This document shows positions 1 to 64,000 of a DNA stretch of 64,000 nucleotides, one piece after another. Source of the DNA: Candidatus Aenigmatarchaeota archaeon (lineage in GTDB: Archaea; Aenigmatarchaeota; Aenigmatarchaeia; Aenigmatarchaeales; Aenigmatarchaeaceae); the NCBI GenBank assembly GCA_043814985.1, contig JBDRJK010000011.1, positions 1-64,000 of the forward strand, in the 5' to 3' direction. How positions within the stretch are numbered: the first letter of the stretch is position 1; each line of letters starts with the position of its first letter. The position numbers and the translations under genes are program-made. Under the pieces are notes generated by a model. That model ran no database searches, was not told the DNA's origin, and worked only from the letters and a program-made list of their open reading frames with translations.

Positions 1-338
1 GATTGAAAAATGTTATAGGTAAAGCAGTGAGTCAATATTCTAAAAAATTAAGTGTGAAAGCACAGAAAATCTACATCAGAAAACAAAATACTAAATGGGC
101 TAGTTGTTCTAAATCAAGAAATCTGAGCTTTAATATAAGACTATTTTTCTTACCAGAAAAATTAATCAATTATGTTGTTTTTCATGAAATGGTACATCTG
201 AAAGAAAGAAAGCATAATTTCTTTTTTTGGAGTTTGATCGAAAAAGAGTTTAAAGATTATAAGAAAATGGAGAAAAAGCTTTTGAATTATTGGTTTTATT
301 TAACAAAAATAGATAAAGGAGGGGAATATGAGTTATGA
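1..338 (+). CDS. M48/YgjP (DUF45)-family zinc metallopeptidase, probably 5'-truncated by the window edge
   Basis: KWASCS, YVVFHEMVHL (HExxH) and downstream H..F+FW motifs typical of YgjP/DUF45. Confidence 0.85.
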   Translation, partial: LKNVIGKAVSQYSKKLSVKAQKIYIRKQNTKWASCSKSRNLSFNIRLFFLPEKLINYVVFHEMVHLKERKHNFFFWSLIEKEFKDYKKMEKKLLNYWFYLTKIDKGGEYEL

Positions 339-678
339 TAGTCACGCCAAAACATGGGTAACTAGTACAGGGAGTACAGTAACGGTTTTTGCGTTTCCCT
401 ATGGAGATGTAGAAAAAATCGGAGTTGGTGTTGCCGTAAACAATGATTATAAAAGAGAATCGAACTTTAATCCGTTTTCTCTTAAACAATCAGAAAGGGC
501 GATTGATACTATGTTAAAATGTGGTGGCACACCTGAACAGGTTAAAGAACTTGCAGACTTTCTTCATAAAGAACTTAGGGTGGCTGAGGTGAAAGAAGAA
601 AAAGAGACAAATCTTGCTGTAGACAGTGAAAAAGGATTGTCTGCTTCGGTTAAGAAGAAATCTGAGAAAAAGGCTTAA
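328..678 (+). CDS. hypothetical protein
   Basis: 116-aa ORF with GGAGG RBS, overlaps upstream stop. Confidence 0.6.
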   Translation: MSYDSHAKTWVTSTGSTVTVFAFPYGDVEKIGVGVAVNNDYKRESNFNPFSLKQSERAIDTMLKCGGTPEQVKELADFLHKELRVAEVKEEKETNLAVDSEKGLSASVKKKSEKKA

Positions 679-807
679 TTGTTCTCCTGACCGAACCTTT
701 CAGCCCTATTCTCAAGTTGAACTATTTTGGCCAAAAGCTCTATTTCCATAATAAGAAAGGTTTATGTTTGAACATAACATTCTTTGACTACTAGAAGTGG
801 TAAGTGT

Positions 808-1722
808 CTAAATTTTCAGATTTATCATGTCTTTGAGAATTATTATTAGAGCAGTCCAAGCATGGTTTGCTTCTGCCAGACCCATTTCCTTTTCAAAGGG
901 TTCAATATCATGAGCACATATTATTCTATCCATATTATGTACTTCCATTATTTTTTGTAGTAATTTGTCTTCACCAATCTGCTCCCTGTACTTTTTTATC
1001 AACGCTCCCAAAGTATCTCTTTCTCCAACAACTATAACAGGGTTTCTTTTTGAGAAAAATTCCTTAAGAGCATATTCTATAGACCTCGCAAACATCACTA
1101 TGGCCGCATCGAAGGATTCGATATAATAACACTTTAGTCCTTGTTTGATGTAATGTTTCAACCTTTCAGGAATTTTTTCATCATTTTTTATTCTGTTATA
1201 CAACAAAAAGGTTTCGTGTGAATCAACACTTTCCAATGCTTTTTCTGAAACAATCTTGTATCTCCATACAGACTTTCTACTTGTTCCGAAAATAACCTTT
1301 TTTTGTTTTTCCGATAGCTTGACACCTTTCGGAGCCCTTTGTATTTCAAATACCTTGAGTTTGTCAAATTTGTTCAACGTTTCTTTAATACGACCCTTCA
1401 AATCTTCATCAGCTATACTGGCTAAAAGCAGACCGTAGCCAAGTTCATCTCCCAAATCTTCACAAAAGCAGAAAGCCTGGCCAGCTGTTTCATTATAAAA
1501 TCCATCCCTTCTTTCTCTAAGAATCTCTTTAACACCCTTTCCTTCACCTTTTTTGGCTAAGATAGTTTCTATGGCATTTTTGGTTACTCTTGCATCCTTG
1601 TTTAAGGTATCAATAATCCTTCCTTTTGGCCATGCAGAAAGTACTTTTATGTCGAAATTTCTACCAAGTTCTAGAAGTTCCGTTTTATTCAGGTTTTGTA
1701 GGCATTCAATTTTTATGACCAT
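808..1722 (-). CDS. DUF4145 (HEPN-superfamily) domain protein
   Basis: C-terminal AAIVMFARSIE...TLGALI...DRIICAH pattern; short helical N-terminal domain. Confidence 0.6.
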   Translation of the reverse strand: MVIKIECLQNLNKTELLELGRNFDIKVLSAWPKGRIIDTLNKDARVTKNAIETILAKKGEGKGVKEILRERRDGFYNETAGQAFCFCEDLGDELGYGLLLASIADEDLKGRIKETLNKFDKLKVFEIQRAPKGVKLSEKQKKVIFGTSRKSVWRYKIVSEKALESVDSHETFLLYNRIKNDEKIPERLKHYIKQGLKCYYIESFDAAIVMFARSIEYALKEFFSKRNPVIVVGERDTLGALIKKYREQIGEDKLLQKIMEVHNMDRIICAHDIEPFEKEMGLAEANHAWTALIIILKDMINLKI

Positions 1723-1928
1723 TTATGTATTCTTAATGTTTTAAACGATTTAAGCCTTTATTTTTGCGTTTTAGTTATAATTTTGTGAATTATGGCAAAC
1801 TTTATATAATTCTGTGATATATCCATAATAGCGGCTTGGAAGTAAGCTATAAATAATTTAAACCGTGTCATTTTAATACAAATACGCGAACATATAGGAT
1901 ATTATATCCATAAAATAAGTGTGATGTC

Positions 1929-2276
1929 ATGAAGTGCAAAGTGTTAAACGAAAAGGAAAACCCAATGCTCAAGAGGAAAGAGATAATGGTATCCTTGGAT
2001 TATGATGGCGGCTCCACTACAAGCAAGGCAGACCTGCAAAAGCTCTTGTCAGAGCAGCTGAATGCGAGTATAGAGAGTGTTGAAATCAGTAAGATACTGT
2101 CTGAGACTGGCAGGACCGGTGGCAAGGCCTGGGTGAAGGTATGGCAGGAGAAGAAAGTCCCTATCTATTCTGAGACAAAGAAAAAGGGAGAAAAGACTGA
2201 GGAAAAGCCACAAGAGAAACCAAAGGAAGAAGTGAAGAAAGAAGAGCCTAAACCTGAAGAAAAGAAAGGTGAGTGA
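1929..2276 (+). CDS. rps24e: 30S ribosomal protein S24e with K/E-rich tail
   Basis: ENPMLKRKE motif; adjacent to S27ae. Confidence 0.92.
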
Positions 2277-2278
2277 TA

Positions 2279-2494
2279 GTGGGTAAGAAAAAGAGGTCAA
2301 GGGAAAAGAAAGGCAAGAAGCCTATTAGCAAGAGCAAGCACAACAAGTCCCAAGTATGGAAGAATTACAAGGATGGCAAGGCTCAAGGGAAGTGGTGCCC
2401 GAGATGCGGTCCAGGAGTTTTTCTAGCCACTCATAAGGGTAGAGTCACCTGTGGTAGATGCAAGTATTCTGAAATTGAAATTGCAAAGAAATAG
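2279..2494 (+). CDS. rps27ae: 30S ribosomal protein S27ae
   Basis: [13 protein letters not shown]...CGRC zinc ribbon; GTG start after GGTGA. Confidence 0.95.
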
Positions 2495-2531
2495 AAATTA
2501 GATAAAATTCTTAAAAAAAGAAAATAAAAAA

Positions 2532-2813
2532 TTATCTCCTTCTAGATTTTCTCTTAGGTTTTCTTCTAGATATACTTGTTGTTCTTCTAGACCTGCTCTT
2601 AGTCCTGCTTCTTGATGTTCTGCCAGGTCTTTTTTTTGGCTTCTCATCAAAACCATAATATGATTTTAAGACGCCTGTAAATACCCATATAACTATTGCC
2701 GTGATTAGGCCGTGCATGAGATCATAAAGACTTGTGAATAGACCAATTAAAAGAATTACAATACCGATTGCTTCCAACAACTTTACTGTAAGAAATTTCT
2801 CTTTTGGTTTCAT
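2532..2813 (-). CDS. small two-TM membrane protein with Arg/Ser/Lys-rich tail
   Basis: two hydrophobic stretches, very basic C-terminus. Confidence 0.65.
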   Translation of the reverse strand: MKPKEKFLTVKLLEAIGIVILLIGLFTSLYDLMHGLITAIVIWVFTGVLKSYYGFDEKPKKRPGRTSRSRTKSRSRRTTSISRRKPKRKSRRR

Positions 2814-2889
2814 TCAATTTACCTCCTTTACTATAATATATTTATTAAACCTCTATTATTTAAAAAATTTGAATTTTATCTATATAACT

Positions 2890-3858
2890 ATGATTTGCTT
2901 AGGTATTGAGTCGACTGCACACACATTCGGTGTGGGAATTGTTAAAGATAAGGAAATTCTTTCAAATGAGAAGTCAGTCTACTATCCCAAGAAGGGTTCT
3001 GGTATAATTCCAAGGGACGCTGCGCAGCATCATTCTGAGAATGCTTTTGATATTTTGAAAAATGCTCTGGAAAAAGCAAAATTGAAAATGGACGACATTG
3101 ATATTATTGCCTTTTCCCAAGGGCCGGGATTGCCGCAATGCTTGAGAATAGGGGCAGTTGCTGCCAGAGTTTTGGCATTAAAATACAACAAGCCGTTAGT
3201 TGGAGTTAACCATTGTGTTGCGCATATTGAGGTTGGGAAAATATGCACCAGCTCAAAGGATCCTGTAGTCCTGTATCTTTCTGGCGGGAACACCCAGGTG
3301 ATAGCCTTTGCAGGGGGGAGGTACAGGGTTTTCGGGGAGACGCAGGATGTTCCCATTGGCAATGCTTTGGACATGATTGCCAGGAGCATGATGCTGCCAA
3401 TGCCTGGGGGCCTCTACATAGAAAAGCTAGCCAAGGAAGGCAAGTATGTTGAACTTTCTTATGTTGTCAAGGGAATGGACTTGTCATTCTCAGGCCTTGC
3501 TACAGAATCAATAAAAAGGTACAAGCAGGGTGCCAAGAAAGAGGACATAGCATATTCATTCGAGGAGACATGCTTTGCCATGTTGACTGAAGTCACTGAG
3601 AGGGCAATGGCTCACACTGACAAAGAAGAAGTCCTGTTGGTTGGCGGTGTTGCTGCGAACAAGAGACTGCAGAAAATGATCAAAACAATGTGCGACGAGC
3701 GCGGGGCGAAGTTCTTTGTCGTACCAAATGAGTATTCTGGGGACAATGGTTCCATGATAGCTGTTACAGGAATTCTCCATAACAAGCCTATATTAACAGA
3801 GCAAAGCAGCATCATGCAGAAGTGGAGAGTTGACGAAGTGGATATAGAGTTTAAATAA
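2890..3858 (+). CDS. kae1: KEOPS t6A threonylcarbamoyltransferase Kae1 (not fused to Bud32)
   Basis: LGIESTAHT, GPG, VNHCVAHIE, SGGNTQ, DNGSMIA; ATG at 2890. Confidence 0.96.
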   Translation: MICLGIESTAHTFGVGIVKDKEILSNEKSVYYPKKGSGIIPRDAAQHHSENAFDILKNALEKAKLKMDDIDIIAFSQGPGLPQCLRIGAVAARVLALKYNKPLVGVNHCVAHIEVGKICTSSKDPVVLYLSGGNTQVIAFAGGRYRVFGETQDVPIGNALDMIARSMMLPMPGGLYIEKLAKEGKYVELSYVVKGMDLSFSGLATESIKRYKQGAKKEDIAYSFEETCFAMLTEVTERAMAHTDKEEVLLVGGVAANKRLQKMIKTMCDERGAKFFVVPNEYSGDNGSMIAVTGILHNKPILTEQSSIMQKWRVDEVDIEFK

Positions 3859-3878
3859 TTTTTCATTGCAATATTCTT

Positions 3879-4508
3879 ATGGTTTCAAAAGCTGTAGAAT
3901 ATACTAAGTCCTTGGTAAAGGCTGTAGAGAGCAGTAATTATAATGGTACAGTTGAATCAATGGGAAAAATATGCGAAGAAGTTCTAGGATATAAGAAAAT
4001 TGCTGAATCCTCTTTCTCAGAAGATGGCGATTCTTTTGATTTGGATGGTGATTCCGCTTTTGATCTTCTATCGGATTTATGTGTTTCAAAGGAAATGATG
4101 TGTAGAGTAAAAGAAGAGATAATAGAAAGAATAAAATATGATACCAGGTTTTTTCACTATGGTACAGGATTATCACATCATTATGAAGGCATTGTAAATG
4201 TTTTGTACTTCAAGACGGAACAGAGTCTTCAAAGATCACGAGATTCTCCAAATCTTCCATTAGGTAGTCAGACGATAGTAACGCATAATAAGAAATTGGC
4301 ATATGATGAACCATATTTTTTTTCAGACGGATACGTCATGGATGAAACACCAATTCTTTTTAGTATGTACGGTAATAAATGGTTTGGAAAGGGAGAATTA
4401 GATTGTGTTCCTCAAGAATTAAAACCTCTTATTAAATTACCAGACGAAATCAATATAGTAGACAATCTAACACTTAATGAGTTCGTTGATGCTGTCAGAC
4501 AATTCTAA
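3879..4508 (+). CDS. hypothetical protein
   Basis: 209-aa ORF, no recognised motif. Confidence 0.6.
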   Translation: MVSKAVEYTKSLVKAVESSNYNGTVESMGKICEEVLGYKKIAESSFSEDGDSFDLDGDSAFDLLSDLCVSKEMMCRVKEEIIERIKYDTRFFHYGTGLSHHYEGIVNVLYFKTEQSLQRSRDSPNLPLGSQTIVTHNKKLAYDEPYFFSDGYVMDETPILFSMYGNKWFGKGELDCVPQELKPLIKLPDEINIVDNLTLNEFVDAVRQF

Positions 4509-4878
4509 TTATCTTTTTTAATTCCTTCTTGTCGTCCAGCAATCTCTTGTACTCGTCAAAGTTTCTTATAGCTCTTAAAAATATAATTCTCATGTTCTTG
4601 TCTATGCAGTAGAGTATGTGCAGGTTCTCCTTCCTTGCCCTGAATATTAGAATTCCTTCAATGTTATCCTCGAACTTGTGGAGCTCGTGGAACTCTGCGT
4701 GGGAGCAGTCGAGAACATCCTTTATTATGGAGTTTAATTCATCCTCGTTCTTGATGTCCCTCTCGAAGTGCTTAGAAATTATTACATCCTTTATGTGAGG
4801 CCTTATCTTTGCGAAGTGGCTGCTGCAGCTGTTGCAGAAGTCCTTTTCTATCTTGCAAGCATTCTCAACCTTTACCAT
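4495..4878 (-). CDS. hypothetical protein, possible RelE/ParE-like fold
   Basis: IISKHFERDIK and IFRAR...HILYCID...IIFLRA pattern; N-terminal Cys cluster. Confidence 0.5.
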   Translation of the reverse strand: MVKVENACKIEKDFCNSCSSHFAKIRPHIKDVIISKHFERDIKNEDELNSIIKDVLDCSHAEFHELHKFEDNIEGILIFRARKENLHILYCIDKNMRIIFLRAIRNFDEYKRLLDDKKELKKIIRIV

Positions 4879-4942
4879 GAACTGATTATGGTTTTGGATT
4901 TTAAAAAAGGGATTTAAATCTTTACCCTATTATTCTAATAAC

Positions 4943-5320
4943 ATGGTTGGTGGACTTTGGTTCGCAGCAAGGCAAAGGGACAAGCTTGTTTACAGCATAA
5001 TTGATGAAATTCTTAAAAACAACACAGGCAGTGAAAACGTTAGAAGGGCTATAAGCGAGATAAGGGCTAGAAGAATACAGGACTATGACAAAAGATTGGA
5101 TGTTGTAAGAAGGGACGTTCTGAGAAGAAAAGTTTACCTCATACTCAACACCAAGACAGGAAACGATTACCTCAAAAACAGCAAAGTGCTTGCACAGGAC
5201 AGTGGTTTGAAGGAAGAAGTCATGGAACAATTCTTTGATTATATGAAAGAGAAGACAGCCGAGCCAGGATTTTCAGTTTCAAGAATATATGATGATATTT
5301 TTCCTAACTCAAGACGCTAG
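4943..5320 (+). CDS. hypothetical protein
   Basis: 125-aa ORF with upstream TTTAAA box. Confidence 0.55.
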   Translation: MVGGLWFAARQRDKLVYSIIDEILKNNTGSENVRRAISEIRARRIQDYDKRLDVVRRDVLRRKVYLILNTKTGNDYLKNSKVLAQDSGLKEEVMEQFFDYMKEKTAEPGFSVSRIYDDIFPNSRR

Positions 5321-5573
5321 CTTTATCCATTTCAATGTTCGATAACCGTATTTCTACAACAGGGATAATAATAAAAAGGATATCCCTAAATAAGGGAAAT
5401 GGAATGGGAAAAAATGAAAATGTTGATGGAGCATTTTGAGACCTTTCCTGAAGCATTGATTCATAAAGAATTGAACTCCCTTTATTCTTTGCGTTAGTTC
5501 ACATTACGGATAAACTACAATAACATACTTAAATTTTTAATATTTCAACTATTTGATAACTTAATGTGATGCA

Positions 5574-6398
5574 ATGGAGAAAATAATTTTTGGGGGAAGA
5601 GGCTCGAAAAATGATCCTGTTCTTGAGGGACTATACAATAAGGAAGAGTTGAGCAAAAATGGGATAAAGGTAACTGATCCGACTCGTATAGAATCCTGTC
5701 ATGGATGCCCTGACATAGTTGAACATTACAGCAAGGAAACACAATATTTTGCTAACAATGATGACAGAGTAGTTGGGGTTCTTATAGGAGGCCTTTCTTT
5801 TGCATTGCCCGGCATACAGGGGACACATGTCACTTATCCCATAATATCTGTGCCATTAGACATGGTTGCTTATCAGAATTTTATGCTTCCTTCAGGTCAT
5901 GCTGTAACTTCTACGGTGGGTATTGAAAGAAAATTAGAAAATGGGTACACGACAACCCAAAGAAAAAAAGCTCTCACCATTGCAGAGAACATCCTTAATC
6001 TTGACACATATCCTGTGGCAATCAGAGGAGACGGGGACTTAGAAAAATTGGAAAAGGAGTTGGATGAAATTGGTATAGTGGTTGATGATGATAGTGATCT
6101 TATACTTTCATATGGTTCCAAGCCTCTGACCGATGTAGACGAGAAATGCATTCAGATTTGGGCAGATACACAATCTAGTTCGATGAGTGGGTCATATATG
6201 GATGATACAGAAAGATTTTTGGCAAGAACTCCAAACACTGTTCAGGTTAGGGGACTAAAGAATCTTGAGATATATGCTGCAAAAATTCTTTCTTTGAATG
6301 ATCCTGAAATGAGAGAAGCCATTAAAAAAATTGGTGAGAATAAGAGAAAGGACTATAATGTTAGAAGCATTATAGATGAGATATTTACTCGTGATTGA
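5574..6398 (+). CDS. purE: divergent, extended PurE-like (AIR carboxylase/N5-CAIR mutase family) protein
   Basis: GSKND, SCHGCPD, ALPG, YPIISVP, MLPSG resemble PurE motifs; directly upstream of purC-purB. Confidence 0.65.
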   Translation: MEKIIFGGRGSKNDPVLEGLYNKEELSKNGIKVTDPTRIESCHGCPDIVEHYSKETQYFANNDDRVVGVLIGGLSFALPGIQGTHVTYPIISVPLDMVAYQNFMLPSGHAVTSTVGIERKLENGYTTTQRKKALTIAENILNLDTYPVAIRGDGDLEKLEKELDEIGIVVDDDSDLILSYGSKPLTDVDEKCIQIWADTQSSSMSGSYMDDTERFLARTPNTVQVRGLKNLEIYAAKILSLNDPEMREAIKKIGENKRKDYNVRSIIDEIFTRD

Positions 6399-7505
6399 AT
6401 GGGAAGCGTAAAAGATTTACAAGTTTTAGAAACCCCTAAAGAATACCGTAGCGGTGTGGGTACTTTCAAATTTTCTAACAGATATAGTGTTTTTGACTGG
6501 GGTGAGATGCCCGATTTAATAGAAAACAAAGGAAGGGCACTTGCCACAATGGCTGCTTTTAATTTTGAATTAATAAATGAAGAAGAAGATTTATGGACGC
6601 ATTATGTTGGGTTGCTTAGAGGTGAAGATGATATAGTAAAATTTTCTGATTTAGAAAATGGAAGCAATGGTTTAGATACGATGGTAGTTGATTTGGGCGT
6701 TAAGTACATGCCAGATCCCATAAAGGAAGGTGATGATGTTGTCGGTTATGATTATTCTTTTTACAGTAGAAGAAGAGGTGCAATTAACAACTATTTGATA
6801 CCTCTTGAAGTGATATTCAGGAGAGCCTTGCCTGAGGGAAGTTCTGTGTTCAGAAAAATAGAAAAAGCTAAGAAAAATGAAAATCTAGATGAGAGAGAAC
6901 AAGAGCTACAAAAAATATATGATTCATTGGGGGTTAAGTCAGAACCAAAACCCGGGGATTCCCTTCCAAGAACTGTTGTAGGTTATACGACTAAGCTTGA
7001 ACCTGGGGACAGAAATCTAACAAATGAAGAAGCATATAAAATTTCTGGTTTAACTAAAAAAGACTTTAGAAAAATAGAAGAGACGACTTTAGCTGTAGAA
7101 GAAATAATAACAAAGCAGGCTGAAAAGACAGGGTTCACTCATTATGATGGTAAAATTGAGTTTGTTTGGAATAATGGTATGAAAGTACCTTTTGTTGTTG
7201 ATGTTGTTGGGACTCTTGATGAAAACAGGTTTGGTTTTAATGGAGAGCAAGTCAGCAAGCAGTTCTTGAGGAAAATATATCAAACTACACAGCCTGATTT
7301 CGAGGAAGCTTGTATTGAATGGAAGAAGACTGGACCTGGGTGGCAAGAAAGATGTCCTGTAAAACCAAAGCCACTTGATCCTAAAGTAATAAAGCTCACT
7401 TCACAGATGTACATGGCTGCGACAAACCAGTATGTGGGTAGGAACATATTTGCTGATGTTCCTCCTTTGGAAGAAGTAATGGACAAATTAAAAGCTTTCA
7501 GGTGA
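6399..7505 (+). CDS. purC: SAICAR synthetase
   Basis: MGSVKD, YSVFDWG, IPLEVIFR, TTKLE, DGKIEF, DVVGTLDENRF, SKQFLR. Confidence 0.95.
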   Translation: MGSVKDLQVLETPKEYRSGVGTFKFSNRYSVFDWGEMPDLIENKGRALATMAAFNFELINEEEDLWTHYVGLLRGEDDIVKFSDLENGSNGLDTMVVDLGVKYMPDPIKEGDDVVGYDYSFYSRRRGAINNYLIPLEVIFRRALPEGSSVFRKIEKAKKNENLDEREQELQKIYDSLGVKSEPKPGDSLPRTVVGYTTKLEPGDRNLTNEEAYKISGLTKKDFRKIEETTLAVEEIITKQAEKTGFTHYDGKIEFVWNNGMKVPFVVDVVGTLDENRFGFNGEQVSKQFLRKIYQTTQPDFEEACIEWKKTGPGWQERCPVKPKPLDPKVIKLTSQMYMAATNQYVGRNIFADVPPLEEVMDKLKAFR

Positions 7506-7509
7506 TTCT

Positions 7510-8949
7510 ATGGTGGAAAAAAGCAGGACAACATACGTATGTCCATTAGGTTCTAGGTATGCAAAAAAAATGGGTTATATTTTTTCTGATGAGTTCAAAC
7601 ATCGGAGATGGAGAAAATGCTGGCATGCTCTTGCAGAATCTCAATATGAATTAGGAATAGGCGGTGTTACAAAAAAACAAGTTGATCAAATGAAAAGTCA
7701 TTTGCTTGATATCAATTATACTGTTGCTGAAGCCATAGAAAAGGAAAAGAGGCATGATGTCATGGCTTATCTTCTTGCATATGCGCAACAGTGCCCAGAT
7801 GCAGCACCGATAATGCATCTAGGGGCAACATCATGCCTTGTAGCTGACAATACCGAGTTGATGCAGATGCATGCCGCAAAAAATATGATAAAAAGAAAAT
7901 TAGTCAATACAATTTCAAATGTCAGAGACTTTTCAATAAAATATAAGGATCTTCCCATATTGGGCTTTACTCACTTTCAGCCTGCCCAACCAACCACATT
8001 GGGAAAGAGAGCCGCCACTTGGTGCCAAGATTTAGTTTTGGATTACAGAGAAATATGTAATCTTGAAGAGCTTACTATGCTAAGGGGAGCCAAGGGAACT
8101 ACAGGAACTCAGGCAAGTTATTTTGAATTGGCAGATGGAGATGAGAAAAAAGTCAAGGAGTTGAATCAGAAATTTGTAGAAAAACTGGGATATAAGACAG
8201 ACTTTCCCATTACTACACAGACATATCCTAGGAAATATGATAGCATTGCTTTGAATGTTCTGGCCGGTATAGGAGAGTCAGCGCATAAGGCAGGGTTGGA
8301 CATAAGGTTATTGCAGAACAGGAGAGAGATGGAAGAGTCTTTTGGAAAAGATCAAGTTGGAAGCTCTACAATGATGTATAAGAGAAACCCAATGAAGTCA
8401 GAGAGAATGTGTGGTTTGTCAAGAGAGGTGATAGCCAATTCTATAAAACCGAGGATGACGGAGATGACACAAATTCTTGAAAGAAGCTTGGATGATTCTT
8501 CTCCTAGGAGGATATATATTCCTGAATCATTTATGGCTGCGGACGAAGTCCTTAATCTTTACATGAACATAATGGAAGAACCCGTTGTATATCCAAAGGT
8601 TATTGCAAGGAATCTTAATGAGATGATGCCCTTTATTGCAACGGAAAACATTTTAATGGCTGCCGTTAAGAGGGGAGGAAACAGACAGGAGCTACATGAA
8701 ATAATGAGACAGCATTCACAAGAGGCTTCAAGAAGAATAAAGAAAGAAGGAAAGAGCAATGAACTGTTGGAAATGTTGGCAAAAGATCCTAAAATAGGAA
8801 TGACATTAGAGGAAATAAAGAGTACTATTGATGTTAAAGAATATATTGGTAGAGCACCCCAACTTACTGAGGATTATATGAAAGAAGTTAAAGAATTATT
8901 GGATTATGAAGAAAGTTTGTTAGGTTTAAAGTCTAAAGTTGAAGTTTAG
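7510..8949 (+). CDS. purB: adenylosuccinate lyase
   Basis: RHDVMA, HLGATS, THFQPAQPTT, GSSTMMYKRNP signature. Confidence 0.96.
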   Translation: MVEKSRTTYVCPLGSRYAKKMGYIFSDEFKHRRWRKCWHALAESQYELGIGGVTKKQVDQMKSHLLDINYTVAEAIEKEKRHDVMAYLLAYAQQCPDAAPIMHLGATSCLVADNTELMQMHAAKNMIKRKLVNTISNVRDFSIKYKDLPILGFTHFQPAQPTTLGKRAATWCQDLVLDYREICNLEELTMLRGAKGTTGTQASYFELADGDEKKVKELNQKFVEKLGYKTDFPITTQTYPRKYDSIALNVLAGIGESAHKAGLDIRLLQNRREMEESFGKDQVGSSTMMYKRNPMKSERMCGLSREVIANSIKPRMTEMTQILERSLDDSSPRRIYIPESFMAADEVLNLYMNIMEEPVVYPKVIARNLNEMMPFIATENILMAAVKRGGNRQELHEIMRQHSQEASRRIKKEGKSNELLEMLAKDPKIGMTLEEIKSTIDVKEYIGRAPQLTEDYMKEVKELLDYEESLLGLKSKVEV

Positions 8950-8960
8950 AATTTCTAAAA

Positions 8961-10025
8961 CTAAGGATTATTATACCAGCACAAATAGTAAGGATTTCCT
9001 GAAGTACTTAATTGAACTGTGTAAACACAAGGACTTGGAACACTTCTTCCATAAGTTGATTGGCATACACCGTCAGTTTCTGCAGTGTATTGATCCCATA
9101 AGGCTTGGTTCTCGTTGTATCCTTTATGTGCTTGGTAAGCAGTGTCAAAACAGTCATCTGGTCTTCCCTCACCTGATGGCACTGTTACAGGTTCTTTGGG
9201 AGCACACCAGTTCAATGGAGGAGCCTGGTTTCCCCTTTGCCTGTCATTATCAAAAGCGCACCTCTGCGGTATTATGTGCGCTGGAGTTGTCTCACATGGA
9301 TGAGTGCATATGATTATTCCGTTCTCGTCGCATTTCTCTGCCACTGCCCAAGCTGAACTCATAACAGTTCTGCAGAAAGCGTCTGCTGCCTCGTTTATGG
9401 CAGCGCCTGGCGTTTCATAAGGACAGGAAACATGCTTCTTGTTCGAGCCCGGGAAAGGAATCTGATAGAAGTCGCAAGCCCACTTGCCAGGATAAGGACC
9501 TATTGTAACATTCTTGATAGTTACAGTAGTCCCACTGAATAATGAACCTAAGCTTGCAAAGAACTTTGAGATGATTTCCCATATTGACTTGAAAAAGTTC
9601 TGGAATCCTGTGAACCACGACCTCCCGGAGCACTCAACATACATCTCTCTATATAATCCGCCTATAGGTGTTGCACAATCAACACCTGCAGAACATTCAG
9701 GGCAGATGTGGCATGTGTTGGATTTGGTTGCGCATATGCCTGACTGAGGAGTTCCGTCGCAGTAGACGCCTGATATGTCGCCGTCAAGGCTTGATGTTGT
9801 TGCAGCGTCAGAATGGAAGTTCTTGCACACAACAGTAGTTTGTGCAGTGTAGCCAACACAATCCATTCCTAATTTCTCGCATACCTCGTCGCCAGTGTCC
9901 TCTGTCGGGTCTGTTGATGTTACAATGTAATAATCCTTACTATTGTAGTTGAATGCCTCGGAAACAGCAAATACTACTGTGGACAATAGAATAATCATGA
10001 CGAATAAAGACAATAATTTTCTCAT
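8961..10025 (-). CDS. secreted cysteine-rich protein
   Basis: signal peptide; 22 Cys. Confidence 0.75.
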   Translation of the reverse strand: MRKLLSLFVMIILLSTVVFAVSEAFNYNSKDYYIVTSTDPTEDTGDEVCEKLGMDCVGYTAQTTVVCKNFHSDAATTSSLDGDISGVYCDGTPQSGICATKSNTCHICPECSAGVDCATPIGGLYREMYVECSGRSWFTGFQNFFKSIWEIISKFFASLGSLFSGTTVTIKNVTIGPYPGKWACDFYQIPFPGSNKKHVSCPYETPGAAINEAADAFCRTVMSSAWAVAEKCDENGIIICTHPCETTPAHIIPQRCAFDNDRQRGNQAPPLNWCAPKEPVTVPSGEGRPDDCFDTAYQAHKGYNENQALWDQYTAETDGVCQSTYGRSVPSPCVYTVQLSTSGNPYYLCWYNNP

Positions 10026-10088
10026 GTTAGAACCTATAAAATAAGAGATATTTTAAACATTTAAACATTGGCATTTAATATAATTAAT

Positions 10089-10199
10089 ATGGCTAAGAAA
10101 AAGAACTTGTGGTGGGAAGTCTTCAAATTAATCTATCTAAGTCCCATAAAAGATTTTTTTAATGAATTGAGAGAATCTCCGGAAAGTGAAGAAGCTTAG
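10089..10199 (+). CDS. possible small protein (MAKKKNLWWEVFKLIYLSPIKDFFNELRESPESEEA)
   Basis: 36-aa ORF filling the intergenic gap, AT-rich TATA-like upstream. Confidence 0.35.
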   Translation: MAKKKNLWWEVFKLIYLSPIKDFFNELRESPESEEA

Positions 10200-10217
10200 A
10201 TTCTGAGTTTGTGTTTA

Positions 10218-10508
10218 TTAATCTACTCTTAAAAAGTATTTTTTTCCATCTGCTCTTTCTATTTGAATTCCACTGTTCTCAGCATCTAATTCGTTTAATA
10301 AAGTGTTTGCCCTAACTGCACTTACAGGAGTTTTATGGTCTCTGTTGTAAAGGTGAGCTATTTCTCTGGCTGTCTGCCTCTTTGTTTTAACACAACTAGA
10401 AAGTCCCTGTTTTAAAATATAGGTAGGTACTTGTGAGACGGGTTGGAAAAGCACTGAGAACCTTTCCCCTATTGTTTCTTTTATTTTCTTTTCAAGATTA
10501 GTTGACAT
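10218..10508 (-). CDS. hypothetical protein, possible winged helix
   Basis: TAREIA helix and C-terminal beta wing (GKKYFL). Confidence 0.5.
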   Translation of the reverse strand: MSTNLEKKIKETIGERFSVLFQPVSQVPTYILKQGLSSCVKTKRQTAREIAHLYNRDHKTPVSAVRANTLLNELDAENSGIQIERADGKKYFLRVD

Positions 10509-10591
10509 ACCATCACTATAAAATATTTGATAAGAAAAGGATTTAAGCTTTGGTAAAGGGATTTAAATGTTTTATTCTTTTACAAATTAAT

Positions 10592-11215
10592 ATGAATTAT
10601 AAAGAGATTAATTGGTCTGAACTAAGAAAAAAATCCATGCAATGGAAACCCACCTTGAACAAATTAACTAGGGAATTGTTAACATCTTCTGATAAAGCCG
10701 AGCTATCAAAATATAACAATGATGGATATTTTCATTATGTTAGAATCATAGAAGAAAACAATAATAGTACAGAAATTTTTGAAAAAATGAAAATGTTCTG
10801 GGAAAAGGAGAAAAGAGTTCCGGAGGAATGGATATCAATTCGTAGTTTGCCTGGAATTTGGACAGCTATGTTTAGTCCCGAAAATACTTACAGTAGTGCT
10901 CAACCTCCTATTCACATACTTAGATTTTATTTCAAAGATGGATTTTTTGTTTATGACAACGAGAATCCAAGACATAGAAAGATATCAAAATCTTGGAAGA
11001 CTGGGGGTAGGAAGAACCCTTGGAAGAATTCAGAAAACATTCATGGAAATAGTATGGAAAAAAGAATGAAGGGGAATAAATATCCTTCTCATAAATGCTT
11101 TTATGAGGACAATAGTATTGGTGCAATAATTGGTTATCACGACTATATTTCTCCTGTAATCGTGCTTGAAGATTCTGTAGAAAAAGTTGAATTTTTGAGA
11201 AACTTTAAAATTTGA
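10592..11215 (+). CDS. hypothetical protein
   Basis: ORF from ATG at 10592, no recognised motif. Confidence 0.6.
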   Translation: MNYKEINWSELRKKSMQWKPTLNKLTRELLTSSDKAELSKYNNDGYFHYVRIIEENNNSTEIFEKMKMFWEKEKRVPEEWISIRSLPGIWTAMFSPENTYSSAQPPIHILRFYFKDGFFVYDNENPRHRKISKSWKTGGRKNPWKNSENIHGNSMEKRMKGNKYPSHKCFYEDNSIGAIIGYHDYISPVIVLEDSVEKVEFLRNFKI

Positions 11216-11218
11216 TAC

Positions 11219-13102
11219 TCACTTCAACCTGACAGTTTCCAAATTCTTAGGGCAAATAGTCTCAACCCTGAAAATCTTGTGCAAATCCCTTGCAAGCTCA
11301 ACACACTTGGAGCTCTCGCCGTGGTCGACTATAATCCTCTCTGGTCTTTGTTTCAATCTTGACAAATAGTTCAATATTTGCTTATGATCCGAGTGACCGC
11401 TCAGTCCCTGCACATTGAATACCTCTAGGTTTATCGGGACAGCTGATGTCCGTCCGTTCTTGCTTTCCATTGGAACTTCCTTCCACCCCTTCTGCACCCT
11501 TCTTCCAAGGCTTCCCTCTGCCTGATAAGAGACAAAGATAAGGCCGTTCTTCTCGTTGTCTGCCAGGTTCTTCAGCCACCAGACACTGGGGCCTCCGACA
11601 AGCATGCCGGATGTTGCAATTATAACGCACGGCTCCCCGCTTTCCAGAATCTTTTTCCTGTCCTCAGTAGAGCCGACTCTTTTGAAAATCTCGTCAGTGA
11701 ACGGGTTGATGCCCTGCTGTAAAATTAATTTCTGCATTTCCCTGTTGAAATATTCGGGATAGGCAGTGTGGATTGCAGTCGCGTCCCAGACCATGCCGTC
11801 AATGTAAATGGGATACTTGAAGCCCGACCTTGACAAAATTGCCATGGCATCTTGGGAACGCTCAACAGCAAAGCTGGGAATCAATGCAATGCCTCCTCTT
11901 TCGCATACTTTATTGCAGGCCTCGATAACCTGCGATTCCGAGTCCGCTCTTTTGGGAGTTATGTCCTCCCTTGCCCCATAAGTTGATTCAGTGATGACTG
12001 TCTCGGCTCTTGAAAAATTGTTGCTTGCTGGCTCTAACAGCATTGTTCTATCGAACTTGAAGTCCCCAGTATAAAGGACGTTGTGCATGCCGTTCCCAAT
12101 ATGGACGTGGACAAGAGAACCTCCCAGAATATGTCCTGAGTTCAACAAAGTCAGTCTCATGTCAGGGGTTATGTCAGACACCTCTTCATATTTGAGGCAT
12201 ATCGAGTGCTTGACAGCTTCCTTGATGCCCCTGGTCGTGTAAGGCGGGGTTCTCCCTTCCCTCTGCGTCAACTCAATGTAATCCATACATAGCAGAACCA
12301 TCAGGTCCCTTGTGGGAGCTGTTAAATATAATGGCCCGTCATAGCCCATCTCATACAATAATGGAATCAAACCGCAGTGGTCCAAGTGGGCGTGTGACAG
12401 GACTATTGCATTCAATTTGTTAATATCGAATTCAGGAGCAGTAAGATAGGGGAACTCGTTGTTGCCGGGCTTTATGCCACAATCTAATAATACCCTGCTT
12501 TCAGGCGTCTGCAATAATATGCATGACCTACCAACTTCCCTGAAGCCGCCCAGAGCTGTCATCCTGATCCATTCAGTTTCCTTCCACCCGCTGTGGATGT
12601 GCTTGCCTACCTTGTTGAGGAAATCCTTCCTGAATTTCGAATTCTTGTACAGAATGTCCCTGAGAACTTTTACAATTTCAGATGGAATTACTGGAGCCCT
12701 CTTGACAGTAGGCAGCCACCATGTCTGCTTCTTAATTTCTCTTAGGTTCTCTCCACCTTTTCCAATTACCAGACCAGGTTTTTCTGCTTCAATTGTGACA
12801 GAGCCGAACTCAGGCTCAAAGTCCATGTCGACCAAGCCAGCCTCCTTTGGGACAATAATCTTTATTATTTCCTTTGTCTCTTCAATGTCCCTGCAAATGG
12901 ACGGGTCAGGCCTCAGTATCACCCTCTTCTTTATGGTCGACACCAGCATCTTTATCTCCTGACTATCTGAAACAAAGAAGTCCTTGCTCTTGGTGTAAAG
13001 AACTATCTCGCAGCCCTCGTACATTATGTCAGAAATCTTCGCATCTTTAGGAAGACTTTCCTTTACCCTGTCGAATAAATCACTAGTTTTTTCCTCTACC
13101 AT
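11219..13102 (-). CDS. beta-CASP ribonuclease aCPSF1 (FttA) with N-terminal KH domains
   Basis: KPGLVIGKGG, LGGFREVGRS, SHAHLDH, ESTYG, SGHSD; conserved linkage with psmB. Confidence 0.96.
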   Translation of the reverse strand: MVEEKTSDLFDRVKESLPKDAKISDIMYEGCEIVLYTKSKDFFVSDSQEIKMLVSTIKKRVILRPDPSICRDIEETKEIIKIIVPKEAGLVDMDFEPEFGSVTIEAEKPGLVIGKGGENLREIKKQTWWLPTVKRAPVIPSEIVKVLRDILYKNSKFRKDFLNKVGKHIHSGWKETEWIRMTALGGFREVGRSCILLQTPESRVLLDCGIKPGNNEFPYLTAPEFDINKLNAIVLSHAHLDHCGLIPLLYEMGYDGPLYLTAPTRDLMVLLCMDYIELTQREGRTPPYTTRGIKEAVKHSICLKYEEVSDITPDMRLTLLNSGHILGGSLVHVHIGNGMHNVLYTGDFKFDRTMLLEPASNNFSRAETVITESTYGAREDITPKRADSESQVIEACNKVCERGGIALIPSFAVERSQDAMAILSRSGFKYPIYIDGMVWDATAIHTAYPEYFNREMQKLILQQGINPFTDEIFKRVGSTEDRKKILESGEPCVIIATSGMLVGGPSVWWLKNLADNEKNGLIFVSYQAEGSLGRRVQKGWKEVPMESKNGRTSAVPINLEVFNVQGLSGHSDHKQILNYLSRLKQRPERIIVDHGESSKCVELARDLHKIFRVETICPKNLETVRLK

Positions 13103-13160
13103 AAAATTCCCTCTTTAAAGCAATTTCAAGAATAATAACAGTCTTCAATCATAAAAGCAA

Positions 13161-13769
13161 TCACGAATATTTTTTGACTTCCTGTTCAGACAGCTGCTTA
13201 AAGCCGTTTTTATCAATGACAGCAACCTCTATCCTCTTCCCGCCAGATGCGATATCCCTTTCCTTTGCAGCCTTGATAGCATTGATGACTAGGGCGATTG
13301 CATCTGCTGTTGTCATGTTCTCCTTGAAGCCAGCCTCTAAAACACCATAAGCAAATGGAGAACCAGATCCAGTCGAGTAGTACTTGTCATTGTGGTCATA
13401 ACCGCCGAACGGGTCAAACGAGTAAACATTAGGCTCCTTGTCAAAACCTGCCAGGATGAACTGGTTTATGTAAGGATAGTACTTGGAACCGTGCATTATG
13501 TTTGATAAAAGATTGGCTGCAGCCTTGACTGTTATTGGTCCCCTTTCAAGCTTGAATAAATTGAACTGCGCCTTTAGTAGTCTGACCATTGACTGGGCGT
13601 CGCCGACTCCTCCTGCTATTGTCAGGCCGATGTGGTCGTCCAGTTTGTATATCTTCTGCGCCAATTTCGAGTCCACCATGTAGCCCATTGTGGACTTCTG
13701 CTCTGCAGCTATGACAACAGAGTCCTTTGTAATCAGACCGATTGTAGTTGTTCCTTTTTTTACATCCAT
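13161..13769 (-). CDS. psmB: proteasome beta subunit
   Basis: KKG/TTTIG processing site, GSGSPFAYG, RDIASG. Confidence 0.96.
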   Translation of the reverse strand: MDVKKGTTTIGLITKDSVVIAAEQKSTMGYMVDSKLAQKIYKLDDHIGLTIAGGVGDAQSMVRLLKAQFNLFKLERGPITVKAAANLLSNIMHGSKYYPYINQFILAGFDKEPNVYSFDPFGGYDHNDKYYSTGSGSPFAYGVLEAGFKENMTTADAIALVINAIKAAKERDIASGGKRIEVAVIDKNGFKQLSEQEVKKYS

Positions 13770-13832
13770 TAGTTCACCAGAATTTGACAATTAATGATAA
13801 TATGAAATGAATGTATATAAAGATTACGGTGA

Positions 13833-15269
13833 TTAGTAGGTCCTTGCGAAGTTGGCAACAACTTTGGCCTTTTTGCCGCAAACAATGCAGTTGCAGGACA
13901 CTTTTCCCTGCTTGAATGGAATATTCGTTATCTTGGCTCCTGTTTCATCCTTTACCTTGTCCTCGCATTCCCTCTTTTCGCACCAACATGCTTGTATTAT
14001 GCCGCCTTTTTCTAGGGCCTTCTTGAACTCCTCAAAGGTTTTGACCTTGTGTATGTTCTCGTTGAGGAACTTTGTTGCTTTATCCAATAGATTCTTGTGT
14101 ATGTCGTCCAACAGGGCCTTTACTTTTGGAGCGACCTTATCAACTTTAACTATTTCCTTTTTACCGCTATCCCTTCTTACTAGCACCACCTGATTTTTCT
14201 CAACATCTTTAGGTCCTATCTCTATCCGCAATGGTACTCCCTTGAGTTCCCACTCGTTGAACTTGAAGCCAGGAGAGAAGCCGTCCCTATCATCAACATA
14301 AGTCCTGAATTTTGTCTTGATTTCTTTATCCAATTTTCCAGCTTCCTTTACTATCTTGTCTCTTGTCTTTGAATTGTAAATCGGAACTATGACAACCTGG
14401 ATGCTGGCAACCTTTGGTGGAAGAACCAAGCCCTTGTCGTCTCCATGGGCAGCAATCATGACACCAATATTTCTTGTTGAAATAGCCCATGTGTTCTGCC
14501 AGGCAAACTTGTTCTCCTTTTTTTCATCAAGGAAAGTTATATTGAACGCCTTGGAGAATTTCTGCCCATCATGGTGGAAGTCAGGCCCCTGTATTGCCTT
14601 TCCATCGGGCAAGAGATGCTCTATGGTGGTTGTGAAGACAGCTCCAGCGAACTTTTCCTTGTCAGACTTCCTTCCCATTATTCCCGGCAAGGCCATGACA
14701 TCTTCTGTGATTTTTTTGTAAATATCCATGATTTGCTTCTCCTCACCCAAGGCCTCTTTTTCAGTTGCGAAAACAGTGTGTCCTTCATTCCAGAGGAACT
14801 CCCTTGTTCTCAAGAATGGAACAGCGTGCTTGAATTCCCATCTTATCACATTGTTCCACTGGTTGTATCTCATTGGCAAGTCTCTCCAGGACCTTATCCA
14901 TTTTGAATAGCTTGGATACATTATTGTTTCGGAAGTAGGTCTTATAGCAAGTCTCTCATCAAGCTCACTGCTGCCGGTGTGGGTTACCCATGCGACCTCC
15001 GGTGAGAAGCCCTCAACATGCTCCTTTTCCTTGTTCAACAACCTCTCGGGAATTAATAAAGGAAAGTAAACATTCTTTATTCCTATTTTTTTGAACTCGT
15101 TGTCCGTGAACTTTTGAATCTGCTCCCAGATGAAATATGCGTCAGGCCTCAGGATTATGCAGCCTGACACATCACTATACTCAGTCAGACCGGACTTCTG
15201 CAGAACCTCTAGGTACCACTTACCAAAATCTTCAGACTTTTTAAACGTTAACCCAAGCTCTTCGGACAT
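13833..15269 (-). CDS. proS: prolyl-tRNA synthetase, archaeal/eukaryal type
   Basis: RPTSET, QWNNVIRWE, FLRTREFLWNEGHT, C-terminal FARTY. Confidence 0.97.
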   Translation of the reverse strand: MSEELGLTFKKSEDFGKWYLEVLQKSGLTEYSDVSGCIILRPDAYFIWEQIQKFTDNEFKKIGIKNVYFPLLIPERLLNKEKEHVEGFSPEVAWVTHTGSSELDERLAIRPTSETIMYPSYSKWIRSWRDLPMRYNQWNNVIRWEFKHAVPFLRTREFLWNEGHTVFATEKEALGEEKQIMDIYKKITEDVMALPGIMGRKSDKEKFAGAVFTTTIEHLLPDGKAIQGPDFHHDGQKFSKAFNITFLDEKKENKFAWQNTWAISTRNIGVMIAAHGDDKGLVLPPKVASIQVVIVPIYNSKTRDKIVKEAGKLDKEIKTKFRTYVDDRDGFSPGFKFNEWELKGVPLRIEIGPKDVEKNQVVLVRRDSGKKEIVKVDKVAPKVKALLDDIHKNLLDKATKFLNENIHKVKTFEEFKKALEKGGIIQACWCEKRECEDKVKDETGAKITNIPFKQGKVSCNCIVCGKKAKVVANFARTY

Positions 15270-15359
15270 TTGACTCACTTTTAATTTTGTTTCCTTTAAT
15301 TTAAATCTAATTTAAACCTTTATTAATTTTTACTTGCATAAACTATTAATCGTGATTCT

Positions 15360-16559
15360 ATGAAGATTGGGATTTTTTCTGATTGTCATTGTGGTTACAA
15401 GTACGATGAAGAGAGGGGAGAGGACAGCTTTATTGCTTTGAATGAGGCTATGGACAAGATCTCGGATTGCGACTTGATTTTGATAGCGGGCGATTTGTTC
15501 GATACTAGGATTCCCAAGCCGGAAGTCTTCGCAAAAACCGCGAGGATACTCAGCAAGGCACAGAACATCCCCTCCAGGACAAATTTTTTAGAAATAATCA
15601 ACAAGGAAAGGCGCGAGCTATCGCCCTCAGCCCTGAGGGGAATACCCATTGTTGTTATTCACGGGACGCACGAGAAGAGGAGCAAGTACATGATAAATCC
15701 CATGCAGTCATTGGAGCATTCTGGCCTGGTTGTTCATCTTGATTCTGCCACAGCTGTCTTTGAAATTGACGGGGAGAAGGTTGCAATACACGGCATGAGC
15801 GGCGTCTCTGACAGGTACGCCAAAGACAAGCTAATGCAATGGGACCCGAAGCCTGTCCCGAACGCGAAGAACATCTTCATGATACACCAGAGCATTGACC
15901 CCTACATATATTCTCCTTTGGAACCGCCGTCAATAAAACTGGACGACCTTCCAAAGGGTTTTGACCTTTATGTTCTAGGCCATATGCACTGGAGCGAGAT
16001 AAAGCCGTTCAAGGACGGCCAGCTTCTATTATGCGGGAGCACTGTCCCAACATCAATACACAAGATAGAGTCGGAACAGGGGAAGTTTATTTACAAGTAC
16101 AACAATGTTGTTGAAAAGATACCTTTGGAGAAGCAGAGGAAAATAATCTGGAAGGAGTTCGAGGTATCGCCTAACATAATAGATACTGTTGAGAACTTTG
16201 TTCAGACACTTTCATTGTCAAAGCCCAAGCCGATCATAAACATAAAGATAAAGGGGACTATTAAAAATGATGTCCTGCTGCCGAAATTCTCAAAGGTCGA
16301 GGAGAAGTTCAGCGAGAAGGCAATCATAAACATTAACAAGAACTTGCAGGTCGAGGGATTCCAAGAACAAATTGAGATGCTAAAGACACTGAGAGACCAG
16401 AGGCTCTCTCCCGAGGAGCATGGATTGAAAATTCTACAAGAAAATTTAAAGCAGGTTAATTGCGGTATAAAAGTTGATGAGATATTCGAATACTTGGTTG
16501 AAGGAAACACAGATTTGATATTCAACCTGTTAATTGGTAATCAAAAGAGATTAGAATGA
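15360..16559 (+). CDS. mre11: DNA double-strand break repair nuclease Mre11
   Basis: SDCHCG, AGDLFD, HGTHE, LGHMH phosphoesterase motifs; overlaps rad50. Confidence 0.93.
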   Translation: MKIGIFSDCHCGYKYDEERGEDSFIALNEAMDKISDCDLILIAGDLFDTRIPKPEVFAKTARILSKAQNIPSRTNFLEIINKERRELSPSALRGIPIVVIHGTHEKRSKYMINPMQSLEHSGLVVHLDSATAVFEIDGEKVAIHGMSGVSDRYAKDKLMQWDPKPVPNAKNIFMIHQSIDPYIYSPLEPPSIKLDDLPKGFDLYVLGHMHWSEIKPFKDGQLLLCGSTVPTSIHKIESEQGKFIYKYNNVVEKIPLEKQRKIIWKEFEVSPNIIDTVENFVQTLSLSKPKPIINIKIKGTIKNDVLLPKFSKVEEKFSEKAIININKNLQVEGFQEQIEMLKTLRDQRLSPEEHGLKILQENLKQVNCGIKVDEIFEYLVEGNTDLIFNLLIGNQKRLE

Positions 16560-18928
16560 TAACAAAAGTCAAGCTAAAAAATTGGAGAAGCCACTTGGAT
16601 AGTGAATTTAATTTTTCCGATGGGACAAACTGTTTTGTGGGCTCAATGGGATCAGGCAAGACATCTGTGATGGATGCAATATGCTTTGGTCTGTTCGGAA
16701 CATTCCTGCAATTGCAACAGAGAAAATTAAAACTGGAAGACATTGTGATGAAGAAACCAGTGAAAAAGGACAAGGCAGAAGTTTCTGTTTATTTTGACAT
16801 CAATGGGACAGAGTTCAATGTCAAGAGGATAATAGAGAACGGAAGGTCTTCAGCTGAGTTAAGGAAGAATGGTGAATTGATTGAGGGTCCCCATGCAACC
16901 AAGGTGACAAAAGAGGTTGAAAGGATATTGAAGATGGACTATGATTTGTTCACAAGAGCTGTATATTCTGAACAAAACCAATTGGACATGTTCCTGACAA
17001 TACCGAAGGGAGAAAGAATGAAAAAGATTGACCAGCTGCTAGCAATAGACAAGTTTGAGAAGGCCAGGGCAAACACGAGGTCCTTGGTCAGCAGGTGCCT
17101 TGACCTGTTGAGGGAAAAGGAGAGGATTGTCAAGAACCTCGAGGCAGATGAGAGCCTGAAGAAGATTGAGTTGTTGAGAAGACAGTTTATGGAATACAAG
17201 GAAAAGGAAGTCAAGTTCAAAAAACAGCTGGAGGACATTGTCAAGAAAAAGTCAAGGACTGAAAAGGACATCATTGTTCTCAAGACACAGCAAAAAAGAA
17301 TGCAGGAGATAGAGGAAGAGAAAAAGAAGTTCACTGCATTGCTGGAGGTCACGGAAAAGGACATAGAAAAACTGAAGGACGAGCTGGTCGAGTTTGCGGA
17401 AATGACAAAGGACCAGATGGAAAAGGAAGCTGAAATAATATCAGGAGACATCCAAGAGCTTAACTTGCAAATAGAGAGCGAAAGACAAAGCATGGACAAG
17501 CTAAGGGGAGAATATGCAGAGGACAATGCTGCCATAAATCTGATAGAGTCAGAGCGGTTGCCGAAGGTCATGGAAAATGTCGAAGAGCTAAGGAGCATTG
17601 AAAAGAGATTGAAGAAAAGTCCATTGAGAAAACTTGAATCCGAACTAAGCAAGAGCAGGAGTTCATTGGAGAATGGCCAGATAAAACTGCAAAAGTCAAT
17701 TGTCAAACTTTCTGAGATAGAGGATTCAATTAATGAGTTGAATCTTGCTGGGAGCGCATGTCCTGTTTGTGATGGCAAGCTGCCGCCAGCAAAGAAAACC
17801 AAGCTGCTAACAACAAAAAAGAAGAAAATAGATGAATTGAAAAAGGAAATTAAAAAACTTCAGCCAGATGTAATCAAGATTAAAAGATCAATAAATAAAC
17901 TCGAGGAAGAAATCAACGAAACAAAATTATTGAAGCAGAAATTCGAGGAACTGAAGGATTCTGAAAAGGAAATGAGAAGCCTGAATGATCTGCTGAATAA
18001 ATCCAAGTCAAAGACAAAGGTTTTCGATACCCAGAAGAGGATGTTCGAGAAAAACATACAGATGCTCGAGGACAGCCTCAGCAAATTCAGGGAAAAGCAG
18101 GAAAAAATCAAAAAGTTCCTATCAAAAGAGGAAGAGGTGACTGAAAAGCTTAACAGGTCAAAGAAGTACAGGCAGGATTTGGTCATGCTGGACAAGGAAA
18201 AGGAGCAGTACCTGTCATTCTCCCCAGCAATCTTGGATAAGTACGAGTCAGACTACAGGTCTATCATTATTCTGGAAAGGGAGATAGAGACAAATCTGAA
18301 AAACCTTTCAACCATACTGGACGAGAAGAAAAATCTTCTTGACGAGATAAAAAGCAAAAAGGAAATGCTAGAAAACTTCATGCTTGAAATAAGAAAGACC
18401 CATGCAATAACAGACCAGCTGAAACTTCTGGCAAACGCCCTTGTCATCACACAGGAACAATTGAGAAAGGAGTTCGTGTCAGCTGTCAACGAGGCAATGC
18501 AGACCATATGGAACGAGCTCTACCCCTACAAGGACATCTACAACATTAGATTAGGTATTGAGGGCGGTGACTATGTCTTGCAATTACAGGATTCGACTGG
18601 ATGGATACCTGCTGACGGAATCGCATCAGGTGGAGAAAGGTCAATGGCCGCCCTTACATTGAGGATTGCCTTTTCATTGGTTCTGGCTCCGCAGTTGAAA
18701 TGGCTGGTTCTTGACGAGCCAACACATAATTTGGACAGCAGGGCTGTTGATGAGTTGGCAAATGTTCTAAGGGAGAGGATAAACAGCTTTGTCGACCAGG
18801 TGTTCCTGATAACCCACGACCCCTCTCTGGAGAATGCTGTTTCCGGTTATCTGTACAGGTTGGATAGGGAGAAGGAGAAGGACGGCTTCACTAAAGTGTC
18901 ACTTGTTTCAGGGCCTGATGTATTATAA
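16556..18928 (+). CDS. rad50: Rad50 ATPase
   Basis: Walker A GSMGSGKT, coiled coil with CPVC zinc hook, SGGE signature, LDEPT. Confidence 0.95.
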   Translation: MITKVKLKNWRSHLDSEFNFSDGTNCFVGSMGSGKTSVMDAICFGLFGTFLQLQQRKLKLEDIVMKKPVKKDKAEVSVYFDINGTEFNVKRIIENGRSSAELRKNGELIEGPHATKVTKEVERILKMDYDLFTRAVYSEQNQLDMFLTIPKGERMKKIDQLLAIDKFEKARANTRSLVSRCLDLLREKERIVKNLEADESLKKIELLRRQFMEYKEKEVKFKKQLEDIVKKKSRTEKDIIVLKTQQKRMQEIEEEKKKFTALLEVTEKDIEKLKDELVEFAEMTKDQMEKEAEIISGDIQELNLQIESERQSMDKLRGEYAEDNAAINLIESERLPKVMENVEELRSIEKRLKKSPLRKLESELSKSRSSLENGQIKLQKSIVKLSEIEDSINELNLAGSACPVCDGKLPPAKKTKLLTTKKKKIDELKKEIKKLQPDVIKIKRSINKLEEEINETKLLKQKFEELKDSEKEMRSLNDLLNKSKSKTKVFDTQKRMFEKNIQMLEDSLSKFREKQEKIKKFLSKEEEVTEKLNRSKKYRQDLVMLDKEKEQYLSFSPAILDKYESDYRSIIILEREIETNLKNLSTILDEKKNLLDEIKSKKEMLENFMLEIRKTHAITDQLKLLANALVITQEQLRKEFVSAVNEAMQTIWNELYPYKDIYNIRLGIEGGDYVLQLQDSTGWIPADGIASGGERSMAALTLRIAFSLVLAPQLKWLVLDEPTHNLDSRAVDELANVLRERINSFVDQVFLITHDPSLENAVSGYLYRLDREKEKDGFTKVSLVSGPDVL

Positions 18929-18992
18929 ACTTAAAAAAAAGAGTTAAAAAATAAAAGTCAGCTTAATATCTTTTTCTACCGAATTAAGTTTT

Positions 18993-19508
18993 ATGGACGA
19001 AGACGGTGGAATTATGGGAGTTATAGACGAGTTCAGAGGAAGGCTCCCCAAGTTCCAGGACGGAAGAATAGACTATTCGAAATCCGACAAGGCTCCTGTC
19101 ATAACTGTTTTTGTAAAATGCAAGAACAAGATTCTACTGCTGAAGCGGAGCAACAAGGTCAACGATTATCAGGGGAAATGGAATGCTGTTGCTGGCTATC
19201 TGGACAAGATGATACCTGTGCAGGAAAAAGTTCTGGAGGAGATAGAGGAGGAGCTGGGGATTGAGAAGAAATGGATCATGTCAATACGCATTGGAAAGCC
19301 CTATGAAATTGTGGACAGCGAAATAAACAAAACATGGATCGTCAATCCCGTGATTGTCGAATTAAAAGAATTCCCAAACATCAGACTAAACTTCGAACAC
19401 ACTGAGTTCAAGTGGATAAGAAAGGACGAACTGGTCAACTTTGACACTATTCCGAGACTGAAAAGCTTCTTTGAGGACTATGTGCACATGAGAACAATCA
19501 TCTTTTGA
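18993..19508 (+). CDS. NUDIX hydrolase
   Basis: LLLKRS, GYLD...EEIEEELGI Nudix-like box, EHTEFKW. Confidence 0.88.
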   Translation: MDEDGGIMGVIDEFRGRLPKFQDGRIDYSKSDKAPVITVFVKCKNKILLLKRSNKVNDYQGKWNAVAGYLDKMIPVQEKVLEEIEEELGIEKKWIMSIRIGKPYEIVDSEINKTWIVNPVIVELKEFPNIRLNFEHTEFKWIRKDELVNFDTIPRLKSFFEDYVHMRTIIF

Positions 19509-19550
19509 TAACATACTTAAATTAATAATCTTTGCAAATAAAATAAAACC

Positions 19551-20294
19551 ATGGAGATAAAATTTCTCACAGAGCCGGCATTGCTGTTAAAAAACAAAGT
19601 GTTGGTGGTGGCTGATTTGCACATTGGATTGGAGAATGAAATCCTCAAGTCGGGAATAACAGTGCCATCTCAGATTGAAAAGTTGAAAGAAAAGATTGAC
19701 AATTTAATAAAGCAGACCAGAGCAAAACATCTTGTGTTTTTAGGCGACTTAAAGCACCAGGTCCCTTCAATTTCCTGGCAGGAGCAGAAGGAGATTCCTG
19801 AATTCCTGAACCATTTTTCTAAATTAAAAGTTTCAATAGTCAAGGGAAACCACGACGGCAACATAGAGAGGCTGGCGCCAAAGGATATCGACATCTACGA
19901 ACCCACAGGTTTTAAATTGGATAATTTCCTTTTGACACACGGTCAGGCTTGGCCTCTGAAAAAAGACTTGGGCGTTGAATATATTTTAATGGGTCATGTG
20001 CACCCTGCTGTAGAGTTCTGGAACGAGAACTTCAGAAGCACAGAGCCTTGCTGGATTAAATGTGGGATTGATAATGAGGAGCTTTTCAAGAAATACAAAA
20101 TAAAGACTGATGTCAAGCAAGGAATAGTGATGCCCGCTTTCAACCATTTAATTGGTGGTATGGCTTTCAACTCTGATGACTTCAAGCCACTTGGACCTCT
20201 GCTGAATAATAATATATTAAAATGGAAAAAATCAGAAGTTTACCTTCTAGATGGAACATATTTAGGAAAGTTAGAAGATTTGAAACAAAAGTAA
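19551..20294 (+). CDS. calcineurin-like metallophosphoesterase
   Basis: ADLHIG, LGDLKH, KGNHD, THG, GHVHP, MPAFN. Confidence 0.9.
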   Translation: MEIKFLTEPALLLKNKVLVVADLHIGLENEILKSGITVPSQIEKLKEKIDNLIKQTRAKHLVFLGDLKHQVPSISWQEQKEIPEFLNHFSKLKVSIVKGNHDGNIERLAPKDIDIYEPTGFKLDNFLLTHGQAWPLKKDLGVEYILMGHVHPAVEFWNENFRSTEPCWIKCGIDNEELFKKYKIKTDVKQGIVMPAFNHLIGGMAFNSDDFKPLGPLLNNNILKWKKSEVYLLDGTYLGKLEDLKQK

Positions 20295-20304
20295 ACCAAC
20301 TTTA

Positions 20305-20649
20305 TTAGATGTAAACAAAAGAAGAAGTTATCCTTCTTCTCTCATCTTCCGGTATTTGTTCCAATTTCTCATTTACTTCCTTATAATCTCCTTCCCATAT
20401 TCTTTTACCGTTTTTCTCAATATCATCTAAAAGATTTAGATGTGACAAAATTTTAACTGTTTTTCTTCTCTGCTTTTTATATTTTAAATTTTCTATTCTT
20501 TTTTGGGTTTCGTTACCCATTTCCTTTATTAAATTAGGTCGAATTTTATATTCTCCGCTCTGAATCATATATATTATTTTTCCAAATCTTGCATCCTGTT
20601 CTTCTATTGGTAAATCAAATTCGTCAATCGTTGATTTCATGTTTCCCAC
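20305..20649 (-). CDS. hypothetical protein
   Basis: 114-aa ORF. Confidence 0.5.
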   Translation of the reverse strand: MGNMKSTIDEFDLPIEEQDARFGKIIYMIQSGEYKIRPNLIKEMGNETQKRIENLKYKKQRRKTVKILSHLNLLDDIEKNGKRIWEGDYKEVNEKLEQIPEDERRRITSSFVYI

Positions 20650-20703
20650 TATAAAAAATAACAGAAAGTAGATATTTAAACTTAACCCTTCAGAATGAGT
20701 AAA

Positions 20704-20997
20704 CTACTCAACGGCCTTGACAGAGCCGCCCTTTCCTAATCCCAGTTGAAGTTCCTCTCTGAACTGCTTGGTAAAGCCGTTTGCCACCTCAACTTCCTTT
20801 CCCTTCTCAATTCCTTCGCTCTGCTTTCCCCATAGAGTCAACTTTATAGAACCGGATCCGTCCTCAAGTGTAGCTTCAACAAGCTTTGTGACAGTTCCGA
20901 ACTTAGTCATGACTTCCCTGGGTTCAGACATTTCAGCAACAGTTGCTTTCAATTCTATGTTGTTCATTCCCGTTTTTAGTTCATTTATAGTTACCAT
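20704..20997 (-). CDS. single OB-fold ssDNA-binding protein (SSB/RPA-like)
   Basis: INELK.G..N, LEDGSGSIKLTLW. Confidence 0.88.
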   Translation of the reverse strand: MVTINELKTGMNNIELKATVAEMSEPREVMTKFGTVTKLVEATLEDGSGSIKLTLWGKQSEGIEKGKEVEVANGFTKQFREELQLGLGKGGSVKAVE

Positions 20998-21027
20998 ATT
21001 ATCAGTTATCAATTATACTTTATAAAC

Positions 21028-21441
21028 TTATATTATTGTTCCTGTCCAATAAATCATCAATAATAGCACTAGTATCAGGAGATACTCGCCGAAGCCTCCT
21101 GTTTTTATGGGGCCGTTGAACTTGGGCTTCTTCACAGGCCAGAGAGGCATTATCCCCCTATGTGTCAGCGAGTCTCCGATTAAGTGGCTGAAGAACCCGA
21201 TAGAAAGAATTATTGCGGCAATCCTGTCCAACAGTCCTAATTGAAAACCTATGAAAAGGACTATCACCAAGAACCAGACATTGTGGAATACCTTCCTGTG
21301 GTATTTTCTGAACTTGAAATCAAAGTCAGGCAACAGAACTCCCACAAAGGCGAAGAGCGACATGTATATGGGGAAATCGAGGACAAACCCGAAAAGTATC
21401 AGGGTCAGAAAAGCGAATATTATGTGCGTCACTTTTTGCAT
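21028..21441 (-). CDS. membrane-bound metal-dependent hydrolase (YdjM-like)
   Basis: TH, LPDFD, HRKVFH, SHLIGDSLT motifs. Confidence 0.85.
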   Translation of the reverse strand: MQKVTHIIFAFLTLILFGFVLDFPIYMSLFAFVGVLLPDFDFKFRKYHRKVFHNVWFLVIVLFIGFQLGLLDRIAAIILSIGFFSHLIGDSLTHRGIMPLWPVKKPKFNGPIKTGGFGEYLLILVLLLMIYWTGTII

Positions 21442-21477
21442 AACAATATATACGAATGTTCTTTAAATCAATTTAAC

Positions 21478-22116
21478 ATGAAACTGAAAGCAGTGTTTTT
21501 CGATGTTGATGGGACAATAATACCACTGGATGTTGTGGTCAAGGCATTTAAAGAGACGAGCGAGCACTTCAACATCAAGCCACCAAAAGACAAAAAATTG
21601 TTGAAAGACATAAAAGGGCTAAAGCTTATCGAGGCCATAAGAAAAGCCATACCAGAGGCAAGGCCAATTGAAAAGGAGTTCGCGGCTTACTTTGAAAAAA
21701 TCCAGATAAAGAATTTTAAAAAATATTCAAGACTTCTTCCTTACGTCAAGACAACTTTCAGAGAAATAAAGAAGAAAAAAATAAAGATTGGAATTGTTAC
21801 AACAAAGTTGAGGAGCGAGGCATTGGCAGTTGTTAGAGGTTACAAACTGCCTTTTGATGTTTTGATAGGAAATGATGATGTCAAAAGAAGGAAGCCACAT
21901 CCTGAACCAGTTTTCAAAGCTTGCAAGAAACTAAGAGTAAAACCACAGGAGTGTATTTTTGTCGGGGACACTGATTTCGACATGCAGGCTGCAAGGTCTG
22001 CTGGTTGCGTTGCTGTGGGCGTCCTGACTGGGCATGGAAAAAGGAACAATTTAAAAAAATCAGGCGCGAACTTTATTATAAAGGATTTAAGGGAATTGAG
22101 GAAGCTAATAAAATAA
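21478..22116 (+). CDS. HAD-superfamily hydrolase
   Basis: FDVDGT, VTTK, KPHPEP, VGDT..D. Confidence 0.92.
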   Translation: MKLKAVFFDVDGTIIPLDVVVKAFKETSEHFNIKPPKDKKLLKDIKGLKLIEAIRKAIPEARPIEKEFAAYFEKIQIKNFKKYSRLLPYVKTTFREIKKKKIKIGIVTTKLRSEALAVVRGYKLPFDVLIGNDDVKRRKPHPEPVFKACKKLRVKPQECIFVGDTDFDMQAARSAGCVAVGVLTGHGKRNNLKKSGANFIIKDLRELRKLIK

Positions 22117-22117
22117 G

Positions 22118-23596
22118 GTGATAAAGTTCAAAAAATTTTACGTGACAACAGCAATAGATTATGTCAATGCAGAGATACATATAGGACACGCATATCAAAA
22201 GGTTGTGGCAGATGTTTTATCCAGATGGAACAAGATTCTAGGCAATCAAGTATTCTTTTCAACAGGGACTGATGAGCATGGTAAGAAAGTTTCTCTGTCA
22301 GCTCAGAAAGCCGGTAAATCTCCAAAAGAATTTGTTGATGAGATTTCAGAAAGGAACAAGCAGGCTTGGAAAGTTTTGAATGTAGATTATGACAGGTTCA
22401 TAAGGACAACAGATGAAGATCATAAGAAAACAGTTTTAGAGTTCATAGACAAGATAAACAAGAATGGTGACATATACAAGGGAAAATACACTGGTCGCTA
22501 TTGTGTTGGTTGTGAAAGATACTACACTGAGACAGAAATGCCAGGAAAGGTGTGTTCAATACACAAGGAACCATTAGAGGTGATAAGTGAGGATACATAC
22601 TTCTTCAGACTAAGTAAATATCAAAAATTCCTTTTAGATTTGTATGAAAAAAATCCTGAATTCGTTCTGCCAGAAGAGAGAAGGAACGAGATGGTTAACA
22701 GGGTAAAGGAAGGTTTGAAAGATTTATGCATAACAAGAACATCATTTGATTGGGGTATACCCTTTCCCCTTGAAAAAGGTTATATAGTTTATGTTTGGTT
22801 TGATGCTTTGATTAATTATTATACTGCAGTTAAGGACAAAGATTTTTGGCCTGCTGATGTTCACTTGCTAGGAAAGGACAATGGATGGTTCCATGCTGTG
22901 ATATGGCCTGCAATGCTCAAGTCAGCAGGCATTGAACTTCCCAAGACAGTTTTCATTCATGGTTTCTTAACATTCAACGGAAGCAAGATATCAAAATCTC
23001 TGGGAAATGCTATATCACCTGTTACATTGGCAGAGAAATATGACACAGATTCAATAAGGTATTTCCTAATGAGGGAGATTCCTTTCGGACAGGATGGAGA
23101 TTTTTCAGAAGAATCCTTGGTGAGCAGGCATAACTCGGAATTAGCTGACACATTAGGAAATCTTGTTAACAGGGTTCTTGTTCTGGTTGAGAAAAACTTT
23201 GGTGGCATTGTTCCAAAGTCAGGAGAGAAGGACAAACTAGCAGAGCTGGCTATTGAGACTCCTGAGAAAGTAAAAGCTTCTATCGAAGATTATCAATTCC
23301 ACAATGCTCTTAATGATATATGGCATCTTATTTCCGAAGCAAACAAGTATATCAACGAAAACAAGGTATGGGAAATAAAAGACAAGAAGAAATTAGGCGG
23401 GATTATGTACAATCTTCTGGAGACCTTGAGGTTCGTGTCAATTCTGACATACCCATTTATTCCAGAAACTGCTGAGAAAATAAGTGAACAGATAGGTTTG
23501 GAGAAAAATTTCTCTTATGATGATTTGAAATGGGGACTACTAAAAGAAGGAATAAAAATAAGAAGAGGAGAAGTCCTCTTCAAAAAAATAAAATAA
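22118..23596 (+). CDS. metG: methionyl-tRNA synthetase, short form without C-terminal tRNA-binding domain
   Basis: HIGH, GTDEHG, YVWFDAL, KISKS. Confidence 0.96.
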   Translation: MIKFKKFYVTTAIDYVNAEIHIGHAYQKVVADVLSRWNKILGNQVFFSTGTDEHGKKVSLSAQKAGKSPKEFVDEISERNKQAWKVLNVDYDRFIRTTDEDHKKTVLEFIDKINKNGDIYKGKYTGRYCVGCERYYTETEMPGKVCSIHKEPLEVISEDTYFFRLSKYQKFLLDLYEKNPEFVLPEERRNEMVNRVKEGLKDLCITRTSFDWGIPFPLEKGYIVYVWFDALINYYTAVKDKDFWPADVHLLGKDNGWFHAVIWPAMLKSAGIELPKTVFIHGFLTFNGSKISKSLGNAISPVTLAEKYDTDSIRYFLMREIPFGQDGDFSEESLVSRHNSELADTLGNLVNRVLVLVEKNFGGIVPKSGEKDKLAELAIETPEKVKASIEDYQFHNALNDIWHLISEANKYINENKVWEIKDKKKLGGIMYNLLETLRFVSILTYPFIPETAEKISEQIGLEKNFSYDDLKWGLLKEGIKIRRGEVLFKKIK

Positions 23597-23938
23597 TCAA
23601 ACTCTTGCCACGTGTGCGAAAGATGGTGTTATAACAATCCAGTCTTCATCAATGCCTGCTATGTCACCATTGATTGCCATGCAAGTTTTTCTCAATTTGT
23701 CAATAGCTCTCTTGAGTTCCGATATGTCCTTGCCTCTTAGGGCCTTTATCTTGACGAGAACTATGTTTCCATTTCTAACTTGCTTCTGGATTCTGTCAGA
23801 GTCTGCGAAATCCTCAATCTTGTCAACCTTTATTGATATTTTCCCTGCAGGTTTTTCCAATTCGCTTGTGTCAAGCTCGATGAATTCCTCTTCTCCCATT
23901 TCCTTAAAACCCCTTCCAAAAAGCCTTTCTAAAACCAT
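23597..23938 (-). CDS. sepF: cell division protein SepF
   Basis: GNIVLV, GDIAGI, VITP pattern of archaeal SepF. Confidence 0.88.
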   Translation of the reverse strand: MVLERLFGRGFKEMGEEEFIELDTSELEKPAGKISIKVDKIEDFADSDRIQKQVRNGNIVLVKIKALRGKDISELKRAIDKLRKTCMAINGDIAGIDEDWIVITPSFAHVARV

Positions 23939-23994
23939 TCACATCTACCTCCAAAATTATTATAATCTTAATTTATGCCCCAACACATAAATAT

Positions 23995-24237
23995 CTATTT
24001 CTGCACGCTTTCCAGAGCCGAAACTATGTTCCATATCTGGGTTCTGGTGTACATTGGTATGTTAGGATCATTAGAAACCTCATCCATGCTCGAGATGACC
24101 GTATTCACCCTCACAGCCATGTCTTCCTTCTCATCTTTCAGAATGACTAAGGATTCGTCGCATTTTGCCCTGATATTTCTAGGCACAGTCCTGTCGTTAG
24201 CGACCTGTTGGATAAAATTGATAACTTCCTCGAACAT
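23995..24237 (-). CDS. UPF0147 family protein
   Basis: DRTVPRNIR, DPNIPMYTRTQIW. Confidence 0.93.
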   Translation of the reverse strand: MFEEVINFIQQVANDRTVPRNIRAKCDESLVILKDEKEDMAVRVNTVISSMDEVSNDPNIPMYTRTQIWNIVSALESVQK

Positions 24238-24306
24238 GAAAAACACCTTACCGTGAACATGATACTAGAAATTATCTTGGTCTCAAGTGTTTAAATTGTT
24301 TACTGT

Positions 24307-24672
24307 TTAACTAGCTGCCTTTTCTTCCTGGTCCTTGAGAACCTCTTCCAGCCTTTCCTGACCTTGGTCCATTCTTTCCTTGAGCCTGTTCTCCTGCTTC
24401 TGCATGCTCTTGAGCCTTAAGTCAATGGTCTCTTTCCTCTCTTCCAGCTCTTTCTCCAGCTTTCCTTTCTCAGATTTTATCAGAATAGGCCCTACAGCCT
24501 TGAAAACATCCTCGTTTTTCACTTTCTTCAACTCATCCAAAGCCTTGTCAATCTCCATGTTCTGGATGTTCAGGCTTTCCTTCTGTATTAGAACAGTCTG
24601 CATTTGCTGTTGGCATGCCTGCAAGTCCATCAAGACCTGCTGGGCTTCTGCCGTTATTTTCATTCCTTCCAT
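24307..24672 (-). CDS. pfdB: prefoldin beta subunit
   Basis: coiled coils around VFKAVGPILI hairpin; superoperon position. Confidence 0.93.
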   Translation of the reverse strand: MEGMKITAEAQQVLMDLQACQQQMQTVLIQKESLNIQNMEIDKALDELKKVKNEDVFKAVGPILIKSEKGKLEKELEERKETIDLRLKSMQKQENRLKERMDQGQERLEEVLKDQEEKAAS

Positions 24673-24888
24673 TCAAATCTCATCCATACTTATTGCAGTC
24701 CTTATCAGCTTCATGTAAGAGTTTATCCCGGCCAACAGCCCTGTCATGTCCCCTGACTCTATTGTCAGCACGAGCTTGTCTTGCTTGCCCTCCAGCTTCA
24801 CGTCGAACTTCTTGGCGTCAATGTCAGGGCTTATTGCTTTTATGGCTGTCTCAGGGTCCTTACAATCTATCTCTATTTCTGCTTTCAT
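24673..24888 (-). CDS. pcc1: KEOPS subunit Pcc1
   Basis: AISPD, L.I...D...L.A.INSY pattern; position after rpoP. Confidence 0.85.
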   Translation of the reverse strand: MKAEIEIDCKDPETAIKAISPDIDAKKFDVKLEGKQDKLVLTIESGDMTGLLAGINSYMKLIRTAISMDEI

Positions 24889-24889
24889 C

Positions 24890-25024
24890 CTAATCTGCTT
24901 TAACTTTTACCACAGTTTCAGAGGCTTCCTTTAATATTATCTTGTACCCACAATAGGGGCACCTTACCTTTTCCTTCACCTTTTTGGGGTCGACCTCTTT
25001 CCTGCACTTAAGACATTTATACAT
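24890..25024 (-). CDS. rpoP: RNA polymerase subunit Rpo12 (P), absent from the ORF track
   Basis: manual translation MYKCLKCRKEVDPKKVKEKVRCPYCGYKIILKEASETVVKVKAD; position after rpl37ae. Confidence 0.93.
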   Translation of the reverse strand: MYKCLKCRKEVDPKKVKEKVRCPYCGYKIILKEASETVVKVKAD

Positions 25025-25241
25025 TTTTATCACTCTTTGGAAAGTAAGCGCCACCGGCAAACTTGGTTTTGCACTTCTTGCAATACCAGATGCCTGAGGC
25101 GATCCTTTTCAGCACTGACCTCTCGCAATAGGGGCAGGTCCTCTTTTCTCTTGCTTTCTTCTCTACTTTAGCAATTATTTTCTTACCCTTAGTTCCATAT
25201 CTAACACCGTATCTGCCTGTGCTACCAACTTTTTTGGTCAC
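25017..25241 (-). CDS. rpl37ae: 50S ribosomal protein L37Ae
   Basis: GRYGVRYG, CPYC, GIWYCKKC, FAGGAY. Confidence 0.96.
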   Translation of the reverse strand: MTKKVGSTGRYGVRYGTKGKKIIAKVEKKAREKRTCPYCERSVLKRIASGIWYCKKCKTKFAGGAYFPKSDKNV

Positions 25242-26008
25242 TTAATCAACTTTCTTAGTTCTTTGCCTTTTAAAATTGACAAGTCTGCTGCTTTTAAAAC
25301 TTCCTCTGTGCTTAGATAACCTGTTCCGCCCTTCTGTATTGAGCAGATGTCGCCCTTCTTGTTGGTTGTTATTGTTATCCTTGCGTCGAGGTTCTCCTCT
25401 TCCTCCAGATTGATGTCAACCAAGAGGCTGCTGTTTATCTTGGCAACAGTTATTGCTATTGGCACGTCTCTGACTGGAAGCTTGCCTGTCTTTTCCTCTT
25501 GTATTACCTTTTCCTTGTCGTACTTTGGCATCTCTGCTGTCATGAGGGCAGCTATTGCTCCCAGGGCTGCAGCGTCAATCAAGTTTCCATCATAGTCTAA
25601 AACATGTATGTCAACATTGACCATCCACACCTTTTCCCCTGATTCTATGCACAGCTTATCCAGTTCAATGCACTTGCTCTCCCTTATGCCCCTGTCTGTC
25701 ACCCTTGACGCCTCTATTGACTCTTCTCTTGGTGGTCCTTCCTCAAAGTCCGGTGATGCAACAGGAGACAGCTCTGTGTTAACAATCAAAACTCCCTCGT
25801 CCGGAACATCTGCAAATGGTGCGCCAACAGACATCTTGACACCGGCTAGAATATGGGTGTTCCCTATCTTGACTCTGGCAGATCCCTCAGCATTTTTCAT
25901 GACATTGGTCTCTATGCTTATTGGTCTGAACTCCTCGAATTTCCTCTCGTCCAATCTAGAGTTCTTCTCTACCAGTTTCCTTATGTAGCTTTCATTCATC
26001 TTCAACAT
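25238..26008 (-). CDS. rrp42: exosome subunit Rrp42
   Basis: AEGSARVKIG, GPP, DRGIRES, DGNLIDA. Confidence 0.95.
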   Translation of the reverse strand: MLKMNESYIRKLVEKNSRLDERKFEEFRPISIETNVMKNAEGSARVKIGNTHILAGVKMSVGAPFADVPDEGVLIVNTELSPVASPDFEEGPPREESIEASRVTDRGIRESKCIELDKLCIESGEKVWMVNVDIHVLDYDGNLIDAAALGAIAALMTAEMPKYDKEKVIQEEKTGKLPVRDVPIAITVAKINSSLLVDINLEEEENLDARITITTNKKGDICSIQKGGTGYLSTEEVLKAADLSILKGKELRKLIK

Positions 26009-26735
26009 TGTTTTCACCTGTTTTGTATTTTTCTTTCAAGGCCTGCTTCTGCTTCTCAAATAAATCTGCACAACCTTTTCTCGCGTATCCCAGCATCTTC
26101 TTTAATTCGTCCTTTGTTATTATGCCGTCCATCTGTAACAAGACAACTTTGTCCTCGTTGCCTATCATTGCTACTGCCATGTCAACGTCTCCGTAGTTGT
26201 CCTCCAGTCCTGCGACATCCACTATAATCTCGCCGTCAAGCTTTCCAACGCTGCATGATGTTACCAGGTTCCTCATTGGTATGCCGGCGTCCGCCATAGC
26301 CATTGAGGCAGCATTCAAGCCTGCGCACCTTGTAGTGCCGTCTGCCTGAATAATCTCCACGTACACCTTTATCAGTGATTTGGGGTAGTCCTCGAAAAAA
26401 ATAACATTCGACAAGGCTTCCCTCAATACCTTTGATATTTCAGTTCCTCTCCTGCTTCTGCCAGGCCTTATTCTCTCCTTTGTTGAGAACGGTGCCATTG
26501 CATATCTGCATTTTATTACAGCCCTTTGTGGGTCTTCAATATGCCTCGGATGTACAACGCTTGGACCATACACTGCTGCCAATGCGCGTGTGTTGCCAAA
26601 ATTAAAAGTGGCAGAGCCTTCAGCTCTCTTTATCAAGCCTACTTCCATGCTTGTTGGCCTGAAATCCTCAAGGCCTCTTCCATCAAGCCTCTTGCCCTTG
26701 TCAATCATGTTTTTTGGTTTACCTACTTTTGCCAT
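25992..26735 (-). CDS. rrp41: exosome subunit Rrp41
   Basis: RLDGR, YAMAPFST, RRGTEISKV, ADGTTR, LLQMDG. Confidence 0.95.
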   Translation of the reverse strand: MAKVGKPKNMIDKGKRLDGRGLEDFRPTSMEVGLIKRAEGSATFNFGNTRALAAVYGPSVVHPRHIEDPQRAVIKCRYAMAPFSTKERIRPGRSRRGTEISKVLREALSNVIFFEDYPKSLIKVYVEIIQADGTTRCAGLNAASMAMADAGIPMRNLVTSCSVGKLDGEIIVDVAGLEDNYGDVDMAVAMIGNEDKVVLLQMDGIITKDELKKMLGYARKGCADLFEKQKQALKEKYKTGENNVEDE

Positions 26736-26736
26736 A

Positions 26737-27429
26737 TCATTCACCTTTCTCCAATAACAGGGATATCTTGTCTGTCAAGCCTGTTGTATGCGAATCTCTC
26801 TCAATTGTCAAAACAGCCTTTGTTGCCAGAGCTTCATTGTCTCCCTTTATCCAGATTACGCCGTTCTGTCCAACAATTATCTGGCACTTGGTCTTGTCCT
26901 TTATCAGCTCTATCATTGAGCCAGCCTTTCCTATGACCCTTGGGACCTTTGAAGGCATGATTTTCAATAGTCTTCCGCCAATCAATTTCCTTGTCCTCTG
27001 GTCGTCCATTGTTAATTGGACTCTTTTTGTCTTGGAGACACTTAAAACTTTTGAATATATCACGTCTCCTATGTCATAGTAAACTGAGATATCTGTTTTA
27101 TTCAAGTCAACGTATTCGCCGACAGCCTCTCCTAAAAGCAGTATTGCTGTGTATGGGGAGTTTATGTTGACAATCCACATTGTTGTCTGCATGTCCTCTA
27201 CAAAACCAATAACTCCGTCCCTTGGTTTGGGAATGTAAACTCCTGCAAGAGGAATGACACTTACAAACCTTTCCTTTACTCTTGATAAACCCAGAATTTT
27301 TGATTTTATTTGATTCTCATCCCTGAAACTTCCTTGGGATGGGAGAAAATCTAGGCCTGTTGCCAGAGGTTCTCCAGGAATTACCAGTTGCCTTTCATTA
27401 ACTAAAAGTTCAGATTTTACTTCATTCAT
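26737..27429 (-). CDS. rrp4: exosome RNA-binding subunit Rrp4
   Basis: S1 plus KH (VPRVIGKAGSM, VGQNGVIW). Confidence 0.95.
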   Translation of the reverse strand: MNEVKSELLVNERQLVIPGEPLATGLDFLPSQGSFRDENQIKSKILGLSRVKERFVSVIPLAGVYIPKPRDGVIGFVEDMQTTMWIVNINSPYTAILLLGEAVGEYVDLNKTDISVYYDIGDVIYSKVLSVSKTKRVQLTMDDQRTRKLIGGRLLKIMPSKVPRVIGKAGSMIELIKDKTKCQIIVGQNGVIWIKGDNEALATKAVLTIERDSHTTGLTDKISLLLEKGE

Positions 27430-27431
27430 TT

Positions 27432-28139
27432 TTATTCACCTACTCTTTTTATTATTTTAACCTCAACCTGCCCGTGGGTCAGGTTGTTCAGTCTATCATA
27501 AACTTCCTGCTGGATGCCAGCAGGTATCTCTATCATTGACAAAAGGCTTCCGTCAGAAGCCCACTCTTCTTTTAATAGGGTACCGAAGCTTCTTAAAATA
27601 TTACTAGACTTGCCCGCGAACGAGGAGGGTATCCTGATTGCAAGCTGTATCCTCTCTATCTTTATCGGCATGATGCTTTGTATGCTGTTTATCACACGGT
27701 CAATCTGCTCCTCGACCCTCTTGTCCAGGTCAACCCTTACCTTTGCCTCGTCCATTGCCCTCAGTATCCTGTCTGCAGGATGAGGGAGGTTGTTCTGCGG
27801 GTTAACACTCCTCTTGGAAATAATGTTTGCAATTGCTTTTGTTTTCTCCTCAATCATCTGCCTTCTTTGGTCAGTTGTAAGCTGGACCTCGCCATCTTTT
27901 ATTATTGTCTTTACAATAACTTTCATGTCATTGGTCCCGAAGACCTTGTTGATGTTTTCCTTAGATGCTCTAAGACCCTTTTTAGAATCCTCGTAAACCT
28001 CTTCAGAGGCAATTATATCATCTAGAGCAATATCTTTACCCATCCTAAGTTCCAGTGCTCTCTCAGGATCAACAAGTATTTCAAACTTTTCTCCTGATTT
28101 TGACAACCTGGCTATAACAGCCTTTTCTACAGAAATCAT
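27432..28139 (-). CDS. ribosome maturation factor SBDS/SDO1
   Basis: FEILVDP, QLTTDQRR, PHPADRI. Confidence 0.95.
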   Translation of the reverse strand: MISVEKAVIARLSKSGEKFEILVDPERALELRMGKDIALDDIIASEEVYEDSKKGLRASKENINKVFGTNDMKVIVKTIIKDGEVQLTTDQRRQMIEEKTKAIANIISKRSVNPQNNLPHPADRILRAMDEAKVRVDLDKRVEEQIDRVINSIQSIMPIKIERIQLAIRIPSSFAGKSSNILRSFGTLLKEEWASDGSLLSMIEIPAGIQQEVYDRLNNLTHGQVEVKIIKRVGE

Positions 28140-28165
28140 TTAACCAACTTTGTAAATTATTCATA

Positions 28166-28879
28166 CTACCAGTACTTTTTGATGAATTTTAATCCATCGT
28201 TACCATGATATTTTTTAAATCCCTTACCATTAATGACAGCCAGTTCAATCTCTTCAGGTTTTAATCCCTTTTCTCCTACTTTCAAGGCCTTCACACCGAG
28301 CTTGATTGCTTCTTCCTCGCTTAGGTTCTCCTTCCACTGCTTCTTCAAAAGCTTCATTGCTTCTGGCGCTCCCCTTCCTATTACCTGTGCCTTCCAGCCG
28401 TAATATGCTGATGAGGGATCTATCTCGAAAAGCTGCGGGCCTTTCTCGTCTATTCCTCCAAGCAAGAAGGCAACTCCGAAAGGCCTTACGCCTCCGTATT
28501 GTGTGTACAGTTGCATCTTGTCGGATAATTCCTTGACTGCTCCCATGACATTTAACGGCTCGTCATAAGTCAGCTTGTAAACCTGTGCTTTAACCCTTCC
28601 CATGTCAATTAGGACTCTTCCGTCTGCCATGAATCCTGATATGGCAGCTCCCAGATGGTCGTCTATCTGATGGACTTTCTCTCCGCTGCCGTCAGGCACT
28701 GCCAGCTCCATTATTGGCTTTGATGCAATTAGAACAACTCCATTGCCAAATATCAAGCCTATTGAAGTTGTTCCCCTTTTAACAGCTTCCCTTGCATACT
28801 CTACCTGGAACAACCTTCCATCAGGAGAAAATGTTACTATTGCCCTATCATAACCCATCATTTCTGGTATAGCTTGTAT
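28166..28879 (-). CDS. psmA: proteasome alpha subunit (possible ATA start at 28879; first ATG at 28861)
   Basis: GYDRAIVTFSPDGRLFQVEYA, GVRPFGV. Confidence 0.96.
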   Translation of the reverse strand: MQAIPEMMGYDRAIVTFSPDGRLFQVEYAREAVKRGTTSIGLIFGNGVVLIASKPIMELAVPDGSGEKVHQIDDHLGAAISGFMADGRVLIDMGRVKAQVYKLTYDEPLNVMGAVKELSDKMQLYTQYGGVRPFGVAFLLGGIDEKGPQLFEIDPSSAYYGWKAQVIGRGAPEAMKLLKKQWKENLSEEEAIKLGVKALKVGEKGLKPEEIELAVINGKGFKKYHGNDGLKFIKKYW

Positions 28880-28930
28880 AATATCACCTTAGATGTTATT
28901 ACTTTACAATTTCTAACTTTATAAAGATTT

Positions 28931-29236
28931 TCATATATCTGATAGTTCTTTTTCTAGACCGTCCAGATCGAACTTAGCTCTGTATTCTTCCCAGCCTCTG
29001 ATAAATTCAGTCCCCTTTTCTTTAAGATAATATAAGCTTTTTGTGGGACCACTTCCTGTTTCATTTTTCTCTGGCTTCCTATAACCAATATATTGCTTTT
29101 CTTCTAGAAATTCTAAATATTTTGTGATTTCACCGCCAGTGTTACTTTTTCTTGAAATTGCTGATTGGCTTTTTCCATTTGAATTCTTAAGAGAATTCAA
29201 TACGTCTATACACATTTCAAATTTACGCCTCCTCAT
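28931..29236 (-). CDS. archaeal winged-helix transcription regulator
   Basis: RRKFEMCIDVL...YLEFLEEK...YYLKEKG.EF. Confidence 0.75.
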   Translation of the reverse strand: MRRRKFEMCIDVLNSLKNSNGKSQSAISRKSNTGGEITKYLEFLEEKQYIGYRKPEKNETGSGPTKSLYYLKEKGTEFIRGWEEYRAKFDLDGLEKELSDI

Positions 29237-29510
29237 TATTATTACCTACAGACGATTCCAATTCTTCTGCAAATTTTTTATACTGTTTCCATTCACTGAG
29301 AAAATCCAATCCATTATCAGTTATAGCATAATGGGTCCTTTTCCCCACGCCCTCTGTTGAAGCATGTCCTCTTCGGATAGCCACGCGCAAATATTTTTTG
29401 GCAGTTGTTATATTCGCGTTTGAGGAATACATAATTTTAGTTACCCCTTTCTTACTCTTTTCAATTGAACCTAATATATCCATATACAATTGAATTCTAT
29501 TTCTTTTCAT
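29223..29510 (-). CDS. archaeal winged-helix transcription regulator
   Basis: KRNRIQLYMDIL...TKIMYSSN...KKYL...YAITDNG. Confidence 0.8.
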   Translation of the reverse strand: MKRNRIQLYMDILGSIEKSKKGVTKIMYSSNANITTAKKYLRVAIRRGHASTEGVGKRTHYAITDNGLDFLSEWKQYKKFAEELESSVGNNNEEA

Positions 29511-29558
29511 GAAAGCACTAAGAATAATAAAAAAATTAAAGATTTAAACCCCCGCGAA

Positions 29559-29942
29559 TCAAGACGTGAATTCTGTTAATCTTGTTTCACCGAAGAACTT
29601 CATCTTGGCTGCCTTGATTGTTCCCGAGACTCCCAGCACCTTGACAACAACCCTTGTGTCACCTATCCTTTCCATCAATGCCAATGAAGCCCTGATATGC
29701 TCCACAGTTAAGTGAGAACATCTTATCAGGCCCATCTGTTTCTTCTCATCATAAATATCCCTTGCAATCCAGATGTCAGCCTCGGAAGAGCCATGCTCTC
29801 CTAAAAAGTTCAGGATGGAATGCCATATGCTGTTGATAAGGTCCTGCAGCAATACCTTCTCTTCCGATATCACCTGATAGGCAATGTACCTTCTCCTTCC
29901 CCTCAGGCTCGGGGGCAGTGATTTCGGTCTTCTATCATCCAT
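29559..29942 (-). CDS. rnp2: RNase P protein Pop5
   Basis: LPPSLRGRRRYI, GLIRC, LGVSGTIK. Confidence 0.95.
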   Translation of the reverse strand: MDDRRPKSLPPSLRGRRRYIAYQVISEEKVLLQDLINSIWHSILNFLGEHGSSEADIWIARDIYDEKKQMGLIRCSHLTVEHIRASLALMERIGDTRVVVKVLGVSGTIKAAKMKFFGETRLTEFTS

Positions 29943-29943
29943 A

Positions 29944-30663
29944 CTAATCAACCACCTCAACACCATCTGTTATTTTTGTGCCTTCCAAAGTCTTCATGTT
30001 GTTTTGGATGATTTCCTGCGGGACAGACGTTACTCCATGGAATGCCTTGCCCAAGTCCAGACCAAGGACATTTGCCATTGACACCAATTCCCTTGGTGCC
30101 CTCATGTCCCAGATGCTCTTGGCTCCTGAAGAGATTATGACCGGTGTCCTGTATTGGTTTGTCAGGTTGATGTTCTTTGTTATATGGTTGAGTATATATG
30201 ACCTGGGCTTCCTGAAAGAGTAAAGAATCTCCCTGAAGTTTATCTGGATTGCCATGTTGTTCCTTGTGGCGCATGCCAAGCACACCTGATCCAAGCCGCT
30301 GTCTATTCTTCCCAACTCTGGGTGGGCAAGTATGTCCACCCTCGGGTCCTCGCATGCAGCCCTGTTAATATTATAGTTGCCTCCGGCGACAACAACAACC
30401 ATGGCATTCTCCCTGGCCTTGGTTATCATTTCCTTTAGTTCGGGAACATTCTTTGCCTGTATGTAGGCCCCTGCATAGACTTCTGTATTAGTCTCAAGCT
30501 TGCTGATTGCTTCCTTTAGCTTGTCTATATTTTCCTTGTTCTCAAAGGTATCGCATATTGCTATTCCAGTGTATCCCAGCTTCTGCGCAAACTCGACTAT
30601 CTCTTGTAGTGTATTATCACCGCTGGACAAATTGCTCTGGATGTGTAAGTCGTAAAATTTCGT
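29944..30663 (-). CDS. rnp3: RNase P protein Rpp30 (probable ACG start)
   Basis: KFYDLHI N-terminus, NRAACEDPRVDIL, SSGA...MRAPREL. Confidence 0.93.
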   Translation of the reverse strand, partial: TKFYDLHIQSNLSSGDNTLQEIVEFAQKLGYTGIAICDTFENKENIDKLKEAISKLETNTEVYAGAYIQAKNVPELKEMITKARENAMVVVVAGGNYNINRAACEDPRVDILAHPELGRIDSGLDQVCLACATRNNMAIQINFREILYSFRKPRSYILNHITKNINLTNQYRTPVIISSGAKSIWDMRAPRELVSMANVLGLDLGKAFHGVTSVPQEIIQNNMKTLEGTKITDGVEVVD

Positions 30664-30790
30664 TCAAATCACCTTTTTAGAATTTGCTTTTTAAGTTTAA
30701 AAAATAGGTTGGAAAAAAAGAATTGTCAATTTTAGTGTATATAATTCTATTACCTTTTTATACCTAGAATTTAAATAATTTTTAGATAGT

Positions 30791-31363
30791 ATGCCAAACA
30801 TTACGGAAAGTATACAAAAAGAAATGAAGAGCTTACCTACTAATTTTGTACTTATGGTATTAGTCGATTCTATTAATTATTCAAAGGTTAATTTAGGTAT
30901 ACTTGATTATATTATAAATAAAATGCAGGTAGGCGGAGTTTATATCTCTGTAAACAGGCCGGCTGACAGTATGATAAAAACCTTACAAGAAAAAAACATT
31001 AACACAAAAAAGATGTTTTTTATAGATTGTATATCCAAGACAGTCAGTGGAAAGATGGAGAGGAAAGAAAACATTTTATACGCAACCTCACCAGAGAACC
31101 TAACTGATATTGGTTTTGCAATATCACAAATAATAAAATCGACAAAATCACCAGATTATTTTTTATTTTTGGATTCAGTTTCGACTCTGTTGATATATAA
31201 TAGTGTAAGAAGCGTTGCCAAATTCAGCCATTTTTTAATAAATATAATAAGAATGAATAATTTAAAAGGGGTTGTAATGTCCGTAGAAAAGGAAACAGAT
31301 AAATTTGTTAGGAGAACGCTCTATGTTTTATCTGATAAAGTAATCAATTTTGGAGGCAAATAG
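30791..31363 (+). CDS. RecA/KaiC-fold protein lacking Walker A (DUF835/DUF7504-like)
   Basis: GVYIS.N.P, FFIDC, SPENLT, LFLDSVSTLLIYN. Confidence 0.75.
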   Translation: MPNITESIQKEMKSLPTNFVLMVLVDSINYSKVNLGILDYIINKMQVGGVYISVNRPADSMIKTLQEKNINTKKMFFIDCISKTVSGKMERKENILYATSPENLTDIGFAISQIIKSTKSPDYFLFLDSVSTLLIYNSVRSVAKFSHFLINIIRMNNLKGVVMSVEKETDKFVRRTLYVLSDKVINFGGK

Positions 31364-31364
31364 T

Positions 31365-31751
31365 ATGGCTCAAATCCCATTTTTATTAGGTGTAACTTCC
31401 TTGCTTATCATGATGGTAGCAGTAGTAATATTTACTATTTCTTATAGAAGACTCTCGAAAGGAGAGTTCAAAAAAATTTTAAAATGGCTGCTACTCGGAT
31501 TTTATTTCATGGTAATTCCTTATAGTTTATTTGTAAGTCGGGAAATAGGTTTATTAGAAGAATATCACGAAACTATAAGTTTGACTATATATTCTTTCAT
31601 GGTTATCACAGGTTTATGTATTCTTAAATCGTCATTTGTATTAAATAATTTTTCAAAAATTTTTGGGTTTGCTGATATAGGAGAAGAGTTCTCCAAAACA
31701 TTCACAGATAATAGCAAAAATACAAGTAAGAGAAAAGAGGAGGCTGGGTGA
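31365..31751 (+). CDS. three-TM membrane protein
   Basis: hydrophobic segments; GGAGG RBS. Confidence 0.7.
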   Translation: MAQIPFLLGVTSLLIMMVAVVIFTISYRRLSKGEFKKILKWLLLGFYFMVIPYSLFVSREIGLLEEYHETISLTIYSFMVITGLCILKSSFVLNNFSKIFGFADIGEEFSKTFTDNSKNTSKRKEEAG

Positions 31752-31752
31752 A

Positions 31753-32538
31753 ATGAAAAGAAATGAATTGATAGGAATTGGAGCGGCAATAGCCATGCCT
31801 CTTTTGATTTATGGAATTTCTAATTTACAAGGAATATACTTTACCTTTTCGTCTATAGTCCTGCATTTTATAATAGAACTTTTTAGCATTATTGTGGGAA
31901 TAGTAATATTTTACTTTGCAGTTCAAGGATTTAGAAAAACAGGAGACAGACAAATTCTCTTATTAGGTTCTGCATTCTTGCTGCTGGGATTGATTGATAT
32001 GTTTCATACATTTGCTTTCAAGAATATGCCCGCTATCATTGTTCCTACTGGGGCAGCATATGCCACTTACTATTGGATTTTAAGCAAAGTATTTGGAGTA
32101 GTTTTATTGTTTCTAAGCATTTTACTACCTAATGCTGTTGTCAATGAAAAATATAGAAAAAAACTAGTTTCGTGTGCTACAGTAAGCATAGTCATCTTTT
32201 CGCTTTTCATTGGCTGGTTTGTTGCAAATTATATTGAAATCTTACCTCCAGTTTTTATTGAAGGGGTAGGCCTAACTCCATTAAAGATATACTTGGAATA
32301 TTCTGTAATGCTTTTGCTTGCTGTAACTTCTTTAATCTGTTTAAGAATGTTCATGAAAACCGGCAACAAAGTGTTGTACTGGTTTATTCTCGGCTTCATT
32401 TTCTTTATAATGAGCGAACTAAGCTTTACATTCTACAAAGACGTATGGGATACTTACATATGGCTAGGGCATCTGTTCAAAGTTGCTTCTTACAGCCTCT
32501 TTCTAATGGGATTAGTCCGATTGGGTAAAAAATCTTAA
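31753..32538 (+). CDS. stand-alone MASE3 membrane sensor domain protein
   Basis: HFIIELFSI, DMFHTFAFKNMP, GLTPLKIYLEY, SELSFTFY, GHLFK. Confidence 0.85.
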   Translation: MKRNELIGIGAAIAMPLLIYGISNLQGIYFTFSSIVLHFIIELFSIIVGIVIFYFAVQGFRKTGDRQILLLGSAFLLLGLIDMFHTFAFKNMPAIIVPTGAAYATYYWILSKVFGVVLLFLSILLPNAVVNEKYRKKLVSCATVSIVIFSLFIGWFVANYIEILPPVFIEGVGLTPLKIYLEYSVMLLLAVTSLICLRMFMKTGNKVLYWFILGFIFFIMSELSFTFYKDVWDTYIWLGHLFKVASYSLFLMGLVRLGKKS

Positions 32539-32610
32539 TTACTTTTTCTCAGGCTCATTTCTCTTAAACCTAGCAAAAACTAACTAAATAGACAAGAGTT
32601 TAAGATAAGA

Positions 32611-32847
32611 CTATTTCTTCATGCCTTTCAAGATGAAAGTGAAGATTAACCATGCTAAAAACCCGTATATCACGCCGTTGAAGACTGCTGAGACCATGGT
32701 TGTCGTGGCTATTCCCAATATTGGTTCATCGACAGCAGGAATTCCTAGTATGTCGTATATCTGTCTTCCAACTGGAAAGTCTGGATATATCAACGTAAAT
32801 ACCAATAATACCACGAAGACAATCAAGAATAATGTTGCACCTCTCAT
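32611..32847 (-). CDS. small membrane protein
   Basis: two hydrophobic segments, FNGVIYG. Confidence 0.65.
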   Translation of the reverse strand: MRGATLFLIVFVVLLVFTLIYPDFPVGRQIYDILGIPAVDEPILGIATTTMVSAVFNGVIYGFLAWLIFTFILKGMKK

Positions 32848-32883
32848 AATTTTAACTTTCAAGAAGGTCGGTTAAATACTTAA

Positions 32884-33426
32884 CTATTTCTTGCTCGGCT
32901 TGCTTCTTCTCTCAAAGCCCCTTTGCAGGCTTCTGGATTTCTTTCCCGCAGATGTCAAGCCTCTGAAAGCTCTTCTCTTGGTGTTGCAAACCCAATTCAA
33001 TTTTTTATCATTCTTTATGCATGAATGTTCTGGATCTACCATAATGACCTCGAACCACTTGTGCTTGCCATCCTCGGCAACGTAGTAAGAATTCAATACT
33101 TCAAGGTTGGGGAACTTCCTGTTGGCCCTCATCTCTGATATGTGCTGCATATTCATCTTGGGGTTCATCTTAGTAAGACCAGAGTGAGCAGGCTTCCTAC
33201 CGCCAGAGGGCTTCTCCCTCTTCGAGGAACCCTTGCCAATCCTTATCCTTGTCATGACAAAGCCCTGCTTGGCCTTGTAGCCTAAGGCATGAGCCCTGTC
33301 CAGACGGGTGGGTTTGTCTATTCTTATTAGAACAGGTTCCTTTCTCCAAGAAATGAGCCTTTTCTTCATTACTTCTTTATGCTCTTCGCTTCTCCAAAAT
33401 AATTTCATGTACTTTTGATAACCCAC
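32884..33426 (-). CDS. rpl15e: 50S ribosomal protein L15e
   Basis: PTRLDRA, LGYKAKQG, NLEVLNSY, RGLTSAG. Confidence 0.97.
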   Translation of the reverse strand: MGYQKYMKLFWRSEEHKEVMKKRLISWRKEPVLIRIDKPTRLDRAHALGYKAKQGFVMTRIRIGKGSSKREKPSGGRKPAHSGLTKMNPKMNMQHISEMRANRKFPNLEVLNSYYVAEDGKHKWFEVIMVDPEHSCIKNDKKLNWVCNTKRRAFRGLTSAGKKSRSLQRGFERRSKPSKK

Positions 33427-33547
33427 TCACATCACCTTAAAGGTTTCAAGCTAATGAATATATAGATACCACGCAAGGGTTTTTATTCTTTATGGTTCTT
33501 AGAAAACTTTTTATATCTTGAATATTATAAAGAAATCAGGTGAATTA

Positions 33548-33763
33548 ATGGGTATAGGTAAAATATTGATTGGAATCGTACTGGTCGTAATCGGCTTGTG
33601 GGCAATTGTACCAATTTCCTGGAGCGGTTTGGGATTGTGGGAAGAACTGTACACAGTTGTCAAGGGCATTCTGCCAGCATTTGTAGTATTCATAGGAGCA
33701 GTGCTGGTCTGGATCGAGTCAGAAGAGCTGAAGGTTTCAAAGCCCAAGAGAAAAAGACGCTAG
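33548..33763 (+). CDS. small membrane protein
   Basis: two TM segments; GGTGA RBS. Confidence 0.7.
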   Translation: MGIGKILIGIVLVVIGLWAIVPISWSGLGLWEELYTVVKGILPAFVVFIGAVLVWIESEELKVSKPKRKRR

Positions 33764-34749
33764 ATTCTCAGGCTTTCTATTCTGTCTCTTTCAAGGGGGA
33801 AGACCTTTACAGGCTTTACTAATTTTTCTTTTCCATATTTTACAAGAGTTTCTTCTTTAGAATCAGAGTATCTGGCTGTCAGCTTGGCTGCCAAGTTTAT
33901 TGCCTTCTTTGTCTTCGGTCCTTTCAGAATCGTTATGGGGCTTCCCCAGTAGGGAGCTTCGAACATGTAGTCTGTTTTATTCTTCATTGCCTTTAGCATG
34001 TTGTTCTCAATCTCGTTCCTGCCGACAATTATCTTGTTCTTCCCATGTCTGAAGTGCCTTCCCAGTTTCAACAGTTCAATGTCCTCTGGTTTAATTGCTC
34101 TCTTGTGCTTGAATAAATCTCTGATTTTTGCTGCGAACTCGGTATTGCAGAGTATGCAGCCTCCTGCAGGGTTTGGGAAATCCTTCAGCTTGAACCTTCT
34201 TGCCAGATCAAACTGCGGCTCCCTCCTTCTCCCGCTTATATCCAAAAGCTTGCTTCTGTCAACCCACTTCTTCTTTTCAGCCTCTGTTTCAGGCAACAGC
34301 TTTGCTGACAAAGGTCTTAGCAGCTTCCCCTTTAATCCTGCTTTTGTCTCGATCAATTCCATGGCGCTTCTGTTCTGGCTCATCGGCCTTTCACCGACAA
34401 CCTCTCCTGTGAAAATGAACTTGGCTTTTATTTTTTTGGCATAAACTTTTGCCTTTTTCAGCATGAATATCCTGCAATCGATGCAAGGGTTCATGCCGAC
34501 TCCGTGACCGTGCTTTGGTTTTTTTACTAATCTAATATATTCCTGGAATTCTTTGCCCTTTGTCACATCAACAATATGCAAAGGAGTTTCTTCGACTTGT
34601 GTGAACTTGAAAGCGCAGTCAGATAGACAGCATCCCTTGAAGGGGAGCTTGAAGTGCAATGCTTCTACTCTTATTCCCTGCTCTTGTATTAGTTTTATTG
34701 CCAGTCTGCTGTCCAAACCGCCGGATAACAGTCCCAGTGCCTTTACCAT
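33760..34749 (-). CDS. PP-loop tRNA thiolation enzyme (ThiI/MnmA-like)
   Basis: LSGGLDS, NPCIDCR, TGEVVGERPMSQ, PAGGC, GRHFR. Confidence 0.85.
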   Translation of the reverse strand: MVKALGLLSGGLDSRLAIKLIQEQGIRVEALHFKLPFKGCCLSDCAFKFTQVEETPLHIVDVTKGKEFQEYIRLVKKPKHGHGVGMNPCIDCRIFMLKKAKVYAKKIKAKFIFTGEVVGERPMSQNRSAMELIETKAGLKGKLLRPLSAKLLPETEAEKKKWVDRSKLLDISGRRREPQFDLARRFKLKDFPNPAGGCILCNTEFAAKIRDLFKHKRAIKPEDIELLKLGRHFRHGKNKIIVGRNEIENNMLKAMKNKTDYMFEAPYWGSPITILKGPKTKKAINLAAKLTARYSDSKEETLVKYGKEKLVKPVKVFPLERDRIESLRI

Positions 34750-34819
34750 AATAGAAATCATTATAGAGAATTTAAAAACAATGCACAAGTTTAAATTTTT
34801 TTCTCCCTGAAATGTTATT

Positions 34820-35260
34820 ATGACAGACTCCGGAACACACATAAGATTAAGAGCGCATCATGTTGACACACTTTCTTATTTAGACGGTATATGGTCAAGG
34901 AATTTTCTTGGGATAGAATATGGCAAAAAATTTGTGGAGAACATGGAAGCATTGAAGAATAGAATTACGCCTGACACTTATATTGAAATCGTCTCAGGCT
35001 TGGATGACATGTGCATTAATTTTGGGTGCCCTCGTGTTGAGTATTGCAGGGCAGGTGATTATGAAGCTTGGCGCAGGGATGTTATCAAGAGAATAGAGGA
35101 ATCTGATTTAATACCTGTATTTAAAGAAGTCCTCAAAAAGAACGTGATTAAGAGCGAAAGCCCTGAGGCGCTTGATGCAGAAGCTATTGAAAGATACTAT
35201 CTTAAAAATATTATTGATAGAGGCCCGATTCTCAAGTTTGAGAGCATTAAGAGATTTTGA
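34820..35260 (+). CDS. DUF1284-like putative metal-binding protein
   Basis: LRAHH, YGKKF..N, DDMC...CP. Confidence 0.65.
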   Translation: MTDSGTHIRLRAHHVDTLSYLDGIWSRNFLGIEYGKKFVENMEALKNRITPDTYIEIVSGLDDMCINFGCPRVEYCRAGDYEAWRRDVIKRIEESDLIPVFKEVLKKNVIKSESPEALDAEAIERYYLKNIIDRGPILKFESIKRF

Positions 35261-35295
35261 AAAATATTTAAGCCGGCTTTATCAAGCTATTATAT

Positions 35296-35772
35296 ATGAG
35301 GGAATCCCTGAAAACAGGATTTAATTTTGGCCTAACTTCAGGAATAATTACAACCCTTGGTCTTATGGTAGGATTGCATTCTGGGACGCACTCGACGCTT
35401 GCTGTTATCGGAGGCATTTTGACAATAGCAATAGCAGACGCTTTCTCTGATTCATTAGGTATTCATGTCTGCGAGGAGTCAGAGAACAAGCACACGACAA
35501 AGGAAATATGGGAAGCTACAATCTCCACATTCTTGACCAAGTTCTTTTTCGCATTGACCTTTTTTATCCCGGTTTTTTTGTTTGAGCTTGATACAGCAAT
35601 TATAGTAAGCATTGCATGGGGATTGTCAATGATAAGCGTTCTCAGTTTTAACATGGCTAGAAAGGAAAAGGAACCTTATTGGAAAGTTATAGGAGAGCAT
35701 ATTGCTATTGCACTTGTAGTTATAACCATAACTCATTTTGTCGGGGACTGGATAGCAGTTACGTTTGTTTAG
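35296..35772 (+). CDS. VIT1/CCC1-like membrane protein
   Basis: FGLTSGIITTLG, IADAFSDSLGIH..EE. Confidence 0.8.
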   Translation: MRESLKTGFNFGLTSGIITTLGLMVGLHSGTHSTLAVIGGILTIAIADAFSDSLGIHVCEESENKHTTKEIWEATISTFLTKFFFALTFFIPVFLFELDTAIIVSIAWGLSMISVLSFNMARKEKEPYWKVIGEHIAIALVVITITHFVGDWIAVTFV

Positions 35773-35779
35773 AATTAAG

Positions 35780-35796
35780 TCCTGCCCTCCGCATTA
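35780..35796 (+). repeat. 17-bp direct repeat copy 1 (TCCTGCCCTCCGCATTA), tRNA-Leu 3'-end-like
   Basis: exact match at 36297-36313. Confidence 0.8.
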
Positions 35797-35861
35797 CGCT
35801 TGCCCTACAAAGAGTATGGGTTATTTTAAATCTTCTGACTTGCAAATAAATCTGTGTTTAA

Positions 35862-36266
35862 ATGATAGGACAAATACCAAAAGATGTTTTGGAATCATTA
35901 TTAGAGACTATTCCTGTAGAGTTTTCTATTCTTGATGAGAATGACAAAGTATTGGCTTGGAACAAGCATGACACAAGAATTTTCAAAAGACCTGAAGGTG
36001 TTATTGGAAGGGACGTCAGGAACTGCCATCCAAAAAAGAGCCTTGAAAAAGTAGAAAAAATAATACAAGAAATGAAAGATGGCAAAAGGGATGTGGTAGA
36101 ATTCTACATAGACTTACCTATCGGTGAAAGCAAGGATAAGCATAAGATTTTAATCAGATATTTTGCTCTGCGTGACAAGAAAAATAAATATCTGGGTTGT
36201 CTTGAGGTTACTCAAGACATTACACATATCCAAAAGTTAAAGGGCGAAAAGAGACTACTTGATTGA
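35862..36266 (+). CDS. stand-alone PAS domain protein (PAS_10/DUF438-associated type)
   Basis: RIFKRP..VIGRDVRNCHP, YLGCLEVTQDIT. Confidence 0.9.
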   Translation: MIGQIPKDVLESLLETIPVEFSILDENDKVLAWNKHDTRIFKRPEGVIGRDVRNCHPKKSLEKVEKIIQEMKDGKRDVVEFYIDLPIGESKDKHKILIRYFALRDKKNKYLGCLEVTQDITHIQKLKGEKRLLD

Positions 36267-36296
36267 AGCTGGTAAAAAGTGGAATGATAGTAGCGT

Positions 36297-36313
36297 TCCT
36301 GCCCTCCGCATTA
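36297..36313 (+). repeat. 17-bp direct repeat copy 2
   Basis: exact match at 35780-35796. Confidence 0.8.
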
Positions 36314-36464
36314 ATCAATAAATAATTCCAGCAACAATTCTCTCTATGGAACTTTCTTCTAATGCTTCGCTTTGCGCTAAGTGTAAAGGACGAATATAAT
36401 TTAATTTTCATTAAGTTATTTTCACATAAGGTGGTTAATAATCAATAAATATTCCACCAACAAT
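36312..36464 (+). promoter_or_regulatory. duplicated promoter-like element (36312-36338 and 36439-36464)
   Basis: TAATCAATAAATAATTCCAGCAACAAT vs TAATCAATAAAT-ATTCCACCAACAAT, each 7-8 nt before an ATG. Confidence 0.7.
36346..36399 (+). pseudogene. displaced 5' fragment of nreA (MELSSNASLCAKCKGRI*)
   Basis: LCxxCKG matches the Nre N-terminus (MNLCVRCKG); shared TGTAAAGG. Confidence 0.7.
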
Positions 36465-36472
36465 ATTTAGTT

Positions 36473-37708
36473 ATGGATAATGGAATAGTTGATTTCTGGT
36501 CTTTACCCCATGACAAAATTTATTTAAATTTAGAAAATGAATTAAAGGAAAAAATTTTCAATTCTTCAAAAGAATATGCTGGGAGCTGGAGCAAATTAGG
36601 AAAATGTCTTGGCCTTTCCCTAAACAAATATGGAAGCTGTAAAATTATAGAAAGTGCTAGATGTAAAAAATTTAGTTTATTTTTACTTGATAAAATTATA
36701 GATTATTTGAATTCTAATGGCGAGAAAATAGATAAGAAGAATATAGAAAAGAAAATAACAGTACTTTCCTCTAAAAGAGGAGGTTCAAACAAGTTAGCCA
36801 ACAGTATTTTCAATCCAAAGATACCCTTTAATTTTAATACTGTTGACGGTGCTACTGTCCTTTCTTCCATTTTTTATGATGGTGGAATTAACAGCAACCT
36901 ATTGCCTCATTATAGTAATCCAGACAATGTAGAACTGAGGAAAAGTGTGTTCGATTCTTTCACAAATGTTTTTGGCACATTCAAATCTAAAAAAAGCAAC
37001 CCCTTAGAAAATCCTCAGCTATACTTCCCAAAAATAGTCGGAGTAATTCTTGTTTATGGTTTAGGATTATCTTATGGAAGAAAAGTTGTAAATAATCCAT
37101 CCATACCAGAATTCTTATTTGAATCCTCTGAAGAAATAAAATCATCATTTCTTCGACAAGCCTTTGATGATGAAGGCTCTGTCCACAAGACTAAAAGAAA
37201 TATAAGTTTCAAATTGGCCTCTTCTTCTGAAAGACCTGCTAAACTTCTTACCGGTGTAAAATGTCTGTTAGAGAGTCTAAACATAGAGAGCAATGGTCCT
37301 CATTATGTTGATACATACAATACTAAGAACGGCATTACAGCTTCCAGATGGAGAATATCTGTAACACATCAAGATAATTTAAAAAAGTTTTATGAAAAAA
37401 TTGGTTTTCATTCATCCTATAAGAAAAATAGACTTAAGAATATTATTCATACATTAAAATACCCTCATTATTCTGTTAAAAATAGAAACAAAATTATTAT
37501 AAAATCTTGCAGTGAACTTCAAAAAAGATACGGTTTTATAACTAGCAGAGAACTTGCAATACAAATCGACAGAAGTCGGGTCTTAGCTAAAAAGGTTATT
37601 CGAAAATTAGTAGATAGGAAAGTTCTCTTAGTTAAAGAATGCCGCCATGGAAATATGGGAGCTAAATATGTTTTAAGTGATAATTATGAATCTTTGTGTA
37701 AGATGTAA
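36473..37708 (+). mobile_element. free-standing double-motif LAGLIDADG endonuclease with C-terminal winged helix
   Basis: motifs SSIFYDGG and FLRQAFDDEGSV, FYEKIGF; no intein splice residues; AT-rich. Confidence 0.85.
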
Positions 37709-38900
37709 AGGTACTAGGATTTTATGTGGAAAAAGTAGTTGTCCATTGTTGATAAAGTTCTATAGTTATATGAGAACTAAACCACTTATTGATTCGACTA
37801 CTCTCAATGGTTCATCGCCACCAGCTTGCTTTGTAGGTTCTTATGGATATCCCAAGGTTTTCGTGGGGCCCTTGGTGCCGCCGAAACACGGTGACACCAG
37901 CTTCATGGACACGCCTGAGATGTGGAGGGGCAAGACAATGTGGGACATAGTCGACTTCAGGTTCCAGCTGGTGAGGGGCAAGTTCGTGACTGATGTCAAG
38001 AACTTTGAGGGAAAGATAATCGAGCGGACTAGGGAGATTGCCCTGGCTCAGGAGTCTCCCAGTGCTGAGGTTGAGTTCAAGAACAAACCAAGAGGATTAT
38101 CCTTTAACAGTGAGACACAGCCCTTTGGTCCGTCGGCAAATGTCATTGGCCTTAATATTGAAAACAAGGGCTACAACAAGAAAATAGAAAAAGCGTTCTA
38201 CGACACTGACCTGAAGGCTGTGCCTGCTGTTGTTGATCTTTACAAGAACGGCGTGCTGATTTCAAAAATACAGAAGGCTTTTTCTGTGGGTGCGTTTGGA
38301 ATCGGAAAGAGCAGGAGATTCGTTCCAACGCGCTGGAGCATAACAGCTGTTGATGACATGATTTCAAAACATCTCATAGAGCAGGTAAAAACATTCCCGC
38401 TGATAAACGAGTATCTGGTTTACGAGCACGCTGCTTTGGACAACCGCTGGTTTGTTTTAATGATACCACACGAATGGAGTTACGAGCAGATGGAAGCGTG
38501 GTATCCCAAGACATTGTGGAACCCGTCTGATGCAATTGACATATCAACAGCATGGGAAGGTTTCAACGGACTAAAGGGCTATCCGGATACAGCTGGCTGC
38601 TACTTTTCCACGAGGCTGGCTGCCACCGAGTACCTTGCCAATGAAAGGAGGCAGGCTGCTGTAATAGTATTCAGGGAAATCCATCCAGGTTACACTGTTC
38701 CTGTGGGTGTCTGGCACACCCGAGAGAGCATAAGGGATGCTGTCAAGAAAACTCCTGTTAGATTCAGCTCAATGAGTGGCGCCTTGGACTATCTGTCAAA
38801 GAAGATGACCATACCTGTTAAGAGGTGGGTTGAAAAATCCAGTCTTCTTAGGAACCTGATGCGACAGAGAAAGCTGTCAGACTTCATCAAGCCTTTCTAA
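37686..38900 (+). CDS. nreA: Nre DNA repair protein
   Basis: CxxCKG...LCG...CP, GSSPP.FVG..GYPKV, VPTRWSITAVD, C-terminal PIP box QRKLSDF. Confidence 0.93.
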   Translation: MNLCVRCKGTRILCGKSSCPLLIKFYSYMRTKPLIDSTTLNGSSPPACFVGSYGYPKVFVGPLVPPKHGDTSFMDTPEMWRGKTMWDIVDFRFQLVRGKFVTDVKNFEGKIIERTREIALAQESPSAEVEFKNKPRGLSFNSETQPFGPSANVIGLNIENKGYNKKIEKAFYDTDLKAVPAVVDLYKNGVLISKIQKAFSVGAFGIGKSRRFVPTRWSITAVDDMISKHLIEQVKTFPLINEYLVYEHAALDNRWFVLMIPHEWSYEQMEAWYPKTLWNPSDAIDISTAWEGFNGLKGYPDTAGCYFSTRLAATEYLANERRQAAVIVFREIHPGYTVPVGVWHTRESIRDAVKKTPVRFSSMSGALDYLSKKMTIPVKRWVEKSSLLRNLMRQRKLSDFIKPF

Positions 38901-38926
38901 GATAATTTAAAGTAAGGGCTGTGCTA

Positions 38927-39571
38927 CTAGATGCCCAATAACATTGCAAGGGATTCAGAATCATGTCTCACGAAAGTTGCTCTGGGCCATTTTTTCTTTT
39001 GCTCTTTCTTGATTCTGTTTAGAGTACTGTTGTCAAACGACCTATAATCATCTGTTGCTATATTACAACCGAGTTCCACTGAAGCTACTGCCACTGAGAA
39101 ATCTCCATTCTCTTTCAGAATTTCTGAAATAACAGGATATTTTTTTCGATAATATTCGGTTGGCATGAAGGCATTGCATACATTTTCTTTATTTTTTCTT
39201 AACCATTGTTTTATGTTTTCAGTCCCAGCCTTTTTTTCAAAGTTTCTGAGTTCTGCATAAACGTTATTTGTTATTACAGGGCAAATACCAGCATCAATGA
39301 GAAGTCCTTCTTCAATAGCATCAACTATTTTCATTCCCCTTTTATGATAAATAATGCTCTTTTTCATCAGAAATCCTCTTTTTTTCCCGTATGCGTGTTG
39401 TTGGCATTTTAAAAATTCATTTATATTCCTGCTTTCTTTTGGAATTACTGACGATATTAAAATATTCGTGTCAAAGACACTAATGTTTTCCCTTGGAATA
39501 TTTACAAATTTCTCGAAATTAATTTCATCCATGTATATGGATTTTGGATTTAATTTTTCCAGTGTCTCCAT
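38927..39571 (-). CDS. PIN-domain protein
   Basis: VFDTNIL, VYAEL, GDFS, ATDD acidic motifs. Confidence 0.7.
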   Translation of the reverse strand: METLEKLNPKSIYMDEINFEKFVNIPRENISVFDTNILISSVIPKESRNINEFLKCQQHAYGKKRGFLMKKSIIYHKRGMKIVDAIEEGLLIDAGICPVITNNVYAELRNFEKKAGTENIKQWLRKNKENVCNAFMPTEYYRKKYPVISEILKENGDFSVAVASVELGCNIATDDYRSFDNSTLNRIKKEQKKKWPRATFVRHDSESLAMLLGI

Positions 39572-39695
39572 AAGCAAAAAATGTGTATAAAGCTTTAAAA
39601 GTCTTTAATTGGACTTCTTGAAAGCTGTCAGACTCCATCAAGCCCTTCTGAATAAACTTAAAGTACGGGCTGTGCTATTAATAATAGGTGAAAAA

Positions 39696-40370
39696 ATGAA
39701 AACAATAGTCGTTTTGGCAAGTTTGATTCTAATAGTAAGCTTTGCAGTTACAGCATTCGCAGCACAGGAGCAAATAGGTGTTGGAACAACAGCAACAGCA
39801 GTGAAGACAGCAGCAACACCAGCTGCAATACCAGTTAATCAGAAGAACCAGTTCAAACAAACACTGAGAAATTACTTCAAACCAGTTAATCACGGCTACG
39901 GCATAGGCTTTACAGAAGAGACCTATATAACAGCGAAGTGGCACATCACCAATGTCAAGATTTTGCCAAGGGTCAATGTCAATACAATGATAAGGGAAGT
40001 TAAGCAAGGAAACAACACTGACTGGGATGCTTTGAGAACTAGGATAAGAGAAGCATTGAATGCAGGAACCACTACTGTGAAAAAAGGCAGGATAAGAATA
40101 GAGGGAAGGGATTATGCCTTGACCAATATAGTTGTTTCTAGCGAATCAATAACAGCAGACATAAACCAGGTACCGAACTATTCGGCATGCAAGAATGATG
40201 ACTTATCTGCAGAGGATTGTGAAACCAGTTCTGAGAAAGTAGGTGATATCTCAATGACAAAGAAGACCAAGGCAAGCCAGGAAGTGGCAGGCCGTGAGAA
40301 AGTATGGGCTGGAACTTTGACTCTCAATGGCATAGGGTACACATTCGTTACCTTCGTATATCCAAAGTGA
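39696..40370 (+). CDS. secreted hypothetical protein
   Basis: signal peptide; GGTGA RBS. Confidence 0.75.
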   Translation: MKTIVVLASLILIVSFAVTAFAAQEQIGVGTTATAVKTAATPAAIPVNQKNQFKQTLRNYFKPVNHGYGIGFTEETYITAKWHITNVKILPRVNVNTMIREVKQGNNTDWDALRTRIREALNAGTTTVKKGRIRIEGRDYALTNIVVSSESITADINQVPNYSACKNDDLSAEDCETSSEKVGDISMTKKTKASQEVAGREKVWAGTLTLNGIGYTFVTFVYPK

Positions 40371-40374
40371 TTGA

Positions 40375-40656
40375 ATGAACAAATTGATTATAGCTGTGGT
40401 TATAGTGATAATAGCAGCTGTGGCAATAATGATGCTGCCTCCAGCTAAACAGGAAACAGGAACATCAGACACAGTTACAATTCAGGAAGGGGCAACAGCA
40501 GAACAGACAACAGTGGACGAGTCATACCTTCTAGAGGATTTGTACATCAGCATGCTAGAAGAGGAAATGGATGCCCTGGATATGGAACAGACAGACTACA
40601 ACAGCGAGATGGAAGAACAACTAGCTTCTGATATGAGCCAATTCTATTACGAATGA
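40375..40656 (+). CDS. membrane-anchored acidic protein
   Basis: N-terminal TM, D/E-rich remainder. Confidence 0.7.
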   Translation: MNKLIIAVVIVIIAAVAIMMLPPAKQETGTSDTVTIQEGATAEQTTVDESYLLEDLYISMLEEEMDALDMEQTDYNSEMEEQLASDMSQFYYE

Positions 40657-40693
40657 TTTTCTTTTTCTTTTGTTTTAATTTATTTAGAATTAG

Positions 40694-40828
40694 TTATTGA
40701 CTGAACAGTCCGAGTCTTCTTACTGCATCTCTGACAGCCTCGGACCTGTTAGGGTAAATGCCCTGTTCAATTAATTGATCAATCTTCTCTATCAATTCTC
40801 TTGTCAGCCTGATTTGTATTGGGTGCAT
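40694..40828 (-). CDS. ribbon-helix-helix regulator (CopG/CdrS-like), absent from the ORF track
   Basis: manual translation MHPIQIRLTRELIEKIDQLIEQGIYPNRSEAVRDAVRRLGLFSQ. Confidence 0.85.
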   Translation of the reverse strand: MHPIQIRLTRELIEKIDQLIEQGIYPNRSEAVRDAVRRLGLFSQ

Positions 40829-41038
40829 TTAATCACTTTAGAAAACTTGGACAGAAAAGGATTTAAGCTTGAATTTTTTTTGTGCTTCTATAAGTTTTCT
40901 TATAAAAGTGCGTAATTTGTAGGACAAGTGTTAGACAAACGTAGTTGATGCGTAATGCTGGAAAAGCAATAAATAGTTTCAGTTACCATTAATCTTTGTG
41001 TGTTTTACACAAAAAAATATTCTATGTGAGGTGAGTAA

Positions 41039-42115
41039 ATGAGTTTAGTTAGTAAAAGATTGAAAGGTAGTTCCGGCGCTGTCAAGGGCGCAATTGTTCT
41101 ACTCACACTCGCGTTCATAGTTGCTAGCGTGAGCTATGTAATACCTGCTTTGGCTGTTCATAGTTCATCTGCTGTAATCAGTCCAGAATGGGTTATACCA
41201 AGTTCTGAATACACATTCACCATAAATGTAACACATACTTATGTTGGCGGTGACGCCATAAGGGAAGTTAGAATATACAATAATACGCCAGGACATGAGG
41301 GTTTTGTTTGCGGTGTTGCTCCTTCTGGATGGTGGCTTATTGACCAAACAGGAACTTCTAATTACTGCCAATACCAAACAAACACCAATTGGCTTTATTA
41401 TGATGATTTTGAAGACTTTACTTTCAAGGCAACAATGATTCAGGCCGAATGTACTTTGGTCACATGTTCTCATCTTTTTAGAACATCAACAATAGATATC
41501 AAGGAACCACAAGGAGAGTTGTTCTATAATCTACCTGAAGTAAAGGTTGATTGTTTTGATCCTATAACAACAAAAACATATGGGGATCCTAAAAAACTTT
41601 TAGATGAACATTGGATTAATTCTTCAACGCCAATAACACTCACAGCAACAGATAATAAGGACTGTGATTCTGGTGTTGATTACATAAAGTATAGGTACTG
41701 TCTTGATTCCGGCTGTTATGAAGGCGAACCATGTGACTGTAGGGATGATCCTTGGACTACAGTAGATGACTATACAGATACATTCACAATTCCAGAAGAT
41801 TCTGAACACTGTATAGAATTTTATGCTGTAGACAATGTAGGTAATGATGAAAAGATAAAATCGCAGTGTGTTTTTGTTGACAATCAACCGCCTTATTCTG
41901 TTAAGGAAGTTGGTGATCCAAAGCTCCCACAGGATATAGAGGAAGAAGGTAGCGGAGATGCAGGATGGTCGACAGAAGGAGAATATAATTCACCGACCCA
42001 TTCAGCAAAGCTTTATGTTGCAAACGGAGGAAATGACTGGGCTGGAGTTGATATAGAAGTTGATAAAGCTTTAAAAGATATTACTGAATTATCATTTTGG
42101 GAGAAAGTAGCATGA
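41039..42115 (+). CDS. large secreted Ig-like repeat surface protein, N-terminal part
   Basis: signal peptide, IEFYAVDNVGN repeat; ends mid-domain. Confidence 0.8.
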   Translation: MSLVSKRLKGSSGAVKGAIVLLTLAFIVASVSYVIPALAVHSSSAVISPEWVIPSSEYTFTINVTHTYVGGDAIREVRIYNNTPGHEGFVCGVAPSGWWLIDQTGTSNYCQYQTNTNWLYYDDFEDFTFKATMIQAECTLVTCSHLFRTSTIDIKEPQGELFYNLPEVKVDCFDPITTKTYGDPKKLLDEHWINSSTPITLTATDNKDCDSGVDYIKYRYCLDSGCYEGEPCDCRDDPWTTVDDYTDTFTIPEDSEHCIEFYAVDNVGNDEKIKSQCVFVDNQPPYSVKEVGDPKLPQDIEEEGSGDAGWSTEGEYNSPTHSAKLYVANGGNDWAGVDIEVDKALKDITELSFWEKVA

Positions 42116-42131
42116 TGACACATTCGTAGAA

Positions 42132-45100
42132 ATGGATGGGGCATTGGGACCGCTAGGCAGTACATTTGACTGGACAAAGATAGATGCTCTTGCTACACCA
42201 AGATGGTGGACACCTAATGCTGGTGGAGATGGTTTATCTGGAGCTGGATATGGTTATACTGTACCACCTGCTCTCTATGATACATTCACCAATCTTTTGA
42301 CTAAAATTGATGACGGAACTTGGGATACGAATATTCCTGACACCAATGTGAAAGTAAAACTAATAAAACTAGTTATAGGTGGCTCAGGAAGTTGGATGAA
42401 TGAAACAGCATTTGTAGATGATTTAAGTTTGAATAATGTCATCATAATGTCTGAACCACCAGAATATTGGGTAACTCAAAATACATCAATAACATTGGAT
42501 TGTGTAGATCCAGAGCCTCATCCAGTTGATCAAGAAACTTTGTGCTATAGAGTATCTTTACACGATGATGGATTGGAGTATATAACAAACAATCCAGGTA
42601 AATATTGTGACACCTTCGGAGGAACAAAAGACGAAGATTGGTGTTGTGTAAATGTTGGTGTCAACCCACTACCAATTCATTTCTTAGAAGATTCACACCA
42701 TAACCTGGAATACTTCTGTGAAGACTATCTTGGCAATACAGAAAGTCCATTTAATATACAGTGGTATTATGTTGATACTGTACCGCCAGCAACGACCAAA
42801 ACATATGAGCCTGGTGTGTATGTAGACGGAAATACAGAGTATGCAGACACTGTTCATAGAGTAATATTGGAATCAGATGACGTAGGCGATATTTGTGTAA
42901 TTGGTTTGGATGAAATATATTATAGGGTCAGAGTTTTGAAGAACCCGAACAACTGGCATTACTGTTATGACGGTTGTGACGGATGGAACGGAATACCAGA
43001 CCATTTGGAAGCTTTCCAAGCAACCCCATGGTTAACCTATGATGTGCCATTCGGTTTGCCAGAGGAATCTTGTAACGTTATTGAATATTATGCTGTAGAC
43101 AGTTTAGGAAACGAAGAAACAGTTAAAAGACAGTGTGTATTCTATGATGCAACAGACCCAGTGACTGAAAAGAGTTATGGAGAGCCATTCTTCAGTCCTG
43201 ATGGAAATGTTACAAAGTGGATAAACACAAGTACTGAAATAACCCTTGCTGCAACAGACCCCGAACCACATCCTTCTGGTGTTAAGGAAACAAATTATAG
43301 AGTAACATTACTAGGAAGCAATGAGGCATGTGAAAGTAATAGTAGATGCCAAGAAATAAAAATAGATGGGGGTGGTTGGACACCATATACGGTCCCATTT
43401 ACAATTGGAGAAGAATCATGCCATTTGATTGAATATTATAGCGTTGATAATGTCGATAAAGATGAGGACATAAATAGGCAGTGTGTATTTGTTGAAGACA
43501 CAGCACCAACTATTTTGGAAAAGACAGTCGGTCAGCCAAGTTTTGAGAGAGAAGGAAAGACTTACATATCAGGCCAGAGTCCAATAACCATGAGATGTGA
43601 GGATCGGGGAGACCACCCAGTAGATTATGTCTCAATGTGGTACAGATACAGGGTGAGTGATGACTGTGCAACGTGGGGACCTTGGATTACAGACGGTTGC
43701 CAGGATCAAGTTGTGAACGGATGGTGTGATCCAACAGGACAAGGTGTAGTTGAAAAGACAATATACTTCCCACAAGACTCCTGCCATGAATTAGAATACT
43801 ATTGTGTGGACGCACTAGGCAACGAGGCACAGCATGAATTCGAGATTGATGTTGTTGACAATCAGGCACCTGAAATAGAAAAAATAATAGTCGGTCCGCA
43901 ATGGGGAGACTGTCCACCTGGAGAAGGTGATACATGCTTTGTTGACAGTGCAACCGAGATAATTGTTAATGCAAGCGATCCAGAGCCACATCCAGCAGGT
44001 GAAGTGCTTTGTGATTGGAATGTTGTTGTAAAGAATGTTGCAGGAGCAGAGATTGACAGTTATGGAGATAGTGGAATTACTCCACCATTCCCAATAACCT
44101 TCCCAGAAGAATCGTTCCACGAATTAACAATAGATTGTTATGATAGACTTGGAAATAATGCATACGATTTTGAAGTTTTCGAAGCTGATCATACATCACC
44201 TTTAATTTTGAAGAGTTACAATCCAGAAGAAATATATCGCGAAGGCAATGGATGGTGGGCAGAGTGGATAGACTCAGATACAGAAATAAACATTGAAGTA
44301 ACTGACGATGGAGATCATAAATCAGGAATTAAAGAAGTCAAGTATCGTTATACAAGACAAGACAATGATGAATATTGTAACTACACTGTTGAAGACCAAT
44401 ATGAGTGTGAAGATGCAGTCGGAACTGGTGTTTGGACATATGTTGACCCAGCAGATTTTGATGACTTTACTTTCCAAATACCACAAGACTCATGTCACTT
44501 AATTGAAATAGTAGCAACAGACAATGTAGATAAAGAAAATTATCATAAACAGTGTGTATACGTTGACAATCAAGGACCAGACCCATTGAAAGAAGTATAT
44601 GATCCAAAAGCAATGTGGACTCCAGGTATAGACGGAGATCAACCAAGTTACTTCTATCCTGAAGAAACTGCACATTGTTGGGATGGAACAGAGTTTTCAA
44701 TAGACTGCTGGAAAGTTACAATGATGACAAGAATATCTCTTGACTGCGAAGACAAGCAGCCACACCCAGTTGATCATGAAGGCGTTTGCTTCAAAGTTGG
44801 TTTGGATGGAGAAGACGCAACTGAAGAATACTGTAACAGCAATGAAGAAGTATCCTGTGTCTTAGATTGCACTGATAACGAAAATGACATCAAGGGAGAA
44901 ATGATTGATGGTTGGTGTTGTGTCGATGGTACAATAGAAAACTTTTATTTCCAAGAAGAAACAGAGCACAACCTAAAGTATTATTGTACTGATGCTTTAG
45001 GAAATGTAGGACCAGAAGACGAAGAGAAGTTCAAGGTTGAAGGAACAACATTTGAAATACCATTGTACAAGAAGTGGAACTTGATATCAGTGCCATTTGT

Positions 45101-45764
45101 ATTATTGGACGACGACCCAGAAGTGGTATTCAATAATGTAAAAGAAAACATAATATCAGTCTGGGCATATGACGGAGACAAGGTATTATGTGGTCAAGAG
45201 TGGTGCGTATGGACACCAGGAGATGGTCCAGATAATCTAAGAATAATACCAGGTTGGGGTTATTGGGTATTGACAAACCTGACAGAAGAACCAGTAGAGG
45301 TATTGATTGGAGGAAGCTTGTTCAGTCCAAGAACAACGCCACCAAGCAGGGATTTGGTTTCAGGATGGAACCTGATTGGTTACTATGGAACAAGTTGGGA
45401 ACTGTATGAATGTGGAGACTTTGAGCCAACATGCAGACCAGGAATCAATTGGTTCCCAGGCAAGTACATATACGGAGACCAAGTATACTGCGCCTTGAAC
45501 TCGCTGGTAGACACACAAGAAGGATATCCAAGATGGAGTTCATTGTGGAGTTACATAAGCTGTGGAAGTCACACTGCATATTGGTTAGGATTGAACACAT
45601 GTGCAGACCCAGATAGTCCACTACAATCAAACCTTGACAGAATGTATGCAGGTCGTGGATACTGGTTAGAGTTGGATGTAGCAGACATGTATGCACCAGC
45701 AACAACTTGTCTATGGAACAGTGACTATGAATGCAGATGGTCAGGCGGCGGAATAATACCTTAG
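42132..45764 (+). CDS. large secreted Ig-like repeat surface protein, C-terminal part
   Basis: seven more EYY.VD..GN-type repeats, DPEPHP motifs, WNLIS/GYW terminal domain; no signal peptide. Confidence 0.8.
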   Translation: MDGALGPLGSTFDWTKIDALATPRWWTPNAGGDGLSGAGYGYTVPPALYDTFTNLLTKIDDGTWDTNIPDTNVKVKLIKLVIGGSGSWMNETAFVDDLSLNNVIIMSEPPEYWVTQNTSITLDCVDPEPHPVDQETLCYRVSLHDDGLEYITNNPGKYCDTFGGTKDEDWCCVNVGVNPLPIHFLEDSHHNLEYFCEDYLGNTESPFNIQWYYVDTVPPATTKTYEPGVYVDGNTEYADTVHRVILESDDVGDICVIGLDEIYYRVRVLKNPNNWHYCYDGCDGWNGIPDHLEAFQATPWLTYDVPFGLPEESCNVIEYYAVDSLGNEETVKRQCVFYDATDPVTEKSYGEPFFSPDGNVTKWINTSTEITLAATDPEPHPSGVKETNYRVTLLGSNEACESNSRCQEIKIDGGGWTPYTVPFTIGEESCHLIEYYSVDNVDKDEDINRQCVFVEDTAPTILEKTVGQPSFEREGKTYISGQSPITMRCEDRGDHPVDYVSMWYRYRVSDDCATWGPWITDGCQDQVVNGWCDPTGQGVVEKTIYFPQDSCHELEYYCVDALGNEAQHEFEIDVVDNQAPEIEKIIVGPQWGDCPPGEGDTCFVDSATEIIVNASDPEPHPAGEVLCDWNVVVKNVAGAEIDSYGDSGITPPFPITFPEESFHELTIDCYDRLGNNAYDFEVFEADHTSPLILKSYNPEEIYREGNGWWAEWIDSDTEINIEVTDDGDHKSGIKEVKYRYTRQDNDEYCNYTVEDQYECEDAVGTGVWTYVDPADFDDFTFQIPQDSCHLIEIVATDNVDKENYHKQCVYVDNQGPDPLKEVYDPKAMWTPGIDGDQPSYFYPEETAHCWDGTEFSIDCWKVTMMTRISLDCEDKQPHPVDHEGVCFKVGLDGEDATEEYCNSNEEVSCVLDCTDNENDIKGEMIDGWCCVDGTIENFYFQEETEHNLKYYCTDALGNVGPEDEEKFKVEGTTFEIPLYKKWNLISVPFVLLDDDPEVVFNNVKENIISVWAYDGDKVLCGQEWCVWTPGDGPDNLRIIPGWGYWVLTNLTEEPVEVLIGGSLFSPRTTPPSRDLVSGWNLIGYYGTSWELYECGDFEPTCRPGINWFPGKYIYGDQVYCALNSLVDTQEGYPRWSSLWSYISCGSHTAYWLGLNTCADPDSPLQSNLDRMYAGRGYWLELDVADMYAPATTCLWNSDYECRWSGGGIIP

Positions 45765-45775
45765 TAAAAACGCTG

Positions 45776-45797
45776 CCCTTTCCTTTATTTTTATTTG
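45776..45797 (+). terminator. oligo-T terminator
   Basis: CCCTTTCCTTTATTTTTATTT after the stop; similar tract near 50380-50400. Confidence 0.5.
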
Positions 45798-45813
45798 ATC
45801 AAAGGTGAGAATC

Positions 45814-45915
45814 TTGAACAGAAAAGTTATGTATATGGCAATTACGCTTGCATATGGAATGGGGGCTTTAATTGCGCCGAAAATAATAGTTAAGCTTTTA
45901 TCCTTTTCGGCTTAA
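45814..45915 (+). CDS. possible small hydrophobic peptide or signal-peptide relic (MNRKVMYMAITLAYGMGALIAPKIIVKLLSFSA)
   Basis: GGTGA RBS plus TTG; start resembles the next gene's MNQKLM. Confidence 0.35.
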   Translation: MNRKVMYMAITLAYGMGALIAPKIIVKLLSFSA

Positions 45916-45935
45916 CTATAAGCAGGTAATAAAAA

Positions 45936-46691
45936 ATGAACCAAAAATTGATGTTGACTACATTTGTTGGTATTATGTTACTTTCTAATTTAGTTTTGGC
46001 AGTGCCAATCGCCCATCAATTTTATGGCAATGTCAGTATTAACGGAAGTCCAGCTCCGGATGGAACAACTGTTGTTGCTAAAATAGACGGAACAGAGGTT
46101 GGAAGCACAACAACTAAAGGTGGAAAGTATGGTTATGACCCAGTATTCATAATATCACTTTCTTCTATACAATCTGGAAGAACAATTAATTTTTTTGTTA
46201 ATGGAAATCAAGCAAATGAAAACTTTCAATCTTGTTATGATTTTGCTTGTAGCACAGAATTAGATTTAACAGCTACAGGTGAAACAACTTCTGGCACTAC
46301 AACAACTACTACAGGCGGCGGAGCTCCTAGCGGTGGCGGTTCCACACCATCAACAGAAACCACAACTGAAACAACCGAAACTACAGAAGAGGGTTGCCAG
46401 GAGAGATGGACTTGTTCAGACTGGGGAGCATGTGAGAACGGCATCCAGACAAGAGTTTGTGAAGACATAAACAACTGCGGAACAAACAGTGGAGAACCGT
46501 TCTCATCTCAGCCATGTGCAACTGTTGGAGAGGAAGCAGAAGCATCAGTTGGACCATCAGGATTCTTCCTACTAACGCCGACCAACCTGTTGATAGGGTC
46601 AGTTGTTTTAATAATAGTCGCGGCAATCACAATCTTTCTATTAAGAAGAAAATCCGAAAACATCGTACTGCCGCCCAAAGCGCTTCTTTAA
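45936..46691 (+). CDS. membrane-anchored surface protein with Thr-rich linker and WxCxxWxxC module
   Basis: signal peptide, FYG.V.ING..APDGT domain, WTCSDWGAC...QTRVC.D.N.CG, C-terminal TM. Confidence 0.85.
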   Translation: MNQKLMLTTFVGIMLLSNLVLAVPIAHQFYGNVSINGSPAPDGTTVVAKIDGTEVGSTTTKGGKYGYDPVFIISLSSIQSGRTINFFVNGNQANENFQSCYDFACSTELDLTATGETTSGTTTTTTGGGAPSGGGSTPSTETTTETTETTEEGCQERWTCSDWGACENGIQTRVCEDINNCGTNSGEPFSSQPCATVGEEAEASVGPSGFFLLTPTNLLIGSVVLIIVAAITIFLLRRKSENIVLPPKALL

Positions 46692-46758
46692 AATTTATTC
46701 TGTAGTGCTTGCGTAATGTCAGATAGGCATAAAACTTTTTCCTACTAATTAAAAGTGA

Positions 46759-47511
46759 ATGTCCAAGAAAAATAAGTTTCTCTTTATAATAGTATTGTCG
46801 ATAGTTTTGTCGTCTTCGTTAGCCTATGCTATGATAAATTTCCCAGACTTCAAGATCTTCCCGACAATATACGATGAGATAATGCCGAATGAATTGCTTG
46901 AGGAGCTGAAGATTATTGACAGGCTGTCTTTCGTCAAGCTGGCCCAGCACGGCTACAGCCACGGCACAAATGAAAGCCGCCTTGATGTTTTGAAAGGCTA
47001 CAAGATTCTGGAATACGATTACGGCTTGGACATAGAATACTATATCCCGCCTTATGATATTCCCCATGCATTCCCCGTGCCCGAAAAAATTTTCTACATA
47101 CCGGAAAAGGCCGAGGGCATATACTATGAAAAGGAGAAGATGGACTACGGCCAGTCTTCAGTTGATGATAAATGGACAATGGCCATCCATATTCAGAACG
47201 AGATAAACACTACTTGGCTGGACGAGATATCAGAGGGAAAGGAGATTGATTACTTCCGTATTGATGACATCAACACGGACATAGTTGATGTAGATACCCA
47301 AAAAAACAGGATATACACCATGATCAACTTCTGCGGCTATAAGAACTGCACCCTTGTTCTGGGTATCATTCCTGTTGTTCCTAGGATGCAGGAGTCGGAC
47401 AAAAGCTACCTTTTCTTCAACAAGGCAATGATAGCCTTGGGCATAATGATGATACTCCCCATATACCTTTTCTACTTTTTGAGTTACCAGTTCCATTGGT
47501 GGTTAAAATGA
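46759..47511 (+). CDS. polysaccharide deacetylase-like (DUF2334-like) membrane protein
   Basis: QHGYSH, IPPY, FRIDDI, LGIIP; TM at both ends; coupled to GT2. Confidence 0.6.
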   Translation: MSKKNKFLFIIVLSIVLSSSLAYAMINFPDFKIFPTIYDEIMPNELLEELKIIDRLSFVKLAQHGYSHGTNESRLDVLKGYKILEYDYGLDIEYYIPPYDIPHAFPVPEKIFYIPEKAEGIYYEKEKMDYGQSSVDDKWTMAIHIQNEINTTWLDEISEGKEIDYFRIDDINTDIVDVDTQKNRIYTMINFCGYKNCTLVLGIIPVVPRMQESDKSYLFFNKAMIALGIMMILPIYLFYFLSYQFHWWLK

Positions 47512-48554
47512 ATAATGTATCAAGCATCATAATACCGGTCTATAATGAAGAGAAGATTATCATGAATATGCTCAAAAAGAATGTCAAGGTTTTTGAAAAC
47601 AGCAATATGGACATCAAGGAGATAATCGTGGTTGATGACGGTTCCATTGACAACTCAAAGAAGGAGATTAAGAGATTCATAAGGGATTACAAAGGCAATA
47701 TTGACATCAGGCTGATTCCCCACACAACAAACATGGGAAAGGCCCAGGCTCTTAACACGGGGATAAGGCACGCCAATGGGGAATACGTTCTCTTGTCTGA
47801 TTCGGACTCTTTCATGGATGTTGAGGCGCCTGAAAAGATTATTCTGAAGATGAGAGAGACAGGGGCTTCATGTATTGTAGGACATGTTGTGCCTGCTCAG
47901 AACACCCTTCTGACGCGCCTGCAGAGGATGGAGTATGACTTTGACCAAAAGGTAATAAGAAGGGTGCAGTCCCTGTACACCAACGTGATATCAATTCCAG
48001 GACCGCTGTATTTCACCAAAAAGAGCATTGTTGAAAAGATAAAATTCGACAAGTACAGCATTGTCGAGGATTTCAAGATCGGGATTGAGATGAACAAGAA
48101 GAGGCAAAGGATAGTCCCGACTGATGCCGTGGTATACTCTTATGCCCCTACCAACTTTTCGCAGCTCAGGAAGCAGAGGCTCAGATGGTTCGGGGGAGTA
48201 TTGAAGGAGACCCTGAGAAACAAGGATGTCTGGAAGACCAACCCGTTCTATTTTTCCAACGTGCTGATGTGCTTCACGTCGTTCTTCTTCACCATATCAA
48301 CCGTAACTTTGTTTGGCCTGATGCTTTACTTCGCTACAAACCTGCCCAACCTGCTGGTAAACTTCGTGCTGTTCTTCCTTTTCTTCTGCTTTACAATTTC
48401 AGCTGTTTATGCCCTGTCTATAAGAAGGTTCGAGTTGGACACTTTCCTGGCATTCCCGCTCTATCTGACCTTCTTGTTCATAGTCAGGACAGAGGTTGTC
48501 ATAAAAGTTGTTTTGAACAGGAAGTTCGTTTGGGGGACAAGGGAATACCGTTAA
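47508..48554 (+). CDS. family 2 processive glycosyltransferase
   Basis: IIPVYNEE, DDGS, GKAQALN, DSD, VED, QRLRW, C-terminal TMs. Confidence 0.92.
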   Translation: MNNVSSIIIPVYNEEKIIMNMLKKNVKVFENSNMDIKEIIVVDDGSIDNSKKEIKRFIRDYKGNIDIRLIPHTTNMGKAQALNTGIRHANGEYVLLSDSDSFMDVEAPEKIILKMRETGASCIVGHVVPAQNTLLTRLQRMEYDFDQKVIRRVQSLYTNVISIPGPLYFTKKSIVEKIKFDKYSIVEDFKIGIEMNKKRQRIVPTDAVVYSYAPTNFSQLRKQRLRWFGGVLKETLRNKDVWKTNPFYFSNVLMCFTSFFFTISTVTLFGLMLYFATNLPNLLVNFVLFFLFFCFTISAVYALSIRRFELDTFLAFPLYLTFLFIVRTEVVIKVVLNRKFVWGTREYR

Positions 48555-48874
48555 TCAGTAGTGTTTCCCTTTAGGAGAATTTCAATTATCTGCGGCAAAG
48601 AATTGTTTATTGTATTGACAATATTCTCCAGTATCCTGTTGAACAAATAGCCCAATGCACTGTTCGCCCTTTCTGCCAGAACATTAGTGATGTTAGTACC
48701 TTCAAACAAATCCAAGATATCAGAGACCCTGGTCTGGTTGAACACGGTTATGTTGGGAAGCCCCCTGATGGTGATGTTGGGGATCCTTATGGTTATGTTG
48801 GGAATAGTTATACCTTGGGCCATCACAACAGGAGAAAGTAGCAGGAACACCGCAAAAACCAGAAAGGCTTTCAT
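48551..48874 (-). CDS. small secreted protein with PNIT repeats
   Basis: signal peptide, three PNIT units, several N-x-S/T sequons. Confidence 0.7.
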   Translation of the reverse strand: MKAFLVFAVFLLLSPVVMAQGITIPNITIRIPNITIRGLPNITVFNQTRVSDILDLFEGTNITNVLAERANSALGYLFNRILENIVNTINNSLPQIIEILLKGNTTD

Positions 48875-48981
48875 GAAGAATAGATTAAATTTTCAACTTA
48901 AATATTTATCAAGTTTTAATACTGCTTTATTTCCTACGGGTCAGTGATTAAGTATTTAAAACTTACTGTTTAATTGCTCTT

Positions 48982-49407
48982 ATGAATAAGATATCCTTGA
49001 GAATTATTGAGCCTGTTGACAAGAACAATGATCTTGGAATAATGGCAAGGCTCATACCCGAAGTAAGGATAATATGCTCGAACCAGATAAGGGCGGGCAT
49101 TCTTCATTTAATGGTCAACTCTCCGGAGACAATGCACTCCATGAGCGTTGAGAACATGTGTTTTAAACTGGGGATAAGACAGTCTGTTGCCATCCATCAC
49201 TTGGAAAGGATGATTGAGTGGAGGCTGATCGAGGTCAAGAAGAACCAGAGGTACGGCAACAAGACCAGAAGGAGCATATGGGGTCTGAACCTTAAGCATC
49301 CCAACTGGATAACAGAATGCTACAAGAGCGTAAGGTCACACTTTTTCTCAGAAAAAGAGCTTGACAAGATAACAAACATAAACAAAAGCCTTAGAATTTA
49401 CAGCTAA
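48982..49407 (+). CDS. ArsR-like winged-helix regulator
   Basis: NQIRAGILHL...LGIRQSVAIHHLERM. Confidence 0.75.
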   Translation: MNKISLRIIEPVDKNNDLGIMARLIPEVRIICSNQIRAGILHLMVNSPETMHSMSVENMCFKLGIRQSVAIHHLERMIEWRLIEVKKNQRYGNKTRRSIWGLNLKHPNWITECYKSVRSHFFSEKELDKITNINKSLRIYS

Positions 49408-49679
49408 TGTCGTATTCTTGTACAAGGAAAATCCGATTAAGTATTTAAACTTTTAATGTTCTGTATCACTCCTGTAATAATCCTGTACAGTTTCTGTGCG
49501 TAATTTGTCTCAGAGGGGATTAAATAATTCTTAATTTTATTCTGTTTATGATTAAATTTCTAGAAAGTCTAGAGATGAGTCTAGCGCCGAGGAGGGGCGC
49601 TATATCAAGCTGAGGTTCACCGCGAGGCTTAGGTTTTCCTAGGGAGACAAAATACCCAAAATATTATGGTGAAATTAAT

Positions 49680-50351
49680 ATGAATAACAAAATAATCGCA
49701 GCAATTCTTGGTCTTTTGATGGTAGCATCACCAGCACTAGCATGGAATGTTAACATAGATGCAACTGTTAATAATGCAGTAGCAGGTATATTTGGTGCAG
49801 GTGCAGGTAGTGATACTGGTTTCAGTTATGCAGTTTCTTCAACTGGTGGAATAAGTGGAAGCGGTAACATTGATTTACACGGTGGAGGCAGCAATAACGG
49901 TGGAGGAATGGGATTAGAAATAGGCGGATCAGGAGCAGAAGGAAACATATTCGCTACACACGACTTAACAGTAATCGGATGCTGTGCAGGACAATGTCCA
50001 TGCCCAACAGGTTATGTATATGATGCATCTTCAGCTGTAGAAATAACAGGTGGAGATAACGTAGAACTAGAATTAAAAGGCGGAGCAGGTGAAGAAGGAG
50101 CAGGACAAAAGCTCAAAGTCGGTGGACATGACAACTCAATAGATGCCGGGACAGTTCAAGTAGAAATGGCTTCAAGCCTAACAGTTGACGGAGAAACATC
50201 AAGTCATGTAATGGGCGCATACGGAGAAAACGTATGGTTCAAAGCATTTGGAAAGCAAAAACTTGATGCAGTAGACTGTGCTGTAAACGGATTCTTTGTA
50301 TCTGTAATGGGTTTCAGAGAAGCTGTTTGCGATGGCGATAACTGCGATTAA
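49680..50351 (+). CDS. secreted glycine-rich beta-strand protein
   Basis: signal peptide, Gly-rich, Cys cluster; GGTGA RBS. Confidence 0.8.
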   Translation: MNNKIIAAILGLLMVASPALAWNVNIDATVNNAVAGIFGAGAGSDTGFSYAVSSTGGISGSGNIDLHGGGSNNGGGMGLEIGGSGAEGNIFATHDLTVIGCCAGQCPCPTGYVYDASSAVEITGGDNVELELKGGAGEEGAGQKLKVGGHDNSIDAGTVQVEMASSLTVDGETSSHVMGAYGENVWFKAFGKQKLDAVDCAVNGFFVSVMGFREAVCDGDNCD

Positions 50352-50481
50352 TTAAGAACATAATCAAAAAAATCGACTCCCCTTTTTCCTTTTATTTTTT
50401 AAGGAATTAAAAATCGAAAGTTTGACTTGATACCTAATGGGTATTTAAAGTTAACTTTTTATTATTATAAAGTGGTAAAAA

Positions 50482-51513
50482 ATGAAGAAAACATTAACAG
50501 GATTCGTGATTTTATCAATTCTATTAGTATTATCAGTAAACATCGCTATTGCTGAAGAAGAGAGCGTATCATTCGATGTAACTGAGAATGAGACAAACAG
50601 CAGCTATACTGTAAACATAGACATACAAATCTCAGGAAACGATACTCATGTAAGAGATGACCTATACGGAACAGCAACTGGTTCAGGACCAAGGGATGTG
50701 ATTTTGGGAGGTGCTGAATTTGATCATAATAGCGAAGTTAGAGAGATTTGCTATCAGCCAAGCTTACAAGCATATTTTAACCAAATAGGAGACATACCAC
50801 CATCAGGTTTTGCAGCATATCTAAAATCTTTGGGATATGATGATGAATCTCATATAAGTTTTATATGGAGTTTGTGCCAGCAAGAGTACATCAACCAACA
50901 GCAAGACGCATGGTCAACAGACTCTGGCGTACAACCAACTGATATGGTCCGTTACATTACAGGTTCCATAGACTGGTTGTTGGGAAGAGAAGCAAATCCT
51001 TTAGACGGATACAAAAAGATAGGAGTTGCCTTGGACAGTTACTTTGCTTCTGATAGGGATGTTTGGCTTCTGGTAAACAGAATAAACATTCTGGAGGTAA
51101 GAATAGAAGCATTGGAAAAGACAATAGAAAGAATCGCTTCTGAGGAATACTGTGAAATGAAGGTTGAAGCTCTAATGAAATATAATTTGAGCTATGTCAA
51201 GTGCGGAGAGAACTCGACCATCTATGCAAGAGTCGATCCAAACGAATTTGGTTTCAACATAATCGGTTACACTAACGAGGATCAATGCGCTGTAGAATGG
51301 GGATGTACAGATTGGAGTGAATGCGAGAACGGAATCCAGACTAGAAGATGTTCTGATGCAAACATGTGCGGAAGATATGAAAATAAACCAGAAGAAACAC
51401 AGGTATGTGCAGTGGTTCAAGAAGATATAGAAGAGCCAGATTTAACTTATGTTTCAGTCAAGGAAGTCCTTCCAACAATACAGAGCTTGCTTCTGCCTTT
51501 GTTCGTGGTCTGA
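50482..51513 (+). CDS. secreted protein with WxCxxWxxC module
   Basis: signal peptide, WGCTDWSECENGIQTRRC. Confidence 0.8.
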   Translation: MKKTLTGFVILSILLVLSVNIAIAEEESVSFDVTENETNSSYTVNIDIQISGNDTHVRDDLYGTATGSGPRDVILGGAEFDHNSEVREICYQPSLQAYFNQIGDIPPSGFAAYLKSLGYDDESHISFIWSLCQQEYINQQQDAWSTDSGVQPTDMVRYITGSIDWLLGREANPLDGYKKIGVALDSYFASDRDVWLLVNRINILEVRIEALEKTIERIASEEYCEMKVEALMKYNLSYVKCGENSTIYARVDPNEFGFNIIGYTNEDQCAVEWGCTDWSECENGIQTRRCSDANMCGRYENKPEETQVCAVVQEDIEEPDLTYVSVKEVLPTIQSLLLPLFVV

Positions 51514-51536
51514 AAGCGTAACAGACCCTTTTGATT

Positions 51537-51677
51537 TTATTTTCTACTTTGAATAGAGAGTATGTCCCCGTTCTTCAGCTCATAGTCAGCAGAGACTCTC
51601 TTCTTTGTCCTAGCATCGATTGCTCCAATGAACTTGTCACCAATATCAGTGTGAACCTTGTAGGCAAAGTCAAGGGC
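51537..51677 (-). pseudogene. diverged duplicate of the last 47 codons of ychF
   Basis: 16 mismatches in 141 bp vs 54821-54961; frame intact, no start codon. Confidence 0.92.
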
Positions 51678-51720
51678 CTGTAGGTATCAACTTTATATTA
51701 TTGTTGTCAGAATTATAATA

Positions 51721-53838
51721 ATGAAGAAAGTTATTTTATTTTCTATAATAGCAATAGTCTTGCTGAGCTCAATAACATTGGCAATGACAGACGTGAGAGC
51801 GTCAAATATTAAATCTAATAGAGTTATAGCGCGCACAAATTCTCTAGCAGACAGGATGCTATTCAGAATGCAGGGGTGCAAAATAATTCACGAGCTGGAA
51901 GATGCGACTGCAATGAATTGCCCAGAGGCAATTGCTTCGAGATTCGAGCAAGATGAAGTTCTTTATATAATGGATTTACAAGCAGACCAACAGATAGGGG
52001 CGGACAAGGTTTGGGCTTTGGGTTATGACGGTTCTGGGGTAACAGTCGCGGTTTTGGATACAGGAGTTGATTATGACCATCAGGAGCTGTCAGACAGCAT
52101 AGTTGGAGGTATAAGCTTTGTCTCATACACATCTAGCTATTCTGATGACCATGGACATGGAACACATGTCTCAGGAATAATAACTGCCAATGGTGTTGTA
52201 GCCTCTGCAGAAGGCGTTGCGCCAGGAGCAAAGGTATGGATGGCAAAAGTTTGCGATTCTGGTGGTTCTTGCTATACGAGCGATATAGCAGCTGCGATTG
52301 ATTATGTTGTTGATGGGCCTGATGGTGCACCAAATACAGGAGACGAACCAGCAAAGATAATGAGCATAAGCTTGGGCGGCGGAGGAACTTCTAGGTCAAA
52401 TTGTGATAATGATTACTTGGCTTCAAAAGTTAACTGGGCAGTAAGCAAGGGTGTGACTGTTGTAGCAGCAGCAGGCAATACCGGAAGAGTAGTTAGCAGC
52501 CCTGGTTGTGCAAGCGGGGCAATAGCAGTTGGGGCAGTTGACAAAGGCGATGTAAGACCATCTTGGTCTGGCTCAGGCAGTGCGTTAGATATAGTTGCAC
52601 CAGGGGTAAGCATTTATTCTAGTTTGCCGGGCGGCGCTTATGCGTCTTGGAGCGGTACTTCAATGGCAACACCGCATGTTTCAGCAACAGTGGCTTTGAT
52701 GAGGCAGGTGAACCCGAGCTTAACAGACAGTCAAATCAAAAGCATACTTTATTCAACAGCCAAAGATTTAGGAAGTGCAGGATGGGATAGATATTATGGC
52801 TGGGGAAGAGTCGACGCCTACAATGCATACTTGGCTGTTAAACCAATAGAACCTGAATGCACAATTGATTCAGAATGTGATGACGGATTATACTGTAATG
52901 GAGCTGAGACATGTATTTCAGGAGTTTGCCAATCAGGAGCATCTGTTGGCTGTTCCTATTTAGATAATCAATGCAATGTTGGAATTTGTGATGAAGCTTC
53001 AGATAGTTGTGTGGCACAACCAAGACCCGACGGAACTTCTTGTAATGACGGTTTGTTCTGTAATGTAGGAGAAACCTGTCAGGCTGGAGCATGCGGCGGA
53101 GGAGAGGCTTACACCTGTGGTGTTAATGACACTTGTACTATTGCTTCTTGTGATGAATCATCAGATAGCTGTTCAAGTTCACCAGTAGCAGACGGAACAA
53201 CATGTGACGATAATTTGTTTTGCACAGTGTATGACGCTTGTACAAGCGGTATTTGCGGTGGAGAACAAATAAACTGTAATGACGGTGTAGGATGCACTGT
53301 TGATTCTTGCAACGAGGGAACAGGCTCTTGCGATAACACGCCGGATAATTCAATATGTGATGATGAAATATATTGTAATGGTGTGGAAACATGCCATGCA
53401 ACATCAGATTGCCAGGCGGGAATCCCAGTAAATTGTAATGATAATAATTTTTGTACAGCAGATAGTTGCGTTGAAGGTTTAAAAACATGTGAAAACGTCT
53501 GGGAGGCATGTGGTTCGACGGATGGATGCTGCGGACCCGATTGCAATAGTATAAATGATCCAGACTGTGCAACAGCTGTTAAATGCTGGAGCGGAGATTA
53601 CCAATATCTCTACAGGAATTCGAATCAGATGAAAAAATTCTGCAAGTGTGCAATGGGTATTTATGGATACAATAGTTACAGTTATAGTTGGGGAAGGGAA
53701 ACAGTTTATTATTATTTAGACTCGGGAAACAATGAAGAGTGGGATACAAATTCAAGGTCATCATATCTTCCAGTAAACAAAGTAGTTTGTGCAGACGGTG
53801 AACCATACTCGACTGGCGAAGATTACTACTACGGTTAA
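51721..53838 (+). CDS. secreted S8 subtilase with C-terminal Cys-rich repeats
   Basis: VAVLDTG, HGHGTHV, AAAGN, GTSMATPHV; repeated C(D/N)DG..C units. Confidence 0.95.
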   Translation: MKKVILFSIIAIVLLSSITLAMTDVRASNIKSNRVIARTNSLADRMLFRMQGCKIIHELEDATAMNCPEAIASRFEQDEVLYIMDLQADQQIGADKVWALGYDGSGVTVAVLDTGVDYDHQELSDSIVGGISFVSYTSSYSDDHGHGTHVSGIITANGVVASAEGVAPGAKVWMAKVCDSGGSCYTSDIAAAIDYVVDGPDGAPNTGDEPAKIMSISLGGGGTSRSNCDNDYLASKVNWAVSKGVTVVAAAGNTGRVVSSPGCASGAIAVGAVDKGDVRPSWSGSGSALDIVAPGVSIYSSLPGGAYASWSGTSMATPHVSATVALMRQVNPSLTDSQIKSILYSTAKDLGSAGWDRYYGWGRVDAYNAYLAVKPIEPECTIDSECDDGLYCNGAETCISGVCQSGASVGCSYLDNQCNVGICDEASDSCVAQPRPDGTSCNDGLFCNVGETCQAGACGGGEAYTCGVNDTCTIASCDESSDSCSSSPVADGTTCDDNLFCTVYDACTSGICGGEQINCNDGVGCTVDSCNEGTGSCDNTPDNSICDDEIYCNGVETCHATSDCQAGIPVNCNDNNFCTADSCVEGLKTCENVWEACGSTDGCCGPDCNSINDPDCATAVKCWSGDYQYLYRNSNQMKKFCKCAMGIYGYNSYSYSWGRETVYYYLDSGNNEEWDTNSRSSYLPVNKVVCADGEPYSTGEDYYYG

Positions 53839-53847
53839 AAATTCTTT

Positions 53848-54273
53848 TTATTTCCTGCTCTGTACGGGAAGGTATTTCTCTGTAAGCTCTTTTTTCATAG
53901 AAAAAATTTTGTTTATTATTTCCTTTCCTTGCCCAAATTCAATCTTTGTTCCATAATAATTTATGCTGTTCCTTATCCATCTCAATCTGTCAAACTTCCC
54001 ATAGTCAAAGCCCTTGAGCAAGTCTTTCAGTAGTTCCCCTATGCAGACGTGTGATAGAACCTTGTAGCCCTTGGAAATGCAGACTGCCTCCAGAACCTCC
54101 CTCAGAGAATCATAGGCAAGGGAGACATAAGCAGATATGTTTATGCTGTCAATCGGCGCCTTCCTTACTGCCATCTCCTTTATGTAGGACATTTCTAACA
54201 ATGACTTGACAAGCTCCCCATCTATTCTAGCCTTCTTTATCAACCCTTTCTCAAAGCATTCACTTAAGTCCAT
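53848..54273 (-). CDS. HEPN-domain protein (toxin-like)
   Basis: AYDSLRE, GYK..SH, RWIRNSINYYG; overlaps MNT gene. Confidence 0.8.
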   Translation of the reverse strand: MDLSECFEKGLIKKARIDGELVKSLLEMSYIKEMAVRKAPIDSINISAYVSLAYDSLREVLEAVCISKGYKVLSHVCIGELLKDLLKGFDYGKFDRLRWIRNSINYYGTKIEFGQGKEIINKIFSMKKELTEKYLPVQSRK

Positions 54274-54812
54274 TCAATACTACCCTCTATGGCTATGCCG
54301 TTCAGCACGTTGCTGATAAGATGCTTGTTTTTAAGCTCTTTAACATTCTTTACCACAAAGAGTTGTAGCGTTCTGTTCAACCTCTTTTCAAACTTCCTGG
54401 TTTGAGGAAATTCCTTTGTCTTCTCGGAGACAACCAGCAGGTCGAAATCGCTTGTTTTTGTGTCAAGACCACTCGCGGCAGAGCCAAAAAGGACAATTGC
54501 CGGTTTCATATAGAATGCGTTCAAGGCAGCGACCAGACCCGATTTCCTCAGCTTCCTTATGTTATAGTAGGTCTTCAGGTCCCTGTAGGAGTCGCTTTCA
54601 AGGTCCGACCTGTACAGATTGAAGCCCCTTTCCTTCCTTTCCTTCAGAAGGCCCTCCTTTGCCATTCTTTTCAGTTCCTTGCTCGCAGTCGCCGGTGAGA
54701 TTTCCGAAAGCCTGGCAACCTCCCTGACATTGAATTCCTTGGCAGGGTCCTCAAAGAATATTTTCAGTATGTTTAATTTATTGAACATATGTTTAATTTT
54801 ATGAACAGACAT
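54264..54812 (-). CDS. winged-helix plus minimal nucleotidyltransferase (MNT antitoxin-like); alternative start 54788
   Basis: VREVARLSEISPATAS HTH; LFGS...SDFD. Confidence 0.88.
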   Translation of the reverse strand: MSVHKIKHMFNKLNILKIFFEDPAKEFNVREVARLSEISPATASKELKRMAKEGLLKERKERGFNLYRSDLESDSYRDLKTYYNIRKLRKSGLVAALNAFYMKPAIVLFGSAASGLDTKTSDFDLLVVSEKTKEFPQTRKFEKRLNRTLQLFVVKNVKELKNKHLISNVLNGIAIEGSIEWT

Positions 54813-54820
54813 TTAAATAA

Positions 54821-55951
54821 TTATCTTCTGCTTTGAATAGAGAGTATGTCTCCGTTCTTCAGCTCATAGTCGGCAGAGACTCTTTTCTTTGTCCTAGCAT
54901 CGATTGCTCCAATGAACTTATCACCGATGTCCGTATGGACCTTGTACGCCATGTCCAAGGCAGTTGACCCCTTGGGTAAGAGAAACACGTCTGGAAGAAC
55001 ATTGCCCTTCTTGTCAGACATTTTGGATTCGTTCTCAACAGGAAAAACAGCAATGTAATTAAGGAATTCAAAGACAGCCTTGTTCAGGCAGTCCTGGACA
55101 CCGGTTGAACCATACTTGTCAAGAACAACCTTCCTTATCAGCTCAAGGCCCTTTTTCTGGTTCTCGTTCAGCTCCTTTTTTATTTCAAATGTCTTGCTTC
55201 CAGGGACATAGTCAATGAAACTTACCTTGGATGCAGTCCTCAGAGTTATCTCTGCCTCAGCAGAGCAGGGAACAATGGTCAGCTCAGGAAAATCACCCTT
55301 CATCCTTTCCAGATTGTCATGAGAGCTCGGCAAGTCAATTTTGTTGGCAGCTATAAGAATCTGTTTTGAAAGCTTTCTCAGCTCCCTTGCCAAACCCAAG
55401 GGTTCCAGCCCAGCCTCGTTAAGAGCAGTTTCAATGTGATCGGGCTTGATTCCCAGACCAGACAAGATATCAGATGCCTTCTCCTTGTCCCTTATCTTGG
55501 CAAGGTTCCTCTTGATGACTGAAGCAAACCAGAGCTCAATCTCATTCTCCAGGAACTTCACGTCTTCAGAGGGATTGTGCTTGTCTGTTGCATTGCCCTC
55601 AGCATCTGTTTTCCCAGACGCGTCGACAATATGTATCAGCATATCTGTCTGTATGATGTCAGTCAAGAACCTGTTACCCAAGCCTTTCCCCTCGTGGGCT
55701 CCTGGAATCAAACCAGCAACATCCCACAGCTTTACAGGTATCATCCTTGTCCCGTTAACGCACTGGGAGTTCTTGGGGCTGCACTTCAAGCCCAGTTCCT
55801 TGCAAGGACAGTCTGTAGTAACATAGGCAACACCAACATTGGGTTTGATCGTGGTGAACGGCCTTGAGGATATTGGGACGTCAATCATGGTCGAAGACTT
55901 GAAAAAACTCGACTTACCGGAAGATGGTTTACCGCAGATAGCAATTTCCAT
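54821..55951 (-). CDS. ychF: YchF-related Obg-family GTPase with TGS domain
   Basis: GKPSSGKS, PFTTIKPN, DVAGL, NKID, TGS domain. Confidence 0.92.
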   Translation of the reverse strand: MEIAICGKPSSGKSSFFKSSTMIDVPISSRPFTTIKPNVGVAYVTTDCPCKELGLKCSPKNSQCVNGTRMIPVKLWDVAGLIPGAHEGKGLGNRFLTDIIQTDMLIHIVDASGKTDAEGNATDKHNPSEDVKFLENEIELWFASVIKRNLAKIRDKEKASDILSGLGIKPDHIETALNEAGLEPLGLARELRKLSKQILIAANKIDLPSSHDNLERMKGDFPELTIVPCSAEAEITLRTASKVSFIDYVPGSKTFEIKKELNENQKKGLELIRKVVLDKYGSTGVQDCLNKAVFEFLNYIAVFPVENESKMSDKKGNVLPDVFLLPKGSTALDMAYKVHTDIGDKFIGAIDARTKKRVSADYELKNGDILSIQSRR

Positions 55952-56023
55952 GTTTTATCACAAATTTTTACTATGCTTAACAATACAAAATAATTTATAT
56001 TAAGGTTTGATTAATATATCCTT

Positions 56024-56527
56024 ATGCAAACCCCTTTGTGCCATGATTGTTTGACATCTAAAAACTTGTGCGATACATGTCACTCAAAGCTAGAAAACAA
56101 CGAGCTGACTGAAAAGGAAATCAGTGTTCTGAGATTCATCTACAACCTGAGCACCAAGACGATGAGCTTGCAGGACATCAAGATTGTAAAGGTAATTGAC
56201 AGAGGAGTCCTTCTCATAATAACAGGAAGAGGGAATGCAGCAAGACTGGTTGGCAAGGGAGGCGCTGTTGTCAAGCTTATAGCAAAAAAATTCAAGAAGT
56301 CAATAAGAATCCTGGAAGAGGCCTCCAACATCAAGGACTTCGTGGAGGAACTGGTCACGCCAGCCAAGGTCAACGGCATAAACACCCTGTACAGGGACAA
56401 CGAGGAGATATTCAGGGTGAGAGTCCCTGAGATACAGAAGAACCATTTGTTACTTTCTCAGGAAGACTTTTCCAGTGTTATTTCAAGCTTCTACGACAAG
56501 AAGGTCGAGCTTGTTTTCGACATCTAA
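56024..56527 (+). CDS. archaeal NusA-like KH protein with N-terminal Cys cluster
   Basis: PLCHDC...LCDTC, LVGKGG KH loop. Confidence 0.8.
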   Translation: MQTPLCHDCLTSKNLCDTCHSKLENNELTEKEISVLRFIYNLSTKTMSLQDIKIVKVIDRGVLLIITGRGNAARLVGKGGAVVKLIAKKFKKSIRILEEASNIKDFVEELVTPAKVNGINTLYRDNEEIFRVRVPEIQKNHLLLSQEDFSSVISSFYDKKVELVFDI

Positions 56528-57120
56528 ATCAATTTTATCTTCTTTGCAATCTTCTTGATTGGCAGGATTAGTACTATCGATCCGATTAGGAATCCGTTTA
56601 TCGAGCCTGATAATATATCGAAGGGATAGTGAACCCCGATGTAGATTCTGCTAATGCCGACCAGCAAGGCCAATGCGAAGAACAGTTTGCTGAACTTCTT
56701 GTAGAACGAGCCAAGTACCACTGCTCCCGAGAACGCCCTTTGAGTATGGCCAGAGGGGAAGCTGGGGCCAAGGTCCATCTCAAGGCTGAGAAAATTCAGG
56801 TCCGAAAGGTTCTCAAACGGCCTGGGCCTGGAAATTAGGAACTTGAGGAAAAACAGGGACACTGTGTCTATTATGAAGGCAAGGACAAGGTAGATTGATG
56901 CCTTCCTCTTGCCCCTCATCCAGAGCAGCATTACTGCCACTATCCAGAAGACTGACGAGCCCAGATAAGTTATAAACACAAAGAAGGGATCTAGCAAAGG
57001 GTTTGATATTGAGTTTACAGCGAGAAAAAGCTGTTGGTCGAACGCCATTATCTGGTCCAAGAACAGTAAGGAGACCGCGTAAATCGTAACACCAATAAGT
57101 ATTTTCCTTTTCAATTCCAT
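56524..57120 (-). CDS. PAP2 family phosphatase
   Basis: K....RPRP, SFPSGH, SRIYIGVHYPFD. Confidence 0.93.
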   Translation of the reverse strand: MELKRKILIGVTIYAVSLLFLDQIMAFDQQLFLAVNSISNPLLDPFFVFITYLGSSVFWIVAVMLLWMRGKRKASIYLVLAFIIDTVSLFFLKFLISRPRPFENLSDLNFLSLEMDLGPSFPSGHTQRAFSGAVVLGSFYKKFSKLFFALALLVGISRIYIGVHYPFDILSGSINGFLIGSIVLILPIKKIAKKIKLI

Positions 57121-57158
57121 AAAAGTATTTAGATATAAAGGCAATATATAATGATTTT

Positions 57159-57425
57159 ATGAGGAAGATAGTAACTCTGATGGTGCTGGCGTTTATAGTT
57201 TTTTCAATAGCAACAGCACTACTTCTTTTTGAAATAATATTCGGAGGAGGGTTAGAGGATTACAGCGTCATAATATGGAACTTTGCAATTTCCATTGTTT
57301 TGGTCATTATTGCGATAACCATTATCAGGTACAGGCATGACAAGAAGAAAAGGGGAAAGAAAGAGAAAAAGGAAGTTGTATATTATGAGGCAGAAGGCGA
57401 TGACTACAGAACAGAGTATTATTAA
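57159..57425 (+). CDS. small membrane protein
   Basis: two TM segments. Confidence 0.65.
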   Translation: MRKIVTLMVLAFIVFSIATALLLFEIIFGGGLEDYSVIIWNFAISIVLVIIAITIIRYRHDKKKRGKKEKKEVVYYEAEGDDYRTEYY

Positions 57426-57447
57426 ATTTTAAAACTTAATTCTAATT

Positions 57448-58257
57448 ATGCCGACAAATGTTACTATTGGTTATGCCAAGGCCCAGGCGAGGTACCTTAG
57501 CGCAAAGACCAAGGAAGAGAAGATTGCTGCTCTAGAAGATATGATAAGCGAGGCGCCTTCCCACAAGGGCGGGGAGAACCTTAGGAAGCAGCTGAAGCAG
57601 AGGCTGGCAAAGATGAAGCAGCAAAAGGAGGCCAGCACCTCGAGAAATAGTTTCAACATTCCCAAGAAAGGCGATGCCCAAGTCTGCATTCTAGGCATGA
57701 CGCAAACAGGCAAATCAACCATATTGACTATACTGACCAATGCCAGACCGAAAATATCTCCACACAAGTTTACAACAGAAAAGCCCCAGATAGGGACAGT
57801 GGATTATCAAGGCGTTAAGATACAGATGATAGAGATACCATCCACATTCAAACCAATGTTCATGAGCATAGTGCACAGCTCTGACGCATTGGTTCTGGTT
57901 TACAGGAACAAGGATGATTTAGAAAAGATAAAGGACATAATGTCCAAGTTCAGAATCAGAAAGAAATACATAGCAATAAGCAGGGACGAGGAACCCGAGA
58001 AGATAAAGGAAAAGCTATGGGGCATTCTTGGTCTGATAAAGATATTCTGCAAGGAGCCTGGCCAGAAGCCAGAGAAAACCCCAATGGTTCTGAAAGAAGG
58101 CTCGACTGTGGAGGATGCTGCAAGTGACCTTCACAAGGACTTTTCAAAATATTTCAAGTTCGCAAGGGTGTGGGGTTCCTCAAAGTTTCCAGGTGAAAAG
58201 GTCGGTCCGGAATACAAGCTGGAGGACGGAGACGTGCTGGAAGTCCACATAACTTAA
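57448..58257 (+). CDS. shortened DRG/RBG1-like GTPase with TGS domain
   Basis: MPTN, P.HKG.E, G..QTGKS, FTT, FARVWG, LEDGDVLEVH. Confidence 0.88.
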   Translation: MPTNVTIGYAKAQARYLSAKTKEEKIAALEDMISEAPSHKGGENLRKQLKQRLAKMKQQKEASTSRNSFNIPKKGDAQVCILGMTQTGKSTILTILTNARPKISPHKFTTEKPQIGTVDYQGVKIQMIEIPSTFKPMFMSIVHSSDALVLVYRNKDDLEKIKDIMSKFRIRKKYIAISRDEEPEKIKEKLWGILGLIKIFCKEPGQKPEKTPMVLKEGSTVEDAASDLHKDFSKYFKFARVWGSSKFPGEKVGPEYKLEDGDVLEVHIT

Positions 58258-58961
58258 GAAAATTTCAATCCCTTCAAATCATTATATAATTCTAAAAATG
58301 ATTTTCTCATTTGATTTGTTTTCTGTTCATTGGTTTCAATTCCATATACCATCTTGAAAAGCCTTTCAAAGTTCCTTGGTTTCTTCTTTAATTCAAGAAT
58401 CTCGTTAAAGAGATTGTCTTCACTTGAGGGTCTTGTGTCGTTTAGTATAAACAATGCATGAGACATACTGTTCCATTCCCTCATTAAGAACATGTTCTTT
58501 TCTAAATTGCTTGGAGGTGTATTTTTCAATTTGTCAGCATACAATTGTGACTCTTCAATGTAGGTTTTAAAGGCCTCTTTTTTCTTTTGTTTTGGGACTG
58601 ATATTATATAATTCTTCAATTTTTCAAGGATTTTACCAGGATCGTATAAAGCAAGGGCATTCATGACCAATCCTGAAGCCAACCAACAACCAACTTCAAA
58701 ATTGATTTCGGAAACCAATCCTTTTTCTGTGTTGTAATTAAAGTCTATTATAATCCCACTGATTTTTTCATGCCTTATGTTAAAAATATCTAGATTTTCA
58801 GGAATTTTCTTAACGATTATCAATAAATCTATGTCCGAACCCTCTCTTAACCTGTCAGTCGCTAGAGAGCCGTACGCAAGAACGGCAATTAAATTCGAAT
58901 CCTCCTTTAGCTTACTAGTGGCATCATTCGCTATTTTGAGATACTTTTCTCTTAATTTCAT
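58254..58961 (-). CDS. nucleotidyltransferase-domain protein with helical C-terminal domain
   Basis: YGSLA...SDIDL, LYDP. Confidence 0.82.
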   Translation of the reverse strand: MKLREKYLKIANDATSKLKEDSNLIAVLAYGSLATDRLREGSDIDLLIIVKKIPENLDIFNIRHEKISGIIIDFNYNTEKGLVSEINFEVGCWLASGLVMNALALYDPGKILEKLKNYIISVPKQKKKEAFKTYIEESQLYADKLKNTPPSNLEKNMFLMREWNSMSHALFILNDTRPSSEDNLFNEILELKKKPRNFERLFKMVYGIETNEQKTNQMRKSFLELYNDLKGLKFS

Positions 58962-59018
58962 ACAACCAATTAATCATTTTTTGGGCGTTTATAAATATTT
59001 ATCAGAACAAATAGTAGT

Positions 59019-59390
59019 ATGGAGATTTCTAAGAGGAATATGCCTTTGCCTGACAACTGGTATTCTGCAATAGAAAAGAGCAAGGAGAAGGCAAGGAAGC
59101 TGCTAAACCAGGTAATTGCAGTTGATTTGAACACTTCGATAGTTGTCGGCAGGCTGGAGGATGTCTCGCTGGACAAGCTTTTCAGGATACAGTACCCGTT
59201 CTGCAAGTTAACACTGAGCATGTCAAAGAAGTACAGGATCGACGAAAAGCTGGACAAGTCTTCTGCCGGCGACCAGATAGCGTTCGTGAACAAGCCGCGG
59301 ATGATAATGGACATGACTGAATTATCAACAAAGTTCCCGAGGATACATGAGGACACCCATGTTGACATAAAGAGAGGAAGGTTTGGATAA
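59019..59390 (+). CDS. hypothetical protein, possibly Sm-like fold
   Basis: VIAVDLNTSIVVGRLEDV...LTL. Confidence 0.6.
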   Translation: MEISKRNMPLPDNWYSAIEKSKEKARKLLNQVIAVDLNTSIVVGRLEDVSLDKLFRIQYPFCKLTLSMSKKYRIDEKLDKSSAGDQIAFVNKPRMIMDMTELSTKFPRIHEDTHVDIKRGRFG

Positions 59391-59581
59391 TGGCTTTGAA
59401 ACAGATTGAATCAAGAGAGGACAGGAGCGAGGACAGAGCCCCGTGCCCAAGATGCGGCGAAAAGGCACTGATAATAGATGGCAGATTCATCAGGTGGCTC
59501 ACATGCCCGAGCTGCAAGTTCAAGAAGCTTATAGAGAAACAGGACGAGAGTACAAGGGTAAGGGTAGTATCTCTTAAGTAA
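59390..59581 (+). CDS. small zinc-ribbon protein
   Basis: CPRC...CPSC; GAGG RBS-like upstream. Confidence 0.7.
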   Translation: MALKQIESREDRSEDRAPCPRCGEKALIIDGRFIRWLTCPSCKFKKLIEKQDESTRVRVVSLK

Positions 59582-59613
59582 TTATTTTAAATGACACTCG
59601 TCATAATTCTATT

Positions 59614-60975
59614 ATGTTAAACAATTATTCTCCAAAAATAAGGAATGTTCTGAAAAAGGGTAAGATAAAGGTTGGAGACAGGATTTCTGTTACAAAAGGT
59701 AAGAAGACTTATGAGGGCCTGTTGATGCCTAGAGCCGAGATAGGAGATTTGAATTCTATTGTAATTAAATTGGATAATGGTTACAACATAGGCATAAGGT
59801 TTGAGAAAGGAACAAAAGTTAATAAGAGCAAGAAGAGAGAGCCCAGGAAAATCAAGGATGAGATGAAGTTCGAGATGGGTAAGGAGAAGTTCAAGAAACT
59901 GAAATTCGATCCTAAGAAGCCTAAAGTAGCTCTTATAATGACTGGTGGAACTATTGCTTCTAGAGTTGATTACAAGACAGGCGGTGTCAGAGCCTTGGAA
60001 AAGCCAGAGGAGCTTGTGGCCAATGTTCCTGAACTGAAGGATATAATCTACATAAAGGATGTTTCCACTCCCTTTAGGAAGATGTCTGAGGACTTGGGTC
60101 CAAAGGACTGGCAGAAGTTGGCAAAGGTAGTAGCAAGAGAATTGAATAAAAACAGGGGAGTGATAATTGCTCATGGAACAGACACTATGCATTATACTGC
60201 TGCTGCCTTGTCTTTCATGCTGAAGAACGTCTCCAAGCCAGTTGTTTTAGTTGGTTCACAGAGGTCTTCTGACAGAGGAAGTTCTGATTCTTCAATGAAC
60301 CTTATCTGCGCTGCCCATGTTGCCATATCAGACATCGGGGAAGTTGGAATATGCATGCACGGCTCAACAGACGACCATTACTGCTATTTCACAAGAGGAG
60401 TAAGTGCACGAAAACTTCATAGTACCAGAAGAGATGCTTTTAAGTCAGTTAACGAGCCGCCCCTGGCAAAAGTCTTTCCAAGCGGCAAGATTTCAATTAT
60501 TAACAAGAATCATAAGAAAAGGGGTGATAAGAAAGTAATAGCTGATGTCAAGTTCGAGCCCAAGGTTGCTTTACTGAAAGTTTATCCAGGAAGCGATCCA
60601 GAGATTATGGAATTTTTGCTCAAGAAAGGCTACAAGGGATTTGTCATTGAGGGAACTGGAATGGGACATGTTCCTACATCAGCTGAAAAGTCCTGGATAC
60701 CTACCATTAAGAAATTGACAAAGAAGGGCATACCAGTTGTCATCACAACGCAGACAATATACGGCAGGGTCAATCCTGATGTTTACACGAACCTGAGAAT
60801 CCTGTTCCACGAGGCAGGGGCGATTCCTGCGGAAGATATGCTTAGTGAAGTTGCATACATAAAACTTGGTTGGTTGCTAGCACATTATAAGAATATAAAC
60901 GATGTAAGGAAAATGATGTTAACCAACATGGTGGGAGAAATAAGAGACAGGTCTACTATTGATTCCTTCTTTTAG
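59614..60975 (+). CDS. gatD: Glu-tRNA(Gln) amidotransferase subunit D
   Basis: KLDNGYNIG, TGGTIASRVDY, HGTDT, SQRSSDRGSSD. Confidence 0.97.
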   Translation: MLNNYSPKIRNVLKKGKIKVGDRISVTKGKKTYEGLLMPRAEIGDLNSIVIKLDNGYNIGIRFEKGTKVNKSKKREPRKIKDEMKFEMGKEKFKKLKFDPKKPKVALIMTGGTIASRVDYKTGGVRALEKPEELVANVPELKDIIYIKDVSTPFRKMSEDLGPKDWQKLAKVVARELNKNRGVIIAHGTDTMHYTAAALSFMLKNVSKPVVLVGSQRSSDRGSSDSSMNLICAAHVAISDIGEVGICMHGSTDDHYCYFTRGVSARKLHSTRRDAFKSVNEPPLAKVFPSGKISIINKNHKKRGDKKVIADVKFEPKVALLKVYPGSDPEIMEFLLKKGYKGFVIEGTGMGHVPTSAEKSWIPTIKKLTKKGIPVVITTQTIYGRVNPDVYTNLRILFHEAGAIPAEDMLSEVAYIKLGWLLAHYKNINDVRKMMLTNMVGEIRDRSTIDSFF

Positions 60976-62167
60976 CAGAGAAGATGGAATCCCGGTTTTT
61001 AATGAAAATTTTTACTGAATTCATATCCTTATTAATATTTTCCCTCCCTTCATTATTGACTTTCTTGTATTGTAGAATTTTATTTAAGAGTGCCAATTTT
61101 TTATACGGGTTTAATTCAAAGATGTCATTTTTGTATAGCTTCAGAAAACCATCTAGATTCGTTATTATAATTCTAGGAGGAGATGTTGATGTGGCCTTTG
61201 AAGGGGACGACTTTATATCTAAAAGATTTAGGCATTGGTTTGCCACAGCTAATTCATTATTGTTAACTGAAGCGAATTGAACTGCTCTATCATAACTTCC
61301 TACGTAAGCCTCTCCGGCTAAATAACCTTTGAGATAGTATACTGCTAACTTTCTGTTGCCAATTACTTTCTCTTTAACATGCTCCAATAGTTTTAATATG
61401 ACTCTTCTAAAGATGGTGTTATTGTAATAGATATCTGTAGAACCCCATGGAACATTTTTCCTCATCTTGCCCTTTGTATTTTTAGTATAGTGTGGCGAAC
61501 TAGATTGCTCATTATTGGGACTTAATTTTGTAGTTTTTAGCCAAAACTCTCTAGATGCCTTTTCATCAGATTCTGTATACTTTCTCTTAAGTTTTCCATT
61601 GAAGATTATTCTCCATTTCAGTTTTTCAGGGCTTATTTTAAAGAATTTGAAAAAATCTAAAATCCTTTGTATCATAACAGGTTCGCTGTTAACAAATTCT
61701 AAGCTCTTTGGATTAGTCTTTGTCGCTTCAGCCACTAACAGACCGCAAGAAGACACAATTAACTCATTTAAGGGTATTTCTTTAGGGATAAACATGTAAT
61801 GATTTTTATAGCCTTTGTTGTAGTGTGAAGTACTGTACCAAAGATATGAATAATTTTCTGGTACAACTTTTTTGATTTCTATCCTTTTTACCAGCCTCCA
61901 TTTATCTGAGAATCTGAATGATTTATTGATTTTTCTTCCTTCCGTTCTTTTGACAATTTTCTTATTTTCAAGATTTGATAGGACTTTTCTTACTGTCCTC
62001 TTTTTATAGTTTGAGGACTTGTATATTTCTTTTGTTGTTTTGGAACCATCTTGCAACAAGTCCGTGACCCTCAAATCCAAAGGCATTTTGTCTATAATTT
62101 TTTCTCCACTATTCGAGACTTTAATTTTACTGTCATTTTTTACCAATTCCTTTGTTAGAATTTTCAT
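60956..62167 (-). mobile_element. free-standing double-motif LAGLIDADG endonuclease-like protein with N-terminal winged helix
   Basis: CGLLVAEAT...FVNSEP and YLKGYLAGEAYV motifs; HTH KTTKEI...TVRKVLSNLE; AT-rich. Confidence 0.75.
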
Positions 62168-62220
62168 ATATCTTAGTTCCTCTATCTATATTTAAAAAGT
62201 TTTGTACAACTTATATAAGT

Positions 62221-62291
62221 GCTAAAAAAATGTTAATTGGTATTATGATAGATATTACAAAGAGGACAGAGATAGAGACTTTTATGGTGTA
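62221..62291 (+). pseudogene. degenerate displaced 3' end of gatD
   Basis: AKKMLIGIMIDITKRTEIET aligns in register with GatD RKMMLTNMVGEIRDRSTIDS. Confidence 0.55.
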
Positions 62292-62295
62292 GAAA

Positions 62296-62607
62296 ATGGT
62301 AGAAATGACAAAACAAGAAGAATTTTTAAATTTAATAGAGAAAATTGACGGAAAGAATCCAAGATTGTTTTTGGAACTGTTTATGAAAAAATATAATCAT
62401 GAAATAACTGATTATTGTTATGTGACAAGTTGCGAGCACAATCATATTGAAGGTACTTCCCACAAAGCTTTCTTTTATGAGATATTGGACGGTTCCCAAT
62501 TGTGGGTAAAGGATTCCATAGGTAAGATAGTCACCATATCTTACAATAATTACAGAAAAGATGTCATGGAAGTCTGGAGGGAGCGTCAAAAAAGGAGGAA
62601 TGGCTAG
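62296..62607 (+). CDS. hypothetical protein
   Basis: 103-aa ORF abutting gatE. Confidence 0.6.
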   Translation: MVEMTKQEEFLNLIEKIDGKNPRLFLELFMKKYNHEITDYCYVTSCEHNHIEGTSHKAFFYEILDGSQLWVKDSIGKIVTISYNNYRKDVMEVWRERQKRRNG

Positions 62608-64000
62608 ATGACCGATTACAAAAAGATAGGTTTCAAATGTGGAATAGAAATTCATAATCGTCTAGACACGAAAACAAAACTGTTCTGCAACTGCAAACCA
62701 AGATTCTCTGAATCAAAACCAATCTCATTAATCAAGAGAAAACTCAGGGCAGTGGCAGGAGAAACTGGACAAGTGGATGTTGCTGCATTATATGAATATC
62801 TGAGAGATAGGACATTCTTCTACCAGTGCTATCCTGATGAAACATGTTTGATATGCATAGACGAGGAGCCTCCAAAGTCTGTAAACAAGGAAGCATTGAA
62901 TGTTTCGTTGCAGGTAGCAAAGCTTTTGAAAGCGGAAATACCAGATGAAATCCATATAATGAGGAAAACTGTTATTGATGGTTCTAACACCTGCGCCTTC
63001 CAGAGAACAGCAATCGTAGGTATGAACGGAGTCTTGAAGACATCACAAGGAGACGTTGGAATAACTAATATTTCTTTGGAGGAAGAATCAGCAGGCAAAG
63101 TAAAAAAAGAAGGCAATGAACTAACCTACAGATTAGACAGATTGGGCATTCCTCTTGTTGAAATGGGGACAGCACCTGACATAAAGAGTCCTGAGCATGC
63201 AAAAGAAGTTGCTGAGAAGCTGGGAATGATGATAAGGTCAACAGGCAAGAGCCAGAGAGGTATTGGTGTTACAAGACAGGACGTCAATGTTTCAATCAAA
63301 GGTGGAGCAAGAGTCGAGATAAAGGGAGTTCAAGAATTGGACATGATACCCCAGCTGATTAATAATGAAATCAAGAGGCAGCAGGAAATGATAAAGAAAG
63401 GAAAGAAACCCAAAGAAGAAACCAGAATAGCAAAAGCAGATGGGACAACCGAATTCACAAGGCCCCTGCCAGGAGGAGAACGATTATACCCGGAGACTGA
63501 TCTGGAGAGCATTGTAATTACAAAGCCATTCCTTTCAAAGATAAAGGTTCCTGAGACATGGGACCAGAAGGCAAAAAGATTCAAGAACAAATTGCCAAAA
63601 GAAATGGTTGATCAAATACTAAGAAGCGAATACTTGGATTTGTTTGAAAAGTTTTCCAAAACTTACAATCCTGTTTTGGTTGCCAATACATTCACATCAA
63701 CTGTAAAGGACTTGAGTCGCCAAGGTCTTGAGACAGAATTTACTGAAGAACAGTTTGATAATATTTTCTCTTCTGTTAAGAACAAAACAATTTCAAAGGA
63801 AGCTATACCTAACATTCTGGAAATAGTTGCCAGGGAAAAAACTTCTGTTGAGCAGGCAATAAAGAAGAGCGGCCTCAAGGGCATGTCAGAGGATGATTTG
63901 AGAAAGATAGTGAAGAAAGTAATTGAAAAACACCCTAACCTAGTCGAGCAAAAAAGAATCCCCCCTCTAATGGGAATAGTAATGAAGGAAGTCAGGGGAA
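62608..64000 (+). CDS. gatE: Glu-tRNA(Gln) amidotransferase subunit E, runs off the window; lacks AspRS-like insertion
   Basis: manual translation MTDYKKIGFKCGIEIH, IDGSNT..FQRT, DRLGIPL, RQDVNVSI, EIKGVQ, RPLPG..RLYPETD. Confidence 0.95.
   Translation, partial: MTDYKKIGFKCGIEIHNRLDTKTKLFCNCKPRFSESKPISLIKRKLRAVAGETGQVDVAALYEYLRDRTFFYQCYPDETCLICIDEEPPKSVNKEALNVSLQVAKLLKAEIPDEIHIMRKTVIDGSNTCAFQRTAIVGMNGVLKTSQGDVGITNISLEEESAGKVKKEGNELTYRLDRLGIPLVEMGTAPDIKSPEHAKEVAEKLGMMIRSTGKSQRGIGVTRQDVNVSIKGGARVEIKGVQELDMIPQLINNEIKRQQEMIKKGKKPKEETRIAKADGTTEFTRPLPGGERLYPETDLESIVITKPFLSKIKVPETWDQKAKRFKNKLPKEMVDQILRSEYLDLFEKFSKTYNPVLVANTFTSTVKDLSRQGLETEFTEEQFDNIFSSVKNKTISKEAIPNILEIVAREKTSVEQAIKKSGLKGMSEDDLRKIVKKVIEKHPNLVEQKRIPPLMGIVMKEVRG

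Follow-up and report, generated by a model that had tools for sequence, protein, structure and literature searches.

In an archaeal chromosome the 5' part of nreA, a gene of DNA repair, has, with high probability, been invaded by a mobile homing-endonuclease cassette that replaced the head of the gene. The locus lies in a window of 64,000 nucleotides, the whole stretch of a Candidatus Aenigmatarchaeota contig that was analysed, where a native-type nreA promoter, a relic of the native nreA start, a second promoter copy, a LAGLIDADG gene and an intact nreA follow one another on the + strand (Table 1). Homing endonucleases usually persist in genes inside self-splicing introns or inteins, and the known exceptions, the nuclear WHO elements of yeasts and the mobile ORFs of fungal mitochondria, replace gene tails. 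The features of the locus picked out by an earlier sequence-only reading were all confirmed; its interpretation was supported in part and failed on the point of entry.

Table 1. Features of the nreA locus, in positions of the window.
Feature	Position	Strand	Remarks
Native nreA promoter (copy 1)	36311..36345	+	TATA-like AATAAATAAT plus motif TTCCAGCAACAAT
Relic of native nreA start	36346..36399	+	17-codon mini-ORF MELSSNASLCAKCKGRI and stop; matches heads of endonuclease-free relatives
Left-joint spacer	36400..36438	+	No match in the G017 locus; blastn homology to the G017 element begins at 36444
Element-borne nreA-type promoter (copy 2)	36439..36472	+	CCACCAACAATATTTAGTT+ATG shared with endonuclease promoters of G017 and L038
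Free-standing double-motif LAGLIDADG homing endonuclease gene	36473..37708	+	411 aa; Pfam LAGLIDADG_3
Shine-Dalgarno-like GTGAT	37677..37681	+	4 nt 5' of live nreA ATG, within endonuclease ORF; putative function
Live nreA	37686..38900	+	ATG to stop; Nre_N E 2.9e-94, Nre_C E 8e-39
Element-borne replacement head, nreA codons 1-59	37686..37862	+	GC3 0.237; nearest are other element-borne heads
Mosaic breakpoint interval, in ..YPKVF/VGPLV	37863..37875 (from ~37862)	+	Maximum chi-square
Native nreA body, codons 60-404 and stop	37863..38900	+	Closest to endonuclease-free G002; Nre_N, Nre_C

Two promoter copies, the second ahead of the endonuclease gene, had been claimed and are present, with an nreA-type box in the element promoter. 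Copy 1 has AATAAATAAT at 36317-36326 and TTCCAGCAACAAT at 36326-36338, and its TATA-like AATAAATAAT stands ~20-30 nt 5' of the relic ATG, a leaderless-type spacing; a AATAAATAATTC box occurs at equal distance from the ATG in endonuclease-free nreA of most family-f1 relatives compared. The counterparts in copy 2 are AATAAATATT (36444-36453) and TTCCACCAACAAT (36452-36464). Both promoter motifs have only two sites each in the window, namely copies 1 and 2. Because such counts can singly be reached by chance (two matches in 7/100 and 33/100 shuffles), the claim of a promoter copy carries weight through the adjacency of both motifs at the same two spots, not through the counts alone. A generic promoter consensus behind the two copies is unlikely, the paired motifs being confined to these sites. 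Public runs from two studies yield DNA contigs carrying the same allele, which resides in groundwater or biofilm communities; one of these runs may be the source of the window. Single contigs bridge the joint between relic and endonuclease (36042-37330 and 36338-36511) and that between endonuclease and nreA (37115-37963). No empty-allele joint across the element was found in the contigs of four runs, and contigs drop rare variants.

Upstream of the endonuclease gene stands a displaced fragment of native nreA origin. It consists of nreA codons 1-15 (MELSSNASLCAKCKG), two unrelated codons and TAA, and its homology to native alleles, whose heads read MMISSNSNLCARCKG in G003 and ..SLCAKCKGR in G001, ends after GGA at ~36390. 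Relatives without the endonuclease had been predicted to begin like this relic, and the alignment bore this out: all 13 endonuclease-free full-length alleles start in the M..SS..(L/I)CxxCKG manner and none with MNLCVRC. The octamer TGTAAAGG, correctly reported in both starts (36382-36389 and 37704-37711), corresponds to the conserved C-K-G codons and nothing more. The relic of the endonuclease-bearing allele from another genus (G017; 59 codons) is of its own genus type, with 76% identity over 203 nt, promoter included, to endonuclease-free G020. Relic lengths by locus are 59 (L032), at least 57 (L036), 27 (L039) and 15 (L040) codons. Across loci they end 1-2, 4, 10, ~27 or 40 codons after CKG and are closed by stops. 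Since the ends vary in this way, the CKG end in the window would represent later erosion or a ragged left joint.

The intact nreA downstream is a chimera of a foreign, element-borne head and a native body, the two parts having discordant relationships. Comparisons involved the allele of the window (G000), G017 and an endonuclease-free relative (G002). The first ~65 alignment columns show 52-68% nucleotide identity between G000 and G002, and the columns beyond show 80-92%; between G000 and G017 the pattern is reversed. At the protein level the body (aa 60-210 and 211-404) is 93% and 84% identical to that of G002, which is outside the five nearest sequences for the head. An AT-rich head had been noted and GC3 proposed as a check, and the two agree: GC3 is 0.234 in the endonuclease, nearly the same in nreA codons 1-59 and 0.571 in codons 60-404 (Fisher p 2e-6), and GC in 150-nt windows is 0.24-0.37 over 36350-37849, then 0.50-0.57. 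The proposal that the element supplies a recoded N-terminus holds as far as a foreign head is supplied; this head is diverged (78% and 74% aa identity to the element-borne heads of L038 and G017), not a synonymous rewrite. A maximum chi-square breakpoint fell after alignment column 68 in three of four triplets (permutations as extreme, 0/1000), and was found in G000 and, against two separate partners, in G017. Informative sites in the G000/G017/G002 triplet divide 42:20 to its left and 63:273 to its right. Live nreA overlaps the endonuclease ORF by 23 bp, and GTGAT or GGTGA(T) precedes its start in G000, G017, L038 and L040, as does GAGGA in L036; the native nreA starts compared showed no Shine-Dalgarno-like site.

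The endonuclease is likely active, as judged from its invariant acidic residues, dN/dS of 0.12-0.17 and confidently predicted fold. The Pfam LAGLIDADG_3 match (34.9 bits against a cut-off of 22.5) covers residues 223-311, and a PDB profile search matched intein endonuclease domains to residues 124-305 (E 4.9e-7). In an alignment of 29 relatives, D136 and G137 of motif 1 (..IFYDGGI..) and F231, D232, D233 and E234 of motif 2 (..AFDDEG..) do not vary, and each of the two motifs ends in a conserved acidic residue. An AlphaFold2 model (mean pLDDT 91.5, pTM 0.80) predicts a helical N-terminal domain, a two-lobed alpha-beta-beta-alpha-beta-beta-alpha core and a winged-helix-like C-terminal domain. 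Top Foldseek matches were the TliVMA intein endonuclease (E 1.9e-8), PI-PfuI, PI-PkoII, PI-SceI and I-DmoI, with WhiA-like folds at ranks 8, 14 and 18.

nreA is present in 27 of 41 related genomes, and its neighbourhood is rearranged among them. Within the loci compared, the endonuclease adjoins nreA in only 2 of the 27 nreA-bearing genomes (G000 and G017), which belong to different genera. This arrangement, in which the endonuclease ORF runs over the start of live nreA, recurs in G017, L036 (Candidatus Aenigmatarchaeota) and L038-L041, some of these being metagenome contigs; upstream relics are found in five of the seven such loci, window included. L038 has lost the relic region by deletion but keeps the same MNQCALCKG start, so the downstream ORF needs no upstream exon. 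Between L032 and L038, identity is 85-98% from the element promoter to nreA codon ~215, ~60% over the remaining nreA and 88-92% in the flanking genes, a pattern resembling homing-like co-conversion that points to recent movement. The ten nreA-adjacent endonucleases of a 29-row tree all fall in a single starred clade with 97/95 support, and the five nearest on the 5' side are supported at 100/100. Other rows lie outside it: the ribosomal-operon group has its own 100/100 clade and topA rows group with one L15e row. Genes for more distant relatives of the endonuclease stand between those for S19 and L22 or immediately 5' of topA, prefoldin and other genes. Searches by tblastn with neighbour-gene ends revealed no relics beside these distant relatives (at ribosomal genes, topA, prefoldin, metK and others), nor at four loci where the endonuclease lies 3' of nreA; both sets look like plain free-standing insertions.

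We propose that the mobile unit would comprise the nreA-type promoter, the LAGLIDADG gene and diverged nreA codons 1 to ~59. Insertion in the CxxCKG codons, as originally suggested, is not borne out: the replaced segment reaches codon ~59, with the mosaic breakpoint at ~37862-37875, and the native relic of G017 extends to ...GSSPPSVFI, which places entry, we infer, near codons 55-60. The endonuclease would cut endonuclease-free nreA there (GSSPPxVF/GxxNYPKVF), a cut site proposed from breakpoints, which are expected in the most conserved stretch anyway; the 24-nt stretch that contains the breakpoint interval is the best conserved in the 5' third of nreA. The right end would then be copied from a cassette-bearing allele, with a crossover in conserved YPKVFVGP or further 3'. 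Such repair would leave nreA intact and chimeric, with a head differing from the endonuclease-free allele at ~10 of 30 bases around the presumed site (G000 versus G002), so it would presumably no longer be cut. The head of L039 has a native-looking SVFVGSFNYP at this site, which would mean that immunity through head substitutions is not general or that the L039 lineage recognises another site. nreA would be unbroken because the cassette brought its own promoter and a foreign first 59 codons, the original start being stranded upstream. The displaced promoter and head of the recipient would form a dead relic, eroding by deletion and possibly acting as a left homology arm, an idea taken from the WHO model, as G000 and G017 have no conserved DNA between relic and element promoter. 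Expression would change as well: a leaderless single-gene nreA would become the second cistron of an endonuclease-nreA transcript, translated from the Shine-Dalgarno-like site within the last endonuclease codons.

Splicing readings bear directly on this scheme. That the endonuclease gene is free-standing had been read from the letters, and it holds: relic, endonuclease and nreA each have a frame of their own, with stops between them, and Pfam gave no Hint or intein match, so an intein was rejected. The segment could alternatively be an intron (bulge-helix-bulge or group I/II) in a transcript that starts at the relic, with MELSSNASLCAKCKG joined to TRILCG.... Archaeal LAGLIDADG genes classically reside in introns, and the TGTAAAGG that ends both copies makes an in-frame joint formally possible. 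An Rfam scan of 35800-39200, judged by E-value, returned no intron family, just two chance-level unrelated matches, and a loose bulge-helix-bulge motif scan yielded hundreds of chance candidates. Pairing of the junction regions (60-nt slices that cover the TGTAAAGG ends, with centres displaced from them by 1-3 nt) scored -13.1 kcal/mol against a shuffle mean of -14.9, and 142 of 200 shuffles were as stable. Relics elsewhere end at various codons, each closed by a stop, L038 has its complete start without any relic, and live nreA possesses its own ATG, Shine-Dalgarno-like site and complete zinc-ribbon head. We regard an intron as very improbable.

Two further explanations accept an unspliced locus and dispense with homing at nreA. 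The protein might be domesticated, for instance as a WhiA-like regulator of nreA, and immobile, the chimerism recording one old transfer; the low dN/dS fits purifying selection on a domesticated DNA-binding protein, WhiA (LAGLIDADG plus HTH) is among the fold matches, and the overlap with nreA is tight and operon-like in every 5'-side locus. WhiA has, however, lost the catalytic acidic residues that are invariant here. The sporadic distribution (2 of 27 genomes with nreA, out of 41 searched, the two belonging to different genera), relics of varying length that are each native to their host, and the recent movement indicated by the L032/L038 element against its more divergent nreA 3' third also weigh against domestication, which we consider unlikely. 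Slightly less likely still is that ordinary recombination or horizontal transfer replaced the nreA 5' end while the endonuclease, its real target elsewhere, hitch-hiked. The rearranged neighbourhood and the many other genes adjoined by endonuclease relatives would suit that account, but the nreA-adjacent enzymes form one clade apart from those at other genes, the breakpoint is identical in two genera, and the G017 relic ends a few codons 5' of it.

The mobile cassette at nreA has partial parallels among known elements. T4-like phages carry free-standing seg and mob endonucleases that practise 'intronless homing', cutting a nearby conserved gene of a genome that lacks the endonuclease and spreading as the flanks are co-converted. 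Like these, the nreA endonuclease is a free-standing gene beside conserved genes, and its distant relatives resemble the plain form; unlike it, seg and mob enzymes are GIY-YIG or HNH proteins of phages, with no duplicated gene end or relic. The archaeal TliVMA, PI-PfuI and PI-PkoII inteins and the rRNA-intron enzyme I-DmoI provide the best sequence or fold matches of the catalytic core. Such enzymes avoid harm by protein or RNA splicing, whereas the nreA element has neither.

Closer in architecture are the WHO elements that yeasts of the genera Torulaspora and Lachancea carry at FBA1 (Coughlan et al. 2020, PMC7282813). As described there, they share with the nreA element an intein-like LAGLIDADG-type gene without splicing beside a full-length chimeric host gene, a gene end replaced by a foreign copy (resistant in WHO) with phylogenetic discordance between the two gene parts, and a displaced native fragment beyond the endonuclease gene, proposed in WHO to be a homology arm. 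By the same account, it is the 3' end that WHO elements replace, in a gene of a eukaryotic nucleus and during meiosis, while the nreA element resides in an archaeal chromosome and no Hint domain or zinc finger was detected in its protein. Mitochondrial mobile ORFs (mORFs) with a carried C-terminus are described for atp6, atp9, cox2 and nad3 of Glomus sp. and atp6 of Allomyces macrogynus (Beaudet et al. 2013, PMC3630166), with further cases in Rhizopus atp9 and Mortierella cox2 (PMC3630166). These too are endonuclease ORFs (LAGLIDADG or GIY-YIG) that arrive together with a second, foreign version of a gene end; the native end persists as an unexpressed remnant that matches close relatives, and the inserted end is divergent. 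Unlike the nreA element, the mORFs presented there are all C-terminal (the term 'N-terminal' occurs 0 times in that text), organellar and often in frame with the host gene. Because it replaces a 5' end, the nreA element has to bring along a promoter, start codon and translation-initiation site; since both WHO and mORFs are defined by 3'-end replacement, we treat it as a variant and not as a member of either.

We found no description of this arrangement in the literature on nreA, DPANN archaea or free-standing archaeal LAGLIDADG homing endonucleases, covered mostly through titles and abstracts. On a balance only slightly in favour, we suggest that a class of chromosomal homing elements not yet described, 'gene-head replacement cassettes', may reside in DPANN-type archaea. 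They would enter protein-coding genes, dispense with intron and intein and carry a promoter, start codon, translation-initiation site and cleavage-immune first 50-60 codons, turning a leaderless host gene into the parasite's second cistron and reusing the stranded head as an arm. Taken with the tail-replacing mirror-image cassette that the window carries at gatD and with the many free-standing relatives beside ribosomal, topA and prefoldin genes, they might be a main driver of mosaicism in conserved genes of such small genomes. Blastp found no significant similarity between the nreA and gatD cassette endonucleases (E 0.075). Head replacement is the harder mirror case, as the parasite supplies transcription and translation starts and so would control expression of the host gene, and its recurrence in archaeal chromosomes would take the strategy beyond gene tails and into a third domain of life. 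Head replacement would also explain mosaic 5' ends and small dead ORFs prone to mis-annotation by gene callers, and it provides small sets, paired in nature, of an endonuclease, its target and a presumably immune allele for cleavage studies. Profile matches to such elements number up to 20 in a single ~0.8 Mb genome, a heavy load for genomes of this size. The live nreA protein ends in QRKLSDFI, which appears PIP-like from its sequence together with what PMC7776575 says of NreA function.

All the parts named by the sequence-only reading, namely a relic (the stranded native nreA start), two promoter copies, a LAGLIDADG gene and an overlapping intact nreA, are present at the nreA locus of the window, whose genome comprises 807,958 bases in 21 contigs with an estimated completeness of 91%. 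The endonuclease ORF overlaps the start of the downstream, live nreA by 23 bp. The identical allele turns up in public DNA contigs of two studies, one run possibly being the source of the window itself, and the relic-endonuclease and endonuclease-nreA joints are each bridged by single public contigs. A 40-nt stretch near the endonuclease gene start (36513-36552) also recurs, apart from 2 differences and a 2-nt insertion, in another contig in all four runs. That contig is much more deeply covered (depth up to ~180) and presumably represents a related element of a more abundant organism.

Features of the nreA locus and further ORFs in the window
Feature	Position	Remarks
PAS-domain gene	35862-36266	upstream neighbour of the nreA locus
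Promoter copy 1	36311-36345	TATA-like box and short spacer
Relic ORF	36346-36399	17 codons, MELSSNASLCAKCKGRI*
Unrelated spacer	between relic ORF and promoter copy 2	~40 nt
Promoter copy 2	36439-36472	near-identical to copy 1
Endonuclease ORF	36473-37708	411 codons; Pfam LAGLIDADG_3, 34.9 bits (cut-off 22.5)
nreA	ATG 37686 to stop 38900	Nre_N E 2.9e-94, Nre_C E 8e-39
216-aa ORF	38927-39577 (-)	directly downstream of nreA; no Pfam match; present at the G001 locus of a related genome, absent from the G002 and G003 loci
403-aa ORF	60956-62167 (-)	between gatD and the next gene; no detectable relationship to the nreA endonuclease (blastp E 0.075)

Endonuclease-free relatives had been expected to begin nreA like the relic. 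Indeed, all 13 full-length endonuclease-free alleles open on a short, Ser-rich leader and then (L/I)CxxCKG (for example MMISSNSNLCARCKGRL in G003 and ..SGSLCAKCKGRL in G001), and none starts MNLCVRC. In keeping with this, the AATAAATAATTC box of promoter copy 1 also lies, at equal distance, before the native nreA ATG in most of the family-f1 relatives compared. AATAAATAWT and TTCCASCAACAAT each occur twice in the 64-kb window, in both cases in the promoter copies. Since 33 and 7 of 100 shuffles, respectively, also reach two matches, chance could account for either count taken singly; what carries weight is that the motifs are adjacent at both places. A TATA-like box ~20-30 nt before the ATG, with no Shine-Dalgarno site, is common to native nreA and the endonuclease. 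Before the live nreA start of the window, of G017 (an endonuclease-bearing genome of another genus in the same family) and of metagenome loci L038 and L040, GTGAT or GGTGA(T) lies within the last codons of the endonuclease. Judging by these signals, the element's transcript now probably includes live nreA as its second cistron.

Live nreA is a chimera. Third-position GC (GC3) is 0.234 in the endonuclease, 0.237 in nreA codons 1-59 (the head) and 0.571 in codons 60-404 (Fisher p 2e-6), and GC in 150-nt windows runs at 0.24-0.37 across the endonuclease and the first ~160 bases of nreA before jumping to 0.50-0.57. The nreA body (37863-38900) has this GC3 of 0.57 inside a window of 39.6% GC, and endonuclease-free alleles of the window's genus are likewise GC-rich at third positions. 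We found nreA in 27 of 41 related genomes and aligned 15 full-length alleles by codon. The window's allele and that of G002, the closest relative, are only 52-68% identical in the first ~65 columns and 80-92% identical beyond; against G017 this pattern is reversed. For the triplet of these three alleles, maximum chi-square analysis placed a breakpoint after column 68 (0 of 1000 permutations as extreme), with informative sites of 42:20 to the left and 63:273 to the right. This corresponds to window positions between 37862 and 37875, within ..YPKVF/VGP... G017's own breakpoint, tested against G019 and the endonuclease-free congener G020, also fell after column 68. When G003 was the native partner, in the fourth triplet, the optimum was weaker and lay elsewhere, at column 247. 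Among proteins, the nearest heads to residues 1-59 are those of L038 (78%) and G017 (74%), and the allele nearest to residues 60-210 and 211-404 is G002 (93% and 84%, respectively).

The same arrangement was found in G017 (locus L032), where a native-type promoter and a 59-codon relic, ending ...GSSPPSVFI and closed by a stop, are followed by a 257-aa ORF and spacer, the same promoter type, an endonuclease 68% identical to the window's, and an overlapping nreA starting MNQCALCKG. The G017 relic and promoter show 76% identity over 203 nt to G020, and in G020 and three other relatives promoter and nreA sit directly between flanking genes that G017 also has. DNA homology between the window and G017 elements extends from the second promoter (36444) through the endonuclease into nreA; left of 36444, DNA comparison found nothing common to them except native promoters. 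The 257-aa ORF (L032:3357-4130), between relic and endonuclease, has no Pfam match and could represent cargo or part of a donor's neighbourhood.

Contig scans yielded 2 genome and 47 metagenome relatives of the endonuclease. These overlap or abut the nreA start in L036 (a genome record titled Candidatus Aenigmatarchaeota), L038, L039, L040 and L041. With the window and G017 included, native-head relics lie upstream in 5 of 7 start-side loci (57 or more codons in L036, 27 in L039, 15 in L040; none in L038 or L041), those of the window and L040 being identified by position and context, as BLAST alone was not significant (E 0.29 and 0.018). The relic region of L038 has been deleted, the upstream cupin gene running at its 3' end directly into the element promoter. 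The live nreA start of L038 is nonetheless unchanged, which argues strongly against an upstream exon needed by live nreA. The endonuclease-bearing allele of L041 (L041:5058-6224) lacks the zinc-ribbon head (CxxCKG...CP), its homology to other NreA proteins beginning at about residue 36, just before GTSPPSIF.

The sequence-only reading, right in substance, erred in placing the insertion in the CxxCKG codons. The end of the G017 relic (..SSPPSVFI), both mosaic breakpoints a few codons beyond it, and the NYPKVFVGP stretch, whose 24-nt window ranks first for conservation in the gene's 5' third and sixth in the whole of nreA, instead point to entry near codons 55-60. Here the endonuclease would cut empty nreA alleles, a cassette-bearing allele would serve as template for repair of the right end, and the resulting chimera would be resistant by virtue of the head brought in. 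About 10 of 30 bases at the inferred site differ between the window's allele and G002, including V-to-C and N-to-G codon changes common to G017 and L038. The old promoter and head, stranded upstream, could serve as a left homology arm, by analogy with the FBA1 fragment of yeast WHO elements, and would later erode. The head of L039, native-looking at the inferred site, counts against a general resistance, and left joints that differ between loci also count against this course of events. Moreover, exchange of any cause would tend to break in a conserved stretch, where the breakpoint indeed lies.

Movement of the element is suggested by L032 and L038, whose flanking genes are 88-92% identical. 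From element promoter to nreA codon ~215 identity is 85-98%, and it is only ~60% over the remaining nreA, the kind of variable co-conversion tract that would be expected of homing. L038 also contains ~1.2 kb extra between nreA and a radical-SAM gene (L038:6434-7668). A further sign is purifying selection on the endonuclease (dN/dS 0.12-0.17). A tree of 29 rows placed all 10 nreA-adjacent endonucleases in one supported clade (97/95), with 100/100 support for the five closest 5'-side members. Outside it, ribosomal-operon endonucleases formed their own 100/100 group and topA ones fell together with one L15e row. Four clade members (L042-L045) lie 3' of nreA instead, where no relic was found. D136-G137 and F231-D232-D233-E234 are invariant across 29 relatives. 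The core of a confident AlphaFold2 model (pLDDT 91.5) matches archaeal intein endonuclease domains (TliVMA, E 1.9e-8; PI-PfuI; PI-PkoII), PI-SceI and I-DmoI, in agreement with a PDB sequence-profile search, and Pfam detected no Hint domain. WhiA was also among the structural matches; this fold likeness, together with the purifying selection, would also suit a domesticated endonuclease-like protein.

Homing elements that replace gene ends are already known; new here is replacement of the 5' end and promoter, on an archaeal chromosome. WHO elements at yeast FBA1, for which the FBA1 fragment is proposed as homology arm (PMC7282813), and mobile ORFs of fungal mitochondria (Glomus, Allomyces, Rhizopus, Mortierella; PMC3630166) are described as replacing gene tails, whereas the nreA element replaces the head; the term 'N-terminal' is not used in PMC3630166. 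To replace a head, an element must bring a promoter and start signals with it, as the nreA element does. Beyond the cited papers, literature search results gave no account of a head-replacing arrangement. NreA itself is described as an archaea-specific, PCNA-binding repair protein, non-essential in Haloferax (PMC7776575).

The wider endonuclease family is abundant. Of the 41 related genomes, which measure 0.3-2 Mb, 25 are matched by its profile, a single genome having as many as 20 matches (20 in G014, 17 in G017, 16 in G004). Many of these fall within very long ORFs and are likely inteins. Others stand free, as in G014 between S19 and L22 and in G004 ahead of prefoldin (loci L085 and L086). 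A second member in the window's own genome (contig C14, L002:1492-4026; 30% identity) ends one base before the topoisomerase I ATG, and metagenome relatives in L082 and L084 likewise precede topA. An archaeal SAM-synthetase gene in L037 (2800-2960) has its start overlapped (ATGA) by a relative of 29% identity, and its reading frame carries, after ..ELVERK and before GIGHPDS.., an in-frame insert of ~33 nt that includes two stops; L072 shows the same arrangement. A broken gene, a mini-intron or a homing-site scar could account for this.

Follow-up and report, generated by a model that had tools for sequence, protein, structure and literature searches.

The window, the first 64,000 nucleotides of contig JBDRJK010000011.1 from a Candidatus Aenigmatarchaeota archaeon, contains three genes (nreA, gatD and the gene for a YchF-like GTPase, ychF) that have an insertion near one end and a copy of that end stranded beyond the insertion, with nreA having both features at each of its ends. 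The first-pass annotation had described three of these layouts (nreA 5', gatD 3' and ychF 3'), all of which were confirmed in the sequence at or near the positions it reported; the insertion at the nreA 3' end is a fourth case that it had not included. LAGLIDADG endonuclease genes with helix-turn-helix (HTH) domains are present in two of the inserts (nreA 5' and gatD 3'). Genome-wide, 829 ORF proxies were called, and those of at least 120 aa were scanned at each terminus; this identified only four stranded ends without tandem paralogy.

The endonuclease-bearing inserts of nreA and gatD

The stranded native 5' end of nreA (36346-36399, forward strand; 17 codons, then a stop) is upstream of LHE1 (36473-37708, forward strand), which encodes a 411-aa LAGLIDADG endonuclease with a C-terminal HTH region. 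The fragment did not match the window's own nreA significantly (E 24). It was the second-best match in the whole window of four N-terminal queries, the native nreA N-termini of G003, G001 and G002 and the stranded end of G017 (E 1.7e-5 to 1e-3). The last 32 nt of LHE1 overlap the nreA start (37677), and the replacement 5' segment (37677-37860, forward strand) supplies roughly the initial 60 codons of the working gene (37677-38900). Relative to the closest relative, G002, nreA is about 55% identical before residue ~62 and about 90% identical after it, and the early segment is 77% identical to the endonuclease-linked G017 allele (alignment columns 30-60). The site is empty in G003, in which the membrane-protein gene and nreA are adjacent, and LHE1 is absent from nreA in G001 and G002.

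The Pfam match of LHE1 is LAGLIDADG_3 (E 1.9e-8). In a 15-member alignment its residues D136/G137, D232, D233 and E234 fell in conserved columns, and the conservation of the D136 and E234 columns suggests that the catalytic acids have been retained. Among 61 genomes, close LHE1 relatives at nreA were found only in the window's genome (G000) and G017; in all, the nreA cassette recurs in three other genomes or contigs, G017, L140 and L142, whose LHE1 orthologs are 68%, 44% and 64% identical, respectively. The gene is intact in all four genomes, and the endonuclease stop and nreA start overlap by 32, 32, 16 and 32 nt in the window, G017, L140 and L142, with the replacement ends complete, in frame and conserved between the cassette copies. 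In the window the stranded end is down to 17 codons, as against 59 in G017 and, interrupted by an in-frame stop, about 67 in L140, which is consistent with a decay series. As the 68% identity of the G000 and G017 LHE1 proteins is similar to that of ordinary orthologs of these genomes (64-76%), the pair may, judged by identity alone, reflect vertical descent with repeated loss.

At the 3' end of gatD (59614-60975, forward strand), the last 8 or so codons are a replacement end (60951-60975), and divergence from relatives begins about 40 codons ahead of the stop. This ending is unlike those of all 10 relatives compared, seven of which end in a hydrophobic residue, V and the stop. LHE2 (60956-62167, reverse strand), which encodes a 403-aa protein with a LAGLIDADG core and, at its N-terminus, an HTH of the TrmB type, is convergent with gatD and overlaps its last 20 nt. 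Both overlaps, 32 nt for LHE1 and 20 nt for LHE2, agree with the earlier statement that the 3' ends of HTH-fused LAGLIDADG genes run into the replacement ends. Pfam matches of LHE2 were to TrmB (E 3e-6) and, at merely E 0.063, LAGLIDADG_3; profile-profile comparison matched it to the LHE1 family (96.8%, E 2.5e-10), and the best fold matches of a predicted model (mean pLDDT 52) were WhiA and I-DmoI. Elsewhere LHE2 had weak matches in only 4 other genomes of the 61.

Beyond LHE2 lies the stranded native gatD 3' end (62221-62292, forward strand), whose last 13 codons are well preserved from 62251 and whose upstream part is degraded. It matches the gatD ends of G002, G001, G006 and G003 (E 1.5e-6 to 1.6e-4; for G002, E 1.5e-6 with 70% identity over 20 aa). 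In G002, gatD, a 103-aa ORF and gatE are contiguous, representing the empty site, and nucleotide homology to this empty allele ends near 60950 and restarts at 62251. Sequence comparisons thus indicated that at both nreA and gatD the stranded ends are of the relatives' native type and the working ends differ from it, and we therefore conclude that the working ends arrived with the inserts.

Endonuclease-free inserts and recurrence at other genes

The insert at the nreA 3' end has no endonuclease gene and is bounded by the two copies of a 61-nt direct repeat, D4. The first copy is the working 3' end and 29 nt downstream (38869-38929, forward strand) and the second is the stranded end, comprising the last 10 codons and 29 nt (39620-39680, forward strand). 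The copies are 85% identical over 61 nt by repeat search (self-blastn E 7e-11), and nreA residues 399-407 are identical to the stranded copy at 8 of 9 positions by tblastn. Inside the repeat is a 216-aa ORF (38927-39577, reverse strand) that had no Pfam match and appears PIN-like by eye only; a 48% identical homolog is downstream of nreA in G001, and none is at the nreA locus in G002 or G003.

The working 3' end of ychF (54821-54961, part of ychF 54821-55951, reverse strand) is the cargo-linked copy of repeat D2, and the stranded end (51537-51677, reverse strand), 46 open codons with a stop, adjoins a 343-aa ORF (orf343) as in relatives, namely in G006 and, via a stranded end, in G002. The copies are identical at 44 of 46 residues (E 4.8e-22) and 88.7% identical at the nucleotide level. 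Since 13 of the 16 differences over 141 nt are synonymous, the copies are considered to have diverged as working gene ends in separate lineages. No endonuclease gene was found in the 3.1 kb between them. The cargo (51721-54812) is an S8 subtilase gene (51721-53838, forward strand; Pfam Peptidase_S8, E 1.3e-57), a 141-aa ORF (53848-54273, reverse strand) and an HTH-nucleotidyltransferase gene (54264-54812, reverse strand; Pfam NTP_transf_2, E 1.5e-8). All three genes are also in G001, with 79-85% identity as compared to 71% for the flanking ychF and 48% for orf343, whereas in G002 and G003 none of them lies between ychF and orf343.

In relatives, the ychF site holds an endonuclease cassette of only about 1.3 kb. 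In G002 a third endonuclease gene, LHE3 (Pfam E 1.1e-5), interrupts ychF some 30 codons ahead of the stop, and there is a broken copy in ychF of G001. Both ychF genes have a stranded native end (E 4.6e-16 and 6.7e-14, respectively), and in both the working end more closely resembles the G006 type. The ends are stacked in G001, where the equivalent of the window's working ychF end is stranded behind a later endonuclease insertion and the oldest remnant is weak. Both window copies retain the native motif at which LHE3 inserts in relatives, and the endonuclease-free ychF insert may have arisen by another mechanism than the cassettes. A comparable endonuclease-free insert is in a beta-CASP gene on another contig, flanked by 72-nt direct repeats of the gene end with, by eye, the same mostly synonymous pattern; in G017 an endonuclease gene directly follows the 3' end of the beta-CASP gene.

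Related endonucleases with stranded ends were also identified at the 3' end of a DNA ligase gene (E 3.5e-5) and the 5' end of a tRNA-guanine transglycosylase gene (E 1.5e-6), each member of the family being on a different gene. At eight loci the stranded end is exactly on the far side of the endonuclease gene. Enrichment of orphaned ends beside such endonucleases, for which the first-pass annotation had proposed a survey, was largely borne out by the part of that survey carried out: real stranded ends were found in 3 of 81 endonuclease-neighbour tests and in 0 of 493 geometry-matched controls. However, 20 of the 30 HTH-endonuclease loci had no stranded end and two further loci had weak ones (Lhr, E 0.1; topoisomerase VI-A, E 0.004); one locus is cut by a contig end. 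Forty further loci, whose LAGLIDADG_3 (PF14528) ORFs are of other, mostly shorter kinds (open frames of 144-467 aa), had no stranded end either, and therefore the layout is not general to all such genes. A paralog upstream of topA in the window's genome has no stranded end; the G002 contig that would serve for a comparison of mosaicism ends at residue 61. The Pfam WhiA-type LAGLIDADG domain is a weak second match of this paralog (E 7e-5). The endonuclease copy in G004 has one stop. In G017, G010 and L140 there are extra ORFs between the stranded end and the endonuclease gene, which suggests by position that the cassettes can hold cargo; the earlier proposal of cargo delivery is upheld for the presence of such ORFs, with delivery suggested by their position.

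Interpretation and alternative explanations

Together, these data make it highly likely that the endonuclease-bearing inserts at nreA 5' and gatD 3' are free-standing homing-endonuclease cassettes, independent of splicing by virtue of the replacement end that they carry. We hold the same reading, with equal confidence, for the relatives on ychF, DNA ligase and tRNA-guanine transglycosylase genes in sister genomes, and further genes of those genomes probably have the same type of cassette. The empty sites, the foreign working ends, the recurrence on other genes and the control test all support the gene-end-replacing homing proposed in the first-pass annotation. Vertical conservation of the endonucleases at these loci would have spoken against it; same-genus genomes have uninterrupted alleles of both endonuclease sites.

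Each cassette pairs a LAGLIDADG endonuclease gene, extended by an HTH domain, with a short foreign version of the gene end that it displaces. This carried end, of 8 to 60 codons, provides the start or stop codon itself and adjoins or overlaps the 3' end of the endonuclease gene. The cassette interrupts the coding sequence close to one terminus, the carried end keeps the host gene at full length, and the native end remains beside the cassette and decays. The insertion points suggest that the endonuclease would cut uninterrupted alleles at the conserved codons occupied by the cassette, and the carried end, differing at these target codons, would therefore escape cutting. Repair of the break would then copy the cassette from the filled allele, with the gene body as one homology arm and the stranded native end and its flank as the other. 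The need to bring along a copy of everything displaced would restrict cassettes to sites close to gene ends. A host gene of the 5' type lies directly behind, and overlaps, the endonuclease gene, and its expression therefore probably depends on the cassette. Of the earlier claim of homing to conserved codons, the recurrent insertion near gene ends was observed, and cleavage and homing by the LHE genes are what we infer from sequence. The least secure step concerns the endonuclease-free inserts (ychF 3', nreA 3' and beta-CASP), which have the same geometry and diverged gene-end repeats, and which might be cassettes that have lost the endonuclease or might have been moved in trans.

For these endonuclease-free inserts, host recombination alone is a possible, although unlikely, explanation: a circle with a relative's gene end would have entered by a single crossover and duplicated that stretch, the endonuclease cassettes being a separate phenomenon. 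Such an event predicts an insert between two diverged copies of one segment, as seen, with lineage-type synonymous differences between them, and the cargo identity above that of its flanks in the G000-G001 comparison suggests transfer. It does not explain, however, siting at gene ends that endonucleases target in sister genomes (ychF), the endonuclease gene right behind the G017 beta-CASP gene, or the stacked ychF ends in G001, with their weak oldest remnant, and no circular form or excision product was found in contigs of the sequencing runs. Remnants of an integrase-driven element, with the repeats as attL and attR, the integrase lost and the endonuclease genes as passengers, are improbable. 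Elements of this kind insert at gene ends and bring a matching attachment site, and some prophages (phage 21 and e14 at icd) are classic cases of integrating into a 3' end for which they supply the substitute. Each endonuclease-free insert lies between direct gene-end repeats, of 141 nt at ychF, 72 nt at beta-CASP and 61 nt at nreA 3', the last reaching 29 nt past the stop. However, the repeats are diverged throughout, mostly synonymously, rather than having a long identical core bounded by unrelated sequence; the cassette at the relatives' ychF site is small, and the endonuclease-bearing inserts comprise little other than the endonuclease gene and replacement end. As the first-pass annotation had reported from inspection, no integrase or transposase was visible: Pfam scans of 28 of the ORFs of at least 100 aa and of one 88-aa ORF, with all non-nested ORFs between 35862 and the end of the window apart from 48551-48874 (reverse strand) among them, identified no such family in the inserts or in the ORFs scanned in 34.8-64 kb.

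Archaeal LAGLIDADG genes classically sit in introns, and the stranded ychF ends, like the final 13 codons of the one at gatD, are intact. We nevertheless give very little credence to the inserts being endonuclease-carrying introns (group I, group II or bulge-helix-bulge) with the stranded ends as true exons and the replacement ends as read-through artefacts. Across the window, the gathering score was not attained for any Rfam family, and 35.8-63 kb had no match to an intron family at E up to 5; the replacement ends are complete, in frame, with their own start or stop, and conserved between cassette copies, and they resemble native ends of other lineages, which an intron has no reason to carry. 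Moreover, stranded ends decay, as seen in the L140 in-frame stop, the 17 codons in the window and the degraded upstream part of the stranded gatD end. Equally implausible is that the proteins are domesticated WhiA-like regulators, inherited vertically next to their own target genes, with the end fragments as unrelated debris. All have HTH domains, WhiA was among the best LHE2 fold matches, the topA-linked paralog has its weak WhiA-type domain, and LHE1 is intact in the four genomes noted above, but same-genus genomes have no endonuclease genes at these loci, family members are on different genes, broken copies exist, and stranded ends are exactly beyond the endonuclease gene at eight loci. In addition, each of the two LAGLIDADG motifs ends in conserved acidic residues here, which WhiA is not known to share. 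Finally, the genome is a 21-contig metagenome-assembled draft with a run depth of merely about 5, and strain chimeras at repeated gene ends are a potential artefact. We consider this extremely unlikely, as contigs from three runs of two studies bridge the junctions (gatD/LHE2 in a second sample, MNT/ychF in a second study) without differences, and independently assembled genomes have the same architectures. No empty alleles were seen in the run contigs, which have low depth (about 5) and drop rare variants.

Comparison with known systems

We found no published account of such cassettes in archaeal chromosomes. A free-standing LAGLIDADG gene has been described in an archaeal chromosome, in Haloferax glycosylation islands, as a possible driver of neighbouring-gene transfer by gene conversion (PMC5867893). 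That gene is of a different Pfam family (LAGLIDADG_2) and its flanks resemble no coding genes; the available portion of that report describes no interrupted gene, replacement end or stranded end. Intein- or intron-borne archaeal LAGLIDADG endonucleases (I-DmoI, PI-SceI type) share the fold and the highly conserved sites in essential genes, whereas here there is no splicing element and no Rfam intron, and the endonucleases are separate ORFs on either strand rather than in-frame inserts. Many intein copies are present in these genomes.

Free-standing endonucleases of T4-type phages (SegF, MobE and others) undergo “intronless homing” (PMC2790892, PMC2988022). Their genes are likewise outside any intron or intein, and spread is proposed to occur via double-strand-break repair and co-conversion of flanking DNA. 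A defunct phage element that a neighbour's endonuclease can move in trans (PMC2790892) is a potential model for the endonuclease-free inserts. In contrast to the cassettes, the phage genes are intergenic and their products cut a gene close by in a competing phage, and in the portions of these reports available the phage cases are not described with in-gene siting, a carried replacement end or a stranded native end.

The closest known parallel, by analogy of layout, is in the mobile endonuclease ORFs (mORFs) of fungal mitochondria, as the first-pass annotation had anticipated in pointing to organellar relatives. These form “gene hybrids” in Glomus atp6, atp9, cox2 and nad3 and Allomyces macrogynus atp6 (PMC3630166), and in Endoconidiophora the C-terminal parts of cob and atp6 are duplicated, accompanied by degenerate LAGLIDADG and GIY-YIG ORFs (PMC6279837). 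In both settings an endonuclease ORF, in mORFs mostly LAGLIDADG, is inserted near a gene end, the displaced end is copied in frame with the gene body, and the native end lies beyond the insert; the carried mORF end, diverging from close relatives more than the native one, was read as horizontal transfer (PMC3630166). The hosts here are archaeal chromosomes, and the targets are information-processing rather than organellar respiratory genes. Replacement affects 5' as well as 3' ends, whereas the fungal cases described in the available parts of PMC3630166 and PMC6279837 are C-terminal, and the endonuclease is a separate ORF, often on the opposite strand, with an added HTH domain and no in-frame fusion. 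A lifestyle documented so far mainly in fungal mitochondria would thus also exist in a tiny archaeal genome, with selfish endonuclease genes inside the ends of essential genes, each kept whole by a spare copy of its end. Compared with mORFs, the archaeal cassettes can, moreover, have extra ORFs riding within them, and replacements have succeeded one another at a single gene end, that of ychF.

Insertions at the ends of nreA, gatD and ychF

The genome under study (G000) is archaeal, 808 kb in size, and represented by a 21-contig draft that is 91% complete; its contig C11 supplies the window as bases 1-64000. In the window, nreA (37677-38900; Pfam Nre_N E 3e-94, Nre_C E 8e-39) is preceded by a PAS-domain gene (35862-36266; Pfam) and by LHE1 (36473-37708), which encodes a 411-aa LAGLIDADG_3 protein (Pfam PF14528, E 1.9e-8). 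Downstream lie a 216-aa ORF (38927-39577, minus strand) that matches no Pfam family, a block of secreted or surface-type proteins and an S8 subtilase gene (51721-53838). Next are a 141-aa ORF with an HTH-nucleotidyltransferase gene (53848-54812, minus strand), the gene for a YchF/YGR210-like GTPase, here called ychF (54821-55951, minus strand), gatD (59614-60975), LHE2 (60956-62167, minus strand), whose 403-aa product has a TrmB-type HTH, a 103-aa ORF, and gatE, starting at 62608. Between ychF and gatD, a DRG-like GTPase with a TGS domain (57448-58257) is only 269 aa long, a form also found in relatives and thus probably normal for the lineage; its stop lies within a 4-nt overlap with a convergent nucleotidyltransferase gene (58254-58961).

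The first-pass annotation had described three gene-end insertions of one layout, in which a conserved gene is separated by an insert from an orphaned copy of its own end. This layout was confirmed in sequence, and a fourth case was identified at the 3' end of nreA. We refer to the native end displaced beyond an insert as stranded, and to the copy proposed to have arrived with the insert as the working, or replacement, end. The two HTH-LAGLIDADG genes were correctly described as having 3' ends that run over the replacement terminus, with overlaps of 32 nt at the nreA start (LHE1) and 20 nt at the gatD stop region (LHE2).

The stranded nreA start is a 17-codon ORF at 36346-36399. It matched the window's own nreA at E 24 and was the second-best match window-wide for the native nreA N-termini of three same-genus genomes (G001, G002 and G003) and for the stranded end of a related genome, G017 (E 1.7e-5 to 1e-3). 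All three same-genus genomes have nreA without LHE1, and in G003 the upstream membrane-protein gene directly adjoins nreA, as expected of an empty site. The nreA genes of the window and G002 are ~90% identical from about residue 62 on, and only ~55% identical before it; the early part of the window gene resembles the endonuclease-linked G017 allele (77% over alignment columns 30-60). In G017, a 68% identical LHE1 copy lies on the nreA start, with a 59-codon stranded nreA start (E 1.8e-22) and an extra 257-aa ORF upstream. The same nreA layout was found with a 44% identical copy in an Aenigmatarchaeota MAG (L140), whose stranded start of ~67 codons has an in-frame stop. A metagenome contig (L142), which starts 318 nt upstream of the endonuclease gene, has a 64% identical copy on nreA. 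The longest stranded nreA end, that of G017, stops at a conserved Ser-Pro-Pro-Ser-Val-Phe stretch, at which native alleles are unlike the closely related endonuclease-linked ones of G000, G017 and L142; this pattern is not shared by the more distant L140 allele. At the nreA 3' end, the last 10 codons and 29 nt are repeated (61 nt, 85%), enclosing the 216-aa ORF.

Divergence from the window's own gatD end is too great for the gatD fragment (62221-62292) to be recognised alone; it was identified by its matches to the gatD ends of G002 (E 1.5e-6), G001, G003 and G006, a genome of a different genus. The window gatD ending is unlike those of all 10 relatives compared, 7 of which end in a hydrophobic residue, V and the stop. 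In G002, gatD, the 103-aa ORF and gatE are contiguous, forming an empty site. Nucleotide homology between the window and G002 ends near 60950 and restarts at 62251, indicating an insert of ~1.3 kb made up of the final ~8 codons (the replacement), LHE2 and a degraded part of the former end.

The plainest case is ychF, the last 46 codons of which are repeated 3.3 kb downstream (51537-51677), with 44 of 46 aa identical (E 4.8e-22) and 88.7% nucleotide identity. Of the 16 differences over 141 nt, 13 are synonymous, so the copies diverged as working ends in different lineages and do not stem from in-place duplication. The insert in the window is without an endonuclease gene. In G002, an intact 418-aa LAGLIDADG-HTH gene, LHE3 (Pfam E 1.1e-5), is convergent with ychF and overlaps its stop by 12 nt, and a stranded native end of ~30 codons lies beyond it. 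The arrangement in G001 is the same, but LHE3 is broken into two ORFs. In both G002 and G001, the working ychF end shares only ~60% identity with the native type and looks closer to that of G006. The insertion point is a conserved Ile-Gly-Ala-Ile-Asp-Ala-Arg stretch.

Read from a 343-aa ORF adjoining the stranded end (orf343) towards ychF, the order in G002 is orf343, stranded end, LHE3 and ychF, while in G000 it is orf343, stranded end, protease, 141-aa ORF, nucleotidyltransferase and ychF. In G001, orf343 is followed by a 286-aa ORF, a weak 20-nt ychF-end remnant (E 0.13-0.25), the protease, 141-aa ORF and nucleotidyltransferase genes, a stranded end, the broken LHE3, and ychF. The working end of the window corresponds by position to the stranded end of G001. 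Three successive ychF ends would be recorded at one site in G001, provided that the weak remnant is genuine; the orf343-protease interval of that genome yielded no endonuclease remnant, only this match to the last codons of the oldest end. The cargo genes of G000 and G001 are 79-85% similar, above the flanking genes (48-71%). At window position 51682, contigs of two sequencing runs (X1 and X3) matched rightward, upstream of the protease gene, and had other sequence leftward. The cargo is therefore also present in another context in these samples, possibly in a G001-like relative.

Recurrence at other gene ends

The combination of an endonuclease gene, a carried end and a displaced native end was found at eight loci: nreA and gatD in the window, nreA in G017 and L140, ychF in G002 and G001, the 3' end of a DNA ligase gene in G004 (E 3.5e-5), and the 5' end of a tRNA-guanine transglycosylase gene in G010 (E 1.5e-6), the last with an extra 291-aa ORF inside. 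These were the clear cases among 30 HTH-endonuclease loci; two had weak stranded ends, at Lhr (7 residues, E 0.1) and topoisomerase VI-A (E 0.004), and 20 had none. Endonuclease genes abut or overlap the gene ends of RtcA, EndA, radical-SAM, histone deacetylase, topA, prefoldin and ribosomal proteins, where no stranded end was detected (neighbour identities were from Pfam). The extra ORFs of the G017 (257 aa) and G010 (291 aa) cassettes had no Pfam match, and these two and the 90-aa ORF of L140 had no mutual similarity. Empty nreA, gatD and ychF sites are present among same-genus or same-family genomes, and the same site is filled in distant ones. In addition, for nreA, gatD and the ychF of G002 and G001, close relatives resemble the native end more than the carried one.

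The first-pass annotation had proposed a test of whether orphan gene ends are enriched opposite stand-alone LAGLIDADG genes. In a geometry-matched control scan, in which each neighbour's terminus was searched for beyond the middle gene, matches of at least 28 bits were obtained in 4 of 81 endonuclease-centred tests versus 8 of 493 for other gene triplets. On inspection, three of the four were real stranded ends and one was probably a paralog, whereas all eight control matches were between tandem paralogs or low-complexity proteins. The association was thus upheld as three real cases against none, but it did not extend to LAGLIDADG genes generally, being absent from the 20 HTH loci and from 40 newly fetched loci whose LAGLIDADG_3 ORFs are of other kinds and mostly shorter (open frames of 144-467 aa). 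Based on these 40 loci, the layout belongs, in this sample, to the group of 340-440-aa HTH-bearing proteins. One 32.7-bit match among the 40 was rejected as it looks like a paralogous clamp-loader start.

A genome-wide scan used 40-residue terminal queries from every ORF proxy with a length of 120 aa or more (829 were called in all) and returned four stranded ends that were not tandem paralogs: ychF, the nreA 3' end, a beta-CASP nuclease gene (contig C14) and an inositol monophosphatase start (contig C8). Such own-terminus queries miss diverged ends, as the gatD and nreA 5' fragments scored below 24 bits and required the native ends of relatives. G000 ortholog ends used as queries for 15 neighbour genes (nine more had no G000 ortholog) added only the Lhr match. 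The last ~26 codons of the beta-CASP gene are repeated 7 kb downstream (C14:66459-66536 and 73542-74783, locus L169) as 72 nt of 83% identity, with differences mostly at third codon positions. The 7-kb insert has two large surface-type ORFs (1792 aa and 495 aa).

Several further arrangements were observed. The beta-CASP ortholog of G017 has a LAGLIDADG-HTH gene directly after its 3' end. The upstream region and first 13 codons of the inositol monophosphatase gene are repeated 654 nt upstream (C8:27579-27655 and 28233-28309, locus L170; 77 nt, 95%), the similarity goes on past an 8-nt gap, and there is no ORF of at least 100 aa between the copies. In G010 (locus L069 on contig C18, locus positions 3277-5644), a plus-strand 378-aa LAGLIDADG gene separates two minus-strand ORFs that encode a family-B DNA polymerase and cover positions 43-235 and 240-451 of the Pfam profile. 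An endonuclease insertion may have split this gene, or it may be a "fractured gene" with a split intein. On an 840-kb metagenome contig (L147, 3845-7301), a class I aminoacyl-tRNA synthetase gene shares ~149 nt at its start with a LAGLIDADG-HTH gene, and the synthetase frame is interrupted near locus position 5075, between the first 59 codons and the rest.

At topA, a paralog of LHE1 (30% identical; L067, C14:83821-84846) ends exactly at the gene start. Compared with G006 and G023, a NUDIX gene, a 102-aa ORF and the endonuclease gene are inserted between the upstream gene and topA in G000. The site is empty in the relatives, a stranded topA start was not detected, and in the closest relative the contig breaks off at topA residue 61.

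The endonucleases and alternative explanations

In a 15-member alignment of LHE1 relatives, D136 and G137 of motif 1 were invariant, and D232, D233 and E234 of motif 2 were invariant or nearly so. By eye, and at the sequence level only, Glu or Asp ends the matching motifs of LHE2 and LHE3. The proteins are predicted to have a LAGLIDADG fold with two motif helices and an acidic residue ending each motif. LHE2 scored only E 0.063 in Pfam, and its non-significant BLASTP match to LHE1 (E 0.075) was superseded by a profile comparison that matched its small family to the LHE1 family (96.8%, E 2.5e-10) over 253 columns spanning both motifs. The best fold matches of an LHE2 model were WhiA, I-DmoI, PI-SceI and I-SceI, with a TM-score on target of 0.63-0.68 for I-DmoI; the model is of low confidence (mean pLDDT 52, with the N-terminal 128 residues below 50). 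LHE1-like matches occurred in 26 of 61 related genomes, many inside very long ORFs and presumably inteins, and a search of metagenome contigs with LHE2 gave no match. LAGLIDADG_3 matches are very numerous for genomes below 1 Mb (G014, 40; G004, 36; G040, 33; G017, 25; G000, 8), and many at the order level lie within ORFs of 700-2200 aa, presumably also inteins.

We considered whether the inserts are instead integrase-type integrative elements at gene 3' ends. Direct repeats of 61-141 nt (83-89% identical) flank the endonuclease-free inserts, as such elements would predict, but the repeats are diverged, with differences spread along their length. As the first-pass annotation had reported, integrase and transposase families were absent: Pfam found neither in 28 ORFs of at least 100 aa in 34.8-64 kb and one 88-aa ORF, a set comprising every non-nested ORF from 35862 to the window end except 48551-48874 (minus strand). 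No tyrosine or serine recombinase family was found in any insert or scanned ORF of this region. Both the missing recombinase and the divergence of the repeats weaken the integrase explanation. Possibly, the endonuclease-free inserts arose by a single crossover.

Introns or inteins carrying the endonuclease genes are disfavoured, as these genes are separate ORFs, not in frame within a host ORF, and the carried ends are complete and foreign while the stranded ends decay. No Rfam family reached its gathering score in the window, and no intron family was found at E up to 5 in 35.8-63 kb. We also do not favour domesticated LAGLIDADG-HTH regulators of the WhiA type. Vertical conservation at these loci, named earlier as the finding that would speak for such regulators, was not seen: the distribution is patchy with empty sites, and the acidic residues are retained. 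An assembly artefact is disfavoured by junctions bridged by contigs of a second sample and a second study. The run contigs compared, which cannot show rare variants, had no empty allele or joint skipping an insert.

Proposed mechanism and comparison with known systems

Together, these data support, in its main lines, the interpretation of the inserts as homing cassettes that target gene ends. A cassette would sit where an intron or intein would, restoring the gene by carrying the displaced part, and the stranded native end would be the equivalent of the far exon. During repair of a cut empty allele from a filled one, that end would provide a homology arm. The insertion points are the basis for proposing that the allele is cut, at which target, and that the carried end escapes cutting.

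We further speculate, with confidence falling a little short of even, that small-genome archaea, here an Aenigmatarchaeota-like lineage, harbor a varied set of homing endonucleases able to enter either end of essential genes with no splicing element, carrying a replacement start or end. These would repeatedly overwrite termini with foreign versions, capture host-gene expression (the 5' type), and provide cargo, for example nucleotidyltransferase modules, proteases or giant surface proteins, with both transport and landing sites that can be used again. On this speculation, the stacked ychF ends would be a record of the process, and the repeat-flanked inserts that have no endonuclease gene would be such elements that lost it and were moved in trans.

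If the homing interpretation is correct, the lifestyles of homing endonucleases in cellular chromosomes would be widened by a third route besides introns and inteins, that of bringing a spare copy of the part cut off. It would provide a concrete mechanism for mosaic, horizontally replaced termini of archaeal core genes, which matters for phylogenies based on such genes, and a way by which cargo genes could enter very small genomes that have no visible integrases. The 5' type, by placing the host gene behind the endonuclease gene, would make a selfish element that is hard to lose. The natural filled and empty alleles point to likely targets of the three endonucleases, and LHE1-LHE3 could find use as new nucleases that recognise long sites and have an additional DNA-binding domain.

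The closest known parallel is in fungal mitochondria, where mobile endonuclease ORFs (mORFs) are described in one report (PMC3630166) as forming "gene hybrids" of an inserted C-terminus, the endonuclease ORF and the displaced native C-terminus. The same report cites an Allomyces case as horizontally acquired, with its endonuclease biochemically shown to move the element. In Endoconidiophora, cob and atp6 are reported to have duplicated C-termini accompanied by degenerate endonuclease ORFs (PMC6279837). For archaea, a Haloferax report (PMC5867893) describes a free-standing LAGLIDADG gene and states that such genes are seen mostly in phages. Consistent with the earlier remark that the system was not a described one in archaeal chromosomes, we found no account of terminus replacement there in literature on free-standing archaeal LAGLIDADG genes, DPANN, intronless homing and Aenigmarchaeota, a search outside of which most subscription journals lie. 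We regard as new the occurrence of mORF-like cassettes in archaeal chromosomes, the replacement of both gene ends, the HTH-bearing endonuclease family, the cargo in some cassettes and the stacked replacements at one site.

As in the fungal gene hybrids, an endonuclease ORF accompanies a carried end and the native end is displaced, here at eight archaeal loci, and the carried end is more diverged from close relatives than the native end. This parallel suggests a convergent or very old use of the same trick. Unlike the fungal elements, the cassettes reside in an 808-kb archaeal genome and not an organellar one, they also replace 5' ends (nreA and the transglycosylase gene) and not only C-termini, and their endonucleases are separate ORFs, often on the opposite strand, whereas those of mORFs are often in phase with the host gene. 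Based on these differences in host, 5' replacement and separate ORFs, we conclude that the cassettes resemble mORFs in how they work but fall outside the organellar group.

Follow-up and report, generated by a model that had tools for sequence, protein, structure and literature searches.

Towards the end of the window analysed here, a stretch of 64,000 nucleotides from an archaeon of the Aenigmatarchaeota (contig JBDRJK010000011.1), gatD and gatE are held apart by a gene on the opposite strand, ORF403, and by a short remnant of a second gatD end. An initial annotation of this DNA had placed an antisense winged helix-turn-helix LAGLIDADG gene between the two, overlapping the gatD stop by 20 bp, and our coordinates agree with it. 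The features of the locus are listed in order of position.

59614..60975, forward strand: gatD, 453 aa, complete; mosaic, with a native body and a 3' tract of foreign origin.
60844..60975, forward strand: 3' tract of gatD that came from the donor, covering residues ~411-453 and the stop; left edge approximate.
60943..60975, forward strand: new last 10 codons and stop of gatD; the 3' 20 nt double as the 3' end of ORF403 on the opposite strand.
60956..62167, reverse strand: ORF403, winged-helix and double-LAGLIDADG endonuclease gene, the mobile core of the proposed cassette.
62189..62196, reverse strand: TATA box TTTAAATA of ORF403, -29 to -22 from the ATG; putative promoter.
62221..62256, forward strand: degenerate 5' half of the gatD-tail relic, with 21/36 mismatches to the native sequence of the genus.
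62257..62292, forward strand: native half of the relic, the last 11 codons and stop of the lineage's original gatD; 31/36 nt identity to G001 and G002.
62296..62607, forward strand: ORF103, a small conserved gene with 86% amino-acid identity to the G002 copy.
62608..63999, forward strand: gatE, running off the window end.

GatD matches the NCBIfam GatD equivalog NF003217 as far as position 419 of 420 and contains the Pfam domains GatD_N, Asparaginase and Asparaginase_C. It is convergent with ORF403, and since gatD ends at 60975 on the forward strand and ORF403 at 60956 on the reverse strand, the two overlap by 20 bp at their stops (60956-60975). Further downstream, ORF103 has no Pfam or NCBIfam match, and gatE matches the NCBIfam GatE equivalog NF003107 (E 4e-167). 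Comparison of the gatD-gatE loci of relatives, which the initial annotation had proposed as a check, revealed an empty site in G002, a genome of the same genus: there the order is gatD-ORF103-gatE without ORF403, ORF103 lies directly 3' of gatD, and the end of gatD matches the relic of our window. The DNA of G002 aligns with window positions 59932-60950 and resumes from 62251 onward, and the relic stop lies 3 nt before the start of ORF103, as against 2 nt between the gatD stop and ORF103 in G002. Both insertion junctions are covered by contigs from three runs in two studies with zero differences, and the insertion is not an assembly artefact.

The relic at 62221-62292 is in a frame that stays open up to a stop at 62290-62292, so the single T that was originally thought to need restoring is unnecessary. 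Translation of the live gatD ends with the stop at 60973-60975, 1.2 kb short of the relic, which leaves the latter outside the host protein. A 25-column HMM made from the GatD C-termini of 27 relatives, the window being excluded, was run against the complete six-frame translation of the 808-kb genome (36,155 peptides). The live GatD came first (E 1.7e-11) and the relic peptide second (E 0.0063, 16.8 bits), followed by a third match at E 0.51. When 62200-62289 was shuffled 2000 times and each shuffle was scored by the best of three frames, none reached the real 17.6 bits and the best attained 6.8. The relic, for which such a score against shuffled controls had been suggested as a test, thus exceeds by a wide margin what shuffled sequence and the rest of the genome yield, and chance similarity was rejected as its explanation.

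The two halves of the relic differ. An HMM restricted to the last 11 columns ranks the relic first in the genome (E 0.016), tblastn of the native half against relatives' GatD ends gives E 1e-4, and over the last 11 GatD residues the relic is identical to G002 at 10 of 11. At the nucleotide level, 62257-62292 has 5/36 mismatches to G001, 5/36 to G002 and 7/36 to G003. An HMM of the 14 columns upstream of these misses the relic, and for this reason we do not claim its first 11 residues as proven homology. The mismatches of this half (21/36 against 5/36 in the other; Fisher p 1.7e-4) leave an in-register similarity to the native sequence that is equalled by 3.2% of the 36-mers of the window. Of the relic as it was first described, the 3' half, that is the last 12 codons with the stop included, is therefore clearly native (31/36 nt), whereas the 5' half is degenerate (15/36 nt). 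Judged by sequence, 62257-62292 is the native end of this lineage's former gatD, and the displacement of the old C-terminus, as initially claimed, is borne out by the match of the relic before ORF103 to the gatD end of G002. The segment 62221-62256 aligns with the relics of other loci of the family, at the same distance from the promoter; because its similarity is barely above chance, we go no further than to infer that it probably arrived as part of the cassette, which would have acquired it in a previous host.

The live end of gatD, for its part, is foreign. It resembles none of the tails of 28 relatives and is one residue shorter than the tails of the genus, and its residues 443-453 are identical to the GatD protein P0029 at 9 of 11 positions and to G002 at 4 of 11. 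Identity to G002 amounts to 260/311 in the body of GatD and 20/36 in the tail (p 2e-4). From residue 411 on, the sequence follows P0029 rather than G002 at 15 of 17 informative sites, compared with 21 of 64 in the part that precedes it (Fisher p 5e-5), and a maximum-chi-square test on the DNA places a second step at 60951 (p 0.014). A P0029-type patch is also found at GatD residues 180-215, so the informative-site signal is noisy. The endonuclease P0002 is the closest relative of ORF403 (71% identical), and both P0029 and P0002 come from a Logan contig with a reported length of 25,820 nt; given the equal size and the source, this is very probably the same contig. It had been proposed that the element supplied a new gatD end, and a tail unlike those of 28 relatives and sharing 9 of 11 residues with P0029 agrees with this; the foreign tract that had been assumed was, however, too short, since it spans about 43 codons from nt 60844.

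ORF403 is an intact reading frame of 403 aa, of which residues 36-79 match the Pfam TrmB winged helix (E 3e-6). Against Pfam LAGLIDADG_3 (PF14528) it scores 14.0 bits, below the 22.5-bit cut-off, and PF14528 is assigned in precomputed annotation to 24 of the 27 members of its family; an NCBIfam search of ORF403 returned noise only. Searched against PDB sequences, the family profile matched winged-helix regulators alone (best E 0.003) and no LAGLIDADG protein, which made a fold search necessary. The AlphaFold2 model (pLDDT 85.9, pTM 0.84) presents a two-fold pseudo-symmetric alpha-beta-beta-alpha-beta-beta-alpha fold, and its top Foldseek matches in the PDB are to I-DmoI (E 2.8e-5, probability 1.00, target-normalised TM 0.68); other matches are intein endonucleases, the bI3 maturase, I-OnuI-type enzymes and WhiA (3hyj, 3hyi). 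The structure prediction that had been asked for thus yields a LAGLIDADG fold, and as modelled ORF403 is a two-domain LAGLIDADG endonuclease fold with an N-terminal winged helix. Its LAGLIDADG helices are predicted at 135-147 and 272-286, each closed by an acidic residue. In the alignment of the 27 family members every sequence has these two residues, E147 and E286, and 43 further columns are likewise invariant, at an identity to ORF403 of 36-42% (71% for P0002). The TATA box at 62189-62196 would be the ORF403 promoter, and a family-conserved leader block downstream of it is kept in all 11 aligned upstream regions.

The gatD case had been rated as weaker on account of its degenerate relic, a judgement that no longer holds, as loci throughout the family show the same layout. 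Wherever the sequence of another locus extends past the 3' end of the endonuclease gene (22 loci, 15 distinct by GatD tail), this gene abuts the gatD 3' end, and in all 22 the two genes are convergent, from a 2-nt gap to a 27-nt overlap. A GatD-tail relic lies on the gatD strand just past the endonuclease promoter in 10 of the 15 distinct loci and in L060 (E 3e-12 to 2e-3), the remaining non-gatD peptides of the family loci giving nothing below E 3.4. No relic was found in two distinct loci (L036/L052 and L038/L058), L057 gives a weak match only, and in L048 and L053 the upstream DNA is too short to judge. A second host clade, that of G042, repeats the pattern of a foreign live tail and a native relic: the live GatD tail of L039 is of a distant type, and the 23 closest gatD loci of the clade mostly have native tails of the same type as the L039 relic. 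Among the relatives of G042, none of 29 stored gatD loci has the endonuclease inside flanks of ~1.5 kb.

Within the order, just 1 of 42 genomes has a full-length family match. Presence and absence are thus seen at one fixed site, which is empty in G002, occupied at full length in 1/42 order genomes and beside gatD in 22/22 loci. In the genome itself we found no second copy of ORF403, the family profile matching elsewhere nothing but a stop-containing fragment of 124 aa on contig 12, and the viral contigs searched contained no family member. The ORF403 copy is 100% identical in two studies, and among the contigs of the runs that hold the organism (three runs, two studies) none joins across the insertion or represents an empty-site allele. 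The invariable place beside gatD is, taken by itself, also compatible with a fixed functional partnership.

In our view, ORF403 very likely encodes the endonuclease of a homing cassette that is free-standing and has the 3' end of gatD in DPANN archaea as its specific target. This reading builds on the insertion and its empty site, the foreign tail and the native relic, the fold with both acids and the family-wide layout. The transferred DNA would run from about 60844 to 62256 and comprise four parts, namely a foreign copy of the last ~43 gatD codons, by which the essential gene would remain complete; the endonuclease gene, antisense to gatD and overlapping it at the stop; the endonuclease gene's own conserved promoter; and a decayed remnant of an older gatD tail. 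We infer that ORF403 cleaves DNA, where it cuts, and that the cassette entered by homing: the enzyme would cut cassette-free gatD alleles near the 3' end, and the break would be repaired from a donor with the cassette, with the left crossover inside gatD and the right crossover inside the old gatD tail (62256/62257 in our window). What had been the final 11 codons and stop of the recipient gene (62257-62292) would be stranded before ORF103-gatE as an untranslated relic, which would act as the right-hand homology arm of the element.

A different history, which we regard as unlikely, is that the insertion took place as described and the endonuclease is by now inactive or immobile, being either a fossil or a protein with a shifting role at a purely vertical locus. 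Such a state would fit the absence of an empty-site allele among the contigs of the three runs, the identity of the copy in two studies and the score of ORF403 below the Pfam threshold. Against it, the 403-aa frame is intact, and both acids and 43 other columns are invariant in a family which, P0002 aside, is 36-42% identical to ORF403. The native half of the relic also differs from G001 and G002 at only 5 of 36 positions, which is no higher than the divergence of adjacent coding sequence (about 19-23%) and suggests that the cassette arrived recently.

It seems very improbable to us that ORF403 is a domesticated winged-helix/LAGLIDADG DNA-binding regulator of gatD-gatE, similar to WhiA and vertically inherited with many losses, even though it lies beside gatD in 22/22 loci, its N-terminal winged helix is of the regulator type, and its promoter and leader are strongly conserved. 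The gene is full length in 1/42 genomes of the order and in 0/29 gatD loci of the second clade, foreign live tails with native relics occur in two unrelated host clades, and the acids at the catalytic positions are invariant; moreover, an ancient vertical insertion would not have left a relic that still agrees with same-genus alleles at 31/36 positions. We give almost no credence to a local duplication of the gatD 3' end with the endonuclease gene landing later between the copies, neither of them foreign. Two gatD tails 1.3 kb apart are what such a duplication would leave behind, but it is the translated, selected copy that departs from the genus (4/11 identical to G002 over the last 11 residues, against 10/11 for the relic), the live tail shares 9/11 residues with the GatD linked to the nearest endonuclease relative, and the arrangement is repeated in other clades.

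If the homing cassette that we favour is correct, gene-end replacement by homing endonucleases, so far described mainly in fungal mitochondria, would also occur on the chromosomes of ultra-small archaea, with the essential tRNA-amidotransferase gene gatD as its archaeal target. The cassette would explain a two-lineage mosaic in a core marker gene, which is relevant to phylogenies using such genes. It would also define an endonuclease-target pair, ORF403 and the G002-type gatD end, and its homology arms suggest a reason why 'dead' gene ends persist. A full-text literature search found no paper that ties LAGLIDADG genes to archaeal gatD. More tentatively, DPANN archaea may possess a class of self-contained 'gene-end replacement cassettes' that home into the ends of essential translation genes across genera, each made up of a LAGLIDADG endonuclease with a winged helix, a conserved promoter, a gene end that substitutes for that of the host, and a relic as homology arm. 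Should this class exist, core genes would be mosaic and operons such as gatD-ORF103-gatE broken; the relic would be retained because the element needs it as its right-hand arm, and the outer end of the cassette may also provide the promoter from which ORF103-gatE is now expressed.

Among known systems, the bacterial transcription factor WhiA resembles ORF403 in combining a LAGLIDADG fold with a helix-turn-helix. In WhiA, to our knowledge, the helix-turn-helix is C-terminal, the catalytic acids are absent and the protein is universal in its clade; ORF403, unlike WhiA, has an N-terminal winged helix, keeps both acids and is sporadically distributed. Domestication of the WhiA kind, with loss of the acids and universal vertical inheritance, was considered and set aside, the acids being invariant and the full-length gene present in 1/42 genomes. 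The free-standing seg and mob genes of T-even phages, examples of 'intronless homing', lie between or at the ends of conserved genes and spread by break repair that co-converts flanking markers; their enzymes are of the GIY-YIG or HNH type and phage-borne, and we know of no case in which a duplicated gene end is kept as a relic. The best structural matches of the ORF403 model are the archaeal monomeric two-domain LAGLIDADG enzymes I-DmoI, I-Tsp061I and PI-PfuI, which share with ORF403 two LAGLIDADG helices, each with a terminal acidic residue, at a sequence identity of 11-13%. The genes of this group reside in rRNA introns or inteins and encode about 170-190 aa per core, whereas ORF403 is free-standing and 403 aa long, with about 130 extra N-terminal residues (winged helix plus beta region) and a C-terminal helical tail.

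In fungal mitochondria, mobile ORF elements (mORFs) are described in atp6 of Allomyces macrogynus, in atp6, atp9, cox2 and nad3 of Glomus sp., in atp9 of Rhizopus oryzae and in cox2 of Mortierella verticillata (PMC3630166). There, a LAGLIDADG or GIY-YIG endonuclease ORF lies near the 3' end of an essential gene, whose reading frame continues into an inserted C-terminal segment of foreign origin; the native C-terminus persists downstream of the ORF and groups with the host's close relatives (PMC3630166). In Glomus atp6, the native part is 91% DNA-identical to a sister species, as against 63.5% identity between the two copies (PMC3630166). mORFs and the gatD cassette are alike in having an endonuclease at the 3' end of an essential gene, a foreign in-frame end and the native end beyond. 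At gatD, the in-frame foreign end leaves a protein complete to position 419 of 420, and the native end is kept past the endonuclease, outside the GatD protein. In other respects, the gatD cassette departs from mORFs: its host is an archaeal chromosome and not an organelle, its target is gatD, its endonuclease carries an N-terminal winged helix and is encoded antisense with its own TATA-box promoter rather than in phase with the host gene, and the relic in our window would join an old half to a native one.

The insertion described here splits gatD from ORF103 and gatE. The genome that carries it (808 kb in 21 contigs, of which the window is contig 11; about 91% complete) has a size expected for a DPANN archaeon, and the GatD encoded in the window covers positions 3-419 of the 420 in the NCBIfam equivalog profile NF003217. 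The initial annotation had placed an antisense gene between gatD and gatE, overlapping the gatD stop by 20 bp, and the coordinates bear this out:

59614-60975, + strand: gatD, complete (NF003217)
60956-62167, - strand: ORF403, 403 aa, its stop region overlapping that of gatD by 20 bp
ending at 62292, + strand: short open frame, called the relic below, with its stop codon at 62290-62292
62296-62607, + strand: ORF103, 103 aa, without a Pfam or NCBIfam family
from 62608, + strand: gatE (NF003107 match)

GatD was matched in 38 of 41 genomes searched (the window's own and 40 relatives), from which 30 loci were retrieved, and a tblastn search with ORF403 over 31 loci matched only the window's two copies. 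Comparison of the gatD-gatE loci of relatives, proposed earlier as a check, revealed an empty site in G002, a genome of the same genus, where gatD (80% amino acid identity) is followed by ORF103 (86%) and gatE (84%) with no gene interposed. The G002 DNA aligns to 59932-60950 of the window at 78% and resumes at 62251-63784 at 81%, and a five-way DNA alignment places both insertion junctions at the same gatD codons; thus about 1.3 kb of the window is absent from G002. The stretch preceding ORF103 in the window is the counterpart of the gatD end of G002. ORF103 was not found in the gatD-gatE spacer of the other relatives' loci. That spacer is variable among relatives: its length lies anywhere between 0 and about 1.4 kb, the small genes within it differ from genome to genome, and in several genomes gatE is absent within 1.5 kb of gatD. 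Two relatives' loci (in G012 and G014) each have one in-frame TAA inside the GatD match.

The relic had been proposed to be a degenerate GatD end at 62221-62291, and its 3' half proved to be well preserved. We searched the six-frame translation of the genome, 36,155 peptides in all, with GatD C-terminal HMMs built from 27 relatives, the window excluded. With 25 columns, live GatD came out on top (E 1.7e-11), followed by the relic peptide (E 0.0063), and no other peptide scored better than E 0.51; the relic scored 17.6 bits against at most 6.8 in shuffled sequences, none of 2000 equalling the real score. With the last 11 columns alone, the relic is the best match genome-wide (E 0.016) and the live tail falls outside the best eight, while an HMM of the upstream 14 columns did not pick up the relic in the same scan. 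The two halves differ accordingly at the DNA level: 62257-62292 mismatches G001, G002 and G003, all of the same genus, at 5, 5 and 7 of 36 positions, versus 21 of 36 in the degenerate 5' half, 62221-62256 (Fisher p 1.7e-4). The relic is a mosaic, its 5' half decayed and its native 3' half almost intact. The frame is open to its stop at 62290-62292, so the single T thought to be missing need not be restored.

The live tail of gatD is foreign to the genus. The last ten residues of the window's GatD resemble none of the tails of 28 relatives; the G001-G003 tails are of a common, relic-like type, one residue longer than the window's live tail. The closest non-self protein to residues 404-453 is P0029 (86% over that part), which has 76% identity to the whole of the window's GatD but shares 9 of the final 11 residues, versus 4 of 11 for G002. 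P0029 is listed for one Logan contig, 25,820 nt long, and P0002, the sole close relative of ORF403 in the family search (71% identity), for a contig of equal length, from which we infer that their genes are probably neighbours. At informative sites, those at which the window matches either G002 or P0029 but not both, the window is P0029-type at 15 of 17 from residue 411 (nt 60844) onward versus 21 of 64 upstream (Fisher p 5e-5). Identity to G002 is likewise lower in the tail, at 20/36 versus 260/311 for the body (p 2e-4), and a maximum-chi-square scan of the DNA locates a step at position 60951 (p 0.014 by permutation). The signal is not clean, because a run of seven informative sites at residues 180-215 (nt ~60151-60258) is also P0029-type; this patch may be noise or the trace of an earlier conversion. 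The observation in the initial annotation is confirmed, and its interpretation, that the element displaced the old C-terminus and supplied a new one, is supported and extended.

The same arrangement was found across the endonuclease family, for which scans of genome contigs yielded 6 loci and those of metagenome contigs 17. In all 22 loci extending past the endonuclease 3' end, gatD is convergent with the endonuclease gene, the spacing ranging from a 2-nt gap to a 27-nt overlap. These collapse to 15 distinct GatD tails. A broader GatD-tail HMM detected a second tail, on the gatD strand and directly beyond the endonuclease gene start, in 10 of the 15 and additionally in L060 (E 3e-12 to 2e-3), and no other non-gatD peptide at these loci scored below E 3.4. 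With this HMM no relic was found in L036/L052 and L038/L058; in L048 and L053 the upstream DNA is short, and L057 gave only E 3.4. Of 41 genomes searched around L039 (its own genome, G042, together with 40 relatives), 39 have a GatD match, and the endonuclease was found in none of the 29 gatD loci retrieved from the relatives. In most of the 23 nearest relatives, GatD ends in a short native tail that agrees in type with the relic next to the L039 endonuclease gene, and the live tail of L039 is of a type confined to relatives at around 50% identity. A second host clade therefore shows the same combination, a live tail that is foreign and a relic that is native.

ORF403 is predicted to adopt a LAGLIDADG fold, as had been proposed. 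Pfam detects a TrmB-type winged helix (residues 36-79, E 3e-6), and its LAGLIDADG_3 match falls below threshold. By database search, the family numbers 27 proteins of 374-410 aa with the query counted, 24 of them with precomputed PF14528, and their alignment has 45 invariant columns, among them the motif ends E147 and E286. In the AlphaFold2 model built on this alignment (mean pLDDT 85.9, pTM 0.84), helices 135-147 and 272-286 terminate at these residues. The best Foldseek match in the PDB is I-DmoI (E 2.8e-5, probability 1.00, target TM 0.68), so the outcome named beforehand as refuting, an ORF that does not adopt this fold, is not borne out; further matches include intein endonucleases, bI3 maturase, WhiA and I-OnuI-type enzymes. 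The winged helix may add contacts to the target or let the protein regulate its own gene at the conserved putative promoter. Among 11 endonuclease upstream regions, the window's included, TTTAAATA is invariant at -29 to -22 and the block from there to the ATG is conserved. The 40 nt before the ATG (window 62168-62196; L035-L059) are conserved in all 11, far better than the proteins at only ~40% identity, which suggests a regulatory role, perhaps as a target of the winged helix of the endonuclease itself.

Within the window's order, the family is full length in 1 of 42 genomes (E 4e-152), with weak partial matches elsewhere in three. Contigs from three runs of two studies, one of which runs may be the window's source, cover both junctions without difference, and no contig of those runs bypasses the insertion. 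Contig 12 of the same genome (10064-10444) holds a 124-aa fragment resembling the middle of the family (E 6e-9, one in-frame stop), possibly the decayed remains of a copy inserted elsewhere. A second LAGLIDADG_3-bearing ORF in the window (411 aa, 36473-37708) overlaps the start of the next gene, a putative nreA (37677-38900). Genome-wide, the PF14528 cut-off is exceeded at 8 places in 7 loci.

We infer that the cassette homes. The predicted enzyme would cleave a naive gatD close to the 3' end, and mending of the break would copy the donor's gatD tail together with the endonuclease gene and its putative promoter. The left crossover would fall within gatD, here at about 60844, and the right one in the tail copy already carried by the donor beyond the promoter, here at 62256/62257. 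Such a right crossover would explain the mosaic relic, service as a right-hand homology arm would explain why relics are kept across the family, and copying of the donor tail would explain why the live tail tracks the endonuclease rather than the host.

A full-text literature search found nothing joining LAGLIDADG, gatD and archaea, and no paper on free-standing endonucleases in archaea or DPANN was on topic by its title and the start of its abstract. Among known systems, the mobile ORF elements of fungal mitochondria come closest. In the passages of PMC3630166 that concern them, Glomus atp6, atp9, cox2 and nad3 have each received a C-terminal segment and a LAGLIDADG or GIY-YIG ORF, with their own native C-terminal segment lying downstream, and Allomyces atp6 is cited as the first example. 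In contrast to these, the host here is an archaeal chromosome and the target is gatD; ORF403 is antisense with its own putative promoter, its predicted endonuclease includes a fused winged helix, and the relic is a mosaic.
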